A DNA stretch of 64,000 bases from Candidatus Cloacimonadales bacterium (GCA_963662275.1 OY759316.1:2432001-2496000); one strand, 5' to 3'. Positions 1-64,000 are shown, numbered from the stretch's first letter. Translations and numbers: made by a program. The notes: generated from the letters alone by a model not told the origin.

Positions 1-260
1 CTCTTTTTTAAGGATATTCGTAAATCTCGTCATCGAAATATAGTGGTCTGCGAGAATTCTTCCGTTATATATCAAGCTGAAGCTTGTATTGGGAGTGGGC
101 GCATTCTGTGCTTCAATAGGTGTCTTGAGTTCTGTTGTATTGATTGTAAGACCCTTAGTATGAACAAAAACATCCATCTTTCGAGTCGCTGCATCCCTTA
201 AAAAGCGACCTACCCACCTCTTCCTAAGAGGCGTTGCGTTTCTATTCCCTATTACCTAAT

Positions 261-307
261 CCGGTGCATCTCGATACATCAGCTAAAGCAGACACTCGAT
301 GAACCGG
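261..307 (+). repeat. Dispersed structured repeat (CTCGATACA-inner hairpin-CACTCRATGAAC family), copy A
   Basis: Related copies at 31296-31332 (-), 31366-31413, 52445-52515 and 57320-57366 (-). Confidence 0.7.
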
Positions 308-333
308 TATCACCCGTTACCTGTCACCTGTTT

Positions 334-2358
334 TTACATCTCCAGATATTTAAACACAAATGACCAGACATCAGCAGTTAATTCCAATCTTTTAGTCATA
401 CTGCTTCCACCATGTGCAGATTCAATTTGTGTATAAAGAAGGAGAGGTAAATCCTGGTTTGCATGTTCCTGCAGAGTAGCAGCAAATTTGAAAGAATGTC
501 CAGGAATCACACGATCATCATGATCGGCAGTAACAACCATAGTAGCAGGATATTTCACATCATCCCTAACATTATGAAGAGGTGAGTATTTGAGAAGATT
601 GTGGAAATGTGCTTCTTCATCTGGATTTCCATATTCAACCATCCAACCCCAACCGCAGGTAAATTTGTGATATCTGAGCATATCCAGGACTCCCATCATG
701 GGGAATGCTACTTTGAATAATTCGGGTCTCTGGAGCATACAGGCACCTACTAATAGACCTCCATTGGATCCGCCGGAAATGGCTATTTTATTTGGATTCG
801 TGTAGCCTTCACTGATCAGATATTCTGCTGCACTAATAAAATCATCAAAAACATTTTACTTTTTAAACAGCATTCCCTGTTCATGCCAGGTTTCACCGTA
901 TTCTCCCCCACCCCGAAGATTGGCAACCACATAAATACCACCTTTCTCTAAATATAGGATGCGATCTTCACTAAAATAGGGCAACATAGATACATTAAAT
1001 CCGCCATATCCATATAAATAAACCGGATTATTCTTATTCTTTTCCATCCCCCGTTTATAGATAAGGGTCATAGGAATATGAGTACCATCCTTTGAAGGAA
1101 AATAGATCTGTTCTGAAACAATGTCCTTCACATCAGCTTTTATTGGATAGGTATAATAAAAATCGAGTTTGTTATTTGGAATATCGTAGTGATACATTTC
1201 ATCAGGACGAATATAGGAAGAGAAATACATAAATCCTTCCCTATCTTCCTTTTTTGCATAAACAATTTGAGCAGTCCCCTGGTAGGGCATTTTGATTTCA
1301 TTCAGGAACTTGCCGTTTAAATCCAGCACTTCAATATGTGATTGTACATCCTTTATGAAAAAAGCAATGATCTTTTCACCTACAATTTCTACTGTATCCA
1401 ATAAGTAATCTCTCTCAGGAATAACTTCAATCCAGTTATGTTCCTCCGGATTGGTTAAATTGACCATGAAAAGTTTATAATTCTTCGCATTCTTGTTTGT
1501 GAAGAGGTAAAAGTTGTCTTTTTCATAAGCATCTATGATACCGGCATTATATTCAAAACCTTCAAATATGCATTGAATTTCTGAATTATCGTCTTCCAGG
1601 TTCTTATAACTTAAACTGTTTCCCTGGGTTCCTTCTGATGTATGAATAATCAGATACTTTTCATCATCAGAAACATGAGCGAAATTGTATCTTAATGGAT
1701 GTTCGAGATCTTCGAAGATAAGAGTATCATTTTCTTTTACATCCCCTAATTTATGATAATAGATTTTCTGATTCTTATTCTGCTTCTGGTAGTCTTCATC
1801 TTCATCATAACGACTATAAAAATACCCGCTTTTATACCAGGCTGCACCAGTTTGACGAATATTGAGAAGCTTGTCTTCATGGAATGTTTTTGTTTCAGTT
1901 TCCATAATCCAAAACTCACCGGCATCTGCACCAGCCTTGGATATCATATAGACAAAATACTGATTATCTTTGGAACGTCCAACGACTTGAGCTGTTGTTG
2001 TGCCATCATCTGATAAAGTATTGGGATCAAAAAACAACTCAGCTTCACTGTCCAGCGTTCTTTTACGATAAGTCACATATTGGTTCTGCAAACCATCGTT
2101 CTTGGCAAAATAATACCAGTTTCCTCTTTTCAAAGGACAGCCTTGTCTTTCATAATCATAGAGTTCTTTAAATCTGTTCAAAATACTCTTTCTATCTGGA
2201 TACTCATTCAGCATTGATTCCGTTAAGGCTTGCTGTTCCAGTACCCAAGCTTGTGTTTCTTCTGAATGATCATCTTCCAGCCAACGATAGGGATCGCTTA
2301 TTTTAACACCAAAGATTTCTTCTGTGATTGATTCTTTTCTGGTGGATGGGTATTGCAT
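334..2358 (-). pseudogene. Prolyl oligopeptidase (S9A), 674 codons, interrupted by one in-frame TAA at 856-858
   Basis: ORFs 856-2358 and 334-738 are in the same frame. Reading through gives ...GMLFKK*NVFDDFISAAEYL...ISGGSNGG...DHDDRV...AHG (family consensus KQNVFDDF). N-terminal DPYRWLE motif; GGAG RBS. Confidence 0.9.
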
Positions 2359-2517
2359 GTTTTCTCCTCAATATTCAATGTACAAATTTCTGAATTAGTT
2401 ACGGTATCTAGTGAGACATTGTCAAGCAGCTTTATCATTTTTTAATGGATACACTCCTTTTCCAGAAAAATCTTCCCTGTAAATTATCAGATTTATTGGA
2501 ATTGGGAGATAACTCGC

Positions 2518-2548
2518 AAAAAAAGAGGGATAGATTAATCTATCCCTC
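2518..2548 (-). terminator. Intrinsic terminator of the 2611-4725 gene
   Basis: Perfect 24-bp palindrome GAGGGATAGATTAATCTATCCCTC (2525-2548) followed by a T-run on the minus strand. Confidence 0.8.
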
Positions 2549-2610
2549 GTAAACTGAAGTTATTTACAAATGATCATTTTGTGGTCAAAACTAGCATAAT
2601 ATCAGGATTA

Positions 2611-4725
2611 CTATTTTACTAAGACGATCTTCTTTGTAGAATCGAACTTACCAGCAATCATGCGATAGAAATATACTCCACTTCCAACCGGGTTTCCATT
2701 TTCATCAGAACCATTCCATACTAAATGATGGTGTCCTGCATACAAGTCTTGAGAAGTTAAGGTCATTATTTTCTGACCTTTTACATTATAAATCGTAATA
2801 TTCACAAAACTTTCTGTCTGGAGATCAAACGAGATATTTGTTTCCGGATTGAATGGATTCGGATAAGCATTATTCAATTGGATAGCTTCTACGGGAATAA
2901 CGGGAAGAGTACCCGGATCACCCTGTTCAAGAACATTCACTAACACTGGACCTCTAAATGTACTGGTTCCATTGTAATCTACATTTTCCAACCAGTAATA
3001 GTATGTTCTAGAAGCTTCTATATTGTTATCATCATTAAAATTATACGTGTGATTTGAAGATGTATTCGTTCCCTGGATAAGATGAGCATTTTGGTTGATG
3101 GCAGTAGCTAAACTCTCATTGTTTGAGCGTAGTATATTAAATCCAAGATTATTTGTCTCAGATTCCGTTACCCATTGTAAGTTTACTAATAATTGTGTGG
3201 TTGACGATGTAGCTGTGAAGGATGATAATTCGACCGGAAGATCGTAATCGGAACTCAGAATTAATTCAAAGGTCGCTTCGCCATTTGTCTCGAATCCTGG
3301 GATAGTTCTAATGGTTAATATTCCATTTGAATAGGAGGAACCTGTAAAAGGAGCCATTCCTAATGTGTAATTGTTTGATGATTGTCCGGTAGAACCCCCA
3401 TTGAAAGCATAGCCTTGAGTAGGAACATAACCTGTATCCGGATGATTGACGGGATAAAAACCATTGTTGCTTCCCCCCCAATGAATTGCTACATACTTAT
3501 AATTCAAGCTTGGATCATATGCAAAACTAATGGTTCCACCATTTAATATACTGCTGTCACTTACCCATGCCTGATAGACTGTAACAACATTTTGATAACC
3601 ATGATAAGTAAAAACACTTCCAGTTGAAGGTGTGTATTCAGTGAAAACAATAACACCTCCATTTGAAACAGGTCCGGCGATTCCTGTAACAGCCACACTT
3701 CCAGTATTCGGAACAGAGATTGGACAACTAGCAGAATTGTCCATAATGAGAGTACTTCTGGCAGGACCACCACCCTCAGTGTAAACAGGATTTGTGTAAT
3801 CGAATTCGTACGTACCTGATTCTGATATAATCATAGTCGAAGGTGTGACTTGAGTTTCAATATCCATGACTCCAAAAACATAGGAACCACAGGGTAAAGT
3901 AAATACGTGCTCAGTTGTGAAACCTGTATTAACTCCATCAATGTATATTTGCACTCCTGGAACATTAGATTTAACTAGTACTTCGATCATTGGAACAATA
4001 ACTTCACCGCTAACAACTTTGCTAGTTGGAGCAACTGATGTACTGGTAAAGGAGATATTACCGTCAAATATGCCTTGGGTCTCACCTGTTAAACGGACAA
4101 ATACATCACCATTGAAAGTTGGAGGAAGAGAGAGTGAAGATGTCCATGTACCTTCGCTGCTTGTAGAATATTCATATCCATTTACAGCAGCGATATTGAT
4201 ATTCGAAATTAGATGTGATCCAGACACAACAACAGATTGGGGCGCTGAGGGTGTTCCAATATCGGTGGAAAAAGGACTGAATGATCCTGTTACGTTTAGG
4301 ACAGGTGTATTTACTGTACCGATAACTGCCCTATCAACTTCAGTTGCGTACATACTTGTAAATGCAACATTACCGTTATATGAACCTGCTGTTTCACCTG
4401 TCAGACGTACATACACTCTACCATTATAGGTTGTAGGAAGAGACAATGAAGAAGTCCACTGACCACCACCGGTTGTTGAATATTCAAACCCAGCAACAGC
4501 TCCAACATGGATACCTTCATACATATACGATCCTGAAACCTCGACAGATTGAACAGCAGAAGGTGTACCGACAATAGTTGAAAATGGGGTAAACGAACCG
4601 TTTACATTGATTACTGGTAAACGGACCATGTCACTGATTTGGGGTACAGCATCGATTGGATTAGAAGCTGATACTGTAACTGCCAATGAGAGATATAGTA
4701 TTACAAAAAAAACAAATCTTTTCAT
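2611..4725 (-). CDS. Secreted protein: two ~103-aa Ig-like repeats, PEGA-like segment, LPVEL Ig module and FlgD-Ig/Por-type C-terminal sorting domain
   Basis: Signal peptide; duplicated NVxGSFxPFSTxxGTPSAxQSV repeat; DLPVELSSF; YPNPFNPETNI...YNVKGQ...SGVYFYR tail. Confidence 0.85.
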   Translation of the reverse strand: MKRFVFFVILYLSLAVTVSASNPIDAVPQISDMVRLPVINVNGSFTPFSTIVGTPSAVQSVEVSGSYMYEGIHVGAVAGFEYSTTGGGQWTSSLSLPTTYNGRVYVRLTGETAGSYNGNVAFTSMYATEVDRAVIGTVNTPVLNVTGSFSPFSTDIGTPSAPQSVVVSGSHLISNINIAAVNGYEYSTSSEGTWTSSLSLPPTFNGDVFVRLTGETQGIFDGNISFTSTSVAPTSKVVSGEVIVPMIEVLVKSNVPGVQIYIDGVNTGFTTEHVFTLPCGSYVFGVMDIETQVTPSTMIISESGTYEFDYTNPVYTEGGGPARSTLIMDNSASCPISVPNTGSVAVTGIAGPVSNGGVIVFTEYTPSTGSVFTYHGYQNVVTVYQAWVSDSSILNGGTISFAYDPSLNYKYVAIHWGGSNNGFYPVNHPDTGYVPTQGYAFNGGSTGQSSNNYTLGMAPFTGSSYSNGILTIRTIPGFETNGEATFELILSSDYDLPVELSSFTATSSTTQLLVNLQWVTESETNNLGFNILRSNNESLATAINQNAHLIQGTNTSSNHTYNFNDDNNIEASRTYYYWLENVDYNGTSTFRGPVLVNVLEQGDPGTLPVIPVEAIQLNNAYPNPFNPETNISFDLQTESFVNITIYNVKGQKIMTLTSQDLYAGHHHLVWNGSDENGNPVGSGVYFYRMIAGKFDSTKKIVLVK

Positions 4726-4830
4726 TATAACTCCATATTATTTATTAGTTTTGGTGTCGTTAATTTTATAGTTTCGTACACAATATATATACTACGACAC
4801 GCAGTGTCTAAAACTATATTACTACATTTA

Positions 4831-4836
4831 TGTCAA
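4831..4836 (-). promoter_or_regulatory. sigma70-type -35 box (TTGACA) upstream of the 2611-4725 gene
   Basis: Perfect TTGACA on the minus strand about 105 nt before the start codon; -10 box not clearly canonical. Confidence 0.55.
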
Positions 4837-4870
4837 TATATTTAATGTTAATCTAATTCATGTAATAAAG

Positions 4871-6731
4871 GAGACTGTTCAAAATTAACCTCCATTTTAC
4901 GCAGCCTTATTGGTAGTGACAGAGAAAAAGTGGTCTAAGTGCGACCAATCCACATTTTCTTGACATATGCGGGAGATATTTAAACTTGCTAAAAGTGATT
5001 CCTGACGCATGATTGGTTGACCTTTATCGACCAGTTCTTTGAACCAAAGCGAAAACACAAGGTTGCGGGTGGTTTCTTCAGATTTTAGTCCAAATCTACC
5101 GGATGTCACCTTCTTGATTTTGCGGTTCCAGCGTTCAGAGACATTGGAAGTCAAACCTTTGCTGAGGTGTCTCCAATCACTAATGATATTGCTTTTGATG
5201 TATTCGGCGGCGGTTGGGGGAGTAATAGCTGTCAGGCTTGCGATACCCTTTTTCCTTCCGCCCGCCGTTTCTCTTCGGAAAGCTTTCATAATCCTCTTCT
5301 TAAAGAACTTGTCCCTGTCTTCAGGGAGATGACATTGACTGATTCTTTTGAAGAGATTTCGTATCTTATGGAACTTACAGAGTTGGTAATGGACTTTTGG
5401 AAACACTGTTTTTCTTGCAACTGCTAACGATTTACTGCCATCACTGACAATCAGGGTTGGATCTTTCCTGTAGAGCTGTCTGAAGGTTCTGAAACATGCT
5501 TCGAATGATTCTTTCTTTGTGTCAGGATACAACTCACAAAACAGAGGGATGTGAGTCACAAAATCAACAATACTGATGACATAGTACGGAATACCTTTGA
5601 TCTTCACATATTTCTCATCAATGCTGATCTTTCCGCTCCACTTACCGATTGAGTTCAGAATCAGGCTCTGCAGGTCAGCGATTTCATGCCAGAGATTTGA
5701 GACTGTAGCTTTACAGGTGTTGAGCAGCAAAGCTATCGTCTCGAAGTTCATACCGCTTCCAACCAGGTAATGTACCAGCAGACACAGGTTCTTGCGTTCC
5801 AGACTATGGAACGGCTTTGCATCGGCGGTTCTATGGGATGTATTGCCTTTAGCAGTCTTCATTTGTTCCAGGAGTCTGTCACAGATAACAGGTGTATTCT
5901 GCTGACCGGCAAGCAGTTTCAGCAGATGTACAGCATCACCGCCTACTGTCTTTTTCAGAAGAAGCTTCTGAGCTTGCTTAACTACAGACAGAGAATTGAC
6001 CTGAGAAGCATATTTGCAGAAAGTGGTATAGGACATTTTAAAATCATGATGGCTGATGAACTCCTGATACATGACATTTAAAGGTAAAAGCAGGTTATTG
6101 ATAACAAAATTCTCGATCTGAGGAATACACTCCAGCAGGTCAACTTTCCGGCTTAAATATGCCAGGATATCATGACCATGCTGCTCAAACTCTTGCCAGA
6201 AATTATGTACATTCCTGCGGTCTGCGTAGTTAAACAGATCAGCTATTTGCTGAAGTGTAAGGAGGTTGTCTCCGCCTATTCCTACTAATAAGCGTAGAAA
6301 CGCTATTAAGAACTTGTGGTTTGATGTTGTCTCAGGCAAAGTGAATGAAAATGGTACGTTAATACTTACATGGTATTGGTTACTTTCATGACTAACACTT
6401 ACCGCTTCTTGAATTGGAGTGTTTTTTTGTCATAATATCCTCCCTTTTGTTACCAGGTAACAAATGCCATTGAAGCTATAGCAAAAAACTTGTAAAGAAC
6501 TATTTTATATGATTTTAACTACACATTTAGTCAGAAACGGCTTCGAAACATTACTTATAATCGCGTGTTTTTCAATTTTAGTCAAAAAGCTTAACTTGTG
6601 ATTTGGTGTCCTTAGCAGAGCTTATCTGTCAATTCTGGAAGGTATGTTAAATTATGACCGTTTCGACCACTTTTTTCAACTTGCTACTTTCTAACTTATT
6701 GAATATTATGAATAACTTCATGAACAGTCTC
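4871..6731 (-). mobile_element. Insertion sequence copy 1 (1861 bp), DDE/Mutator-like (IS256/ISH6/IS6-related)
   Basis: Terminal IR GAGACTGTTCA at both ends; 8-bp target duplication TAATAAAG (4863-4870 and 6732-6739); near-identical copy at 24337-26197. Confidence 0.95.
4897..6339 (-). CDS. DDE transposase (true start possibly ATG 6433 via +1 shift)
   Basis: SIDEKY, IVSDG and NVSERWN DDE motifs; CKFH C(2)H motif; two HTH-like segments. Confidence 0.9.
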   Translation of the reverse strand: MPETTSNHKFLIAFLRLLVGIGGDNLLTLQQIADLFNYADRRNVHNFWQEFEQHGHDILAYLSRKVDLLECIPQIENFVINNLLLPLNVMYQEFISHHDFKMSYTTFCKYASQVNSLSVVKQAQKLLLKKTVGGDAVHLLKLLAGQQNTPVICDRLLEQMKTAKGNTSHRTADAKPFHSLERKNLCLLVHYLVGSGMNFETIALLLNTCKATVSNLWHEIADLQSLILNSIGKWSGKISIDEKYVKIKGIPYYVISIVDFVTHIPLFCELYPDTKKESFEACFRTFRQLYRKDPTLIVSDGSKSLAVARKTVFPKVHYQLCKFHKIRNLFKRISQCHLPEDRDKFFKKRIMKAFRRETAGGRKKGIASLTAITPPTAAEYIKSNIISDWRHLSKGLTSNVSERWNRKIKKVTSGRFGLKSEETTRNLVFSLWFKELVDKGQPIMRQESLLASLNISRICQENVDWSHLDHFFSVTTNKAA

Positions 6732-6977
6732 TAATAAAGTATGAGTATATTATATCAGCGCATTCAGTCGAACAACGGGGTCAATCCTGACACTCTGTGG
6801 AAATTACATGAAAGCTAAGTATCTGGAGTTCATTTGCCCTAGATAAATTTCTATGAAAAAGTAGCCAAAAGGGCAAGTGGACTTCATGATACGACCTTTC
6901 ATCCTCGGTAGCGAAAATCCTTTTCAGGGAAGTTCAAACCGTCAAACAAATAGCACATTAACGGCTCTTAATAGATT

Positions 6978-7018
6978 ACCGAGACATGACCGAGACATGA
7001 CCGAGACATGACCGAGAC
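6978..7018. repeat. 11-bp tandem repeat ACCGAGACATG x3.7
   Basis: Units at 6978, 6989, 7000 and a partial unit at 7011. Confidence 0.9.
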
Positions 7019-7136
7019 TTCTTTCGATAATGGCTTCGTTATGGTTCGTTCATTATTCCCTTCAATTTCCCTGATTTTTCAAGAGCCACTTTGGTGGATT
7101 AAGCGGTGAATTTATGAGTTCTATAAGCTACAATCA

Positions 7137-7580
7137 CTACGATACCCTGGTAAACACCGTAGTCTTCCCTAATAGTTTCACACCGAAATATATACGCAGT
7201 TCCAGTTCATTATGGTTCAGGAGTGTTGCTGAACATCGGTAGGTCTGTCCATTTGTTGGATAATACAGAATGCCGTTTTCGAACTTATTATCGCCTTGAA
7301 AAGTAAGCCCTGAAAGAGCTACAACATTGACCCGAGTACGATTACGAAACTTGGGATTAGGATGGTAGTTATCCAGCAAAGGCTTTCCTTCAGGATTCGT
7401 ATTATTCTTCAGCCAGATGATTTTTCCATAATAGATACTTCCCACACGGTAAACCTGAACTTTCGCATCTTTCGCATCCGTGAGCCAAACACCATTGATC
7501 TGATCAGGCACATATGTGTTACTTTCAATCGCAAAACACAATTGAGACAAAATAAATATTAGAATGAGCATAAACCTCAT
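7137..7580 (-). CDS. DUF2147-family exported protein
   Basis: Signal peptide; GVWLT...YYGKIIW...GILYYP.NG.TY...LELRIYFGVKLLGKT pattern. Confidence 0.8.
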   Translation of the reverse strand: MRFMLILIFILSQLCFAIESNTYVPDQINGVWLTDAKDAKVQVYRVGSIYYGKIIWLKNNTNPEGKPLLDNYHPNPKFRNRTRVNVVALSGLTFQGDNKFENGILYYPTNGQTYRCSATLLNHNELELRIYFGVKLLGKTTVFTRVS

Positions 7581-7973
7581 ACATTCTCCATATTATTTAT
7601 ATTCTAGTATTTCTATTATATTTATTAGCAAGCAAATTTCATAAATGGACAACTTCCAAAAACAGATAACATGGTCAAGTAGTAATCATTGTAATTATCA
7701 ATCTGCCTAACATATGGTACTTAACTCTCGAATTCGAATTAGATAATTACAGGCAAAAACTGATTTGTTTGAAAATAATATGCTAGATTCCTTTAACATA
7801 ATCTATAATAATAGCTGTTTACTCTTAGTTGTTGTTCTGACAGGAAAACGAATTAATATATATCATATGGGATTGAGAAAGCGCATATCAAGATCAATTC
7901 TCATGAACGCATTTGTATAAATTATATGTGATGTATCGTAGAAGATAGAATAATAGAAATTAGGAGTTAGAAA

Positions 7974-8627
7974 ATGAAACCATCTTTTGTAAAAATGATA
8001 AAAAGTAATTCGGGACTATGGCTTTTTGTATCCTTAACAATCCTGTTGTTGAGTATTCCCCTTTATGCAGTCCAGAATACTACTTTACAGAATAGTATAT
8101 CCGTGAATAATCTCCAGGCTGCCTATGCCAAAGAATTAAATGCACATACTTCATATCTTTTATATGCTCAAAAAGCTGATTCTGAAGGCTACGGAAAGCT
8201 GGCAGAACTCTTTCGTGTTCTGGCAAAATCAGAAAAAGTTCATGTAGAAAGATATGCCGGTATTTTGATTGATCTTGATATTACTCCAGTTGCAAATGAT
8301 TCTGTAGTTGTTGTCCTGACGACCAAAGAAAATCTGCGACAGGCAATTGAGGAAGAAAATTATGAAAACACTGTTCTTTATCCCAGTTTTGCACAGCAAG
8401 CAAGAAAAGACAAAATAAAATTTGCAAAAGCGGCATTTAGAGCTACCGGTGATGTTGAAGGTGTTCACGCTGTGCTTCTCAAACAAGCACAGAATAACAC
8501 AAAAAAATGGAAGAATCAAAATGTAACGTATTATGTCTGCCAAGTCTGTGGAGATGTATCCAAGTACAGACCAATGTTGTGTTCCGTCTGTTTATCCGCG
8601 GCAAAGAATATCAAGAAAGTGGACTGA
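7974..8627 (+). CDS. Rubrerythrin-family protein with N-terminal hydrophobic signal-like segment
   Basis: Di-iron ligands (E...EKVH, E..YE...EGVH) and C-terminal CxxC...CxxC rubredoxin-like domain; AGGAG RBS. Confidence 0.85.
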   Translation: MKPSFVKMIKSNSGLWLFVSLTILLLSIPLYAVQNTTLQNSISVNNLQAAYAKELNAHTSYLLYAQKADSEGYGKLAELFRVLAKSEKVHVERYAGILIDLDITPVANDSVVVVLTTKENLRQAIEEENYENTVLYPSFAQQARKDKIKFAKAAFRATGDVEGVHAVLLKQAQNNTKKWKNQNVTYYVCQVCGDVSKYRPMLCSVCLSAAKNIKKVD

Positions 8628-9012
8628 TTCCAAGCGTATAATGAGCATTAATTCTTTTTATTAATACCTGTTTTTCTTAATATTATTTGCAACGCCTATT
8701 ATCAAGTAATAAAAAAATATCTTGACTTGATTTGTAATAGAATTTAGAAATGATTTATAAAAATAATTAACGCTGAAAGAGGTAATACTAAGTAATCTTG
8801 CTCCCCCACAACATACAATTTATTCACGCTATTTTTAATTGAAATTCATAGTCCATCCATGTTTGATTTATAGGAGGAATACTGTTCCTGTTGGGTTATT
8901 GCCAGATTACTTCTCCAGGACAAAGAGATAATTACGTGCAAGATTTTTTCCAATTCACAGCGAATGTTTGCTGTTGGATTAGCACTATAACAAGATGCGA
9001 TGAGGAGAAAAA

Positions 9013-11217
9013 ATGCGAAACACGACGTTACTAATATGCCTATTCTTAGCCCTATTCCCCATATTTTGCCAAGCCATTTATCATGAAGATTGTCTGATAC
9101 CGGATTTCACAAATGAGACAATTAATCGGGATAATCTACTATATTTCAGTGGCGGTATATTATTCAGGGACTTCAGAATCTACGATATGACAGATTTGAG
9201 CAATCCCGTTATGCTCTCTACGACAAATATCCCTTGTTTAAACGGTACTACATGGCGGATGGCATTGCAGGATAATATTATTTATACAACTTGTAATTCA
9301 GATAGTCTATATTTGACAATCCTGGATGTAGCGAATCCTATGCAACCACAGATTTTGAGCAGAAGATGTTTTAGTATGGATCCTTACAATCTGATTGTGC
9401 AAGGTCATATTGTATATCTGACAAGCCATGATAATTATCTACATATCATTGATGTCTCTGATCTACAAAATCCAATTCAAATTAACTCAATTGCTTTAGG
9501 AGACTCCACGCAACATATTGGTGAAATGAAACTCAAGGATCATTCTCTCTACATAGCGATGAACACCATTTTAAAGATATACGATATCACAAATGCAGAG
9601 CAACCCGCATTTATTGGTGAATATCCAACAACTCCGTATAAGTATCATTTAACAATTGGAGACAGTAAGGCTTATCTGTCTGGATCATCATCAGATTCAA
9701 CCGGTATCGAAATAATAGATGTAAGTAATTCAGAGAATATTCATCAAATTGGGACGATACAGAATGTTTCGGGAGAAATATTTTATTCTGATAATCATTT
9801 GTACACATGTCATGATACCAGAGTCTCAAATTTCGATGTCTCTGACCCAAACAACCCAATTCTGCTTGGTTTCTATGAAAATCCCTTGGGATTGGGAATC
9901 AGCGATGTACGAAATGGATATGTGTATGCGCAAAGCTTGTATAATTTCCTACGTATCAATATGAATGATCCTTCAAATCAAGTACTAATGGGTAAGTATG
10001 AATCGCCCATTGATCCTGCCAGCGTACAAATACAAGGAAATAAGGCAATTTTTAGATTACATTCACAATATGACAATATTGTTGGAACAGAATATTCCCT
10101 GCAGATACTGGATATTACCCAAACCAATCAGATTCAACATACTAGCACAATTTCAAGTACAAATTATATCACACCTATCAAAATTATAGGTCAATATGCT
10201 TACGTCATCAATTACAGTAATTCAGCGCTACTTATATATAATATCTCTGATCCTCATGAACCATTATTGGTACACTCCATGGGGATACTTCTTGAAGGAG
10301 CTGCTATTAGAAGAATGGAAGTAGTGGAAAATAGAGCTTACTTACTAAGTATGCATACTCTTTATGTTTTGGACATAGCGGATGTAAGTAATCCCAGCAT
10401 CCTTGGTCAGCTTCCTCAATATGATTATAATATGGTTGACCTGAGAATGAGCGATAATATAGCCTATGTCGCCACCGATGACGGAGGCATTAATCTGTAT
10501 GACATCTCCAATCCAACTTCAATAAGCGCTTTGGGAAGGTTTACTAATCCTGTCGAAAATAGCGCATTGCGTTTTTTCGAGATGTCCGGAGAAATTGCCT
10601 ATCTAGCTGCCAAAAATAATGGAGTTCAGGTTGTGAACCTGCAAGACCCAGCAAATCCAGTGCTGGTTCAAACAATCAAACCCACAACCGACATATGTGT
10701 TACACCAATTGCCATATATAATCATTATCTGTTTTTTGGTGATGATTACCGGAATATTATCTATTCCTATGATATTAGCAACCCGTTGCAGCCCGTTTTT
10801 CATCATAGTTTGATATGGAATCAAATGACTGATGTCTTAAGTTCGAATAACAATAGAATCTACTCGATCAGCAGCACAAGTATCAATGATTTATCCTTGT
10901 CAGAAGGATTCTCACCCATTCAAGATCAGACGATTCCCACAGAGTCAATGAGTTTGAGTAATTACCCGAACCCCTTTAACCCAGAAACGAAACTTTCATT
11001 TACATTGGCAAAACAGACTTTTGTCAAATTAGAGGTATATAATGTACGAGGACAAAAAATAAAAGCACTAGCTTCTGAATCTATGTCTGCCGGTAAACAT
11101 CAGATTTCCTGGGATGGAAAAGACGATTTTGGGAAACCTGTAGCTTCAGGTATGTACTTCTCCCGCCTGGAGACACCAAGTCAAAAGGTAACCCGGAAGA
11201 TGTTGCTGCTCAAATAA
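9013..11217 (+). CDS. Secreted LVIVD-repeat beta-propeller protein with FlgD-Ig/Por-type C-terminal domain
   Basis: Signal peptide; repeated L.I.D(V/I)S(N/D)P..P motifs; NYPNPFNPET tail; GAGGAG RBS. Confidence 0.85.
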   Translation: MRNTTLLICLFLALFPIFCQAIYHEDCLIPDFTNETINRDNLLYFSGGILFRDFRIYDMTDLSNPVMLSTTNIPCLNGTTWRMALQDNIIYTTCNSDSLYLTILDVANPMQPQILSRRCFSMDPYNLIVQGHIVYLTSHDNYLHIIDVSDLQNPIQINSIALGDSTQHIGEMKLKDHSLYIAMNTILKIYDITNAEQPAFIGEYPTTPYKYHLTIGDSKAYLSGSSSDSTGIEIIDVSNSENIHQIGTIQNVSGEIFYSDNHLYTCHDTRVSNFDVSDPNNPILLGFYENPLGLGISDVRNGYVYAQSLYNFLRINMNDPSNQVLMGKYESPIDPASVQIQGNKAIFRLHSQYDNIVGTEYSLQILDITQTNQIQHTSTISSTNYITPIKIIGQYAYVINYSNSALLIYNISDPHEPLLVHSMGILLEGAAIRRMEVVENRAYLLSMHTLYVLDIADVSNPSILGQLPQYDYNMVDLRMSDNIAYVATDDGGINLYDISNPTSISALGRFTNPVENSALRFFEMSGEIAYLAAKNNGVQVVNLQDPANPVLVQTIKPTTDICVTPIAIYNHYLFFGDDYRNIIYSYDISNPLQPVFHHSLIWNQMTDVLSSNNNRIYSISSTSINDLSLSEGFSPIQDQTIPTESMSLSNYPNPFNPETKLSFTLAKQTFVKLEVYNVRGQKIKALASESMSAGKHQISWDGKDDFGKPVASGMYFSRLETPSQKVTRKMLLLK

Positions 11218-11302
11218 CCTAGCATTGACTGGCAGTGGCAATCCCTAACATAAGTAGAATTCGACAATACCATTGTCTCATACTACAGTTTACCAAACTA
11301 TG

Positions 11303-14275
11303 CTACTTAGCTTGTTTCAGGATTGTCACTGTCAAAGGATTCAATTCTATAGAATGACCAGAGATCATTCTTACTCCAGAAAGATTGGAAACCTTGCTGA
11401 TACCTGCTTCATCATCATCTACAATAATCTCTGAACTTGATAAATCCAAATTCGTATTGAACTGTCTTTGCCTATTATCTGCATTGACAAATACAAAGTA
11501 CTTTGTCCCGTCAGTTGCCGTACACTGGTAGGCAATCGCCACGTCATTAGATTTGATATCAGGGCTTTGAATCATTTGAACATTAGAACGCACTAATGTC
11601 TCAGTTCCCAACCTGAAGGCATCTGTTGAACGTCTGAGTTTAATCAAACCGGAAGTATAATTCATCGTTAGTTGTGATACTCCAGGTGTAGTTACTTTTT
11701 CCCAATCGAACTTATTCAGAGCATCTGAAGAATCGTAGGTATCCTGGATGAAATATGGATACTGCAAGCCTTGAACCGTGGTATATTTATCCTGTGGTTT
11801 ACCTTCAGCACGCCATTGCTTGGTTCTGCCATATTCCTGTCCTGCATGTAGGAAAGCAATTCCCTGGCTTGTTAGAACTATAGCATTTCCGATGCGTAAT
11901 CGTTTCTGGATTTCATTCTCATCAGCCTGGATATCAGGGTCTTTCTTCAGTGTAACGGCAATGATATCATGAACTGTCAGATTGTCATGCGCTTCGATGT
12001 ACTGAACGACATCACCGGGGTCATCTTCTTTCATATTGACAGGTTTACCGATTAGATCATTGAAAATCATTTGAATATTACGAGCACCACCTGTAATAAA
12101 ACGAGGCTGTCCTTCACTGCCAAAACCTGATTTGAGTTCATTACGGAATTCATCCGAAAAACAGGCGGCTGCATCGCTCTGGCTAACCCAATCCTGGTCA
12201 GCAGCTACACGTTTATCGCCATCATCACCGCTATAGGTTTTCCAACCTTCGCCAATAAAGACAATATTCGGATTTAACTGGCTTGTTTTGTTATATGCAA
12301 GCTGAACTGTCTCTGCATCTAAATCCCCCATCAGGTCAAAACGGAAACCATCAACCTTATATTCACTCACCCAATAGATCATAGAATCTGTGATCAATTT
12401 GCGAGTCATGTAATGAGTCGTACCGGGTCTGCCACCGCCGTAACTTAATTTTGGCTTTCCATCCTTATCCATGAAATGGTAATAATTGGGAACTATATCT
12501 TCCAGGATAGAAAGCTTGGCTGTGTGATTATAAACAGCATCCAGGATTACACCCATTCCTCTTTTATGGATTTCATTAATCAATTCTTTCAATTCAGTAA
12601 TACGTAATTGAGGATCAGAGGAATTGGTAGAGTACATACCTTCGGGAGTAAAGTAATTATGAGGATCATATCCCCAATTGTAATTATTGTTTTGGGTTGA
12701 GTATTGTGTTTCACGAATACCATTCTTCATTTCAGTACCGAAATAGTAGTTCATAATAGGGAGTAATTGCACATGAGTCACACCCAGGGATTTAATATAG
12801 TCCAGTTTCTCAATAAATGCCTTATAAGTGCCGAATTGTGCTTTTGTTGTGATACTGGGGTCTGATGTGAAATCACGGACATGTACTTCATAGATAATCG
12901 TATCTTCTCTCTTTGTGAAACCGTCGATATTTGCATACTGAAGCTTTACTCCAATTGCTGAAGGATTCACAATGGCAGCTTTTCCCGCAGTATCTTTGCT
13001 TTCACTGTTAAAGGCAGCCATGGATTTAGCATATGGATCCAGTACTTCTTTAGTAATACCCTGGTTTGTCACAGAATAAGAGTAACATTGCTCAAGCAGA
13101 TCTTCACTCAGTTTTGTACTCCAAACACCTTTATCCCCTTTTACCATAGTGACTCGCTTATAGGAATTAGCAGATTCTTCACCTTTATGGAAAAGATTCA
13201 ATACAACGGCAGAAGCCAAAGGTGACCAGAGCTTGAATTCCGTGCTTGTTGGTGTATAGAAACATCCCAGTTCACCATCATAGCTGAATAATGCATCGAT
13301 GCTTTTCCAATCCGTACCTGAATTGGCAATCATCTCTCCACATTTGATTTGATACTTTTGAGCTATGTCTAATTTCTCCTTCATCTGAAGGACTACTTTT
13401 GTATCGTTAATTGGTATTTGTTTCAGGATTGTGATAGCTTTATCATTGAGTAAGACTTGCATGTTGCCTTGATACTTTGATCTGAACTCAACGGTAATCT
13501 CATTTTCAGAAGTAATCGTTGCCTTTTCAATCCGATTAGCTGTGTTTTTTTGCACATCATCATATTTCGTATAAACAGCAGGATCAGTTGTAATAACATA
13601 TGCTTCTTTATTGAGAGCTGGAAGAGGAAACTTACGGTCAGCTCCAACATCTTTCTGATCACCGTTATGTACGATAAAGTTCAATGTACCAGTGCCTTTG
13701 TAGAGAATATCCCAATAAACTCCTTTATCCGAAGTACCAGATGGCTTTAGAGCTGCATTCCAGTTTGCTGTGGTTCCATCATAGCCATCTCCCCAAACAT
13801 GCAATCCCCAACCTGTGTATTGATTGTCAAAACGAATGTAATATAAACGTACTGATTTGTTCGCTTGCCCGGGAGCTATCTTCACCATATCAGAGGCATT
13901 TGCCTGCGCATCAGCAAGAGAAAGGTAAGTGCTGGCGTCTTCCGTAATTGTCCAGATCGCTTTATTGGTTTTTGGATCTGGATATGTTCGGTCTCCATCA
14001 GGATCTTTCTGGTCACCTTTATGAATGATGAACTGTATATCACCGGTACCGGAATATGTTATCTCCCAAACAGCACCATATTCAGAGATTGATTTTGGTT
14101 GAAGAGCTTTGCTCCATTCAACAGCTTCTCCGGCATAGCCACTACCCCATACATGCAAACCCCAACCGGTATATTGTTTATCATACCGATGATAATTGAT
14201 TTGCAGGGTTTCAGCAAAGAGCACACTGCTTAAGAATACCAACAATAGTATTGAACATAAGATAGATATTTTCAT
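11303..14275 (-). CDS. pulA: Secreted type I pullulanase (GH13) with two CBM41-like domains
   Basis: Two YxGWGLHVWG modules; YNWGYDP, DAVYNH, DGFRFDLMG, GEGW and YIEAHDNLT motifs; signal peptide. Confidence 0.9.
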   Translation of the reverse strand: MKISILCSILLLVFLSSVLFAETLQINYHRYDKQYTGWGLHVWGSGYAGEAVEWSKALQPKSISEYGAVWEITYSGTGDIQFIIHKGDQKDPDGDRTYPDPKTNKAIWTITEDASTYLSLADAQANASDMVKIAPGQANKSVRLYYIRFDNQYTGWGLHVWGDGYDGTTANWNAALKPSGTSDKGVYWDILYKGTGTLNFIVHNGDQKDVGADRKFPLPALNKEAYVITTDPAVYTKYDDVQKNTANRIEKATITSENEITVEFRSKYQGNMQVLLNDKAITILKQIPINDTKVVLQMKEKLDIAQKYQIKCGEMIANSGTDWKSIDALFSYDGELGCFYTPTSTEFKLWSPLASAVVLNLFHKGEESANSYKRVTMVKGDKGVWSTKLSEDLLEQCYSYSVTNQGITKEVLDPYAKSMAAFNSESKDTAGKAAIVNPSAIGVKLQYANIDGFTKREDTIIYEVHVRDFTSDPSITTKAQFGTYKAFIEKLDYIKSLGVTHVQLLPIMNYYFGTEMKNGIRETQYSTQNNNYNWGYDPHNYFTPEGMYSTNSSDPQLRITELKELINEIHKRGMGVILDAVYNHTAKLSILEDIVPNYYHFMDKDGKPKLSYGGGRPGTTHYMTRKLITDSMIYWVSEYKVDGFRFDLMGDLDAETVQLAYNKTSQLNPNIVFIGEGWKTYSGDDGDKRVAADQDWVSQSDAAACFSDEFRNELKSGFGSEGQPRFITGGARNIQMIFNDLIGKPVNMKEDDPGDVVQYIEAHDNLTVHDIIAVTLKKDPDIQADENEIQKRLRIGNAIVLTSQGIAFLHAGQEYGRTKQWRAEGKPQDKYTTVQGLQYPYFIQDTYDSSDALNKFDWEKVTTPGVSQLTMNYTSGLIKLRRSTDAFRLGTETLVRSNVQMIQSPDIKSNDVAIAYQCTATDGTKYFVFVNADNRQRQFNTNLDLSSSEIIVDDDEAGISKVSNLSGVRMISGHSIELNPLTVTILKQAK

Positions 14276-14557
14276 AGTTCCTACTCCAACATACGTATTT
14301 GTTTATGATGCAAGATACTTATTATAATGATTGAATTAGCGTCCAGATAATAATTTACATTGATAGGAAATGGAAGAGAAAACTAATCCATTATAAGATA
14401 AATCAAAAGTATTAATATATTGACAGGATTTTATACATTTTGCATTTTAACCAATCTGGTTGTAGGAAATTAAAAATTACTTAGACTAATATAGTGTGTA
14501 GTATAGACTTAACCCATTTTTCAATCATTTTACTGAAACAAATAAATAAATTGAAGG

Positions 14558-17500
14558 ATGTCTATTATGTTTTACAAATCTTTAATTCTACTTTTCCTAT
14601 TAACAGTCCTCTCAACTTTATGCTATTCTACAGCGACAACTGACTATTTTCGATCAAATGGGTCTGGGTCATGGGCTAATGCAGGTACATGGCAATCTTC
14701 TTCTGATAATTCAAACTGGGTTCCATCCACATTAGCACCTACAACAGCAGCGAACACTATCACAATTCGTAGTGGAAACATAGTCACCGTTGATGCTACA
14801 CTCTCTACTGATCAGACGACTGTAGATGCTGAAGGAGAAATTGATGTCAGTAGTGGTATAACCATGACAATTGCAAATGGCAGTGGTACAGACATGACAG
14901 TCAATGGTATCTTCAGAAACAATGCAGGAACTATTACAACGACTGGAGCTACCTTATCTTTCGGTAGTGGCGGAAAATATCAACATAATTATGTTACTGC
15001 TTCGGGTGCAATTCCTCTTGCAACTTGGAATGCTGCATCAACTTGTGAAATCATCGGTTATGCAACCTGGTCAAATCCCCCTTCTAATCTAGGACAAAGC
15101 TTCGGTAATTTTACCTGGAATTGTCCTTCACAAAACGGAAATATCAGTGCTGGTGGTGCCTTAACTTCAATAGCTGGCAATTTAACTATTGCCAGTACCG
15201 GTGCATCTGCAAAGGAATTTCGATTAGCTGCAACAACGTCACCAACATTAAATATCGGTGGTAATTTAATCCTTTCGGGTGGAACGCTGAATCTGAGTTC
15301 CGGTACAGGGAGCCCGGTTATTAATGTTGCAGGTTACTTGATGATTTCAAATGGAATATTAAACATGAGTTCCAGTTCTGGAAGTAGTACTATTAATTTA
15401 TCCGGGAATTATACAATGACAGGAGGTAATTTAACTGAGACAGGATCTGGTGCTGCCAATAGCTTCAATTTCGCAGGAACAATACCACAGATAATTTCGT
15501 TGACAGGTACACAGATCATCAGCAATACAATCAATTTTACTGTGAATAGCAGCGCAATAGTACAATTTGAAACATCTTCCACTGTTTTGGGTGGATCTGA
15601 TGGTTCTTTTACTGCAGCCACGACATCAACATTAATGATAAAACATCCAAACGGTATCACTGCTTCTGGTACATCGGGGTGTATTCAGACCACTGGTACC
15701 CGAACATTTAATGTTGCTGCTAATTATACTTATAATGGCAACAGCATGCAATATACAGGAAATGGGTTACCAACAGCCGTCAATAATCTAACTATTAACA
15801 ATATTGCAGGGGTAACCTTATCTGCTTCTTGTTCAGTAAGTGGTTTAATCTTATCAACACCACTAACAATTGGCTCCAATGTTTTAAGTATTGCCGGAAG
15901 TGTTTCCGGCACAGGCGGTTTAATTGGGGGCTCTACTTCAAATCTCAGTGTCAGTGGCAGTGGTTCTATTGTATTGCCTGTAATTTCTTCGGGATTGAAT
16001 AATTTTAGTGTGACACGATCGAATGGCGTTACCCTCGGATGTTCAGTTACTGTAAGCGGGACATTTACTTTTACGAGCGGAACTTCATTAACCTTAGATG
16101 TAGGAATCTATACACTTACAATCAATGGAACTGCCAGATTTAATGCTACCAATTATATAACTGGAGCAGGTAGTTTCATTCTAACAAGCGGAGCTACGCT
16201 TCAAACGTCCAATTCGTTGGGAATTATTGGTGGTAGCAGTCCCCAAGGAAGTGTGCAAACTGTTACTCGTAATTTTGACACAAGTGCCAATTACACATTT
16301 AGTGCTACAAGTACAAACATTAATACTGGAGGGGGATTACCTTCTGCTGTCAACAATCTAACTATAAGTGGTCCGTATGCAGTATATTTATCCACATGGG
16401 CATGTACAGTTAACGGAATATTAACTGTTACAAATAGTGTTTTCTATGTTGCAGGCGGGCAAGTACTTTCAGTACATGGAACTGCTGTCTTTGATGCGAC
16501 TAGTACTATATACAGTTTATCATCCGGAAGTGTTTTTCAATTAGAAAGTGGAGCTACACTTAAAACAGCTAATGTAGATGGAATTAGAGCTTCAGGGGCT
16601 TATGGGAGCATTCAAACTACAATACGTTCTTATGATACTGGAGCTAATTATACATATAATGGAACTTCAGCCCAAACAACGGGAACTGGTTTACCTGCTA
16701 ATGTACATGATCTAACAATTATTAATCCAGCCGGGGTTACATTAACCTATTCATGTGCTGTTGAAGGTACATTTACTTTATCTTCAGGAAATATTGATTC
16801 TAATTCAAAAACACTTACGATTAACGGGACAGCCATTTTCAATGCTTCAAATTATGTGAGTGGTGCTGGAAGCTTTGTTTTAGCCAGTGGGGCAAACCTT
16901 CAAACAGCTAATCCACAAGGTATTACTTCGAGTGGATCTGGAAGCGTACGAACAACCACAAGTACTTTCAGTACAAGTGCCAATTATGTCTATAACGGCA
17001 TTGCAACACAAGTTACTGGAAGCAGTTTACCGGCAACCGTTAACAATCTGACGATCAGTAATAATGCCGGAATATCATTGTCTAACTCATGTTCTGTCAG
17101 CTCTGTTTTAACCTTAACCACACCATTGACTATTGGAGCTTATACTCTGACAATTGCCGGTTCAATTTCCGGTACAGGGGGATTAGTTGGCGGTAATTCA
17201 TCCAATCTTTCTATAAATGGTACCGGTCCAATTGTTATACCTTCTGTAATATCTTTAAATAATCTAATTATCAATCGAACAGGCGTTGTTTCTCTGGTCT
17301 ATTCACTTAGCGTGAACGGATCTCTAATATTATTAACAGATCTTACTATCGGTGCATACTCTTTAACAATTTCTGGTTCAATTCCAACTGTTATCGGTGG
17401 TCTCATCAGTGGAAGCAGTTCCGATCTAGTTATTGGTGGAAGTGGTGCCTTGATATTACCTGCCATTACTTCTGGTTTGCGGAATTTATCAATCAATAGA

Positions 17501-19309
17501 AGCGGTACTGTTACACTTGGAAGCTCGCTTTCAATAAGTAATACACTAACATTGACTTCCGACCTGTCGATAGGTTCAAACACACTGACAATCAACGGTA
17601 CAATTCCATCCAGTACAGGTGGTCTTATAGGAGGAAGCTCTTCTAATATTGTTATTGATGGCAGCACTGTCATGACAATGCCTTCTATTACTTCAGGATT
17701 GCATGATTTAACAATTAATAGAAGTGGTGGAGTTACACTTGCTAATTCCTTATCCATCGGAGGAGAACTTACTTTAACAAATGGTACCTTGGCAGCAGGT
17801 TCTTTTCTGAACATGGCTACAGGATCGACAGTTTTAAGAAGTAACGGTTTGTTGACAGGAACGATACAAGGCAGCGGGATCTATTCAGTTGTTTATACAG
17901 GTACTGATAAATCAACAGGGTATGAATTGACTGGCAGCGGTCTTGGAAACCTGACAATTCATTTGGATAGTGGTAGTACTTTAACGCTTGATCGATCAGT
18001 TACTGTGGATAATGATGAATTATTGACCTTCATACAAGGTTCAATCACGCTAGCAAATTATAATCTTACTATTAATGGAAGTTATGCAGGAACAAATCAA
18101 TTTATCTATAATGGTACCGGCATATTGGGCGGAGGAAATATAGGCAGCAATGCTAACGTACAGATTTCATTATCTTCCCCTGCTTCTATCCCTGCTGTGG
18201 TTAACACTCTTGAAATCTCACCCGGTTCAGGAAATACAATTACTTTACCTGGGGATGTAACAACAACTTCGCTCATCTTTACTAATGGCAGTTTAGCATT
18301 CAATAGCCATATTCTTTCACTGGCCGGGAAAGATTTTGCTGTTCAAGGATCGAATAGCATTTCTGCTTTGAACATCAGTATGTCACCAACATCACACACA
18401 TTCTCCGGATATACAAGCATTCCTCATACCTGGCAAACCAATAGTATCTTCAATGGAACAGTGGATATTTTTCTCACCTACCCTTCCTCTTTATCGATTT
18501 CACCGAAAATGAAAGTATATAACAGAAATCATTCGGATGGAGAAACAAACTGGAATTTCATCGCTCTATTGGATTCCAATGATCATGATACCTATAGGTC
18601 TGTTCATCTGACAGGAATTACTACTTTGAATGGTTCTGCTAAAGGTGATCTTGATTGGACTCTTGTTGAACCGGATCAGGATTTACCTGTGGAATTAACT
18701 TCCTTTACTGCGATATCTTCTACTTCTCAGTTGTTGGTGACTTTACAATGGACTTCAGGATCTGAAACTAATAACCTGGGGTTCAATATTATAAGGTCGA
18801 ATAACGCAGATCTTTCAAATGGTGTATGCCTGAATGCAAATATTATACAAGGTACTAATACATCTCAAAATCATACATATCATTTCTCTGATCTGACTGT
18901 TGAAGCTTCCAATACATATTACTACTGGCTCGAAAATATCGATTACAGCGGTATTAGTATGTACAACGGACCCGTTATAGTTCAGGTACTTGAACAGGAA
19001 AATCCTGATAATCCTCCTGTAATACCGGTTGAATTCACTCTTTTAGATAAAGCATATCCAAATCCTTTCAACCCGGAAACCAATATTTCCTTTCAATTGA
19101 AAACACCAAGTTTTGTAAATATTACGATTTATGATATTAAGGGACAAAAAATACAGACACTTACTTCTAGGAATTGGGAATTGGGAAGGCATAATCTTGT
19201 TTGGTGTGGAACTGATGAAAAAGGAAATGCTGTTAGTAGCGGTATCTATTTCTATCGAATGATTGCGGGTAAGTACTCTTCAACCAAGAAAGTCGTTCTA
19301 GTGAAGTAA
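14558..19309 (+). CDS. Large Ser/Thr/Gly-rich repetitive beta-strand (beta-helix/adhesin-like) secreted protein with LPVEL module and FlgD-Ig/Por-type tail
   Basis: Signal peptide; repeated ANYTYNG...QxTGxGLPxxVNNLTI units; DLPVELTSF; YPNPFNPET tail. Start may be ATG 14567. Confidence 0.85.
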   Translation: MSIMFYKSLILLFLLTVLSTLCYSTATTDYFRSNGSGSWANAGTWQSSSDNSNWVPSTLAPTTAANTITIRSGNIVTVDATLSTDQTTVDAEGEIDVSSGITMTIANGSGTDMTVNGIFRNNAGTITTTGATLSFGSGGKYQHNYVTASGAIPLATWNAASTCEIIGYATWSNPPSNLGQSFGNFTWNCPSQNGNISAGGALTSIAGNLTIASTGASAKEFRLAATTSPTLNIGGNLILSGGTLNLSSGTGSPVINVAGYLMISNGILNMSSSSGSSTINLSGNYTMTGGNLTETGSGAANSFNFAGTIPQIISLTGTQIISNTINFTVNSSAIVQFETSSTVLGGSDGSFTAATTSTLMIKHPNGITASGTSGCIQTTGTRTFNVAANYTYNGNSMQYTGNGLPTAVNNLTINNIAGVTLSASCSVSGLILSTPLTIGSNVLSIAGSVSGTGGLIGGSTSNLSVSGSGSIVLPVISSGLNNFSVTRSNGVTLGCSVTVSGTFTFTSGTSLTLDVGIYTLTINGTARFNATNYITGAGSFILTSGATLQTSNSLGIIGGSSPQGSVQTVTRNFDTSANYTFSATSTNINTGGGLPSAVNNLTISGPYAVYLSTWACTVNGILTVTNSVFYVAGGQVLSVHGTAVFDATSTIYSLSSGSVFQLESGATLKTANVDGIRASGAYGSIQTTIRSYDTGANYTYNGTSAQTTGTGLPANVHDLTIINPAGVTLTYSCAVEGTFTLSSGNIDSNSKTLTINGTAIFNASNYVSGAGSFVLASGANLQTANPQGITSSGSGSVRTTTSTFSTSANYVYNGIATQVTGSSLPATVNNLTISNNAGISLSNSCSVSSVLTLTTPLTIGAYTLTIAGSISGTGGLVGGNSSNLSINGTGPIVIPSVISLNNLIINRTGVVSLVYSLSVNGSLILLTDLTIGAYSLTISGSIPTVIGGLISGSSSDLVIGGSGALILPAITSGLRNLSINRSGTVTLGSSLSISNTLTLTSDLSIGSNTLTINGTIPSSTGGLIGGSSSNIVIDGSTVMTMPSITSGLHDLTINRSGGVTLANSLSIGGELTLTNGTLAAGSFLNMATGSTVLRSNGLLTGTIQGSGIYSVVYTGTDKSTGYELTGSGLGNLTIHLDSGSTLTLDRSVTVDNDELLTFIQGSITLANYNLTINGSYAGTNQFIYNGTGILGGGNIGSNANVQISLSSPASIPAVVNTLEISPGSGNTITLPGDVTTTSLIFTNGSLAFNSHILSLAGKDFAVQGSNSISALNISMSPTSHTFSGYTSIPHTWQTNSIFNGTVDIFLTYPSSLSISPKMKVYNRNHSDGETNWNFIALLDSNDHDTYRSVHLTGITTLNGSAKGDLDWTLVEPDQDLPVELTSFTAISSTSQLLVTLQWTSGSETNNLGFNIIRSNNADLSNGVCLNANIIQGTNTSQNHTYHFSDLTVEASNTYYYWLENIDYSGISMYNGPVIVQVLEQENPDNPPVIPVEFTLLDKAYPNPFNPETNISFQLKTPSFVNITIYDIKGQKIQTLTSRNWELGRHNLVWCGTDEKGNAVSSGIYFYRMIAGKYSSTKKVVLVK

Positions 19310-19368
19310 GGGCAAATCTATGACTCAGATAATCGTCATAAGTGATTACTACAGATTGGAGTTTTAAA

Positions 19369-22300
19369 ATGAGTAATAAATTGATTACAATTCTCTTTCT
19401 CTTTTTGGGAATAACAGCTCTTTGTTTTGCACAATCAGTAACTTTAAGTTCACCAGATCAAATAGCTGCAGGTAATGCAACTCAAGGTAATGTAAAACAA
19501 GTTATCTTCCATTTTCACCTGAACCGGGATAATGTTGGTATCATAAATTTAACAGGAGTTAATTTTACTACCGGTGGGAATTATCAAGCCAGTGATTTAA
19601 CCAGGTTTCAATTATGGTTCAGCGGAGCTGATAATATTTCTTCAGCAGTTCAAATCAGCTCTGATATTACCACGAACATGGGACCTGGATCGCATACATT
19701 CTCCTCATTTTCAACCTTACTTGCTGCAAGTTATACTCGATATTTATTTGTAACAGCAGACATTGCACTCAATGCTACCACTTCAAAATATGTGAATGTA
19801 TCCGGATGGTCAACAAGCAACTTCATTGTTAGTTCTGGTGCAAAATCAGGCACAGCTCCGGCAGGAGGGGCGCAAACCATCACTCCTTTTACTACTTTAG
19901 CAACAGACTACTTTCGTTCTAATTCAACAATCGGTAACTGGTCGTCTCCAGGATTCTGGCAATCGTCTCACGATAATATTACCTGGGCAACTGCAACCTT
20001 ATCTCCTTCAAGTACAGCGAATACGATTACTGTTCTCAGTGGTCATTCAGTTAATTTCGATACCAGTATTTCCATAGATCAAACTGTCATCAATGCTGGT
20101 GGGCAAGTAATGATAAGTAATGGCACAACACTTACAATTGCCGATGGTTCAGGCACAGATCTGACTGTGAATGGAACTCTGAGAAATAATGAGGGAATCA
20201 TCATTACATCGGGAATCCTTGCTTTTGGTAGCGGAGGTTTATACCAATGTAATTTTGCATCAATAGTAGGGGTAATTCCAACTGCTACCTGGAACACAAA
20301 TTCAACCTGTGAAATTATTGGTTATACTAACTTTTCTGGCATTCAAACCGGGTTAAGCCAGAATTTTGGTAATTTTAAATGGAATTGTCCAGACCAAACA
20401 GCAAACATCACAGCAAATTCAACACTTCTGACAGTGAAAGGGAATTTGGAAATCGCTGCTGGACAATTTCAATTAACTGCAACAGGTACTCCTTCACTTG
20501 CCTTAGGTGGTGGATTGAATATTTCCGGCGGAACATTGGATATGAGTTCAGGCACTGGAAATGCAGTAATTAATCTTAAGGGTAATTTTACCATGTCTGG
20601 AGGTGTCCTTACTGAAACTGGTTCTGGAGCAGCAAATAATATAAACTTTAGTGGAACAACAGCGCAAGTGATTTCAATCACAGGTCTATCAACCATCAGT
20701 AATACCATTAATTTTGCAGTAAATAGCAGTGCTATAGCGGAGTTTGAAACAGAATCGACAGTTTTAAATGGTTCAATAGGTACTTTTACAGTAAACAGCG
20801 GTTCAACATTGATAATCAGGCATGAAAATGGTATTGCATCCACAGGGAACAACTCTGGTTGTATACAAATAACAGGTACCAGGACATTCAGTTCTACCGC
20901 AACATACTCATTCAAAGGTTATGCAAATCAAGCTACTGGAAATGGATTACCAACGACTATCAGCAACTTAATCGTGAATCATGATGGTGGTGGAGTCACT
21001 TTATCCGGTGCATGTACTGTTACGACTGCATTATCATTATATACTGCTCTTTCAATAGATGCAAACACATTGACACTCAACGGAACGGTACCAGTTCGTA
21101 CAGGTGGGATTATTGGTGGAAATTCTTCAAACTTGGTTATTGGTGGAACTGCCTCCTTAACGATACCTGAAATCAATTCCGGTTTACAGAATTTGACAAT
21201 CAATGGTAACGGCGCAATTACTTTGGGAAACTCAGTTACAATTTATAATATCTTTACCCTCGCTTCATCCGGCAATGGATATTTGAGTGTGGGGAATTAT
21301 ACTTTAACGATTAACGGAACTGCCGTTTTCAATGCGTTAAGCTATGTAAGTGGAGCAGGCAGTTTTGTATTAGCGAGTGGAGCTACCCTTCAAACCCCTA
21401 ATACTTCAGGAATTACATTAAGTGGAACAACAGGAAGCGTTCGAACTACCACGCGTATTTTCAACACAGATTCAAATTATTCCTACAATGGTACTTCGGC
21501 ACAGTTAACCGGAAATGGATTACCGGATACCGTCCATGATCTGACAACCACAAATCTTTATGGAGTTACCATATCTACGTCTTGTATTGTAAATGGAACC
21601 TTTACTCCTTCCGGTGATTTATTTATAGGAAATAATAGTGTCATTACGGTAATGGGAGCAGCTGTTTTTAATACTTTATATTATGTTAGTGATGCTTCAA
21701 GCAGTGCCAGTACTTTTATTCTATCAAGTGGAGCTACCCTTCAAACAGCACATGCTGCAGGTATTACTTCGAGTGGTGCAACCGGCAGTGTACGGACAAC
21801 CGTACGATCTTTCAATTCCAATGCCAATTACACTTATAATGGCACAGTAGCTCAGGTAACAGGTAGCGGATTACCAGCTTCTGTTTTGAATCTAACTGTC
21901 AGTAATGCTGCTGGAGTAACATTATCCGGCTCCTGTGCTGTCAATGGAGTTTTTACACCTTCAACAGGGTATCTAAATGTTGGTAATTATTTACTGAATA
22001 TTAATGGAACAGCCAGATTTAATGCTACAAATTATGTTATCGGTGCTGGTAGTTTTATTTTAGCCAATCATGCTACACTTGAAACAGCGAATGTGAATGG
22101 CATTACAACCAGCGGTGGTGGTAGTGTCCAGACAAATACTCGAATATTCAATACAAATGCTAATTATGTTTTTAATGGCACGACGGCTCAAGTAACAGGA
22201 AATGGGTTACCGGGAACTGTTCGTGATTTGACTGCCAGTAATATTGCAGCGCTTACTTTATCAGGTTCCTGTAATGTTAATGGCACATTTACACAATCTG

Positions 22301-24180
22301 TTGGGAATTTGGATGTTAATATTTATGCCCTAACGATTAATAACACAGCAATATTCAATTCCAGCAATTATGTGTTTGGGGCAGGTAGTTTTGCTTTATC
22401 CAATGGAGCTATACTGCAGACTTCCAATGTTGATGGTATTAACATGCCACCGGCAAACACCGGTAGTGTACGAACAACATCACGTTCTTTTGACATAGGG
22501 GCGAATTATACTTATAGTGGAAGTTCCACTCAGTACAGTGGAAATGGTTATCCGGATCTATGTACTGGAACATTACAAGTTAGTAAATCGAATAGTGCTT
22601 CGTTCTATCTGAGTACATCACGCACAATTGGCACAAACGGTAAAATCAATTTAGCTTTAGGTACATTCGCTGCAAGTACTTCATTAACTATGGGTACAGG
22701 ATCATCCATAATAAGGAATGCAGGTTATTTGAGCGGTACAATCCAAGGTAATAATGCATATTCAGTGACTTATATAGGAAACAGTAAAGCAACTGGAAAT
22801 GAGCTTTCGGGTAGCGGACTTGGAAACATTACGATTGATTTGAATAGTGGAAATACAATAACACTAAATCGCAACTTAATTGTAGATGATTTGGAAGTGC
22901 TTAGTTTTTTGCAGGGATCCCTGGCTTTATCGAATTTCAACCTTACAATGAATGGAAGCTACAGTGGAGCGAATCAGTTCATCTATAACGGAACAGGATC
23001 ATTGAATGGGAATAACGTAGGTTCCAATGCTTGCATTAGACTGACAGTTGTATCACCTTCTTCATTACCCGTTAATGTAAATATTCTTGAAGTCAATCCT
23101 GGCGAAGGGAATACTATCACTCTTCCGGGAGATGTTTCAACAGCTACACTGCTGATTACCGATGGAAGTTTAGGATTAAATAGTCATATTTTAACACTTG
23201 CAGGGAAAGATTTTGCGTTACAAGGCTCCAATAGCATTTCTGCTCTCGATGTTAATATGACCTCAACATCGCATACATATAATGGATATCCAAGCTTAGC
23301 ACATACCTGGCAGACCAGTGGAATTTTTAGCGGAGCATTAAGCATCATCTTTTCATATCCTTCATCATTATCTACATCTTCGGTAATGACAGTCTTGAAT
23401 AGAGATCATGTAGTTGTAGAAAGCAACTGGAACAATGTCGTTACTTTAAGTTCAGTCTTATATGAATCTAATTATTCAATCACATTACATAATATAACTA
23501 CCTTGAATGGAGCAAAAAAAGGTGACCTGGATTGGACACTTATAGAACCTGATCAGGATTTACCAGTCGAATTGACTTCCTTTCAAGCACACATAACTCA
23601 GGATCTCTTTGTGAAACTGCAATGGATGACACAATCCGAAACAAATCTGACAGGCTATAACGTATTTCGTTCATTGAACGAAGACGTAAATTCAGCGATG
23701 CAGGTGAATTCATATCTTATACCTGCAACAAACACTTCTGTAACTCATACATATGATTTTCAGGATACGAATGTTACCAGTGATAATACGTATTACTATT
23801 GGTTACAGCATATTGATCATGCTGGGATAGTTGGTTATTTCGGACCGGTATCAATTACGGTAAATAGCAATGAAATTGAAAATCCATCTCCTATTATTCC
23901 TTTGACTACAGGTCTTAATGCGCTGTATCCAAATCCATTTACCGGAAACACAATCATTCGATATTATCTGAGCAAAGACATTTCGACTACAATCGATATT
24001 TATAATACGAAAGGTCAGTTGGTTCGTTCTTTCCCAAATACAGCCAAGACAGCAGGTAACCAATCACTGGCGTGGGATGGATTTGATAATAACGGAAGGA
24101 CTTGCAGTTCAGGTATCTATCTCGTCAGAATGTTAGCTGGTAAAGATCATTCCTATCTCAAGGCTACTCTTATTAAGTAA
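19369..24180 (+). CDS. Tandem paralog of the upstream large repetitive secreted protein, with an extra N-terminal domain
   Basis: Same TDYFRSN and repeat architecture; EPDQDLPVELTSF; YPNPF tail. ATG 19369 has a GGAG RBS and a signal peptide (ORF track starts at GTG 19342). Confidence 0.85.
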   Translation: MSNKLITILFLFLGITALCFAQSVTLSSPDQIAAGNATQGNVKQVIFHFHLNRDNVGIINLTGVNFTTGGNYQASDLTRFQLWFSGADNISSAVQISSDITTNMGPGSHTFSSFSTLLAASYTRYLFVTADIALNATTSKYVNVSGWSTSNFIVSSGAKSGTAPAGGAQTITPFTTLATDYFRSNSTIGNWSSPGFWQSSHDNITWATATLSPSSTANTITVLSGHSVNFDTSISIDQTVINAGGQVMISNGTTLTIADGSGTDLTVNGTLRNNEGIIITSGILAFGSGGLYQCNFASIVGVIPTATWNTNSTCEIIGYTNFSGIQTGLSQNFGNFKWNCPDQTANITANSTLLTVKGNLEIAAGQFQLTATGTPSLALGGGLNISGGTLDMSSGTGNAVINLKGNFTMSGGVLTETGSGAANNINFSGTTAQVISITGLSTISNTINFAVNSSAIAEFETESTVLNGSIGTFTVNSGSTLIIRHENGIASTGNNSGCIQITGTRTFSSTATYSFKGYANQATGNGLPTTISNLIVNHDGGGVTLSGACTVTTALSLYTALSIDANTLTLNGTVPVRTGGIIGGNSSNLVIGGTASLTIPEINSGLQNLTINGNGAITLGNSVTIYNIFTLASSGNGYLSVGNYTLTINGTAVFNALSYVSGAGSFVLASGATLQTPNTSGITLSGTTGSVRTTTRIFNTDSNYSYNGTSAQLTGNGLPDTVHDLTTTNLYGVTISTSCIVNGTFTPSGDLFIGNNSVITVMGAAVFNTLYYVSDASSSASTFILSSGATLQTAHAAGITSSGATGSVRTTVRSFNSNANYTYNGTVAQVTGSGLPASVLNLTVSNAAGVTLSGSCAVNGVFTPSTGYLNVGNYLLNINGTARFNATNYVIGAGSFILANHATLETANVNGITTSGGGSVQTNTRIFNTNANYVFNGTTAQVTGNGLPGTVRDLTASNIAALTLSGSCNVNGTFTQSVGNLDVNIYALTINNTAIFNSSNYVFGAGSFALSNGAILQTSNVDGINMPPANTGSVRTTSRSFDIGANYTYSGSSTQYSGNGYPDLCTGTLQVSKSNSASFYLSTSRTIGTNGKINLALGTFAASTSLTMGTGSSIIRNAGYLSGTIQGNNAYSVTYIGNSKATGNELSGSGLGNITIDLNSGNTITLNRNLIVDDLEVLSFLQGSLALSNFNLTMNGSYSGANQFIYNGTGSLNGNNVGSNACIRLTVVSPSSLPVNVNILEVNPGEGNTITLPGDVSTATLLITDGSLGLNSHILTLAGKDFALQGSNSISALDVNMTSTSHTYNGYPSLAHTWQTSGIFSGALSIIFSYPSSLSTSSVMTVLNRDHVVVESNWNNVVTLSSVLYESNYSITLHNITTLNGAKKGDLDWTLIEPDQDLPVELTSFQAHITQDLFVKLQWMTQSETNLTGYNVFRSLNEDVNSAMQVNSYLIPATNTSVTHTYDFQDTNVTSDNTYYYWLQHIDHAGIVGYFGPVSITVNSNEIENPSPIIPLTTGLNALYPNPFTGNTIIRYYLSKDISTTIDIYNTKGQLVRSFPNTAKTAGNQSLAWDGFDNNGRTCSSGIYLVRMLAGKDHSYLKATLIK

Positions 24181-24336
24181 TGCAATTCAGATGTTGGATT
24201 TTCATGAAAGCTTACCAAAAATTAGCAAATTACCGATACTGTTCATTGAGTTGTCATCCCCGATATGATCGGGGATCCACACTATATGAAATTGTATCGA
24301 AAACCCGTTTTCTGGGAACAAAAAACCCATTATAAA

Positions 24337-26197
24337 GAGACTGTTCATGAAGTTATTCATAATATTCAATAAGTTAGAAAGTAGCAAGTTGAAAAAAGTG
24401 GTCGAAACGGTCATAATTTAACATACCTTCCAGAATTGACAGATAAGCTCTGCTAAGGACACCAAATCACAAGTTAAGCTTTTTGACTAAAATTGAAAAA
24501 CACGCGATTATAAGTAATGTTTCGAAGCCGTTTCTGACTAAATGTGTAGTTAAAATCATATAAAATAGTTCTTTACAAGTTTTTTGCTATAGCTTCAATG
24601 GCATTTGTTACCTGGTAACAAAAGGGAGGATATTATGACAAAAAAACACTCCAATTCAAGAAGCGGTAAGTGTTAGTCATGAAAGTAACCAATACCATGT
24701 AAGTATTAACGTACCATTTTCATTCACTTTGCCTGAGACAACATCAAACCACAAGTTCTTAATAGCGTTTCTACGCTTATTAGTAGGAATAGGCGGAGAC
24801 AACCTCCTTACACTTCAGCAAATAGCTGATCTGTTTAACTACGCAGACCGCAGGAATGTACATAATTTCTGGCAAGAGTTTGAGCAGCATGGTCATGATA
24901 TCCTGGCATATTTAAGCCGGAAAGTTGACCTGCTGGAGTGTATTCCTCAGATCGAGAATTTTGTTATCAATAACCTGCTTTTACCTTTAAATGTCATGTA
25001 TCAGGAGTTCATCAGCCATCATGATTTTAAAATGTCCTATACCACTTTCTGCAAATATGCTTCTCAGGTCAATTCTCTGTCTGTAGTTAAGCAAGCTCAG
25101 AAGCTTCTTCTGAAAAAGACAGTAGGCGGTGATGCTGTACATCTGCTGAAACTGCTTGCCGGTCAGCAGAATACACCTGTTATCTGTGACAGACTCCTGG
25201 AACAAATGAAGACTGCTAAAGGCAATACATCCCATAGAACCGCCGATGCAAAGCCGTTCCATAGTCTGGAACGCAAGAACCTGTGTCTGCTGGTACATTA
25301 CCTGGTTGGAAGCGGTATGAACTTCGAGACGATAGCTTTGCTGCTCAACACCTGTAAAGCTACAGTCTCAAATCTCTGGCATGAAATCGCTGACCTGCAG
25401 AGCCTGATTCTGAACTCAATCGGTAAGTGGAGCGGAAAGATCAGCATTGATGAGAAATATGTGAAGATCAAAGGTATTCCGTACTATGTCATCAGTATTG
25501 TTGATTTTGTGACTCACATCCCTCTGTTTTGTGAGTTGTATCCTGACACAAAGAAAGAATCATTCGAAGCATGTTTCAGAACCTTCAGACAGCTCTACAG
25601 GAAAGATCCAACCCTGATTGTCAGTGATGGCAGTAAATCGTTAGCAGTTGCAAGAAAAACAGTGTTTCCAAAAGTCCATTACCAACTCTGTAAGTTCCAT
25701 AAGATACGAAATCTCTTCAAAAGAATCAGTCAATGTCATCTCCCTGAAGACAGGGACAAGTTCTTTAAGAAGAGGATTATGAAAGCTTTCCGAAGAGAAA
25801 CGGCGGGCGGAAGGAAAAAGGGTATCGCAAGCCTGACAGCTATTACTCCCCCAACCGCCGCCGAATACATCAAAAGCAATATCATTAGTGATTGGAGACA
25901 CCTCAGCAAAGGTTTGACTTCCAATGTCTCTGAACGCTGGAACCGCAAAATCAAGAAGGTGACATCCGGTAGATTTGGACTAAAATCTGAAGAAACCACC
26001 CGCAACCTTGTGTTTTCGCTTTGGTTCAAAGAACTGGTCGATAAAGGTCAACCAATCATGCGTCAGGAATCACTTTTAGCAAGTTTAAGTATCTCCCGCA
26101 TATGTCAAGAAAATGTGGATTGGTCGCACTTAGACCACTTTTTCTCTGTCACTACCAATAAGGCTGCGTAAAATGGAGGTTAATTTTGAACAGTCTC
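24337..26197 (+). mobile_element. Insertion sequence copy 2 (1861 bp)
   Basis: IR GAGACTGTTCA; 8-bp target duplication ATTATAAA (24329-24336 and 26198-26205); one visible difference from copy 1 (26089 vs 4979, Ser/Asn). Confidence 0.95.
24729..26171 (+). CDS. DDE transposase (true start possibly ATG 24635 via +1 shift)
   Basis: Identical to copy 1 except N/S near the C-terminus. Confidence 0.9.
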   Translation: MPETTSNHKFLIAFLRLLVGIGGDNLLTLQQIADLFNYADRRNVHNFWQEFEQHGHDILAYLSRKVDLLECIPQIENFVINNLLLPLNVMYQEFISHHDFKMSYTTFCKYASQVNSLSVVKQAQKLLLKKTVGGDAVHLLKLLAGQQNTPVICDRLLEQMKTAKGNTSHRTADAKPFHSLERKNLCLLVHYLVGSGMNFETIALLLNTCKATVSNLWHEIADLQSLILNSIGKWSGKISIDEKYVKIKGIPYYVISIVDFVTHIPLFCELYPDTKKESFEACFRTFRQLYRKDPTLIVSDGSKSLAVARKTVFPKVHYQLCKFHKIRNLFKRISQCHLPEDRDKFFKKRIMKAFRRETAGGRKKGIASLTAITPPTAAEYIKSNIISDWRHLSKGLTSNVSERWNRKIKKVTSGRFGLKSEETTRNLVFSLWFKELVDKGQPIMRQESLLASLSISRICQENVDWSHLDHFFSVTTNKAA

Positions 26198-26231
26198 ATT
26201 ATAAATATATATCTTTTCAGCAACAAACATC

Positions 26232-26260
26232 TTGACACCACATTACATCTTTGCTAAATC
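26232..26260 (+). promoter_or_regulatory. sigma70-type promoter of the 26289 gene
   Basis: TTGACA (26232-26237), 17-nt spacer, TG-n-TAAATC (26255-26260); AGGAGG RBS follows. Confidence 0.6.
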
Positions 26261-26288
26261 CTGTATTATATCAAATTAGGAGGATAAT

Positions 26289-29033
26289 ATGAAAAGGTAT
26301 ATCTTTGTAATTCTATCTTTAATAGTATTGAGTAATCTTCTTTCAAATGACAATCACATGAATGTACCCGTTGGACAGGCAATTTACCCAAATTTCATTT
26401 CCAATCATAATCGCGATAACGAACGCCTAGCTCCTGTTTGGACATTCAATAATCTACCGACCAGTATTCTGATGTCTTATAATGATTATATGATTGGTGG
26501 GTATAACAATTTACCTATGCAATTGATACCTGATGCAATGGGAGGAGGATATTTCCTGACTTTTCATGCAAAAAGAACAGCTACTGGGACGAGAAGAGTG
26601 ATTTATTCGTATATTGAACAAAACGGTACCGTACATAATACAAATGACTTAACTACTGATACATATGCTCAAGGATACTCAGCAATGGATATTGATCCTA
26701 TATCAGGAAAACCAATTTATGCCTGGCATTCCCCTGTGGATACAGATACTAGTCAGGAAGTTATGGTTTCTTGGGATAGATTACTTGAGGGTGTTCCAGG
26801 TTCCTTAACTACCCCTGCTTTAATTATTGATAATCCAATCACTATTACTTCACCAAGTGGAATCACTACGACTAACAATGAGTTCAATTGGCCAATTGTC
26901 AAGATCGGACCATCACCTTCTGTTGGAATGCAGCGAGTATATGTTCTTACCCGCAATTATTCAATATATAATTTCACTTCTGAGAATCCATTAATCGCCT
27001 GGGCTGATTTTACTTCTACCATGTTAGAAACAGGATCTCCCTTAGTCTGGAATCAAGTCCATATACCTGTATTAGATGATTGGCATGTTGTCACTGATTG
27101 GAAACAACCTTCTTATGGTTTTACTGTTGGTAATGATGGCAGGATTTATCTGGCAGGTCACCATAAATCCCAAACTCCTGAAGCGGACATGGATGTGTTT
27201 GTCTGTGAAAATTATGGAGAAGGCACATGGCAGCATTACAGTGCTTTCAGTAATTTTCCCAGTTGGAATCCTCCCACTCAAAATGGAGCTGGTCCTGGTT
27301 TTTTTATGAATCCAGTCAATGTTCCCTTTACCGATTCTCAAATGCGATGGAAAATACAAAATGCTCGTAATGTAAACGCCGTCATAGATGATAATGGATT
27401 GATCCATGTTACTGCTATGTGGATGTTGAGCAATTCTAATAATGTCGATTATCCAAGCTTTAATACTATCAAAGAATTCGTTTTTGATACCAATACCCAC
27501 CAGTTCGACATCAGGGAAGTCTATCCAATTGCCGGTACGTCATCCGACAGTTTAAGATGGCAACCTTGGGATGCTGATGGAAATGGAATCGTTGATCAAT
27601 ATGACCAGGCAACCGGTAATCCGCTTATGCGTGATGATTGGAATTTTTGCTATTGGGATGATAATGTTTCTTATATGAGAGATGATTATAATTTTTACAA
27701 AATAACAGAACCCAATGCGCAAGGCTGGATGGCAAGTTTATGGCAGAATTCGTATAAAGCAAGAAGATGCAATTATTATGGCGATTCTCAATATGCAGCT
27801 TATACAACGGTGCCTGAAATTTATATTTCCGTTTCTCCAGATAACGGTCTGAATTGGTCTGAACCGATTATCATCAACTCCGTGGAAACAGCACAATTTA
27901 GCGGGAACAGACCTATGTGGGCTTATCCTTCAGATAAAATAAAATATGAGGGGATAATTAATGGGCACCCGGTTGGAAAACTGGGCTTGATGTATTATCA
28001 TGACTTCACTTGGGGATCTTATAATGGTAGTTCAACAGGACCTGAAGATGGTGGAATTGTGAAGTTTATGACGATTAATATCGAATTCCCGATGCAGGGA
28101 ATTTCTGGTATATCAGGTATTGTCAAGCGCATAGATAATCAGTTGCCAATAGCAAATGCCACGATCACTTCAGGACTATATACGGCAATATCAAATGAAC
28201 AGGGAACTTATGTTATGAACATGCCTGCCGGAAGTTATACTGTAACTGCTTCCGCAGAGGGTTATGTGCCCATGATCGTAAATAATGTTGTAGTTACAAA
28301 TAATCAATCGACCACACTAGATTTTAGCCTGAATGAGATTACGAATCCAGCCACGGAAGTTGTTGCTTCTATCCAAACTGGTAATAGTGCGGTACTTATC
28401 CAATGGGATTCTCCAGTCAGTGGAAGTAATCTGAGCTTTGATTTGGAGAAAAAATTAAAAGACAGCCAGATGATACCCAAATCAAGTGTTGTTAATCTCA
28501 GGGACCGTAACCTGACTGGTTTCAAGATTTGGCTTCTGATAAATGGACAGGAGAATAACGATGAAGCCTGGATATTGATTGGAACTGTACCTGCAACTGA
28601 TAATTCGATAATAGATACAAGCTGGGAAAATCTCGCTGCGAACACCTACCGTTATGCAGTGAAAGCAGTTTATTCAGGGAGTATTCTATCCTCACCCAGT
28701 TTTTCCAATACTGTAATAAAGCCTGTCGTTAATTCAGATCCGAGCAATAGCCCAAGTATTACCAGGATTATATCAGCTTCCCCCAATCCATTTGTCTCAA
28801 CAGTCAGTATAAGCTATGAATTAAAGTCGAATAGCCCAGCTAGACTTGATATTTTCAATATCAATGGACAGCATATAAAGACATTGAATACTGCTCTATC
28901 TCAAAAAGGAATTAACCATATTGTATGGGATGGTACTAATGATAGAGGAGATAAAGTCGGAAGTGGTCTGTATCTCTATAGATTAGATGCTGAGGGTCAA
29001 ATCTTTACAAAGAAAATGATGTTTTTGAAGTAG
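26289..29033 (+). CDS. Secreted protein: large N-terminal domain, carboxypeptidase-regulatory-like domain, FnIII-like domain, FlgD-Ig/Por-type tail
   Basis: Signal-like N-terminus; GISGIV...PIANATI...G.Y...GSYTVTASAEGY; YRYAVKAVY; SPNPF...WDGTNDRG..VGSGLYLY. Confidence 0.8.
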   Translation: MKRYIFVILSLIVLSNLLSNDNHMNVPVGQAIYPNFISNHNRDNERLAPVWTFNNLPTSILMSYNDYMIGGYNNLPMQLIPDAMGGGYFLTFHAKRTATGTRRVIYSYIEQNGTVHNTNDLTTDTYAQGYSAMDIDPISGKPIYAWHSPVDTDTSQEVMVSWDRLLEGVPGSLTTPALIIDNPITITSPSGITTTNNEFNWPIVKIGPSPSVGMQRVYVLTRNYSIYNFTSENPLIAWADFTSTMLETGSPLVWNQVHIPVLDDWHVVTDWKQPSYGFTVGNDGRIYLAGHHKSQTPEADMDVFVCENYGEGTWQHYSAFSNFPSWNPPTQNGAGPGFFMNPVNVPFTDSQMRWKIQNARNVNAVIDDNGLIHVTAMWMLSNSNNVDYPSFNTIKEFVFDTNTHQFDIREVYPIAGTSSDSLRWQPWDADGNGIVDQYDQATGNPLMRDDWNFCYWDDNVSYMRDDYNFYKITEPNAQGWMASLWQNSYKARRCNYYGDSQYAAYTTVPEIYISVSPDNGLNWSEPIIINSVETAQFSGNRPMWAYPSDKIKYEGIINGHPVGKLGLMYYHDFTWGSYNGSSTGPEDGGIVKFMTINIEFPMQGISGISGIVKRIDNQLPIANATITSGLYTAISNEQGTYVMNMPAGSYTVTASAEGYVPMIVNNVVVTNNQSTTLDFSLNEITNPATEVVASIQTGNSAVLIQWDSPVSGSNLSFDLEKKLKDSQMIPKSSVVNLRDRNLTGFKIWLLINGQENNDEAWILIGTVPATDNSIIDTSWENLAANTYRYAVKAVYSGSILSSPSFSNTVIKPVVNSDPSNSPSITRIISASPNPFVSTVSISYELKSNSPARLDIFNINGQHIKTLNTALSQKGINHIVWDGTNDRGDKVGSGLYLYRLDAEGQIFTKKMMFLK

Positions 29034-29051
29034 TCAAAAAGCAATTCATAA

Positions 29052-29095
29052 AAAGAACGGCTACCGTACAGGCAGCCGTTCTTTATTTTTTTTTG
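29052..29095 (+). terminator. Intrinsic terminator
   Basis: AAAGAACGGCT...AGCCGTTCTTT hairpin followed by a long T-run. Confidence 0.85.
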
Positions 29096-29182
29096 TTTTT
29101 CGTTTTACAGGTCTTTATTTTTGCCCTTGACAGTCCAGCAGGTATTTGATTTATAGAAATACTTTACGATGGATTGAGGTAT

Positions 29183-29332
29183 ATGAAACAAAATTTAGCT
29201 ACATTTATTCGATTTCACAGTCTTGAAGACCGGTTTTACCAGGTTTTCAGAAAGTATAATCCTGTAGCAAAAAGAGGGTACATACTGGTAGAAGTTTCCG
29301 CTTTTACCTCAACATTGACACCGCTCCACTAA
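29183..29332 (+). CDS. Putative 49-aa leader peptide (uORF) upstream of speD
   Basis: GAGGT RBS then ATG 29183; MKQNLATFIRFHSLEDRFYQVFRKYNPVAKRGYILVEVSAFTSTLTPLH*; lies between TTGACA (29127) and speD. Confidence 0.5.
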   Translation: MKQNLATFIRFHSLEDRFYQVFRKYNPVAKRGYILVEVSAFTSTLTPLH

Positions 29333-29413
29333 TCAATTTCACTTTTACGTCTGTTAATTTGTGTATCATTCCCCAGGCTTATTGCCTAAATTTAACACAC
29401 CTAAGTTATTGAT

Positions 29414-29848
29414 ATGGAGACAAGAAAAATGCAAGCTCTTGGAAGACAAATTCTGGTCGAATATTACGAATGCAATCCTGATGCACTCAAAAATGTTCAA
29501 CTCATCGAAAAAGCCATGGTCGATGCCTGTATTATGGCACAAGCAACTGTTGTAACCCAAACATTTCACGAATTCAGTCCCTTTGGTGTCAGTGGTGTTG
29601 TTGTTATTGCAGAATCTCATGTCGCCATTCACACCTGGCCTGAACACAACTATGCTGCGGTTGATATCTTCACATGTGGTGAAACTATCCAGCCTTGGAT
29701 ATTATATGAACACCTCAAGAAAATCCTTGAAAGCAAGCATTCCAGTAACATGGAACTAAAGCGTGGATTATTTGATCTGGGTGATCAGAAATTATTGCAC
29801 AAGCCGGAAGAAAAGACCGAAGTACTACTTCAAGCAACTGGTAATTAA
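29414..29848 (+). CDS. speD: S-adenosylmethionine decarboxylase proenzyme
   Basis: [24 protein letters not shown] self-cleavage motif; DIFTCG; adjacent to speE. Start may be ATG 29429 (GGAG upstream). Confidence 0.92.
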
Positions 29849-30694
29849 ATGAATCTCTGGTTTACTGAAAAGCATACAGAATCAAGAGGTCTATCTTTTC
29901 GTATTGATAAGACTCTCTATCATGAAAAAAGTCCCTACCAAACCATGGATATTGTGGAAACACCTGATTTTGGAAAAGTCATGCTTCTTGATGATGTTGT
30001 TATGGTTACTGATGTTGATGAATTTGTTTATCACGAGATGATATCCCATGTATCTCTCTATTCCCATCCAAACCCGAGAAGAGTTCTGATCATTGGCGGT
30101 GGTGATGGTGGAACGCTACGTGAAGTGACCAAGCACCCGGAAGTAGAAACAGCCACTTTGGTAGAAATCGATGATATGGTCATTCGCGGTGCAAAGCAGT
30201 TCTTTCCTCAACTCGCAATTGGTTTTAATTCACCGAAAGCAGAAGTGATTGTAGATGATGGGATCAAGTATATTGCTGATTGCAAAGAAAAGTATGATAT
30301 CATATTAATCGATTCCACTGACCCGGTCGGTCCGGCAACAGGTTTATTTCGTAAGGATTTCTACCAGAGTTGTTTTGATTTACTGAATGATGATGGAATC
30401 CTCACAGTACAATCTGAAAGCCCCTATATCCCCCATCTTGTTCCAATTATCAGGGATATGAATATCAATTTGTCTTCGATATTTCCCAATGTTCATATGT
30501 ACCTGGCAGCGATTCAAACCTACCAGGCTGGATTATGGTCATTCCAGTTAGCGAGTAAGAAATATCATCCAATTCATGATTTTCAGGATGCCTTGTATAA
30601 ACAACACCAGCTTAATCTGCAGTATTATACGGATGGAATCCATAAAGCCTGTTTTACATTACCAAGATTTGTAGAGAAGATAATTACCCTGTAG
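29849..30694 (+). CDS. speE: Spermidine synthase (polyamine aminopropyltransferase)
   Basis: DEFVYHEMI, VLIIGGGDGG, VEID, DIILIDSTDP and QSESP motifs. Confidence 0.95.
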   Translation: MNLWFTEKHTESRGLSFRIDKTLYHEKSPYQTMDIVETPDFGKVMLLDDVVMVTDVDEFVYHEMISHVSLYSHPNPRRVLIIGGGDGGTLREVTKHPEVETATLVEIDDMVIRGAKQFFPQLAIGFNSPKAEVIVDDGIKYIADCKEKYDIILIDSTDPVGPATGLFRKDFYQSCFDLLNDDGILTVQSESPYIPHLVPIIRDMNINLSSIFPNVHMYLAAIQTYQAGLWSFQLASKKYHPIHDFQDALYKQHQLNLQYYTDGIHKACFTLPRFVEKIITL

Positions 30695-30865
30695 GGGTCT
30701 GCGTCAGCAGACCCATCTGATTTGTAGGTGTCCTCGTCAGCAGACCCATCTGATTTGTAGGGGTCCGCGTCAGCAGACCCGTCTGATATGTAGGGGTTTG
30801 CGGTAGTACGCCCTTCCTGTATGCATTTTCACTCCATTCAAGGGTTTACTTCCGCAAACCCCTAC
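30691..30865. repeat. GTAG-type REP/BIME-like cluster: three 33-bp tandem units plus an inverted pair
   Basis: GTAGGGGTCTGCGTCAGCAGACCCATCTGATTT-type units at 30691, 30724 and 30757; variant at 30790 inverted against 30840-30865. Confidence 0.8.
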
Positions 30866-30993
30866 GATTTCTCTGAACCTGTTACCTGTACGCTGTTAGC
30901 TGTCACCTTCTGCAAGTTCTGCTCTGCTAATTTTTAACTTTTAATTGTTAATTTTTAATTCTCATATTTTCCACTGAAAATATGAGTTGGGTT

Positions 30994-31066
30994 TCATCTA
31001 GGCATCATCTAGGGATCATCTAGGGATCATCTAGACTTTTTTAGATTTTCCTTAGATTTTCTTTAG
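30994..31066. repeat. 11-bp phased array (TCATCTAGGSA x~4, then TTAG-N7 x3)
   Basis: CTAG at 30998, 31009, 31020, 31031; TTAG at 31041, 31052, 31063. Confidence 0.85.
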
Positions 31067-31295
31067 TTTTTGTTTCTTTTATGTATTTTTTATCTTCCAT
31101 GAGACTTATTTGGAAGTTCGAAGTTCGAAGTTGCTTTCTGAGGCATTTTCTTCTGTGCTCTGAACCTGTTAGCTGACACCTGAAACCTGGCACCTTCTGC
31201 GATATACGGGGGAGGATTCCGAATTGCAGAATAGAAGATGTCACTTCTGAACTTCCCTGATAATGATTTTCGCTACCGAGAAAGAAAGCTGAGTT

Positions 31296-31413
31296 CTCCG
31301 AGTGAATAGATTTATCTATTTGTATCGAGGAGACGACATTTATTTAAACTTGAGTGTAGTATCGCTTCATTTCGATACAATTTCTCCTTCGTCGAAATCA
31401 CTCAATGAACCGG
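31296..31413. repeat. Two copies (inverted) of the CTCGATACA...CACTC structured repeat
   Basis: 31296-31332 on the minus strand and 31366-31413 on the plus strand, each with its own inner hairpin. Confidence 0.65.
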
Positions 31414-31440
31414 CTCTTAGCTTTCATATAAAGTCCAACG

Positions 31441-31516
31441 GGTTGTAGAGTATGACGCCGATCATACTGATTAGTAGCTCCGCATTTACGCGGTTGTAGA
31501 GTATGACGCCGATCAT
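31441..31516 (+). repeat. 25-bp direct repeat x2 (GTAG plus hairpin, REP-like)
   Basis: GGTTGTAGAGTATGACGCCGATCAT at 31441 and 31492. Confidence 0.8.
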
Positions 31517-31638
31517 GCTATTGTGCAACTCCGAGTCAGCTTCGGTAAAAAAATTGGGAGTATCCATGTAGGGTAGAAATGAATTGACAAGAATGAGCTT
31601 CATGGTTAATTTTATATGTTCTTATATTGCAGGAGGCT

Positions 31639-33789
31639 ATGATGAAGAAAGCATTGATAATTATGTTTTTAGTTTTTTCTTTGCTGCCCTTATTATCTGT
31701 ATATCATAAACTTGGTGATTTTATTACACAGGGTACTGGATTCTCAATTGCAATCGTGGATAGTATTGCTTACATAGCTGAAGGTAATTCCGGTATACAA
31801 ATTATCGATGTCTCTGATCCGCAAAATCCAACGCTGATGAGTTCGTACCCAACACAGCAAAGTGCAAATTTTATCAGAGTAATTGGTGATGTAGCGTATA
31901 TAACATGTTATGATTATGGGTTGAAGATTCTTAATGTATCAAATCCTTTTAGTCCTGCATTACTTGGGGAGTATGATTCACCTGGGCAAGCCAAGTCTGT
32001 CTGCGTTGTAAATAATATCGCCTACATAGCAGATGGTTATTCTGGTTTGCTAATGCTTGATGTGTCTGATCCTCTAGATATAACATTACTTGGTACTTAT
32101 GTTACATCAGGCAGTGTTAATTCTGTTCAAGTTGTTGGCGATTTAGCTTATTTGGGTAAAGAGAATCATGACGGATTTTTACAGATAGTCAATGTATCTA
32201 ATCCGCAGAATCCAATTTTTCTGGGTTCATATTCAAGTTTGTTATCAACCGGGAATGAAACTTCAGTTGCAATCGATGGTAACTATGCTTATTTGACTTT
32301 AGGTACTGAATTTGTTCCAATTAATATTTCAGATCCCCAGAATCCTACTGCGGGATGGATTCCTAATACTTGGGGTAATATAAATTATATAACTTCGCAG
32401 GATGGATTCATTTATGCGACAAATGATTATCAAGGACTTTATGTAAAAAATATCAATAGTGGTCAAATATATTACTATGATACTTTTGGACAGACATTAT
32501 CTGTGGCAATCGTTAACGAAATCGCTTATTTAGTTGGTAATTCTGGATTACAGATTATTGATATATCTAATGCAAACAATTCCTCTTTAATTGGTTCCGC
32601 TTATAATTTTTATTATGCGCAGTCTATAGTTGTTAAATATGATGCTAGTTGGGGAGAGATTGCATTTATCATAAATTCTGCATTCTTATCAACATTTAGT
32701 GTATCAAACCCTCAGAATCCAACACAGCTTGGAACACGCGTGTTTCCTTCTTGGGCTAATTCTGTCTCGGTCAATGGAAATACTGCTTACGTGGCAGCAA
32801 CATCATCAGGATTGCAAGTAGTCGATATCTCCGATTTGACTAACCCAATTATCGCGGGATCTTACGATACACCAGGAAGTGCGCTATCTATAGCAGTTGT
32901 AGGCAATATTGCTTATGTAGCTGATGATGACTATGGTTTGCAGATTATCAATGTAGCTAACCCTAACGAACCCATGTTATTTCATTCTTATGATACTCCT
33001 GGAAATGCAACGTTTATCAGTGTAGTTGATTATGTTGCGTACATTGCAGATGGTAATTCAGGGTTACAGATTATTAATGTCGCTAATCCCGAAAATCCTG
33101 TCCCACTTGGATCATACGATACACCAGGGAATGCAGCATGTGTTCAAATCGTCGGCAATATAGCCTATGTTGCTGATGGTTCCAACGGTTTACTTGTTTT
33201 AGATATAAGCAATCCAGTTGTGCCAGTCTTATTACATACGTACAACTTACATCCCTCAAGCTACATTGGCTATTGTTACAAATTTGATAATCGGCTCTAT
33301 GTACCTGATGATTACTGGAACGAAATCAATGTATTTGATATCAATATTCCTCAATCACCAGTTCTGGTTAATAGATATTCTTGGAATTTGGAAACAGACG
33401 GGATGTGTATTGACAATAATTTGCTATATACGGCAAATGGACGTTATGGTATGAACATACATGATATCACAACATTTCCCATTTCAGGAGATGATTCAGT
33501 TCAATATCCTGAAATGCCCTCCTTATTAAAGAACTTTCCAAACCCATTTAAATCTGCAACTATCATTAGTTTTGAAGTTAAAGAAGCATGTAAGACCATA
33601 ATTGATGTATATAATGTCAAAGGTCAGATTGTCCGCACTTTAATCAATGAAACTAAGAGTATAGGGAATCATAAAGTTGTTTGGGATGGCAAAGACAAGC
33701 TAGGTAGAAGTCTGGCTACTGGTATATATTTTATTAATATGAAAGCTGGTAGTTACTCTACTACAAAGAAAGTAATCTTGATTAGGTAG
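31639..33789 (+). CDS. Secreted LVIVD-repeat beta-propeller protein with FlgD-Ig/Por-type tail
   Basis: AGGAGG RBS before ATG 31639; repeated AYVADGxxGLQIIDVSxPxNP..LGSYDTPG; FPNPF tail; TTGACA-17-TAATTT promoter at 31584-31612. Confidence 0.88.
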   Translation: MMKKALIIMFLVFSLLPLLSVYHKLGDFITQGTGFSIAIVDSIAYIAEGNSGIQIIDVSDPQNPTLMSSYPTQQSANFIRVIGDVAYITCYDYGLKILNVSNPFSPALLGEYDSPGQAKSVCVVNNIAYIADGYSGLLMLDVSDPLDITLLGTYVTSGSVNSVQVVGDLAYLGKENHDGFLQIVNVSNPQNPIFLGSYSSLLSTGNETSVAIDGNYAYLTLGTEFVPINISDPQNPTAGWIPNTWGNINYITSQDGFIYATNDYQGLYVKNINSGQIYYYDTFGQTLSVAIVNEIAYLVGNSGLQIIDISNANNSSLIGSAYNFYYAQSIVVKYDASWGEIAFIINSAFLSTFSVSNPQNPTQLGTRVFPSWANSVSVNGNTAYVAATSSGLQVVDISDLTNPIIAGSYDTPGSALSIAVVGNIAYVADDDYGLQIINVANPNEPMLFHSYDTPGNATFISVVDYVAYIADGNSGLQIINVANPENPVPLGSYDTPGNAACVQIVGNIAYVADGSNGLLVLDISNPVVPVLLHTYNLHPSSYIGYCYKFDNRLYVPDDYWNEINVFDINIPQSPVLVNRYSWNLETDGMCIDNNLLYTANGRYGMNIHDITTFPISGDDSVQYPEMPSLLKNFPNPFKSATIISFEVKEACKTIIDVYNVKGQIVRTLINETKSIGNHKVVWDGKDKLGRSLATGIYFINMKAGSYSTTKKVILIR

Positions 33790-33904
33790 TAGTCGATTTA
33801 TCCCTTTTTTCAAAAGATGATATTCATGCATCAACCATTTTCCATTTCTTCTCTCAACCTATAAGCTGTAAGCTGATAGGTTGTAGCAATTGACAGGGAA
33901 AGCA

Positions 33905-33930
33905 AAACAGCAGGCTTTCACCTGCTGTTT
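33905..33930. terminator. Bidirectional terminator between convergent genes
   Basis: AAACAGCAGG-loop-CCTGCTGTTT. Confidence 0.75.
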
Positions 33931-33952
33931 AATATCTAATGCAAAAATAGTA

Positions 33953-35062
33953 TTATTTGTTTTCACCTTGGAATTTGATCATAAATTCAGCAAGAGCATG
34001 GCAACTGGCAACAGGGCAGGCATTGTAAGTAGAGGCACGAACACCGCCGACACTACGATGACCTTTCAGTCCGATCATACCGAGAGCTTTTGCTTCCTTG
34101 ATGAATTTTTCTTCCAGTTCTTCGGTGGGAAGTCTGAAAGTGATATTCATGAGGGAGCGATCTTCCTTCGCGACTGTACCTTTATAGAAGCCTTCTGAAT
34201 TGTCGATGGCATCATAGATATACTTTGCTTTCGCCTGGTTATTGATGGCAACCTGCTTCAAGCCACCGCATGATTCGATCCATTTCAAAATAAGACCAAT
34301 GATATAGATGGCGAATGTAGGTGGTGTATTGAACATGGAGCCGTTACCGATGTGGGTCTTGTAGCTGAGCATTGTAGCTAAGCTGGGTTGAGCCTTCTCG
34401 ATAGCAGCGAGGAGATCATTGCGAATAATAACCACAACGCATCCTGCTGGTCCGACGTTCTTCTGAGCACCTGCATAGATCAGGGAATAGCGTTTGGCAT
34501 CAATGGGTTTGCTCATAAAGTTGGAGGACATATCTGAAATTAAGGGAACATCAGCGGGTACTTCCGGGTCGAAATGATATTCTGTTCCATAGATAGTATT
34601 GTTGTTCGTGATATGTAAGTAGGCTGGGTTTTCTGAAAGCGTATATTCTTTGGGTATAAAAGAGAATTTGCTTTCTTCTGAAGTTGCAGCCAGATGCGTC
34701 TTCTTTCCGATCTTCTTGGCTTCCTTATACGCTTTGGTTGCCCATTCACCGGTATTGATATAGTTTGCCACTTTATCATCCGGACACAGGTTCAGCGGAA
34801 CCATGAGGAATTGCAGGCTTGCTCCGCCCTGGAGAAAGAGAACATCATAATCATCACCCAGCTCGTACAGGGCTTTTACTCTCGCCATGGCATCGTCAAT
34901 GATTGCCTGGTATTCTTTGGAACGGTGAGACATTTCCATGACAGATTGTCCGGTTCCTTTGTAGTTCAGAAGGTCGGCTTGAATTTCACGTAAGACTTCC
35001 TCTGGTAAAACAGCGGGTCCGGCATTAAAATTGTGGGCTCTTTTTTCCATTTTTTTCTCCAT
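33953..35062 (-). CDS. serC: Phosphoserine aminotransferase
   Basis: NFNAGPA, EMSHRS, GEWA, NNTIYG, DMSS, GAQKN, FNTPP and GHRSVGGVRAS motifs. Start may be ATG 35050. Confidence 0.95.
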   Translation of the reverse strand: MEKKMEKRAHNFNAGPAVLPEEVLREIQADLLNYKGTGQSVMEMSHRSKEYQAIIDDAMARVKALYELGDDYDVLFLQGGASLQFLMVPLNLCPDDKVANYINTGEWATKAYKEAKKIGKKTHLAATSEESKFSFIPKEYTLSENPAYLHITNNNTIYGTEYHFDPEVPADVPLISDMSSNFMSKPIDAKRYSLIYAGAQKNVGPAGCVVVIIRNDLLAAIEKAQPSLATMLSYKTHIGNGSMFNTPPTFAIYIIGLILKWIESCGGLKQVAINNQAKAKYIYDAIDNSEGFYKGTVAKEDRSLMNITFRLPTEELEEKFIKEAKALGMIGLKGHRSVGGVRASTYNACPVASCHALAEFMIKFQGENK

Positions 35063-35114
35063 ATTATTATTTTTTCGAAAAATAAAAACTCAGATTAGTG
35101 TGGCAAGTTTTTTT

Positions 35115-36230
35115 TTATTTCTCATCCTTATCAGCAAATTGTTTAGGATTTGCGACACGGAATTTGTTCATAAATATTGCAAGGGCATGGCAACTCACGA
35201 CCGGGCAGGAATTATAGATTGAAGCACGAATTCCACCAACATTTCGATGCCCCTTTAATCCAATCATATTCAAAGCATATGCTTCATTAATGAATTTTTC
35301 CTCCAGTTCCTCGCTGGGTAGTCTGAATGTGATATTCATGAATGATCGATCTTTTAACTGCACAGCTCCACGATAATAGCCGTAAGAGCCATCAATGGCA
35401 TCATAAATATACTTTGCCTTATGTTTATTATTAATTTCAACTTGCCTTAATCCACCGCTAATTTGGATCCACCTGAGCATCAGACCAGTGACATAGATGG
35501 AAAAAGTAGGTGGCGTATTAAACATAGAACTGCTATCAATATGTGTTTTATAACTGAGCATAGTCGGCAAGTCTGGTTGTAGTCTTTCAATAAGATCCTT
35601 GCGAATAATGACAATCGTACATCCGGCGATACCTATATTCTTTCCTGCACTAGCATAAATTAAGGAATAACGTTTGACATCGATTGGTTTGCTCATGAAA
35701 TCTGATGACATATCTGCAATAAGTGGAACATCATTGGGTATAACAGGATCGAAATGATATTCTGTTCCATAAATAGCATTGTTAGTTGTAATATGCAAAT
35801 ATGCTGGATTTTTGAATATCATAAAATCCTTAGGGATGTGGTTAAAATTGCTATCTTCCGAGGAAGCTGCCATGAAAGCTTTTTTTCCTATTTTCCTCGC
35901 TTCATCATGAGCTTTAATCGCTGATTCCCCCGTGCAAATGTAATTTGCAACTTGTCTGTCAGAACATAAATTTAAGGGAATCATTAAATATTGAAGACTT
36001 GCTCCTCCCTGGAGAAAGAGTACTTCATAGTCATCACCAAGGCGATATAAGCTCTTAACACTTTCCTGAGCATCATCTATAATAGCTTGATAATCTTTTG
36101 AACGATGTGACATTTCCAACACAGATTGCCCTGTCTGATGATAATTTAACAGGTTAGCTTGTATTTCCATCAAGACTTCATCGGGTAAAACAGCAGGACC
36201 GGCATTGAAGTTATGTGCTCTTTTTTTCAC
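35115..36230 (-). CDS. serC: Phosphoserine aminotransferase paralog with altered PLP-site residues
   Basis: Full-length tandem paralog (GTG start, GGAGG RBS) with GESA, NNAIYG and SAGKN in place of GEWA, NNTIYG and GAQKN. Confidence 0.85.
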   Translation of the reverse strand: MKKRAHNFNAGPAVLPDEVLMEIQANLLNYHQTGQSVLEMSHRSKDYQAIIDDAQESVKSLYRLGDDYEVLFLQGGASLQYLMIPLNLCSDRQVANYICTGESAIKAHDEARKIGKKAFMAASSEDSNFNHIPKDFMIFKNPAYLHITTNNAIYGTEYHFDPVIPNDVPLIADMSSDFMSKPIDVKRYSLIYASAGKNIGIAGCTIVIIRKDLIERLQPDLPTMLSYKTHIDSSSMFNTPPTFSIYVTGLMLRWIQISGGLRQVEINNKHKAKYIYDAIDGSYGYYRGAVQLKDRSFMNITFRLPSEELEEKFINEAYALNMIGLKGHRNVGGIRASIYNSCPVVSCHALAIFMNKFRVANPKQFADKDEK

Positions 36231-36401
36231 ATTTCCTCCATTCTTGTCTTTTATTCATAATATGAATAATCTGTTTAATAAGCAAGTTATTTTTATGAGT
36301 ACTTATGTTTTTTACATAATTGAAGAACGTTAATCAATAATCATCGATTTTTTTCATTGACTCACACATAGATTAACAAATTATCAGTCAGAGGAAAGTA
36401 C

Positions 36402-36986
36402 ATGATTCATACATTTCTAAAAGGTAAGAAAGTCGTCCTGGCATCAGAATCTCCCAGGCGAAAGAAAATCTTCAATATGATTGGAATTCATGCATTACAA
36501 ATGCCAGCCCACTTGGAGGAACCAATTGAAGATATTCCACCGCATAAATACGTTATGAAATATGCCCGGAAGAAAGCAGAGTGCGTTTACCACAATGTCG
36601 ATAGCGATTGTGTAGTAGTGGGAGCAGACACGATTGTCTATATGGATCATAAGATATTTGGAAAACCTGTAGATATCTATCAAGCAACGGATTATCTTTC
36701 TCTTCTCTCCGGTAATCGGCATGACGTTTATACAGGAATTTGCATTGCCTATAAAAATCAGTATTATATTGATTATGAGAAGACTTCTGTTGAATTCAAA
36801 GTGCTATCGATTAATGAGATTGAAGAATATGTCAAAACTAATGAACCCATGGATAAAGCAGGTGCATATGGTATCCAAGGGTATGGAAGCCAGTTTATTA
36901 CGAAAGTGAGTGGCTGCTATTTCAATGTGATGGGATTCCCTGTTTCCTGTTTTCACGAACTACTGAAAAAGATCATGCAATCATGA
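36402..36986 (+). CDS. maf: Maf-family nucleotide pyrophosphatase
   Basis: LASESPRR, GADTIV, GKP, DKAGAYGIQG and NVMGFP motifs. Confidence 0.93.
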   Translation: MIHTFLKGKKVVLASESPRRKKIFNMIGIHALQMPAHLEEPIEDIPPHKYVMKYARKKAECVYHNVDSDCVVVGADTIVYMDHKIFGKPVDIYQATDYLSLLSGNRHDVYTGICIAYKNQYYIDYEKTSVEFKVLSINEIEEYVKTNEPMDKAGAYGIQGYGSQFITKVSGCYFNVMGFPVSCFHELLKKIMQS

Positions 36987-36993
36987 AGGAAAA

Positions 36994-38463
36994 ATGAAAA
37001 CTCTCTTCACAAATGCTACGATTTATTCCCTGCGCTTTGAAAATGAATCATATAAATCAATGTTGGTTGAAGACGGTATTATTAAAGACGTCTTTCAGAA
37101 TATACCAACAATGAATTCAGAAATTGTCGATTTACAAGGAGCATTTGTTTATCCGGGATTCATTGATACTCATACTCATTCCTTTGAAGGTGGTTTATAT
37201 AGCTTGGGTGTTAACCTGGAAAAAGCGAAAACGATTTCTGAAACACTAGAACTTCTCAGAATGGCAAAACCACAGGGAAATCTTATTTTTGCTTATCATT
37301 TTGATGAAACAGAAATGAAAGAAAAACGCTTCCCTACCCTGGAAGAACTTGATTCAATATTTCCCTCAAATCCAGTACTTTTAAGAAGAGTAGATGGACA
37401 TTCCTGTGTCATTAATTCTGAAGCTGCCAAACGCATTCCTTGGGGACAAGCTCCTCCTCCTGGTTTTTATGGTTTATTACGTAAAGAAGATAACGATCTG
37501 GCAGCACACTGGTTTCATGGAAATCTATCTGATGAAGCTGTTCTGCAGGCATATCAGCAAGCAGCTCAACTGGCAATCAACGGTGGACACACGACGATTC
37601 ATACGATGATTGGTGATTCTGTCAATAATCCAACCCACTATGCCCTTATAGAAAAGCATAAAGCTAAATTTCCCATAGAATTCATCACTTATCCTCAGAT
37701 GTTTGATATCAGGAAAGCTCTGGAGCTTGGTTCAAAACGAATTGGCGGATGTATATTAGCAGACGGTTCCTTTGGCTCACACACCGCTGCACTGACAGTT
37801 CCTTATACAGACGAGCCTGATAATTACGGTACACTTTACCATGATGATGAATTCTGGATGAATTTCGTTATGGAAGCTCATAATAACGATTTGCAAGTGG
37901 CAGTTCATTGTATAGGGGATAAAGCTGTGAATCAAATTCTGCAAGCTTATGAAATGGTTCAAAAGCAAAAACTAAAAGATTTGCGTCATGAGCTTATTCA
38001 TTGTGAACTAATGACGGATGATATGTTAAAAAGAGCACGAAATGCAGGCGTTAGCTGTGTTATGCAACCGATGTTTGATCATTTATGGGGTGGAGATTCA
38101 GGCTTATATGCGAGAGTACTGGGAACTGATAGAGCTTTTTCCACCAATCGTTTCGCTTCTATAATGAAACAAGGTATCCTTTGCACAGGTGGGTCAGACT
38201 GGTATATTACAGAGTTGAATGCCCTCAAGGGGATTTCAGCAGCAGTACATCATCATAATCCCAAGGAAGCACTCTCTCCCTATGAAGCGGTCAAGCTATA
38301 TACTGTCAATGCTGCAAAGCTATCACATGATGAAAACAGAATAGGAAAGATCACGCAGAATTACCAGGCAGATTTTGTCTGTCTAGGCAGTAACATTATG
38401 CATTCGAATGATATTGCTTCAATTCCACTGTTATCTGTCTATAAAAAAGGCATCAAAGTATGA
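36994..38463 (+). CDS. Amidohydrolase 3 family (YtcJ-like) metal-dependent hydrolase
   Basis: PGFIDTHTH, DGH, DGSFGSHTA, HCIGD, HCE and GSD motifs. Confidence 0.88.
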   Translation: MKTLFTNATIYSLRFENESYKSMLVEDGIIKDVFQNIPTMNSEIVDLQGAFVYPGFIDTHTHSFEGGLYSLGVNLEKAKTISETLELLRMAKPQGNLIFAYHFDETEMKEKRFPTLEELDSIFPSNPVLLRRVDGHSCVINSEAAKRIPWGQAPPPGFYGLLRKEDNDLAAHWFHGNLSDEAVLQAYQQAAQLAINGGHTTIHTMIGDSVNNPTHYALIEKHKAKFPIEFITYPQMFDIRKALELGSKRIGGCILADGSFGSHTAALTVPYTDEPDNYGTLYHDDEFWMNFVMEAHNNDLQVAVHCIGDKAVNQILQAYEMVQKQKLKDLRHELIHCELMTDDMLKRARNAGVSCVMQPMFDHLWGGDSGLYARVLGTDRAFSTNRFASIMKQGILCTGGSDWYITELNALKGISAAVHHHNPKEALSPYEAVKLYTVNAAKLSHDENRIGKITQNYQADFVCLGSNIMHSNDIASIPLLSVYKKGIKV

Positions 38464-39014
38464 TCGCTACGGATTTTATGAGAGCGGTTAAAACACTTGC
38501 CTGGAGAGAATTTGTTCTGTATCCAAAGTCTAATTTGATTGATTATTATAAGCTTTTTTACCAAGGCACTTTTGGACCGGGTCATCTTATTAGTAACAGG
38601 CAAACAGCATATTCTCATCTCCTGGAGGAGATAGTCGACAGCAGTAATACTGAAGCACCTTTTCTACAGGATATCTCATTTATAAACCCATATTGTCGCG
38701 TAAGTCTGGAAATCGTGGAGAAGAAACTGATTGAAGCTGATGCTTTCTTTGATATTTTGCTGGAAAGCTGCACAGTACAGAGAATCCTCTCCCCCATTGA
38801 ATGGAATGAAGCTTGGCTTGATATTGAGAATATCCTTTTTCAAATATTACCTAAATTGAAAGAACAGGATTTAGCGGATACCATTCATAATCACTTACAT
38901 GGTGATAAAGTACCCATTTTCAGACATAGTGAATCCTTTCGAGAAGCTTATCATCCGCATTATCGTTTGATAAGAAAAGATCTGTTACCCAGTCATATTC
39001 TACTTTATACATAA
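38460..39014 (+). CDS. Conserved hypothetical protein
   Basis: ATGA overlap with the upstream gene; DYYKLFYQGTFGPGHLI and HSESFREAYHPHYRLI segments look conserved. Confidence 0.7.
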   Translation: MIATDFMRAVKTLAWREFVLYPKSNLIDYYKLFYQGTFGPGHLISNRQTAYSHLLEEIVDSSNTEAPFLQDISFINPYCRVSLEIVEKKLIEADAFFDILLESCTVQRILSPIEWNEAWLDIENILFQILPKLKEQDLADTIHNHLHGDKVPIFRHSESFREAYHPHYRLIRKDLLPSHILLYT

Positions 39015-39035
39015 CAAAATAGAAGGAAGCATATT

Positions 39036-41174
39036 TTGAAGAAGAAAACAGCCAAAATAGCACAACCTTTGAAACCGAAACCTCATTTTTCTGTCTTTCG
39101 CTATAGCAACCTGATATTCATTATTCTGATTATACTTGCTGGTATCGTTTCCTACAGCAATTCTTTCACAGTGCCCTTCCAGTTTGATGATTATGTAAAT
39201 TTTGTGAACCAGCAGAGTAATCACGATCTTTCTCACTTTGGAAATCTAACTACATGGATTCATGCAACCAATAGACCTTTATCCAATTTTTCATTAGCTT
39301 TAAACTATCATTTCAATGGTTTCGAAACTAATAATTACCATGTAATCAATCTACTCTTTCATGTATTAACAGGATTGGTTCTATTTCTCCTGATCTTCCA
39401 ATTGACTAATTTCTTTATGAAAGATGATAAAACCAGCCGAAGCTGGTTTGCTTTCCTGGTATCCTTAGTTTTTGTTTTACACCCTATTCAAACACAAGCA
39501 GTAACTTATATCGTTCAAAGAATGTCTGTGATGGCTGCCCTGTTTTACCTCCTATCCATTTACTTGTATGGAGAGGGTAGAATCAAACATATAGATATGG
39601 GGATATCAAAGAAGACATGCCTTTTATATGCGTTGTCTTTCATATCGTTCATTTTGGCTTTGGAAAGTAAAGAAAATGCAGCTACTTTGCCTGTTGTGCT
39701 GCTTTTATACGAAATCTGTTTTATTAGAGATAAGCAGAATAAACCATTTCTTAAATACATCATATCCTTTGGGGCTATACTTGTTTTAATTGGAACTGCA
39801 ATCGTCATATCCGGTCATATTCCCAAGCAGACTGATCTGATTACAAGAGGGCAATATTTCCTTACTCAAATACGTGTCATTGTTCAATACTTAAAACTCC
39901 TTGTTCTTCCAATTGGTTTGAACATTGATCATGACGTTAAATTAAGCAGTTCATTCTTCGCTTTACCAGTCATTATCAGCACTATAATATTACTTGTATT
40001 ACTAGACATGAGTTACCATCTTTATAAAAAACATCGTATTATATCATTTGCTATTTTGTGGTTTTTTATCACATTAGCCGTAGAATCTTCCATTATTCCC
40101 ATCAGTGATGTCATGGTAGAGCATAGATTATATCTTCCATTGGTTGGATTTGCCATTGCCCTGGTTTATGCAGCAAAGTATATTTTGGGTAAGAACCATC
40201 AATCCTATTATCAGTATGGAATTCTTCTCATTGTTATTCTATACGGGGGGTTGACCATTCACCGAAATCACATATGGCAAAGTGAAGAAGGATTATGGAC
40301 TGATACAATATCCAAATCCCCAAACAAAGCAAGACCACATAGGATGCTTGCTGATGTTTATCTCAAACAGGAGCGTTTCAGCGATGCTAGGCAAGAGTAT
40401 AAAAAGGCTATCCAGATCGAACCGAAGAATCCCGAGTTTTACGTTAATTATGGATATTCACTTGAGAAATCAGGTGATTTGTCTTCAGCAAAAAAAGCTT
40501 ATCTGCAATCATTAGCAATTTTACCTAATCAATCTATGGTCTATGTTAATCTAGGCAATATTGCCCAGCAACAATATGAGTTCGTGCAAGCAGCATCGTT
40601 TTACAAGAAAGCTTTGCAATTGAAACCTGATTTCCAGGAAGCTTCGCTTGGACTAGCAGCAGCTTTTGATAAAATGGGAGACCATCAAGCAGCCCAAGCC
40701 TTATATGGGAATTCCAATAGCGCATCTTACGATGCTTCACTTCGACTTGGGATGTCTTTGTTAGAACAGGGGAATTATCCAAATGCAATATCCAGCCTGG
40801 AAAAAGCTATTCAATTAGAACCGACAAAAGCAGAAGCATATTATCAATTGGGCAGGGTATATTTAAGTAAACATCAAATGAGTAAAGCAGCAGATTATTG
40901 GAAGAAAGCACTTTCATTTGATCATGATTATTATATGGCATACAATGATTTAGGTACTGCTGCTTATATGAGTCAATTATTTAAGCTATCTATAGATTAC
41001 TGGGAGAAATCATTGAAGATAAATGCCAACCAAGCAAGTATCTATGCCATGATCGGTTCTTCCTATTACCAGATGGGAGATAAGCAAAAATTAATCGAGT
41101 ATTACAAAAAAGCTGCTGATTTAGGATATGCTCCTGCGAAAGAAGCTCTAAAAAAACAATTCATGGAGGATTGA
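39036..41174 (+). CDS. TMTC-like multi-TM GT-C glycosyltransferase with C-terminal TPR repeats (paralog 1)
   Basis: FQFDD, RPL, HVINLLFH, HPIQTQAV, SKE, EHRLYLP and RNHIW..E..LW motifs; many TM segments; TPR tail. Confidence 0.85.
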   Translation: MKKKTAKIAQPLKPKPHFSVFRYSNLIFIILIILAGIVSYSNSFTVPFQFDDYVNFVNQQSNHDLSHFGNLTTWIHATNRPLSNFSLALNYHFNGFETNNYHVINLLFHVLTGLVLFLLIFQLTNFFMKDDKTSRSWFAFLVSLVFVLHPIQTQAVTYIVQRMSVMAALFYLLSIYLYGEGRIKHIDMGISKKTCLLYALSFISFILALESKENAATLPVVLLLYEICFIRDKQNKPFLKYIISFGAILVLIGTAIVISGHIPKQTDLITRGQYFLTQIRVIVQYLKLLVLPIGLNIDHDVKLSSSFFALPVIISTIILLVLLDMSYHLYKKHRIISFAILWFFITLAVESSIIPISDVMVEHRLYLPLVGFAIALVYAAKYILGKNHQSYYQYGILLIVILYGGLTIHRNHIWQSEEGLWTDTISKSPNKARPHRMLADVYLKQERFSDARQEYKKAIQIEPKNPEFYVNYGYSLEKSGDLSSAKKAYLQSLAILPNQSMVYVNLGNIAQQQYEFVQAASFYKKALQLKPDFQEASLGLAAAFDKMGDHQAAQALYGNSNSASYDASLRLGMSLLEQGNYPNAISSLEKAIQLEPTKAEAYYQLGRVYLSKHQMSKAADYWKKALSFDHDYYMAYNDLGTAAYMSQLFKLSIDYWEKSLKINANQASIYAMIGSSYYQMGDKQKLIEYYKKAADLGYAPAKEALKKQFMED

Positions 41175-41181
41175 GAAGAAT

Positions 41182-42048
41182 ATGCTGACAATCGTTGTTC
41201 CAATCTTCAACGAAGAGAAATCCCTGGTCACTATATTGCCAGTCTTACAAAAGATCAGTCTGGAAAATAACTGGAAAGTAATCCTAGTTGATGATGGATC
41301 TACTGATTCAACATCTACAATATTGAGCCAATACCGGGATATTATTAATTTTACGATTCTTGAGCATACCAGTAACAGAGGTTATGGTTCTGCATTGAAG
41401 ACCGGTTTTCGTTCTGTTACAACTCCTTATGTCATCACATATGATGGAGATGGACAGCATGATGTCGCTGATATTTCGGTTTTGCTGCATATGGCGCTTT
41501 CACAAAAAGCAGATCTCGTTGTTGGTAAGAGACCTTCGAGCAATAAACCTTCCTATCGAGATTTTGGGAAATTTCTTATTCGCTTGGTAGCATCAATGCT
41601 GATGAAAATACTCATCAAGGATTTGAATTCAGGAATGAAATTGTATAGAACTGACTTGCTTCTTTCATTTTTGCCTCTTTGTCCTGATTCAATGGCATTC
41701 AGTGATTTTATAACACTTTGCTTCTTGAGCCAAAATTATAAAGTAATCGAAAACCCGATAAGAATCTATCCAAGAAATAAAGGGAAAAGCAAAGTAAAAT
41801 TGCAAACCGCTTTTCAGACCGTTAATGAAATATTGAACATTATCTTGCTTTTCAATCCTGTAAAGATATTCCTGCCTGTATCCCTACTCTTTATCCTGGT
41901 TGGATTCGCCTGGGGTATTCCCTTCGTACTAGCTGGTAGAGGTGTAAGCGTAGGGGCGAGTTTATCAATTATCACAGGTATCATTATATTTATGATCGGC
42001 TTATTAGCAGAGCAGTTATCGATGCTTCTGAAAAGCGGAATAAAATAG
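41182..42048 (+). CDS. GT2 polyprenyl-phosphate glycosyltransferase (DPM1/GtrB/ArnC-like)
   Basis: PIFNEE, DDGSTD, NRGYG, DGDGQH and DLNSG motifs; two C-terminal TM helices. Confidence 0.88.
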   Translation: MLTIVVPIFNEEKSLVTILPVLQKISLENNWKVILVDDGSTDSTSTILSQYRDIINFTILEHTSNRGYGSALKTGFRSVTTPYVITYDGDGQHDVADISVLLHMALSQKADLVVGKRPSSNKPSYRDFGKFLIRLVASMLMKILIKDLNSGMKLYRTDLLLSFLPLCPDSMAFSDFITLCFLSQNYKVIENPIRIYPRNKGKSKVKLQTAFQTVNEILNIILLFNPVKIFLPVSLLFILVGFAWGIPFVLAGRGVSVGASLSIITGIIIFMIGLLAEQLSMLLKSGIK

Positions 42049-42081
42049 ATTGTGTTTTGAATTCATGAAAAGGATGTTGTC

Positions 42082-42957
42082 ATGCTTAAATCCTTAAGTG
42101 TAATTGTACCTGTTTTTAATGAAGAGATCAGTATATCTCTCTTCATACCAGCTATCATTTCATTCTGCCAGGAAAATGATTGGAAACTAATCATCGTGAA
42201 TGATGGTTCTACAGATCGTACGAAAGAAATAATCCAACAGTATATTTCGGAAAACTCAGGAACGATCATCCATCATAAAGTAAACAGAGGTTATGGAGCT
42301 GCTGTAAAAAGTGGTATCTATGCTGCTAACACTGATTATTGTATTACTATTGATGCAGATGGACAGCATTTTTTAGAAGACATAGGACGTTTATATAAAC
42401 GCATCCAAGAGACAGATGCAGACATGATCGTCGGTTCGCGAAAAGGTTTAAAATCAGCATCCATATTTAGAAGAATAGCCAAAGGATTAATCCGTCAATT
42501 TGCTCGAATGATCATGCCGGTTCCAATCTATGATATTAATTCCGGTATGCGTATATTTAATACAGGAATTGCTCAAAAGATAGTACATTTATGCCCTGAT
42601 GGTATGTCCTTTTGTGATACGGTCACACTCTTATTTATTAATTTTAAACATTTGGTACTGGAAGAGCCAATCAGTATTCGTGATCGAATTGGCGGTAAAA
42701 GTAAAGCAAGAATGCAAACAGCTCTTGAAACTATCGTAGAGATACTGAACTTTGTTGTTTTGTTCAATCCAATGCGTATTTTTCTCCCTCTTGCTTTCTG
42801 TTTCTTCATACCCGGTCTGATCTGGGGAATTCATATGTTTGTCTTGGATAAGGGTATCAGTGGTGGTTCCAGTATTCTCATGATCATGGGAGTTCTTCTC
42901 TTTCTCTTAGGTTTTATATCAGAACAGATTACGCTAATTCGAAAACATATTCAATAG
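42082..42957 (+). CDS. GT2 polyprenyl-phosphate glycosyltransferase, tandem paralog
   Basis: PVFNEE, NDGSTD, NRGYG, DADGQH and DINSG motifs; two C-terminal TM helices. Confidence 0.88.
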   Translation: MLKSLSVIVPVFNEEISISLFIPAIISFCQENDWKLIIVNDGSTDRTKEIIQQYISENSGTIIHHKVNRGYGAAVKSGIYAANTDYCITIDADGQHFLEDIGRLYKRIQETDADMIVGSRKGLKSASIFRRIAKGLIRQFARMIMPVPIYDINSGMRIFNTGIAQKIVHLCPDGMSFCDTVTLLFINFKHLVLEEPISIRDRIGGKSKARMQTALETIVEILNFVVLFNPMRIFLPLAFCFFIPGLIWGIHMFVLDKGISGGSSILMIMGVLLFLLGFISEQITLIRKHIQ

Positions 42958-43046
42958 AAGGCTCGTTTTTAGCTGTTTTATTCTCTCTAAAATCTATTAA
43001 TATGAAGAGATTAGATTGATCTTAGAGCTACAATATGCGGTTGATT

Positions 43047-43430
43047 TCAATGTAAGATCACCCAAATCCCGATTAAAATAATCGTAGCTCCAATTCCCTG
43101 CTGCAAATTCAGTCTTTCCTTTAAGAAGATAGCTGCTGCCACAATCACGAAAACATACATTAATGCCGCAGCAAAAGTCGTTATTGTTGTAGAGTTCCTT
43201 GCTAAAGAAGGTATTTTTAAAAGAGCATTATTCGTTTGAATAAAACAAAAGCGAGAAACGAATGCCAATGCAAAGGAAACATAGAACTTCCAGCTTAAGA
43301 TGAGCTTAATCAAACCTGCCCAGCTTAGAAGATTACCGGAAATCAAGGCACGGTCACCTAATAATACAATGGATATTGAACCGGACAGACAATGCAAAAC
43401 TAACCAAAGAAACACGATTAGCATATTCAA
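43047..43430 (-). CDS. Small 4-TM EamA/SMR-type membrane protein (ArnE/F-like flippase candidate)
   Basis: 127 aa, four hydrophobic segments, C-terminal AAIFLKERL...GATIILIG typical of DMT proteins. Confidence 0.65.
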   Translation of the reverse strand: MNMLIVFLWLVLHCLSGSISIVLLGDRALISGNLLSWAGLIKLILSWKFYVSFALAFVSRFCFIQTNNALLKIPSLARNSTTITTFAAALMYVFVIVAAAIFLKERLNLQQGIGATIILIGIWVILH

Positions 43431-43432
43431 TC

Positions 43433-44248
43433 CTATGATTTCAACTTACTATGATACCAATAAAAGATAGAAATTATCATTTTTGCAGGAAGCAGAAGAA
43501 GAGAGCTTTCTCCCAGCATATAGGCATAATCAAGCCAATTCAGATGTAAGTGCTCTCTATAATGCCATTTTATAAGTATTTCATTCCTTAATTGACATTT
43601 CGTTTTCATATTTTTTGAATTTGATGTATTCTGGTGGTAAACGTAAAGATTATCTGTAATATTTGTAATTTTCACACCTTGCAGATACCATCGTATCAGC
43701 AACTCATAATCCTCTACCCACAATGCAAATGAGGTAATATCATATGTTCCGTACTTCTCGAACAATTCTCGTTTCATCATAAGTGTAGGATGTGCAACAG
43801 GATAATGACGTTTGATCATCCACCCGATATCTTGTGGATAATGTCTTTCAAGCAGCAAATTTCCTTTATCATCAACATATGATAGACTCGACCCCACAAC
43901 ATCCCATTTTTGATGAGTGATTAGATAATTGTATTGAACTTCCAGTCTATTTGGTTTGGCTTCATCATCAGCATCCAGTATTGCTAAGTACCTACCGGAA
44001 CATCTTTCTATTCCATCATTCAAACTTTGAGAGCGCCCTTTCCTGGAAGACTGGACTAAATAACAAAAGCGGGGTTCCCCGAATGTAAGTTCTTGCACCA
44101 ATATTAAAGCCTGTTTATTATGGGGATTATCAACGACTAGAATCAATTCCCAATCGATAAAGGTTTGATTGAACACGGAAAGTAAAGCTCTTTCCAATAC
44201 CTCTCTCGATTCATTCAAGCAGGTCACAAGCACACTTATCTCAGGCAT
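43433..44248 (-). CDS. GT2 family glycosyltransferase
   Basis: ISVL...SVFNQTFIDWELILVVD, LDADD, HPT and EDYEL motifs. Confidence 0.88.
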   Translation of the reverse strand: MPEISVLVTCLNESREVLERALLSVFNQTFIDWELILVVDNPHNKQALILVQELTFGEPRFCYLVQSSRKGRSQSLNDGIERCSGRYLAILDADDEAKPNRLEVQYNYLITHQKWDVVGSSLSYVDDKGNLLLERHYPQDIGWMIKRHYPVAHPTLMMKRELFEKYGTYDITSFALWVEDYELLIRWYLQGVKITNITDNLYVYHQNTSNSKNMKTKCQLRNEILIKWHYREHLHLNWLDYAYMLGESSLLLLPAKMIISIFYWYHSKLKS

Positions 44249-44482
44249 AAAATCCTACTATAATTCATATATTTGCCTTTCGTAATCCAATCATGTTTTT
44301 TAGACTTTCTTATAAGTTTTCACTGCAGAACAGAATCTTATTTAATATTTTCTAGCAAAATGGCAAGTTTTTTCATTGACTATCAGAGTATGATTCAGAA
44401 TTTCATTACAAAGAAGAATATGATTATGAATATTGTTTGAGAATTAAAAAATCTGTTTGAACAAAATCATGAAAGGAATAAC

Positions 44483-46597
44483 ATGAATAAGGTCCAAAAT
44501 CAAAAAGACATCATTAGCACTCTTCCAAGTATTAAGAAATTGAAATATATCTTTTTGATATTTCCAATTATTATAATCCTGGCAGTCTTAATCTGCTATC
44601 AGGGAACTTATGACTTTCCGTTTCAGTTTGATGATTATGTCAATTTTGTAAATCCAGATAAGATTCAGGATCTATCTTATTTCTCACATTTAAAAAACTG
44701 GTTGAATCCTCTCGACCGCCCATTAGCAGACTTTACATTGTCGTTAAATTACAATATTAATGGACTTGATACAAAATACTACCATGTCGTGAATGTGCTG
44801 ATTCATATCTTTAATGGCTTACTTGTGTTTCTCCTAGTATTCCAAATCACAAGATACTTCATTAAAAGGGATGATATCAAGAATCGGTATTGGTTTGCAT
44901 TTCTAACAGCCATTCTATTTGTAACGCATCCAATCCAGATCCAGGGGGTCACATATATCGTTCAAAGAATGACATCCCTGGCAGCGTTCTTTTATATGCT
45001 ATCAGTATACTTCTATGGGGAAGGTCGAATCAGCCATTCCGAAAAAGATTCAACCCACAAGGCAATCGTGTTTTATGTTCTAACCTTCATCATGATGCTC
45101 CTGGCATTTGCCAGCAAACCCAATACAGCCTCCTTACCTATGATGCTATTACTGTATGAGATGTGTTTCATTCGAGATAAAGAAAATAAGCCGAATTGGA
45201 AATTCATCATAACTTATACAGTTGTCTTATTTGCAGGCTTCATTGTCATTATGCTTGCTGGTAAATTGCCTAGAGAGACTGCCAGTATCTCCAGGATTGA
45301 TTATTTACTGACGCAATTTAAAGTGATCATGCAGTATATATGGCTGCTTATTGTTCCAGTGGGCTTGAATATCGATCATGACGTTTCTGTCGTTCATAAA
45401 CTATCACCCATTGTATCAATCTGCATTTTAATAATCGCAGCCTTGTTTTTAAAGGCAATCCTTTCATTCAAAAAGAATCCGATCATTACTTTTATCATTG
45501 GCTGGTTTTTCATCGCTCTGTCGATAGAGTCATCCATCATTCCAATTCGGGACGTTATGTTCGAACACCGTTTGTATATTTCAGTATTGACTTTTGCACT
45601 ATTCATTGTATATGTCGGATGGAGATTCATATCTTTTAAAAATCCTGTTTTATTCAGAATTCTTGTCTTACTAATTGCTGTTTTATGGACTAGCTTAACA
45701 ATACAAAGGAATCATGTATGGCAATCTGAAGAAAGCCTTTGGCTTGATGCAATTGCCAAATCTCCAGCAAAGAGTCGCCCTTATCAAATGCTTGGTGATA
45801 TCTATCTCAAGCAGAACCGCTTAGAAGAAGCCTTGATTGCGTATGAAAAAGGGATAAAACTTGAACCAATGAATCCTGAAACATATGTGAATCGCGGTGC
45901 CGTGTTAGAAAAGATGAGACGCTTTGAAGAGGCAGAACAATCTTATCTGAAAGCCTATCAATTGGCACCAGGGAATACGGTTGCTATTTATAATCTTGGT
46001 CAAAATGCCAGCCATATGAAAAAATATGATTTGGCTATATTCTACTTGAAATTGGGACTTACTCTGAAACCAAACGATACTGAATTCCTTATAACCTTAG
46101 CATCAGTATATGATGTGATGGGAGAAAATCAAAAAGCTCGGAATTTGTATCAAGAACTAATTAAAAATCCAATCACAGCATTCAAAGCTAATCTGAATCT
46201 TGGGATATCTTATCTTTCCAAAGACGATGCTCGATCAGCTCTTCCCTATCTAGTAAAAGCTGCAAGGTTAGAACCAGCAGATGCTTCTGCATTTTATTAT
46301 ATGGGAAGTGCATACATGACTCTTGGTAATAAGAATGCTGCAAAACAGAATTGGGAAAAGGCAATTGAACTTGTTCCGGCATATACTGCTGCTTTGGATA
46401 ATTTAGGAGTTATTGAATATGAAAATAAGAATTATAGCAAAGCGGTTGAATACTGGGAAAAATCACTGCAAATAAATGCAGCGCAAGCTAGTATATATCC
46501 ATTGATAATAGATGCATATAAACAATTAGGTAACCAGGAAAGACTTTCTTTCTTCGATAACAAAGCCAAAGAAATGGGTTATCCAACAAAACTATAA
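44483..46597 (+). CDS. TMTC-like GT-C/TPR protein (paralog 2)
   Basis: FQFDD, RPL, HPIQIQGV, SKP, EHRLY and RNHVW motifs; TPR tail. Confidence 0.85.
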   Translation: MNKVQNQKDIISTLPSIKKLKYIFLIFPIIIILAVLICYQGTYDFPFQFDDYVNFVNPDKIQDLSYFSHLKNWLNPLDRPLADFTLSLNYNINGLDTKYYHVVNVLIHIFNGLLVFLLVFQITRYFIKRDDIKNRYWFAFLTAILFVTHPIQIQGVTYIVQRMTSLAAFFYMLSVYFYGEGRISHSEKDSTHKAIVFYVLTFIMMLLAFASKPNTASLPMMLLLYEMCFIRDKENKPNWKFIITYTVVLFAGFIVIMLAGKLPRETASISRIDYLLTQFKVIMQYIWLLIVPVGLNIDHDVSVVHKLSPIVSICILIIAALFLKAILSFKKNPIITFIIGWFFIALSIESSIIPIRDVMFEHRLYISVLTFALFIVYVGWRFISFKNPVLFRILVLLIAVLWTSLTIQRNHVWQSEESLWLDAIAKSPAKSRPYQMLGDIYLKQNRLEEALIAYEKGIKLEPMNPETYVNRGAVLEKMRRFEEAEQSYLKAYQLAPGNTVAIYNLGQNASHMKKYDLAIFYLKLGLTLKPNDTEFLITLASVYDVMGENQKARNLYQELIKNPITAFKANLNLGISYLSKDDARSALPYLVKAARLEPADASAFYYMGSAYMTLGNKNAAKQNWEKAIELVPAYTAALDNLGVIEYENKNYSKAVEYWEKSLQINAAQASIYPLIIDAYKQLGNQERLSFFDNKAKEMGYPTKL

Positions 46598-46708
46598 ATC
46601 ATTGCATCATAGCTAGTTTTGGGATTTCTCCGATCTTGAAGATGAAAAGTAATTTTCAATAGTATCAACCGGATTATCGTACCAATATCGTCTGAGGAAG
46701 ATAACACG

Positions 46709-48823
46709 ATGAAAAATGTCAAAAAGAATAAGACTGATGTAGATTCTATCCAGAGTTCCAAGTATACGACCTTACTCTGGTTGATTTTTCCGATAATTAT
46801 AACTATTGCTGTGTTAATCTGCTATCATGGGACTTATGGTTATCCTTTCCAGTTTGATGATTATGTCACTTTTGTTAATCCTAATTCGTATATGGATTTA
46901 CATTTCTACGAAGACCCGGGGCATTGGCTGAATATTATTAATCGTCCCTTGTCCAAATTCTCCCTTGCCCTGAATCGCCAAATGAACGGTCTCGATCCCT
47001 CTTACTATCATGTTTTTAATATCACTATCCATATTTTAAATAGCTTGCTTGCGTTTTTCCTGACTATCCAAATCACAAGATTCTTCATGCGGAAGGATGA
47101 TATTGAAACTCGATATTGGTTGTCCTTTTTTACCGCTGTATTGTTTGCTGCTCATCCAATCCAAATTCAAGCCATAACTTATATTGTCCAAAGAATGACT
47201 TCATTGGCAGCTTTTTTTTATATGTTATCGGTTTATTTCTATGGACAAGCGCGGATACTTCATACTGAAAAAGATACATTTAAACCAGCTATTATTTTTT
47301 ACGGACTTGCTTTTCTTGCCATGATCCTATCATTTATGAGCAAGCCCAATGCTATTTCACTTCCTCTTATGTTCCTCTTGTATGAGATTTGCTTCATCCG
47401 CAATAGGAAGAATGAGCCCAATTGGAAATTCATTATCTCATGCTCGTGTATTTTCTTTATCGGATTCATTATCATTCTCTTTGCAGGCAAGCTGTCTAAA
47501 GAAACAGATAACATTACAAGGAATGACTATTTTCTCACTCAATTCAAGGTCATCATTCAGTATTTTCGGTTGCTTATAATACCCGTAGGATTAAATATAG
47601 ATCACGATATTCCAGTCGCTCACAAACTAACACTCTTCATTGGCAGTTGCATGGCATTGATATCAGCAATGTTCCTTGCTGCTGTGGTTGCATTTAAGAA
47701 GAATCCTATCCTTACTTTTGCGATTGGCTGGTTTTTCATCGCTTTATCAGCACAGTCATCAATCATTCCTATTCGTGATGTAATTTTTGAACACCGTTTA
47801 TATAGCTCGATATTTGGTTTTACTCTAATTATTGTTTTTCTAGTTTGGCAGCATACATACGTTAAGTATCCGCAATTATTCAAAGTGATTCTCATATTGA
47901 TTACAATAATTTGGGGAGGATTAACAATTCAGAGGAATAAAGTATGGCAAACAGAAGAATCTCTCTGGCTGGATGCATCAGCGAAATCACCCGCTAAAAG
48001 TCGACCATATCGAATGTTGGGTGATATCTATCTCAAGCAGGATAGATTGGAAGAGGCTTATTCAGAATATCAAAAAGGTATGCAGGCTGACCCTTTGAAC
48101 TTTGAATCATATGTTAATCGTGGAGCTGTTTTGGAGAAAATGCAGCGTTTTGCAGAAGCGCAACAATCGTATTTAAAAGCACATCAATTAGCTCCAAAGA
48201 ATACTATTGTTTTATATGATCTTGGGCATACTGCGTTTAAAATGAATAATTATCCTCTTGCTCTTTCATACTTCAATAAGGTAATTGCCCTTCAAAATGA
48301 TGATTCTCAAGCATACTTGGCAATGGCATCCGTTTATGAAGCCATGGGTGATATCACCAGAGCACGCATCATATATCAAAGATTAGTAAATGATCCCGCT
48401 GTTTCCGGTAAAGCTAATCTCAATCTTGGTATTTCATATCTTTTACAGGAAGATGGGCAATCAGCTCTTCCCTATTTAAACAAGGTTATCAGGCTAGATC
48501 AGGCTAATCCTTCTGCCTATTATCATGTAGGAAGTGCATATATGATGATTGGAAATATGAACCTCGCAAGACAGAACTAGCAAAAGGCACTAGATATTGA
48601 TCCTAAATTTACAGCAGCCTTGAACGATTTAGGTGTTTCTGAATATGGCGAAAAGAAATACACTCAAGCAATTGAGTATTGGGAAAAGTCGCTGCAAATA
48701 AATTCACTTCAATCAAATATATATGCATTGATCATAGATGCCTATAAGCAATTAGGAAATAAGGAAAAGCAGATCTTGTTTGAGAAAAAGGCTACTGAAT
48801 TGGGATATACAACAAAGCTATAA
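46709..48823 (+). pseudogene. TMTC-like GT-C/TPR protein (paralog 3) interrupted by an in-frame TAG at 48578-48580
   Basis: LARQN*QKALDID vs AAKQNWEKAIELV in paralog 2; read-through length equals paralog 2 (2115 bp). Confidence 0.85.
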
Positions 48824-48824
48824 A

Positions 48825-49922
48825 TCAAATCCTAATCGCTTGTATTGGAATATCGCCATTTTTACAGGCAAAATGCAACTTCCTCACATGCCAATCAGTT
48901 ATTTCTTCCAGCGGAAGAAACAGATCGACCATTGAACCATTCGCTTGCATTGCTTCCAATAAGTGACGTATAGAATCTTGTGATTCTTTTTCTATCCTCT
49001 TTCCATAGGGTGGATTTGTGATGATATGGTACTTGACTATTTGTTTATGATAGTGATTCGCTGGTAGTACTGAAAAGTTTATGTTATCTAAAACGCCTGC
49101 TGACTCTGCATTTTTACGGGCTATATGAATCATATCATCACTGATATCTGAAGCCAGTATTTTATCTGTACTCAATTTTCGTGTATTACTCACAGCTTCT
49201 TCATGGATTCGATTGAATAAGTCCTCCCTGTATATTCCCCACTTTTGGAAAGCAAAATCACGGTATTTGGATAAGGGAATATTGCAGGATATCACTGCTG
49301 CTTCAATGGGAATAGTACCCGAACCGCACATCGGGTCTAGCAAAGGTCTTTCTGATAACAGCCATCCGCTTGATTTGATCAGCCCGGCTGCAAGTGTCTC
49401 ACGGATGGGAGCTTGGCTGCGATACTTCATATATCCCCGTTTATGAAGATGCGCACCGCTTGTATCCATGCTAATCGTGAATACATCATGCTCAGCCTGG
49501 ATCAATATCAGTTGCGTATCGGGAGTATCGGGGCTACCTTGAACTATGATTGTTCTGCCAAAGATTTGATTCAGCGAATTGATACACCTTTCTGCAATCG
49601 CTTTCTCATGATAAAGCTTAGAAGAAATGGATGTAACCCGAATACATATATCCTGGTCAGAAATAAAGTCTTTCCAGGGGATTTTAGCAAATTCAAGTTC
49701 AAGATTCCAGAAGTTCTCTGCATGAAATGTTCCGATACGTAGTAAAATCCTTGTTATGCAGTGAGACTTGATGTTCAGTTTGAAAATAGTTGTTAAATGC
49801 CCAACAAAGGAAATTCCACCTTTTCCCAAATCATGATATTTTATACCGAGTTCTTCAAATTCTTTGGCTGCTATTTTCTCTAGACCGGGTTGTACTACCG
49901 CAAATAATTCAAATGGTTTCAT
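48825..49922 (-). CDS. THUMP-domain class I SAM-dependent RNA methyltransferase (RlmL-like)
   Basis: LHKRGY, APIRETLAA, DPMCGSGT and NPPYG motifs; ATG 49922 has an AGGAGG RBS. Confidence 0.88.
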   Translation of the reverse strand: MKPFELFAVVQPGLEKIAAKEFEELGIKYHDLGKGGISFVGHLTTIFKLNIKSHCITRILLRIGTFHAENFWNLELEFAKIPWKDFISDQDICIRVTSISSKLYHEKAIAERCINSLNQIFGRTIIVQGSPDTPDTQLILIQAEHDVFTISMDTSGAHLHKRGYMKYRSQAPIRETLAAGLIKSSGWLLSERPLLDPMCGSGTIPIEAAVISCNIPLSKYRDFAFQKWGIYREDLFNRIHEEAVSNTRKLSTDKILASDISDDMIHIARKNAESAGVLDNINFSVLPANHYHKQIVKYHIITNPPYGKRIEKESQDSIRHLLEAMQANGSMVDLFLPLEEITDWHVRKLHFACKNGDIPIQAIRI

Positions 49923-49946
49923 GTTTCCTCCTTTATCTTTCTTTGG

Positions 49947-50068
49947 CGGTAGTAGCATCCTTTAGGTTGCTTTAATATACTTACCCGCTGAAGTAAGTGC
50001 TACTTCTTTTTCGGTAGTGGCATCCTTCAGGTTGCTTTAATATGCTTACCCGCTGAAGTAAGTGCTAC
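49947..50068. repeat. Two tandem 57-bp GTAG...CTAC units (65-bp period; REP doublet/BIME-like)
   Basis: 49947-50003 and 50012-50068 are near-identical; each has two hairpins bounded by GTAG and CTAC. Confidence 0.85.
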
Positions 50069-50069
50069 G

Positions 50070-51488
50070 TTATATCAAATCGTAATGTGTACTATATGTC
50101 AACCTGCTCAGTACTTCATCGGTGCAGCCCTGTGTTAATGCCATATAGGATTTAGCAGCAATTTCCTTAAAGTCTTCCGTTAGATAACCGAGTTTGACAA
50201 CAATCACATCATACATCAGGTAATCCAATTCAAGCGCTTTGAACATATCTACATTCGTAAATCCGATATGTTTGGAAGTAAGGATTAGATCAAATTCTTT
50301 GGTTTCCAGAAGAATCAAATCTGAATTGAACAATCCAAAATCTTTGACCCAAAGCACAGGTATAACTTTTAATTCTACAGGTGTGCAATACATCGTATCG
50401 AATTTTCCACCAATACTCAGTATTAAGCTGTGGTTCATCCTTTCAAGGCACTGCTTTACTGCAACAGGATCATAGATACCTGCAACAAGAATACGTTTAC
50501 CGTAAGTCAGAGATTGGAGTTCTGCGCTCAATAAATGAATCATGGTCGTATTATCGGCAGTAGAACCGGCAGTTGGATTGTCTCCTGAATCAGAAACAAA
50601 TACTGGTTTATATTTGTCCTGTAAGGCTAGTATCAATGCCTTCTCAGGTGGATAAGAAGGAGATGAAAAACTGAATTTGTCTTTGTTTTTAATAAATTTA
50701 TCAGCTAAATAATGAGCATATCGATTAGCTTTTTCCTGGTTATTCTTTGTTACCACCAATGCAGTAACACCATTCTCAATCGCATCTGCCCAAGGGAAGC
50801 CAAGAAAGAACGAAGCAGAACAGACATCTTCTTCCTCTTCCATCTTGATCAATTCGCTGATCAGTGACTTCATCGGTTCGCAATCTGTTTCTGACTTCTC
50901 TCCGGCAATCAGGCTCCTGATTCTTGCGTAACCCATACACAATGGAGTTTTTGTACTCAAAGCAATATCTGCCATCTGTGCAGCCTGGTAGCCTGTTTCA
51001 TAAGCATCCAGATGCGGTGCTGTCTTAAAACCTACAAAAGCAGTTGCATAACGTAACATATCTTCTGTAATCGTAGCATGCATATCCATACCGCAAAACA
51101 CAGGAATGCCTGGATACTTGGAATGGATGCTCTTCAATAGATCCGATTCTGCTGAACCGATATTCTTAACCCGCATGGAACCATGTAAAGCCAAAACAAA
51201 GGCATCTATCTTTGGAGAATCATCCACGTATTTGAAGAACTTATCTTTCAAATGTTTATAGAATGATTCATCGATTTCACCATTAGGCACTGCTTTGGCA
51301 AAGACTAACGGGAAAAGAGTATATTCCGGCTTTTCTTCAAAATATTCGATAATCCCTTTAGCAATAAGATAGGATTTCCTATTCTCAAAGATCTCATTCT
51401 TCTCGAATACAACAAATTCATCTGCACTAGTTATGATTGGATTGAAGGTGTTTGATTCATGAAAGAAACCGCCGATGGCTATATTCAT
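50070..51488 (-). CDS. M81 family metallopeptidase (MlrC-like)
   Basis: HESNTF, LHGSM, DMHAT, PHLD, GFPWAD and DSGDNPTAG motifs. Confidence 0.9.
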   Translation of the reverse strand: MNIAIGGFFHESNTFNPIITSADEFVVFEKNEIFENRKSYLIAKGIIEYFEEKPEYTLFPLVFAKAVPNGEIDESFYKHLKDKFFKYVDDSPKIDAFVLALHGSMRVKNIGSAESDLLKSIHSKYPGIPVFCGMDMHATITEDMLRYATAFVGFKTAPHLDAYETGYQAAQMADIALSTKTPLCMGYARIRSLIAGEKSETDCEPMKSLISELIKMEEEEDVCSASFFLGFPWADAIENGVTALVVTKNNQEKANRYAHYLADKFIKNKDKFSFSSPSYPPEKALILALQDKYKPVFVSDSGDNPTAGSTADNTTMIHLLSAELQSLTYGKRILVAGIYDPVAVKQCLERMNHSLILSIGGKFDTMYCTPVELKVIPVLWVKDFGLFNSDLILLETKEFDLILTSKHIGFTNVDMFKALELDYLMYDVIVVKLGYLTEDFKEIAAKSYMALTQGCTDEVLSRLTYSTHYDLI

Positions 51489-52228
51489 GTAAGCTCCGCG
51501 ATCCTTTTTACTTTACCAGGATCTGTTTTCTTAATCTGAAATTCAGAGAGATTGTGATCACTTCCCATGTGAATATGATTTGGCTTAAACTGCATTTTAC
51601 CATGTATTATGGTGTTGGCAGACATGTGGATTTCCTTGGCGTGTGTTACTTTGAGAATTTCAACGATATTCCTTTCATTGATACCGGAGCCGGGCATAAT
51701 AATAATACGATCTCCTGCCTGTTCGACCAGCAATGCAATCAGCAGTATACCCTCTTCGGCAGTCTGCTGCCAACCGGAAGTCAGAATCCTGTCAGCTCCC
51801 ATTTTGATGATATTTTCCATAGCGCTGAATGGTGCTGATGTCATGTCAAAAGCCCGATGAAAGGTTACACTTTGTGGTTTTGCCAATTCTACCAATTCAC
51901 TGGTTCTATCGAAATCAACATTCGCATCAGGATCCAGGATTCCAAAGACAAAACCATCTACGCCTAATTGTTTAGCTGCCAGGATGTCTTTTTTCATCAC
52001 GTCGAACTCCAGATCAGAATAACAGAAATCACCTCCCCTGGGACGGATGATCACATGCCCTGGAATATGTAAGTATTTTCTGGTTAATTGAATTGTACCA
52101 ATGGAAGGTGTGGTTCCACCTTCAGATAGATTTGCACAGAGTTCTACCCTATCAGCTCCAGCCTCCTGGGCAATCATAGCTGATTCAACTGAATCCAGGC
52201 AAATTTCTAATATAAATTTCTTGGGCAT
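51485..52228 (-). CDS. cutC: Copper homeostasis protein CutC family
   Basis: LEIC, GADRVELC, GGTTPS, IRPRGGDFCYS, TFHRAFD and RILTSG motifs; overlaps the MlrC-like start. Confidence 0.93.
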   Translation of the reverse strand: MPKKFILEICLDSVESAMIAQEAGADRVELCANLSEGGTTPSIGTIQLTRKYLHIPGHVIIRPRGGDFCYSDLEFDVMKKDILAAKQLGVDGFVFGILDPDANVDFDRTSELVELAKPQSVTFHRAFDMTSAPFSAMENIIKMGADRILTSGWQQTAEEGILLIALLVEQAGDRIIIMPGSGINERNIVEILKVTHAKEIHMSANTIIHGKMQFKPNHIHMGSDHNLSEFQIKKTDPGKVKRIAELT

Positions 52229-52444
52229 TGAACTCCTATCTTTTCAGGTGTCAGGTTCCAGGTGCTATGTGTCAGATTCCAGAAAAAAGAAGAGAAGAAC
52301 TAGCTCTACACTTCGACAACGCTCAGTTCAAGCCTAACCCCTCCCTTTATAAATGGGAGTGTAATTAGACTGCTCATCCCCCCTTGGGAAGGGGGGTAGG
52401 GGGGTCTCTTTCTTCTCAGCCATCTTCAATTTCGCTAACTTTCT

Positions 52445-52515
52445 CCGGTACATCTCGATACAATTACTCGCATTTCGACTCCGCTCAATGACCGAGAAAT
52501 CACTCAATGAACCGG
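52445..52515 (+). repeat. Structured repeat copy with a nested TTCGACTCCGCTCAATG element
   Basis: CCGGTACATCTCGATACA...CACTCAATGAACCGG with a longer insert than the other copies. Confidence 0.7.
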
Positions 52516-52549
52516 TCTGTTCTGCCGATCTTCAATCTTCAATCTTAAA

Positions 52550-53059
52550 TCACTGTTTGGTTGCACTAAACTTGGGTGAAGTGATGTACAATGTTTCATA
52601 TTGGTCAATAACCATATTTCGGTATTGCTTTTTAATCTCAGATTTATCGTTAGCTACTCTGATAATCTCAACTTTTATATTGGGAGGAGTATCATCCTGG
52701 AGCATCTGTACCGTGAAATTCATCTTTATCGTATTCTTCTCAAGATTCATCTCATATGAACTCTGGGCATCAGATTTCATTAACTGACTCGCTACAAGCA
52801 AATCACCAATATTTCCAATAATAACCTTATACTGTCTGTCCTTCTCAGCCGTGAGAGTATCCAGTTGAATAATCACCTTGAAAGTGATAATCTCATTTCG
52901 TGTATATGTCGCTTTATCTGGTGCGATAGCCACTCCAAGAACAATCGGAGGCTTTGCTAAATAATTATAGGGATGTGTGACCGTTTTCGCAATTAATGGT
53001 ACAGATATCAATGCCATAAATAAAAACAGAATAATTGATTTATATACATGAACTTTCAT
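52550..53059 (-). CDS. Hypothetical exported protein
   Basis: GAGGT RBS; signal-like N-terminus; 169 aa, beta-rich. Confidence 0.65.
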   Translation of the reverse strand: MKVHVYKSIILFLFMALISVPLIAKTVTHPYNYLAKPPIVLGVAIAPDKATYTRNEIITFKVIIQLDTLTAEKDRQYKVIIGNIGDLLVASQLMKSDAQSSYEMNLEKNTIKMNFTVQMLQDDTPPNIKVEIIRVANDKSEIKKQYRNMVIDQYETLYITSPKFSATKQ

Positions 53060-53317
53060 TTTGCACCTCGCTTCATGTTGTTTTACCTAGTCTATCCTGA
53101 TAAGATAACATAATCAGGTAGATTGACAATGGCTGAATTACGGCAAAGTAAGAAGATTGTCAATAGATTTGCATTTTAAAAAATAACTTTTGGCAGGTTC
53201 TTCTTTTATATGATGTGAATAGATGCAGATTGACATGTTTTAATACAATTCGTGCATATTAAACATTGAATTTGCTGATGAAATCCATGTAATCGGTTCT
53301 TGAGTGACTCTTATATG

Positions 53318-53402
53318 ATCATCTAGGCATCATCTAGGCATCATCTAGGCATCATCTAGCCATCATCTAAAGTATTTTAGTTTTTTATTAGTTCATGATT
53401 AG
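53318..53402. repeat. 11-bp phased array (ATCATCTAGGC x~5, then TTAG-N7 x3)
   Basis: CTAG at 53323, 53334, 53345, 53356; CTAA at 53367; TTAG at 53377, 53388, 53399. Confidence 0.88.
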
Positions 53403-53746
53403 TTGATTTTCATTTCGTATTGACCTGGTGGTTTAGGAGCCATTTAGGAGCAACAGGGGTGGATCATCCTTCAGGCTTGGTGGAAACATCTTCAGGCGTT
53501 GATTGCTATGCTAACCACGAAAAGCAAGGTAAACCATGCTGCCGCGATTCCTGAAGTAATCACCACAAGTCAGTGCTATTCCTTCAGCTGTTTGGAAATT
53601 AATTCAGGCGTTGAAACGCCAGGGTTCGATAAATCAAACCAACCAACGAATGAATTCGTTGCTATATCCAAAAATATTGACACTTTCCCCCACCGGATTT
53701 GTGTGACTACAAAGACAATATTATTACCTAAAATAAGGAGTTATAT

Positions 53747-56700
53747 ATGGCGAAAATAACCAAACAAACGATGGACGGCAATACTGCTGCTGCCCATGTC
53801 GCCTATGCATTCAGTGAAGTAGCTGCCATCTATCCCATCACCCCATCCTCGGTTATGGGTGAATTAGCGGATGCCTGGTCTGCGTATGGCAAAAAGAATC
53901 TTTTTGGAACGACAGTAGATGTCGCTGAACTGCAATCCGAAGCCGGAGCAGCCGGTGCCGTACACGGTGCCCTTTCTGCCGGTGCTTTAACCACAACATT
54001 CACAGCATCACAAGGTTTGATGCTCATGCTTCCCAATATGCATAAGATCGCCGGTGAATTACTTCCAACCGTTTTTTATGTCACAGCCCGTTCTTTAGCA
54101 GCTCAATCTTTATCGATATTCGGTGACCATTCTGACGTGATGTCAGCCCGTAATACCGGATTTGCCATGATTGCCTGTGCCTCGGTACAGGAAGTGATGG
54201 ACCTGGCTGCTGTTTCCCACCTTGCAACATTAAAATCGAAAATACCTTTCCTGACTTTCTTTGATGGTTTCCGTACATCACATGAAGTGCAGAAGATAGA
54301 AGTCATTGACTATGATGTTTTAGGCGAACTGCTTGAACCTCAGTACGTAGAGGATTTCCGCAGCCGTGCCTTGAATCCTGAAAACCCGCGCATGAAAGTT
54401 GGACAGCAGAATCCTGATGTCTATTTCCAGGGTCGTGAGACTGTGAATTCATTCTATGATGCTATTCCCGGTATTGTGCAGGATTACATGGATAAAGTCG
54501 CTGCCAAGACAGGCAGATCTTACAAGTTATTTGATTATGTCGGACATCCTGAAGCCACTTCCATCATCATTGCCATGGGCTCAGGCTGCGATACTATCCA
54601 GGAAACCATTGAATACCTGAATGCCAAGGGTGGAAAATATGGAATGATCAATGTTCATCTCTATCGTCCATTCTCAGTAGAACATTTCATCGATGCCATT
54701 CCTGCTTCAGTCAATAAGATCGCCGTTCTCGACAGAACAAAAGAACCCGGTTCCATTGGCGAACCTCTATACTTAGATATCGTAGCAGCCTTGAAGGATA
54801 AGAGAGACATCCGTATCATCGGTGGACGCTATGGTCTTTCTTCCAAAGAATTCACACCTTCCATGATCAAGGCTGTCTATGACCATCTTGATTGCAATGG
54901 ATTCCATAACTTTACAGTCGGTATCGAAGATGATGTCACTCATCTTTCGATTCCTGTCAAAGAACAGATCAATTCCATCGCAACCGATACGATTAGCTGT
55001 AAATTCTGGGGATTAGGTGCTGACGGTACTGTAGGTGCAAACAAGAACAGCATCAAGATCATCGGTGACCATACAGATATGTATGCACAGGGTTATTTCC
55101 AATACGATTCAAAGAAATCAGGCGGTATCACCCGCAGCCATCTTCGTTTTGGCAAGTCACCTATCCATGCTCAATATCTTGTACAAAATGCTGATTTCAT
55201 TGCCTGTCATAACCCTGCTTTCATCGGACGTTACGATATTCTCGAAGGCATTAAGGAAAATGGTGTTTTCCTGTTGAATTCCAACTATTCAAGAGAAGAA
55301 GCCTTCTGCAAACTGACTGCTGATATGCAGAAAGTGATTATCGAAAAGAAGATCAAGTTCTATAACATCGATGGATTGGAAATTGCCAATTCCGTTGGTC
55401 TCGGTGGAAGAGTCAATACTGTCATGCAGACTGCTTTCTTCCTGATCTCTGGCATCCTGGATCGTACAGAAGCTATCGAACTCATTAAAGCTTCCATTAA
55501 AAAGACTTACGGCAAGAAAGGCGATGAAATCGTAAAGATGAATATCGATGCCGTGGATAAAGTGAATGATTTGCTGGAACAGATTGAAGTACCTGAAGCA
55601 TCAACAGGTACTTGCACACCCATGAAGAAGCTCATCCCTGATAATTCAGATGAATTTACACGTAATATCATTGGACCCATCATGAGTGAACACGGTGATT
55701 CCATTCCTGTTTCTCATATGCCTTTGGACGGTTACGTTCCAACAGGTACAGCGAAACTGGAAAAACGTGCTGTCGCTCCAGCAGTACCACACTGGATTCC
55801 TGAAAACTGTATCCAGTGTAACCAATGCTCTGTTGTGTGCCCTCACGCTGCCATTCGTCCAAAACTGATCAATCCAATTGATTTGGAAAAAGCACCGGAT
55901 AGTTTCAAAACATTGACTGCGACTCTTGCTACTGATTTCCAGTATAAGATCCAAGTCTATATCGATGACTGCCAGGGTTGCCGTGTTTGTGTGAACGAAT
56001 GCCCTAAAGCAGCTTTAGTAATGTCACCTATCCAGGCAGAACGTGAACTGGGAGAGCAAAAGAACTATGAATTCTTTGAAACTCTTCCCACCGATGTCAT
56101 GGGTCCTTTCAAACAAACCACAGTCAAAGGCAGTCAGTTCAAACAGCCTTTACTGGAGTTCTCTGGTGCCTGTGCCGGTTGCGGCGAAACACCTTATGTG
56201 AAACTCATTACCCAGCTCTTTGGCGATAGAATGCTCATTGCCAATGCAACAGGCTGCTCCTCTATTTGGGGTGGAACCTTCCCAACCATGCCTTATTGCA
56301 AGAATAAGGACGGACATGGTCCAGCCTGGGCAAATTCATTATTTGAAGATAATGCGGAATACGGTTATGGCATGCGTCTTGCCGTGAATGCAAACCGCAA
56401 ACAGTTAAAATACAATCTCGATTTAGCAGTTGCTTTACCGATAGACAATGAACTCAAAACAATGGTTCAATATGGTTTGGATCATTGGACTGAAACTGAT
56501 GATGCAGCAAAACAGAACGCTGAAAAGATACGCCAGCTTCTTCCCAACCTGGTCAAGAATGCAGCAGCAGAAGTTAAACCGGTACTCACCAAGATCATGG
56601 AATTAGGTGATAGTTTCATCGAAAGAAGCGTCTGGGCATTTGGTGGAGACGGCTGGGCTTACGATATTGGCTACGGCGGATTGGATCATGTATTGGCACA

Positions 56701-57262
56701 GAATAAGAACATCAACGTGCTTGTAATGGATACAGAGCTCTATTCCAACACGGGCGGACAAGCTTCCAAGTCCACACCGCTCGGTTCTATTGCCAAATTT
56801 GCTGAATCAGGCAAGAACACAGTGAAGAAAGACCTCGGTATGATGATGATGAGCTATGGCTATGTCTATGTTGCCAGCATTTCCCTCGGTGCCAATAAGA
56901 ACCAGGCATTACAGGCGATCGCAGAAGCAGAAGCATATCCGGGACCATCAATTATTATCGCCTATGCCCCATGCATCAACCATGGCATTGATATGTCCAT
57001 GTCAGGCAAGGAAGAAAAACGTGCGGTGGAATCAGGTTACTGGTTACTCTATCGTTACAATCCATTATTACACGATGAAGGCAAGAATCCGTTCATCCTT
57101 GATTCAAAAGCACCTACATCTTCCGCTATGGAATTCATCGAAAGCGAAGGACGTTATTCTTCATTGAATCGCTCCTTCCCTGACAAAGTAGTTGATTTCA
57201 GAACCAGGATGGATCAATATCTCAAGGAACGTTATGCTTCCTATAAGAAGATGTCGGAGTAA
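53747..57262 (+). CDS. nifJ: Pyruvate:ferredoxin (flavodoxin) oxidoreductase
   Basis: YPITPS, QSEAGAAG, two CxxCxxCxxxCP motifs, EFSGACAGCGE, GGDGWAYDIG and YSNTGGQ; AGGAG RBS; TTGACA at 53677. Confidence 0.97.
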   Translation: MAKITKQTMDGNTAAAHVAYAFSEVAAIYPITPSSVMGELADAWSAYGKKNLFGTTVDVAELQSEAGAAGAVHGALSAGALTTTFTASQGLMLMLPNMHKIAGELLPTVFYVTARSLAAQSLSIFGDHSDVMSARNTGFAMIACASVQEVMDLAAVSHLATLKSKIPFLTFFDGFRTSHEVQKIEVIDYDVLGELLEPQYVEDFRSRALNPENPRMKVGQQNPDVYFQGRETVNSFYDAIPGIVQDYMDKVAAKTGRSYKLFDYVGHPEATSIIIAMGSGCDTIQETIEYLNAKGGKYGMINVHLYRPFSVEHFIDAIPASVNKIAVLDRTKEPGSIGEPLYLDIVAALKDKRDIRIIGGRYGLSSKEFTPSMIKAVYDHLDCNGFHNFTVGIEDDVTHLSIPVKEQINSIATDTISCKFWGLGADGTVGANKNSIKIIGDHTDMYAQGYFQYDSKKSGGITRSHLRFGKSPIHAQYLVQNADFIACHNPAFIGRYDILEGIKENGVFLLNSNYSREEAFCKLTADMQKVIIEKKIKFYNIDGLEIANSVGLGGRVNTVMQTAFFLISGILDRTEAIELIKASIKKTYGKKGDEIVKMNIDAVDKVNDLLEQIEVPEASTGTCTPMKKLIPDNSDEFTRNIIGPIMSEHGDSIPVSHMPLDGYVPTGTAKLEKRAVAPAVPHWIPENCIQCNQCSVVCPHAAIRPKLINPIDLEKAPDSFKTLTATLATDFQYKIQVYIDDCQGCRVCVNECPKAALVMSPIQAERELGEQKNYEFFETLPTDVMGPFKQTTVKGSQFKQPLLEFSGACAGCGETPYVKLITQLFGDRMLIANATGCSSIWGGTFPTMPYCKNKDGHGPAWANSLFEDNAEYGYGMRLAVNANRKQLKYNLDLAVALPIDNELKTMVQYGLDHWTETDDAAKQNAEKIRQLLPNLVKNAAAEVKPVLTKIMELGDSFIERSVWAFGGDGWAYDIGYGGLDHVLAQNKNINVLVMDTELYSNTGGQASKSTPLGSIAKFAESGKNTVKKDLGMMMMSYGYVYVASISLGANKNQALQAIAEAEAYPGPSIIIAYAPCINHGIDMSMSGKEEKRAVESGYWLLYRYNPLLHDEGKNPFILDSKAPTSSAMEFIESEGRYSSLNRSFPDKVVDFRTRMDQYLKERYASYKKMSE

Positions 57263-57319
57263 GGTTCTAGAGTGATTCGTAGCTCCGGGTTCAACCGGTT
57301 GCAGAATTGAAAGAAAAGA

Positions 57320-57366
57320 CTGTTCATCGAGTGATTTTGCTACTGCAAAATTGTATCGAGATGCAC
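57320..57366 (-). repeat. Structured repeat copy (CTCGATACA family)
   Basis: Reverse complement GTGCATCTCGATACAATTTTGCAGTAGCAAAATCACTCGATGAACAG. Confidence 0.7.
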
Positions 57367-57430
57367 TGCGTGTTTATAGAATCATAAATAACGAAGTGCT
57401 TATGAATAAGCATTTAATAGATAAGAAATA

Positions 57431-57467
57431 AAATCATGCCATTCAGATTACCTGAATGGCATGATTT
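57431..57467. terminator. Bidirectional terminator hairpin
   Basis: 16-bp stem AAATCATGCCATTCAG / CTGAATGGCATGATTT between convergent genes. Confidence 0.85.
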
Positions 57468-57484
57468 GTATATGGGAAGATGAT

Positions 57485-60400
57485 TCAATTCTTCATGATT
57501 ATCAGTTTTTTACTTTGCTTTTGAGAACCACAGTTAATCTGATATAGATACACTCCTGATGCAAGCTTTTGTCCATTTTTATCAGTACCATCCCAAGAGA
57601 TACTATTCATTCCGGATTTCCCCGATATTTTCATTTCCTTTACCACTTGTCCACGAATATTGAATACCCTTATGAAGATTTCATTGTTCAATGGGGTCTC
57701 GAACTTGATCGTAGTTTCATTCGAAAAGGGGTTGGGATAGTTATTGAAGATTCTGAATACAGGCTTAGGAAGGATTTCATCTTCATTTCCGTCCGGACCT
57801 AAATAGAATTGATTTCTTATTGGACCTTGTATCGTAAGTTGTTGCCCTTGGTTGTAAGATTGTATCACTAAATACTTATAATTGTTTGGTACAACATTAT
57901 AATGACTTGTTTCCAAAACTGGGAAATTCGCTATAAGATTATTGACGGTAGATAGGCTCGATCCACCATAAATCACAGAAGAACTTGGCTGAGAAGTCTG
58001 ATATTCGATCAATATGTGTGTTGGATTATTTAAAGAGATGTGCGTGGGTTTTGATACAAACAGATAATCACCAGTATTATCTGGAGCTACTTCATAATAG
58101 CATGTAATTGTACCATGTTCATATGCACTAGGATTATGAGAACCACCCCAATCTCTATCGACATTTATAACCGTTGAATTTGTCAAATAGTAAATAAATA
58201 CTGTGTTAGGCAGCACAGCTTGAGTATCTCTAAATAAACGATGAATTGAATTTCCCTGACTCGTAGGAATCATAATAAATACGTCTAAAGTATCCTGTAA
58301 TCCATCATTTGTGATGGTTAGTTTTATTGGTTCTCGACTATCATAGATTCTATTCAGTAATTCGCTGCTTGTACAAAACATCGGTTTACAAATCAGATTT
58401 GCATTCATGGGTCTAATCCATCCATACAAATCATCGTTTAAATCGTTATCCGTGATTTCGTTGTCAGAGATAGTCAAATCAGGAGTACCCGTTAGATTGG
58501 AAAAAGCAGAAAATTCACCATTCCCAGATGATGCTCTTAAAGCTTGTGAAAAAAGAGAATGTAATTCCGCTTCAGGTCGCCCTGGATCAATTTCAAGTAC
58601 CAACGATATATCATGCCCTAGAAGATCAACTGTAACTTGCATCTCACCTGGTCTAACACTACAGAAAAGTCCTTGTTGTACGAAGTATGGTCCTATCCAA
58701 ACACCAGAAGCGATTGAACCATAAGCATACTGTGTTTGAAGATTAACACGAAGATTCAAAGCAAAACATATACTTCCAATATCAACAACATTGATTGGTT
58801 GAAGTGTTAAAGAACCATCAATTCCATCTTGCCAGATTTCAATACTAGCATTCAGAGAAGATACTGTGAAAGGAAATCCAAACAGATTGATAGCGCTATT
58901 ACAGACTAAAAAGATTTTATGCTGTCCATAATCTATTCTTAATAAGGCACTTGCAATCGGTTGCAGACCATTTCCTCCAGAAATGTTTGCAATAGAACCC
59001 CAACCTTCAATAACTAAAGGATCAAATGAAATATTAAATACAGAAGATGCAGATGATAAAGTTAGTACATTTCCCAGTCCAATAGAACTGTCCAGGGTGA
59101 AATTGAAACCCGCTGCTGTTAAGCTTGATTGAATGCTAACATTAGCAATATTCGCTGATACTGTGAAACCTACACCAGCTCCAATAGAAAAAGCTGCCGA
59201 GGCATGTAAAAAGAATGAATTAGAAGTAAATTGTAAGACCGAACCTTCCTGCACAGACATTCCAATACTAAAACTCCTCATATAATGCTCATTATCAATT
59301 TGACGGTAAGATACACCTGGCTGGTCTTCTACAATTTCTCTCCGAAGTACAACTGTCCCCAGTTCCATATCAAAGCTGTTGCTCATGGTTAACGTAAAAC
59401 TATATTGACTGCCAGTAACAATCGCATCAATAATAAAGCCAAAACTTGTGGATACTGGTGACCAGTCAACACCCACATTTCCTCCACCGGGAAGTTCAAT
59501 AGAGAATAGATTCCCTATTCCTCCATCAATAGATAAGCGCAGATGATTCTGATTTTCATAGCTTGCTTCAATATTGAAGCCAGTTTGTCCACTTGCAATA
59601 GAAAGGTAGTCACCAAGCTGATATGAGAAGGAATCAACCCCTAAATGCAAACTGAAACCTAATCCTTCCAGTGAGGTTTCAACACTGATAGAACCTAAAT
59701 TGGTCAAGAGAGGATTCCCGAAAGATAAAGATCCTGTTCCAGTACCATTGACCAAGTCTATTGTCAACTGCCCTTGAATGTTATCAACAAGAGAACCAGT
59801 TTGCATCACATGCATTTGTCCATTTACAATCATGTTATCACCTGTAAACTGCAATGAACATTGAGCATGTAAAACTTCAACATTGATATTGTCAATACCA
59901 GCTAACACATTTAACGATGTCCATGCAGTTGAAGGTGAAATCAAGTTTATCTGACCTGAAGTTGTATTAAATGCTAATGACGCTGATTCATCAAATCCCA
60001 CTCTCCATATTATTCCAGAACCGGACTGTACACCTATTTTAATTTGACCATGGGCTACATAGTTTCCATTCCCATTACTTTCAAATGAGTTGCCTCTAAT
60101 TCTTAGGTTACCAACTGGATACATGGATGCTGAATCAAGAGTATAAGTTCTTGACGCCATTGCACTTGGATTCCATTCCGTTTTGAAGGCTCTTGCGTTC
60201 ACAGTAGCTGGTAACTGGTTAATTTGAAAAGGTGATGAATATGAAGTCGATTGTTCATTGGGATTACTACCGTCAATAGTATATCGTATTACTGAATTTG
60301 GAGTTGAAGTTTGCATACTAACAGTTAGAGGTGTTTGGTAACTTCCACTTGCTGGTGAGATGGATGGTTCATTACATGTTTGCCCTGTTCCAGAAATCGT

Positions 60401-61387
60401 GTAAACTGCTGTTACAATTGGACTAGGGTTCCAACCAGTAAGAAATGCTCTAGCTTTGAAGGTTTTATCTGCTTGTAGAGATATTGGTGATCCATATGCT
60501 GGAGAATACTGTGTGGGTTCAGAACCATCATCTGTTACATAAATTGTCGCTCCAATAGTTGTAGTTGCTATAAATATACTTTGATTAACTGGATAACTGC
60601 CTCCAGATGGGTTAAACACAGGACTTGCAACTGTATTTTGAGTTCCACTAACAGTTCCATGTAAGTTGATTGTTTGGTTTCCACCATTTGAAGATACTTG
60701 CACGGTCCCCTGGAATGGTCCAGATGTGCTAGGAAAATAAACATGAATTGTAGACGTTTGATACTGATTCTGCGGAAGATTGAAACTACTTGGTTGTATT
60801 TGACTAACCCAAGATGGATATTCAGGGAAATTGCCTGTTAAGTTTCCACCACCATTATTTGTCACAGTCACATTAACCATTTCATGAAAATTCGGCTCAT
60901 GTGTACCAAGTCCTTGATCCGTTATGTTGAGATGCAGTATTGGTTGGGAAGATGTCCAGCTTAAATCCAATCTATATGAATCTGATGAATTGTATGCTCC
61001 TCCACTTCCGAAAACCTTGATATAAAAAATACCACACATATTTGGTGTATATGAAATATTATCAGATGTAGTTCCACCATTATATGATCCTGTAAGTAAA
61101 GAACCATTAGGGGAATATAATTGGACATCATAATCAGCAGGTAAACTACTAAGCGTGATTGTTAATGAACCAATGTCCGTAATTCCAATTGAGAACCAAT
61201 CAACATCTGTAGAAGAATCAATATATGCAAATATAGTTGTGGTTAATTGTAGAGGATAAGATTGTCCCATACTATTATTCGGTTCATATGGATCTGTTTG
61301 AGCATTTAGTAAACTAGGGATATAAAGAATACAAAATGTAATGATTATAAAATACAAATTTCTTGGAGAATGCCTGATCGTTTTCAT
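57485..61387 (-). CDS. Secreted multidomain protein: PPC-like domain, Ig/BACON-like domain, two chitobiase/Fn3-associated domains, large unassigned beta region, FlgD-Ig/Por-type tail
   Basis: DPYEPNN...DVDWF; P.F.P.GG.Y...IY.T.DGSEP; NYPNPF tail; signal peptide; AGGAGG RBS. Confidence 0.8.
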   Translation of the reverse strand: MKTIRHSPRNLYFIIITFCILYIPSLLNAQTDPYEPNNSMGQSYPLQLTTTIFAYIDSSTDVDWFSIGITDIGSLTITLSSLPADYDVQLYSPNGSLLTGSYNGGTTSDNISYTPNMCGIFYIKVFGSGGAYNSSDSYRLDLSWTSSQPILHLNITDQGLGTHEPNFHEMVNVTVTNNGGGNLTGNFPEYPSWVSQIQPSSFNLPQNQYQTSTIHVYFPSTSGPFQGTVQVSSNGGNQTINLHGTVSGTQNTVASPVFNPSGGSYPVNQSIFIATTTIGATIYVTDDGSEPTQYSPAYGSPISLQADKTFKARAFLTGWNPSPIVTAVYTISGTGQTCNEPSISPASGSYQTPLTVSMQTSTPNSVIRYTIDGSNPNEQSTSYSSPFQINQLPATVNARAFKTEWNPSAMASRTYTLDSASMYPVGNLRIRGNSFESNGNGNYVAHGQIKIGVQSGSGIIWRVGFDESASLAFNTTSGQINLISPSTAWTSLNVLAGIDNINVEVLHAQCSLQFTGDNMIVNGQMHVMQTGSLVDNIQGQLTIDLVNGTGTGSLSFGNPLLTNLGSISVETSLEGLGFSLHLGVDSFSYQLGDYLSIASGQTGFNIEASYENQNHLRLSIDGGIGNLFSIELPGGGNVGVDWSPVSTSFGFIIDAIVTGSQYSFTLTMSNSFDMELGTVVLRREIVEDQPGVSYRQIDNEHYMRSFSIGMSVQEGSVLQFTSNSFFLHASAAFSIGAGVGFTVSANIANVSIQSSLTAAGFNFTLDSSIGLGNVLTLSSASSVFNISFDPLVIEGWGSIANISGGNGLQPIASALLRIDYGQHKIFLVCNSAINLFGFPFTVSSLNASIEIWQDGIDGSLTLQPINVVDIGSICFALNLRVNLQTQYAYGSIASGVWIGPYFVQQGLFCSVRPGEMQVTVDLLGHDISLVLEIDPGRPEAELHSLFSQALRASSGNGEFSAFSNLTGTPDLTISDNEITDNDLNDDLYGWIRPMNANLICKPMFCTSSELLNRIYDSREPIKLTITNDGLQDTLDVFIMIPTSQGNSIHRLFRDTQAVLPNTVFIYYLTNSTVINVDRDWGGSHNPSAYEHGTITCYYEVAPDNTGDYLFVSKPTHISLNNPTHILIEYQTSQPSSSVIYGGSSLSTVNNLIANFPVLETSHYNVVPNNYKYLVIQSYNQGQQLTIQGPIRNQFYLGPDGNEDEILPKPVFRIFNNYPNPFSNETTIKFETPLNNEIFIRVFNIRGQVVKEMKISGKSGMNSISWDGTDKNGQKLASGVYLYQINCGSQKQSKKLIIMKN

Positions 61388-61402
61388 TATAACCTCCTTA
61401 GG

Positions 61403-64000
61403 TTATTTTACAAGTATTATCTTATGAGTGAAAACACCAACCGATGTTTCCATCTTCACTAAATACATACCATTTGGTGCCTGGTTACTATCTTTGGTTA
61501 TTCCATCCCAATTGACTTGATAGTTTCCTGCTTTTCTGTTTGCACATTCAAGCTGCTTTACCAGTTGTCCTCTGATGTTATAGACCGATAGTCTGATCCT
61601 GTCAGTTTTTGCTACGGAATATCTGATGTTAATGGCATGATTGAAAGGATTCGGATATACACTGATAAGTGACGTATTGATAGGTGGAGCGGGATTATCA
61701 TTGATACCGGTGGGGTCTATGATATATATACCGGTTACAGTTTCACTCGGTTGCCAGCCGTTTCTGAATGAGCGTGCCTTGATGGTATCGCTCTCTGTGA
61801 CAATAATAGGAACATTATAAACGGGTGAACTCTGGGTAGGATTACTGCCATCTCGTGTATAGTGAATGGTATCCTGTCCTGTTGTCGTATTGAGACGGAC
61901 ATATTGGGTAACTCCATACGTTCCGGGGATGGGTGTAAATGTCGGTGTACTTACAGTCAGGCTTGTTGTCACGGATATGGTTTCTGACTGGTCAGATGTT
62001 CCTTCATTATAGACTGCAGTCAGGTAATAATAATAAGTCCCTACGATGATATCTGTATCCTGGTATTGTGTAGGAACCAGCAACGTACTTGGGTTCAGAT
62101 GAGTAAACTCCCCGGTGCTGCCAAATCTCCTGAAAAGATTGTAGCCTAGAAGTGCTCTATTGCTTATCCTGGGAACCTGCCAACTTAGATTCACGGCGTC
62201 CTGGGTTTGAACTGCTGTGAATTGAAATGGCGGATTCAGAATCGTATAGTTTTCAGTGAGCGTAATGCTTGGAAGCCAGTTCTGTTTGAAGGCTTTGGCT
62301 TTCAGTTCTGTACTTGTTGTTACAGATATTGGTGCAGTGTAATGTTGTCCTGGGGATTCGGTCGGCTCACTCCCATCAGTTGTGTAATAGATATCCGCAT
62401 CTTCAATAGGACAAGTGAGAATGATAGTCTGTCCCTGGTTGTAAATCCCACCCGCAGGTAATGCTGTGATAGCTGATATCTGTACCTGGATGTCTGCGGA
62501 AACGATATTGGAAATACCGGACTCTACACCTGGAGGATAGAAAGCTTTTACCCCATACCCATAATTACCCGGTGTATGCAGTGTATCACAGTACGTTACT
62601 GTCTGCGGTGAAAGCATCTCAGTATTCAGCCGACTGAATGTTCCATTGAGACCTAAACGTCTATAAACATTATATCCTATAGCATCGATTCTGATCGAAT
62701 CGGGCGGTGTCCAGGAGAGATGTGCTCTTCCTATCTCAACAGTAAGAATCAGGGTATCTGGAATATACGGATAGTAGGTTTTAAAATGCTTAATAACTGA
62801 CCAGTTACCCCAGCCATTAATATTATGTCCCCTGACTTGCCAGTAATAGACTGTGTTTGTATTTAAAATATTGGAGTGAATCGTGTAGGAAACAGCAGAT
62901 GTGGTATCATCAACAACAGGATTTGTCATTCCGCTGTTTGTTGAAACCTGAACCTGATAAAGAGATGCACCAGTCAGTTGTTGCCAGGACAATGCAGGAG
63001 TTAATGATTGTTGTGTTTGACCGTTGAATGGCAAGGTTGGAGTTGGTATTCCGGGAGGGATTGTTGGTTCTGCTGATCGTCCAACCCAGCCATTACCTCC
63101 TGCCCATAAATACCCATTGCTGTCTATCGCAAGTGAATATATTATGTTTGCTGGATTTATTGGCGACCAAGTTACTCCACTATCAATTGACTTTGACACT
63201 CCGTCAGTAGTAGTTACATAAAGATATCCTGCAGTATTAATTAATATATTTGATTCATAAGTATTTACATTTTGAAATTGGTGAAGCTGTATCCATCCTT
63301 CATTAGGGTTTTTTCTATAGATCCATCCGTTACCATTTAGATAATATAAAATCCCAGATGAAGTAATTGCTAAGCGTCCATATTGCATGCCACCAGGACC
63401 AATATTAATCCAATTCAGACCATCATTTGAAGAACTTAAAACTTGCCCATTACCAGCAGCAGCATACAAAATGCTATCATTCCCTTCACAAAAATCGTAG
63501 ATTTTTACATCCCAATCCGAAAATACTCCTTGCCAGGAACTACCATTATTGGCAGATCTATAAAGCGAAGTGCACAATTGATTACCAGTTGAATTGCATC
63601 CTGCTAAAATACCTCCCCTTGATGTAGAGAAAACCGCAAAAACCGACCTACTATTAAAAGGAGTTGATAAAGGGCTCCATGAATTGCCATTATTAGACGA
63701 TTTCACTAAACCGCCAGTCAATGAAGAGTTATACTCTCGTCCCGCATACGAAGTATTGTTTATTAAACTATGTGATAATGTAAGTATGGGGTTACTTGCA
63801 TCAGAGTATACCATATTCCATGTTTCTCCGAAATGGGATAGTTTATAGATATGCCCATTGTTACTACCAGCAATGATGCTATTATCAGGTAAAGCACATA
63901 ATGAATAAACTTGTCCTCCGTAATTATATCCAGTGGGTATTAACATATCCTGTCCTTTAAGACATATTGGGAAATAAATAACACTGATTATTACCAGTAC
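61403..64000 (-). CDS. Secreted multidomain protein (5' end beyond the window): BNR-type beta-propeller, FnIII-like and chitobiase/Fn3-associated domains, FlgD-Ig/Por-type tail
   Basis: Frame stays open to 64000 (VLVIISVIYFPICLKG, a signal peptide); S.(D/N).G..W repeats; YYWQVRG; IYYTTDGSEP; VYPNPFN tail. Confidence 0.85.
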   Translation of the reverse strand, partial: VLVIISVIYFPICLKGQDMLIPTGYNYGGQVYSLCALPDNSIIAGSNNGHIYKLSHFGETWNMVYSDASNPILTLSHSLINNTSYAGREYNSSLTGGLVKSSNNGNSWSPLSTPFNSRSVFAVFSTSRGGILAGCNSTGNQLCTSLYRSANNGSSWQGVFSDWDVKIYDFCEGNDSILYAAAGNGQVLSSSNDGLNWINIGPGGMQYGRLAITSSGILYYLNGNGWIYRKNPNEGWIQLHQFQNVNTYESNILINTAGYLYVTTTDGVSKSIDSGVTWSPINPANIIYSLAIDSNGYLWAGGNGWVGRSAEPTIPPGIPTPTLPFNGQTQQSLTPALSWQQLTGASLYQVQVSTNSGMTNPVVDDTTSAVSYTIHSNILNTNTVYYWQVRGHNINGWGNWSVIKHFKTYYPYIPDTLILTVEIGRAHLSWTPPDSIRIDAIGYNVYRRLGLNGTFSRLNTEMLSPQTVTYCDTLHTPGNYGYGVKAFYPPGVESGISNIVSADIQVQISAITALPAGGIYNQGQTIILTCPIEDADIYYTTDGSEPTESPGQHYTAPISVTTSTELKAKAFKQNWLPSITLTENYTILNPPFQFTAVQTQDAVNLSWQVPRISNRALLGYNLFRRFGSTGEFTHLNPSTLLVPTQYQDTDIIVGTYYYYLTAVYNEGTSDQSETISVTTSLTVSTPTFTPIPGTYGVTQYVRLNTTTGQDTIHYTRDGSNPTQSSPVYNVPIIVTESDTIKARSFRNGWQPSETVTGIYIIDPTGINDNPAPPINTSLISVYPNPFNHAINIRYSVAKTDRIRLSVYNIRGQLVKQLECANRKAGNYQVNWDGITKDSNQAPNGMYLVKMETSVGVFTHKIILVK

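Follow-up and report, generated by a model that had tools for sequence, protein, structure and literature searches.

To our knowledge, promoter-directed insertion in bacteria is confined to one family of Mutator elements, TnGBS/ISLre2, and to one lineage of a second, the ISKra4 group, and we know of no demonstration of how these elements find their promoters. In yeast, Ty3 and other Pol III-directed retrotransposons integrate at a fixed distance upstream of the transcription start via the initiation machinery. The survey by Guerillot et al. (2014, PMC3942029) cites these retrotransposons as an analogy for TnGBS/ISLre2 (p-MULT 3), which insert 15–17 bp upstream of the -35 box. That survey took only promoters within 30 bp of an element end into account (fig. 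4 legend), so that a spacing of 33–35 nt, as found here, lies outside its window. The IS that we describe is a new lineage of promoter-targeting IS, with a spacing ~18 bp greater than that of TnGBS/ISLre2.

The window, that is, the whole 64,000-nucleotide stretch of Cloacimonadales DNA that was analysed, holds two copies of this element, a family member of 1861 bp that ends in 11-bp inverted repeats and duplicates 8 bp of its target. The features are as follows.

24337..26197, plus strand: IS copy B, 1861 bp, with ends GAGACTGTTCA...TGAACAGTCTC, one of the genome's 39 full-length copies
4871..6731, minus strand: IS copy A, also 1861 bp, at 99.9% identity to copy B
24329..24336: ATTATAAA, left-hand target duplication flanking copy B
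26198..26205: ATTATAAA, right-hand target duplication flanking copy B
6732..6739: TAATAAAG (plus strand), target duplication next to the left end of copy A
4863..4870: TAATAAAG (plus strand), target duplication next to the right end of copy A
26232..26237, plus strand: target TTGACA of copy B, a -35-type box 34 nt past the IS right end
4831..4836, minus strand: target TTGACA of copy A, a -35-type box 34 nt past the IS right end
24729..26171, plus strand: copy B transposase ORF, 480 aa with a TTG start, a Mutator/IS256-like DDE enzyme
4897..6339, minus strand: transposase ORF of copy A
24635..24647, plus strand: Shine-Dalgarno sequence and ATG, then a run of seven A, copy B
6421..6433, minus strand: the mirror Shine-Dalgarno, ATG and seven-A site of copy A
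26289..29033, plus strand: gene behind the predicted promoter targeted by copy B, 914 aa, with a T9SS sorting tail
2611..4725, minus strand: gene behind the predicted promoter targeted by copy A, 704 aa, with a T9SS sorting tail

In each copy the distance from the IS end on the side of the transposase stop codon (the right end) to the hexamer is exactly 34 nt. The coordinates given in a preliminary description, with differing 8-bp duplications and the same orientation for both copies, are confirmed, and the two 34-nt spacers are unrelated to each other, as had been noted there. By themselves the two copies would be a weak, post-hoc match, a doubt that is lifted by the whole-genome count. The transposase frame of copy B is open from 24639 (510 codons), ahead of the TTG start, and the ATG of the seven-A site is out of frame with it; the site is identical in 39/39 copies and probably serves for programmed slippage or a +1 frameshift.

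The 4.38-Mb Cloacimonadota genome contains 39 full-length IS copies, and in 37 of them TTGAC starts 33–35 nt past the right end (33 nt in three, 34 nt in 26 and 35 nt in eight), invariably on the strand of the transposase. TTGAC occurs at 8.9e-4 per position and strand (TTGACA at 3.0e-4), so that chance would bring ~0.1 of 39 copies under this rule. In the 80 nt outward from the left end TTGAC occurs in just one of the 39 copies scanned, ~53 nt out. The rule is kept in every sequence subfamily (30/32 at ~100% identity, 2/2 at 98% and 5/5 at 92%), leaving two of the 39 copies off target. Perfect 8-bp duplications in 36/39 copies and flanks that are all different mark the insertions as independent. 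Oriented integration with the stop-codon-side end 33–35 nt upstream of the -35 TTGAC, comprising the 8-bp duplication and 25–27 nt, is a rule of this family.

It extends to relatives whose transposases are 33–76% identical, where it is kept at 67 of the 82 scored junctions, so that the oriented, fixed-distance, promoter-guided insertion first proposed for two copies, with the end-to-hexamer distance over all copies as the suggested check, is borne out. Rule-following relatives include a 7.3-Mb contig labelled Candidatus Vecturithrix, and in a second closed-like Cloacimonadales genome five of the seven right ends lie at 33 nt. Across these relatives, both the tip of the inverted repeat and TTGAC as the target are conserved. 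The modal spacing is 34 nt at ≥54% identity and 33 nt at <42% identity, and this 1-nt difference between the clades makes the ruler a property of the element. One relative (L128) is inserted 34 nt from TCGAC, a site with one mismatch.

A right end 33–35 nt from TTGAC means that the staggered cuts are made immediately before the predicted promoter as a whole, at about -70 to -63 on the assumption that the hexamer starts at -36. Gene, core promoter and the A/T-rich stretch directly upstream of the box all stay intact. When the pre-insertion sites were rebuilt, 32 of the 37 targeted copies proved intergenic and five lay inside ORFs; with these five and the two off-target copies, targeting is less than absolute, which corrects the preliminary description. 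At 34/37 targets a co-oriented ORF of at least 80 aa begins 9–239 nt downstream; the sole intergenic target with no downstream ORF (L024) had no Rfam match and no tRNA gene. Both window genes carry a T9SS tail, in keeping with the preliminary description of secreted-protein genes behind the insertions, but this is a coincidence of the window: the 23 other downstream ORFs scanned have mixed functions (among them signal peptidase, FMN reductase, epimerase, ZIP transporter, NIF3, aminotransferase and translational GTPase), and with a sorting tail in only 2/23 a preference for secreted-protein genes is rejected.

If insertion were random or AT-biased, and selection kept only copies upstream of promoters, an intergenic bias of this kind would also arise, and gene-disrupting copies have surely mostly been removed. 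A spacing fixed to ~1 nt and a single orientation, however, are beyond the reach of selection, the rule-obeying intragenic copies would be left unexplained, and most copies are 99.9–100% identical and hence recent, which makes this explanation extremely improbable. An orthologous empty site was not found in a genome of the same genus (G100), whose matches to the flanks (66–75%) are short coding pieces only. In the contigs of four public runs carrying the IS, the depth of the IS is ~30–40x that of its flanks; none of these contigs spanned an uninterrupted target, and they contained no visible circle junction.

Shine-Dalgarno words aside, TTGACA is the top oriented hexamer upstream of the genes of the host, with 547 forward and 189 reverse occurrences in 1644 upstream regions. 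TTGAC(A) is at its maximum 40–80 nt ahead of start codons, and the oriented excess is 459 for TTGAC versus at most 26 for every single-mismatch variant. The target box is a gene-facing hexamer at a promoter-like distance from the start codon, as a sigma-70-type -35 box should be, and region 4, in the tail of the host RpoD, is of the standard type; we take it to resemble the E. coli region 4.2 motif. The target as a whole is an extended -35 region of ~15 bp (A at -9, A/T from -7 to -3, C at -1, TTGAC, A/T) that agrees with the host promoter consensus. Where a -10 element at 16–19 bp spacing would be expected after TTGACA, the signal is weak and A/T-rich: 53% of 523 generic sites have T at +27, and TAnnnT occurs in 14% of the targets, compared with 22% of generic and 9% of intragenic sites. 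The best -10 match averages 3.27 of 6 in IS targets and 3.48 at ordinary TTGACA sites, and no fixed-spacing -10 signal was found in the IS targets; since the match is no better in the targets, an open complex is not obviously required. The genome-wide weakness of the -10 signal could also suggest that some host DNA-binding protein other than sigma, sitting on TTGAC and its A/T-rich flank, is the landmark for the transposase. We consider this very unlikely, as no candidate protein is known, and the gene-facing orientation, the 40–80-nt peak and the standard RpoD region 4 all suit a -35 box.

The flanks were scored with a model built on 523 ordinary upstream TTGACA sites, none of them adjoining an IS. 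The median score is 2.94 for IS targets versus 1.72 for ordinary sites (p = 9e-6), and intragenic TTGAC sites lie far below the IS targets (median -2.03). Among intragenic TTGAC sites the four clear intragenic targets rank at the 89th–99.8th percentile (p = 0.0013), which indicates that promoter-like flanks are preferred at the targeting step and is not explained by selection after insertion. The flank preference depends partly on these four intragenic sites only. Occupancy rises with site quality, an IS copy being present at 15 of the 81 top-scoring sites.

The transposase matches the Pfam models MULE (PF10551, 32.6 bits, cut-off 27.6) and Transposase_mut (PF00872, 27.7 bits, cut-off 21), both at E ≤ 1 in 54/54 aligned members. 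D241, D300 and E402, the putative DDE triad, are invariant in the family alignment, as is C321-x2-H324, and the AlphaFold model has a helical stretch (322–412) between strand 317–320 and E402. The enzyme thus has the Mutator core, which is RNase H-like, carries C/D-x2-H behind the second D and has a long run of helices inserted ahead of the E, and this core aligns with those of ISCth4 and retroviral integrases. The closest structure is that of ISCth4 (Z 18.1 and rmsd 4.7 over 256 aligned residues; Foldseek E ~2e-7), which is also the sole match in a PDB sequence search (E = 0.033); the IS256-family fold is found over model residues 178–442 only, on chain residues 106–387, and the family-specific N-terminal region of ~180–205 residues has no alignment to ISCth4 residues 1–105. 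The best NCBIfam score is 47.8 bits on the IS256 model NF033543, against a cut-off of 150, and 14 further members and outliers reach 36–78 bits on it, none of them (0/14) attaining any IS-family cut-off. The ISLre2 model NF033529 (cut-off 200 bits) gave no row at E up to 10, and 10.8 bits for the 92% subfamily, and the ISKra4 model NF033572 (cut-off 205 bits) gave no match on the IS, which upholds the view that the element is distinct from ISLre2/TnGBS. The transposase is Mutator/IS256-like in fold, without reaching any NCBIfam IS-family cut-off. Both HTH-like segments suspected earlier fold as helix-turn-helix units in the AlphaFold model, one with helices 29–35 and 41–53 and the other with helices 199–205 and 210–219. 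In the first, the recognition helix, with R41 and N46, is one of few invariant elements within an otherwise poorly conserved region, and residues 133–178, ahead of the second, are poorly conserved and modelled with low confidence. The unit at 178–232 aligns with the HTH preceding the ISCth4 catalytic domain.

The promoter-like flanks of the IS targets, intragenic ones included, and the rise of occupancy with site quality favour a reader supplied by the host. We give an even chance to a model in which RNA polymerase/sigma at the promoter guides the transposase, which would itself read no target sequence. The N-terminal region of the transposase would dock on the RNA polymerase holoenzyme at the -35 region, via sigma region 4 and/or the alpha C-terminal domain, and the transpososome would then attack the first free DNA, ~three helical turns upstream. 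For TnGBS/ISLre2, contact with the transcription initiation complex is proposed by the authors of PMC3942029 and provides a precedent. Whichever reader is at work, orientation probably comes from the unlike subterminal sequences inside the identical 11-bp inverted repeats, and transposition probably proceeds by copy-out/paste-in via a circle, as in IS256. Against a polymerase tether, a precision of ~1 nt at 27–34 bp also suits a rigid DNA-reading transposase, an invariant R41/N46 pair is expected of a domain reading an invariant DNA word, and the -10 match is no better in IS targets.

If instead the transposase itself reads an extended cTTGACa via one of its two conserved HTH units, which we rate as a real possibility at somewhat under even odds, the likeliest reader is the family-specific N-terminal winged-helix-like unit (residues ~1–65), with the unit at 178–232 holding the inverted repeat and transpososome geometry setting the cuts three helical turns away. 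Two conserved HTHs could then pair with two conserved DNA words, the repeat tip and TTGAC. The invariance of R41 and N46, the lack of an observed -10 requirement, the 5/37 targeted copies at good motifs within genes, the one-mismatch site of L128 and a ruler that shifts with the clade and is therefore the element's own all fit such a reader. The preference, however, reaches ~10 bp further upstream than the hexamer and follows the promoter consensus of the host at each position, which an independent DNA-binding domain could match only by coincidence and which is automatic if sigma and alpha do the reading. A weak likeness to sigma region 4 or LuxR HTHs also speaks for direct reading: Pfam Sigma70_r4 matches 14/54 members (best E = 0.0076), and VIA with residues 177–235 returned sigma region 4, LuxR, KorB and LsrR HTHs at Z 5–6.6, which is below the level implying more than a shared helical arrangement. 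Foldseek with residues 1–235 gave no match at E ≤ 0.001, its top rows being sigma factors at E 0.4–2. The weakness of these fold matches tells against direct reading, and the sigma-like HTH is the very one that aligns with the HTH before the ISCth4 catalytic domain. That the transposase is a single protein mimicking sigma, reading -35 boxes by a sigma-region-4-like or winged HTH and setting DNA down three helical turns ahead of any strong promoter, strikes us as doubtful; if true, it would be a third, independently evolved promoter-targeting solution among Mutator-like transposases, and a natural one-protein tool that places DNA beside a promoter and leaves the promoter unbroken.

TnGBS/ISLre2 (PMC3942029) and the present IS both have Mutator-superfamily DDE transposases, 8–9 bp duplications and inverted repeats ending in C, and both insert in one orientation, the right repeat beside a sigma-A-type promoter, sparing gene and promoter. 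They differ in spacing (15–17 versus 33–35 nt), in hosts (Firmicutes, Fusobacteria and Synergistetes versus Cloacimonadota and metagenome bacteria) and in the lack of a match to the TnGBS/ISLre2 model (10.8 of 200 bits). The excess over the TnGBS/ISLre2 spacing given there, ~18 bp, is ~1.7 helical turns, not the one extra turn first estimated. In the same source, the ISKra4 group (p-MULT 4) is likewise Mutator-like and inserts upstream of predicted sigma-A promoters, but has near-perfect inverted repeats and inserts in both orientations at about the TnGBS distance. Four of the five supplement files of that article hold no Cloacimonas entry. The IS256 family (ISCth4; PDB 6xgx, 6xg8, 6xgw) shares 8-bp duplications and the closest fold, and its member ISTwi1 the GAGACTGT tip, but insertion of IS256 is reported as random in PMC3942029, in contrast to the oriented, fixed-distance insertion seen here. 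The Ty3-type elements are eukaryotic retroelements with an unrelated integrase context and a demonstrated contact with the machinery, a contact that for the present IS is a proposal. In the literature we found no IS described 33–35 nt upstream of -35 boxes, though a named but unpublished ISfinder entry is possible, and no description of Cloacimonadota IS elements.

The present IS adds a third promoter-targeting lineage, whose longer ruler provides a second geometry for comparison, and with two geometries any model must account for both 16 and 34 bp. As the earlier survey was restricted to 30 bp, similar rulers may have been overlooked in other families. A rule kept by 37/39 copies in one closed genome and by relatives down to 33% identity gives biochemistry a clear start. 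For the host, 39 copies amounting to 1.7% of the genome DNA are carried with few broken genes, an IS load at low cost, and the insertions reveal the promoter architecture of an uncultured phylum, with a near-invariant TTGAC at -35 and a weak -10.

The two copies of the insertion sequence (IS) in the window are 99.9% identical to each other, and the IS termini form a perfect 11-bp inverted repeat, GAGACTGTTCA...TGAACAGTCTC, with each copy enclosed in its own 8-bp direct repeat:

4871-6731 (-), IS copy A, 1861 bp, window repeat
24337-26197 (+), IS copy B, 1861 bp, window repeat

In both, exactly 34 nt separate the right end (the end adjoining the transposase stop codon) from a TTGACA that faces a gene, away from the IS, and the preliminary description had placed both copies and their boxes correctly. 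The transposase stop codon lies 26 nt from the IS end and no terminator-like hairpin is visible by eye past it at the right end of copy B, so transcription from the IS could possibly read through into the downstream gene. Elsewhere in the window (16095-22441), a 132-nt unit recurs in five diverged copies (64-70% identity) inside two giant genes that lie next to each other, 14558-19309 and 19342-24180, the latter with a T9SS sorting tail; these units are probably repeated protein domains.

We searched the organism's own genome (G000), a single 4,378,784-bp contig with 39% G+C that contains the window, and found 39 full-length IS copies in three subfamilies (32 copies at 99.9-100% identity, 2 at 98.2% and 5 at 92.1%), all of which were oriented by their transposase gene before their flanks were compared. 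TTGAC starts 33-35 nt past the right end in 37 of the 39 (33 nt in 3, 34 nt in 26 and 35 nt in 8), on the transposase strand without exception and in all three subfamilies. With a TTGAC frequency of 8.9e-4 per position and strand in G000, about 0.1 of the 39 copies would be expected to carry the motif within a 3-nt window by chance, and among the 39 left-end flanks, followed for 80 nt outward, TTGAC is present in one, about 53 nt out. Judged from the perfect 8-bp duplications at 36 of 39 copies and from flanks of which no two are alike, the copies are separate insertion events, as had been claimed for the two in the window. Both rule-breaking copies (L003 and L009) lie within ORFs of the rebuilt pre-insertion sites, one at the extreme end of a 208-codon ORF and the other inside a 387-codon ORF. 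Imperfect duplications are found at the copy at G000:C1:2889658-2891518 and at L030 (G000:C1:608527-610387); here, one IS copy is flanked by unrelated 8-mers on either side, perhaps through recombination between copies, the duplication of another is mismatched at 1 nt, and at the copy L015 the duplication looks shifted by one base.

Most homologues of the transposase come from Cloacimonadota; of 232 genomes in that phylum, 25, counting the one that contains the window, have a match at E = 1e-20 or better. The family is small: a set of 1.84 billion proteins yielded 93 cluster representatives at E = 1e-30 or better. Relatives from the phylum scan, a species-genome collection and metagenome contigs were pooled, and a script could score 82 distinct right-end junctions once 32 flanks had been dropped as duplicates, 16 for being shorter than 41 nt, 13 loci because they lacked the transposase C-terminus and 5 because no end was recognisable. 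In 67 of these TTGAC lies at 33-35 nt (34 nt in 32, 33 nt in 24 and 35 nt in 11), beside transposases 33-76% identical to that of the window. With 37 of 39 copies in G000 and 67 of 82 junctions of relatives at this distance, the promoter-guided, oriented insertion proposed in the preliminary description is supported in both. In three further junctions with doubtful ends TTGAC is at 31, 32 or 37 nt; the script found none in range in six, including L121 and L125, which it had mis-anchored and which separate placement puts at 34 and 35 nt; and in six the right end adjoins the left end of another family member. The spacing differs by clade, with a mode of 34 nt at ≥54% identity (16/26) and of 33 nt at <42% (18/28). 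In the near-closed genome G194 (transposase 38% identical, tip GTGCACAGTCTC) five of seven right ends are at exactly 33 nt, and on a 7.3-Mb contig labelled Candidatus Vecturithrix the box 34 nt out is TTGACT. The targeting rule is real, statistically overwhelming and family-wide.

At the six junctions beside a resident element (L043:2978, L046:560 in minus orientation, L114, L115, L170 and L178) the left tip of a different family member lies 6-9 nt past the right end, with no TTGAC at 33-35 nt, and at L043/L090 the 8-bp duplication directly abuts the resident element. Right ends beside a resident inverted repeat look like a second target class of the family, reminiscent of IS30, for which IR-targeting is reported. 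The G194 element has two split copies (L070 with L064, L068 with L065), each interrupted about 100 nt from its left end by a ~1.6 kb insert with a 474-codon ORF, and 9 nt outside the left tip of both lies another element ending in GGACAGTCTC; these are apparently nested mobile elements.

Aligning the 37 targeted flanks of G000 on TTGAC gave the following logo.

Target logo, 37 flanks aligned on TTGAC
Position -9: A in 28/37 targets
Position -5: A or T in 37/37 targets
Position -1: C in 26/37 targets, A in 9
TTGAC: 37/37 targets, by definition of the set
Sixth hexamer base: A in 27/37 targets, T in 8

The stretch from -7 to -3 is A/T-rich; the 8-bp duplication and the remaining spacer carry no sequence signal in the 37 aligned targets, and no -10 box at a fixed distance was found among them. 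Reconstruction of each pre-insertion site by script places 32 of the 37 targeted copies in intergenic DNA and 5 within an ORF of at least 80 codons, and in 34 of the 37 a co-oriented ORF of at least 80 codons begins 9-239 nt past the box. Since the genes downstream of targeted copies are ordinary and varied, the secreted-protein context initially remarked on for both window copies is a coincidence.

If crude gene calls from long ORFs are used (2837 genes), 30% of the TTGACA sites in G000 fall in intergenic DNA, which makes up 14% of the genome. Across 1644 upstream regions TTGACA faces the gene 547 times versus 189 times facing away, and, Shine-Dalgarno words apart, no other hexamer is as strongly oriented as CTTGAC and TTGACA. 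Perfect TTGAC occurs upstream of genes 586 times forward versus 127 reverse and makes up almost all of the oriented excess, that of every single-mismatch variant being ≤26. The 523 oriented TTGACA sites without an adjoining IS peak 40-80 nt upstream of the start codon and share the upstream logo of the IS targets in weaker form (A at -9 in 50%, C at -1 in 40%), with just a faint A/T-rich -10 region downstream. The RpoD of G000 has a standard region 4 at its end. We conclude from these sequence statistics that the housekeeping sigma of this organism in all likelihood has TTGAC(A) as its -35 box and that the host promoters appear to rely on a near-invariant -35 and a weak -10, which suggests the same architecture for Cloacimonadota promoters.

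The data show that the IS inserts in one orientation and at a measured distance upstream of an extended -35 region. A flank score derived from the 523 ordinary promoters alone ranks the IS targets above those promoters themselves (p = 9e-6), and among intragenic TTGAC sites it places the four clear intragenic targets at the 89th-99.8th percentile (p = 0.0013). Because a promoter-derived score ranks both sets high, we favour promoter-bound RNA polymerase as the reader of the -35 region, a reading with roughly an even chance of being right. The high scores, intragenic targets included, imply that the targeting step itself shares the preference of the host machinery over about 15 bp, which post-insertion selection does not account for. 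With the hexamer starting at -36, the duplicated 8 bp would cover about -70 to -63, which we take to be just past the upstream edge of the E. coli holoenzyme footprint including the alpha C-terminal domains.

The other candidate reader is the transposase. Pfam assigns it to the Mutator superfamily, and it falls below every NCBIfam IS-family cut-off (47.8 of 150 bits for IS256, 42.3 of 125 bits for IS6), as do all 14 further family members or outliers. With the transposase as query there are no NCBIfam rows for ISLre2 or ISKra4; searched over G000, the ISLre2 model gives 10.8 bits on the IS, which agrees with the distinctness from ISLre2 initially claimed, and the ISKra4 model does not match the IS. 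On these searches the lineage is unclassified. Its AlphaFold model (mean pLDDT 84) matches the IS256-family ISCth4 transposase in fold (Foldseek E about 2e-7; VIA Z 18.1), and since model residues 178-442 align with chain residues 106-387 of that structure, the second HTH and catalytic domain are, in the model, IS256-like. VIA gave no alignment of model residues 1-177 with ISCth4 residues 1-105. Residues 1-65 are modelled as a winged-helix-like HTH with R41 and N46, both invariant, in its recognition helix, followed by a helical domain and a poorly conserved linker; N-terminal fold searches returned weak, non-specific HTH matches only, many sigma region 4 domains among them. That this N-terminal HTH itself reads the -35 region is a serious possibility, though short of an even chance: it is the simpler model and accounts equally well for the ~1-nt precision, the apparent absence of a -10 requirement, the invariant recognition-helix residues and the clade-specific ruler.

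The transposase open frame comprises 510 codons from 24639, its first start codon is a TTG at 24729, and homology to the N-terminus of 508-aa relatives already covers codons 1-30; the relatives' transposases have their start codon in frame. A good Shine-Dalgarno and ATG lie just upstream in a different frame, followed by seven A:

24635-24647 (+), Shine-Dalgarno, ATG and run of seven A, outside the transposase frame
6421-6433 (-), the same arrangement

The arrangement is identical in 39 of 39 copies across the three subfamilies (92-100% identity), and the seven-A site resembles one of programmed transcriptional slippage or +1 frameshifting that would limit transposase output. The 298-nt leader before the ATG contains TTGACA at 24436-24441 (+) and TTGACT at 24483-24488 (+), candidate transposase promoters whose flanks score poorly as targets (0.3 and 0.6), which may shield the IS from insertion by its own kind. 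A promoter-like cTTGACa at 26104-26109 (-), located in every copy within the 3′ end of the transposase gene and pointing antisense to it, is a possible antisense promoter; its flank score of 13.1 is good and inside the range of real targets, and 0 of 39 copies carry an insertion of another copy there.

Insertions of TnGBS/ISLre2 elements are oriented and lie 15-17 bp upstream of sigma-A -35 boxes, and thirteen elements of the ISKra4 group insert upstream of such boxes in both orientations, contact with the initiation complex having been proposed (Guerillot et al. 2014, PMC3942029). The scan in that survey counted promoters ≤30 bp from element ends (fig. 4 legend), and its tables, as covered in four of the five supplement files, hold no Cloacimonas entry. 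We found no earlier description of the present family in the full-text literature, ISfinder entries aside. It works in the same manner as these elements yet belongs to neither family, and its ruler is ~18 bp longer than that of TnGBS/ISLre2; it adds an unclassified transposase lineage to the known promoter-targeting systems.
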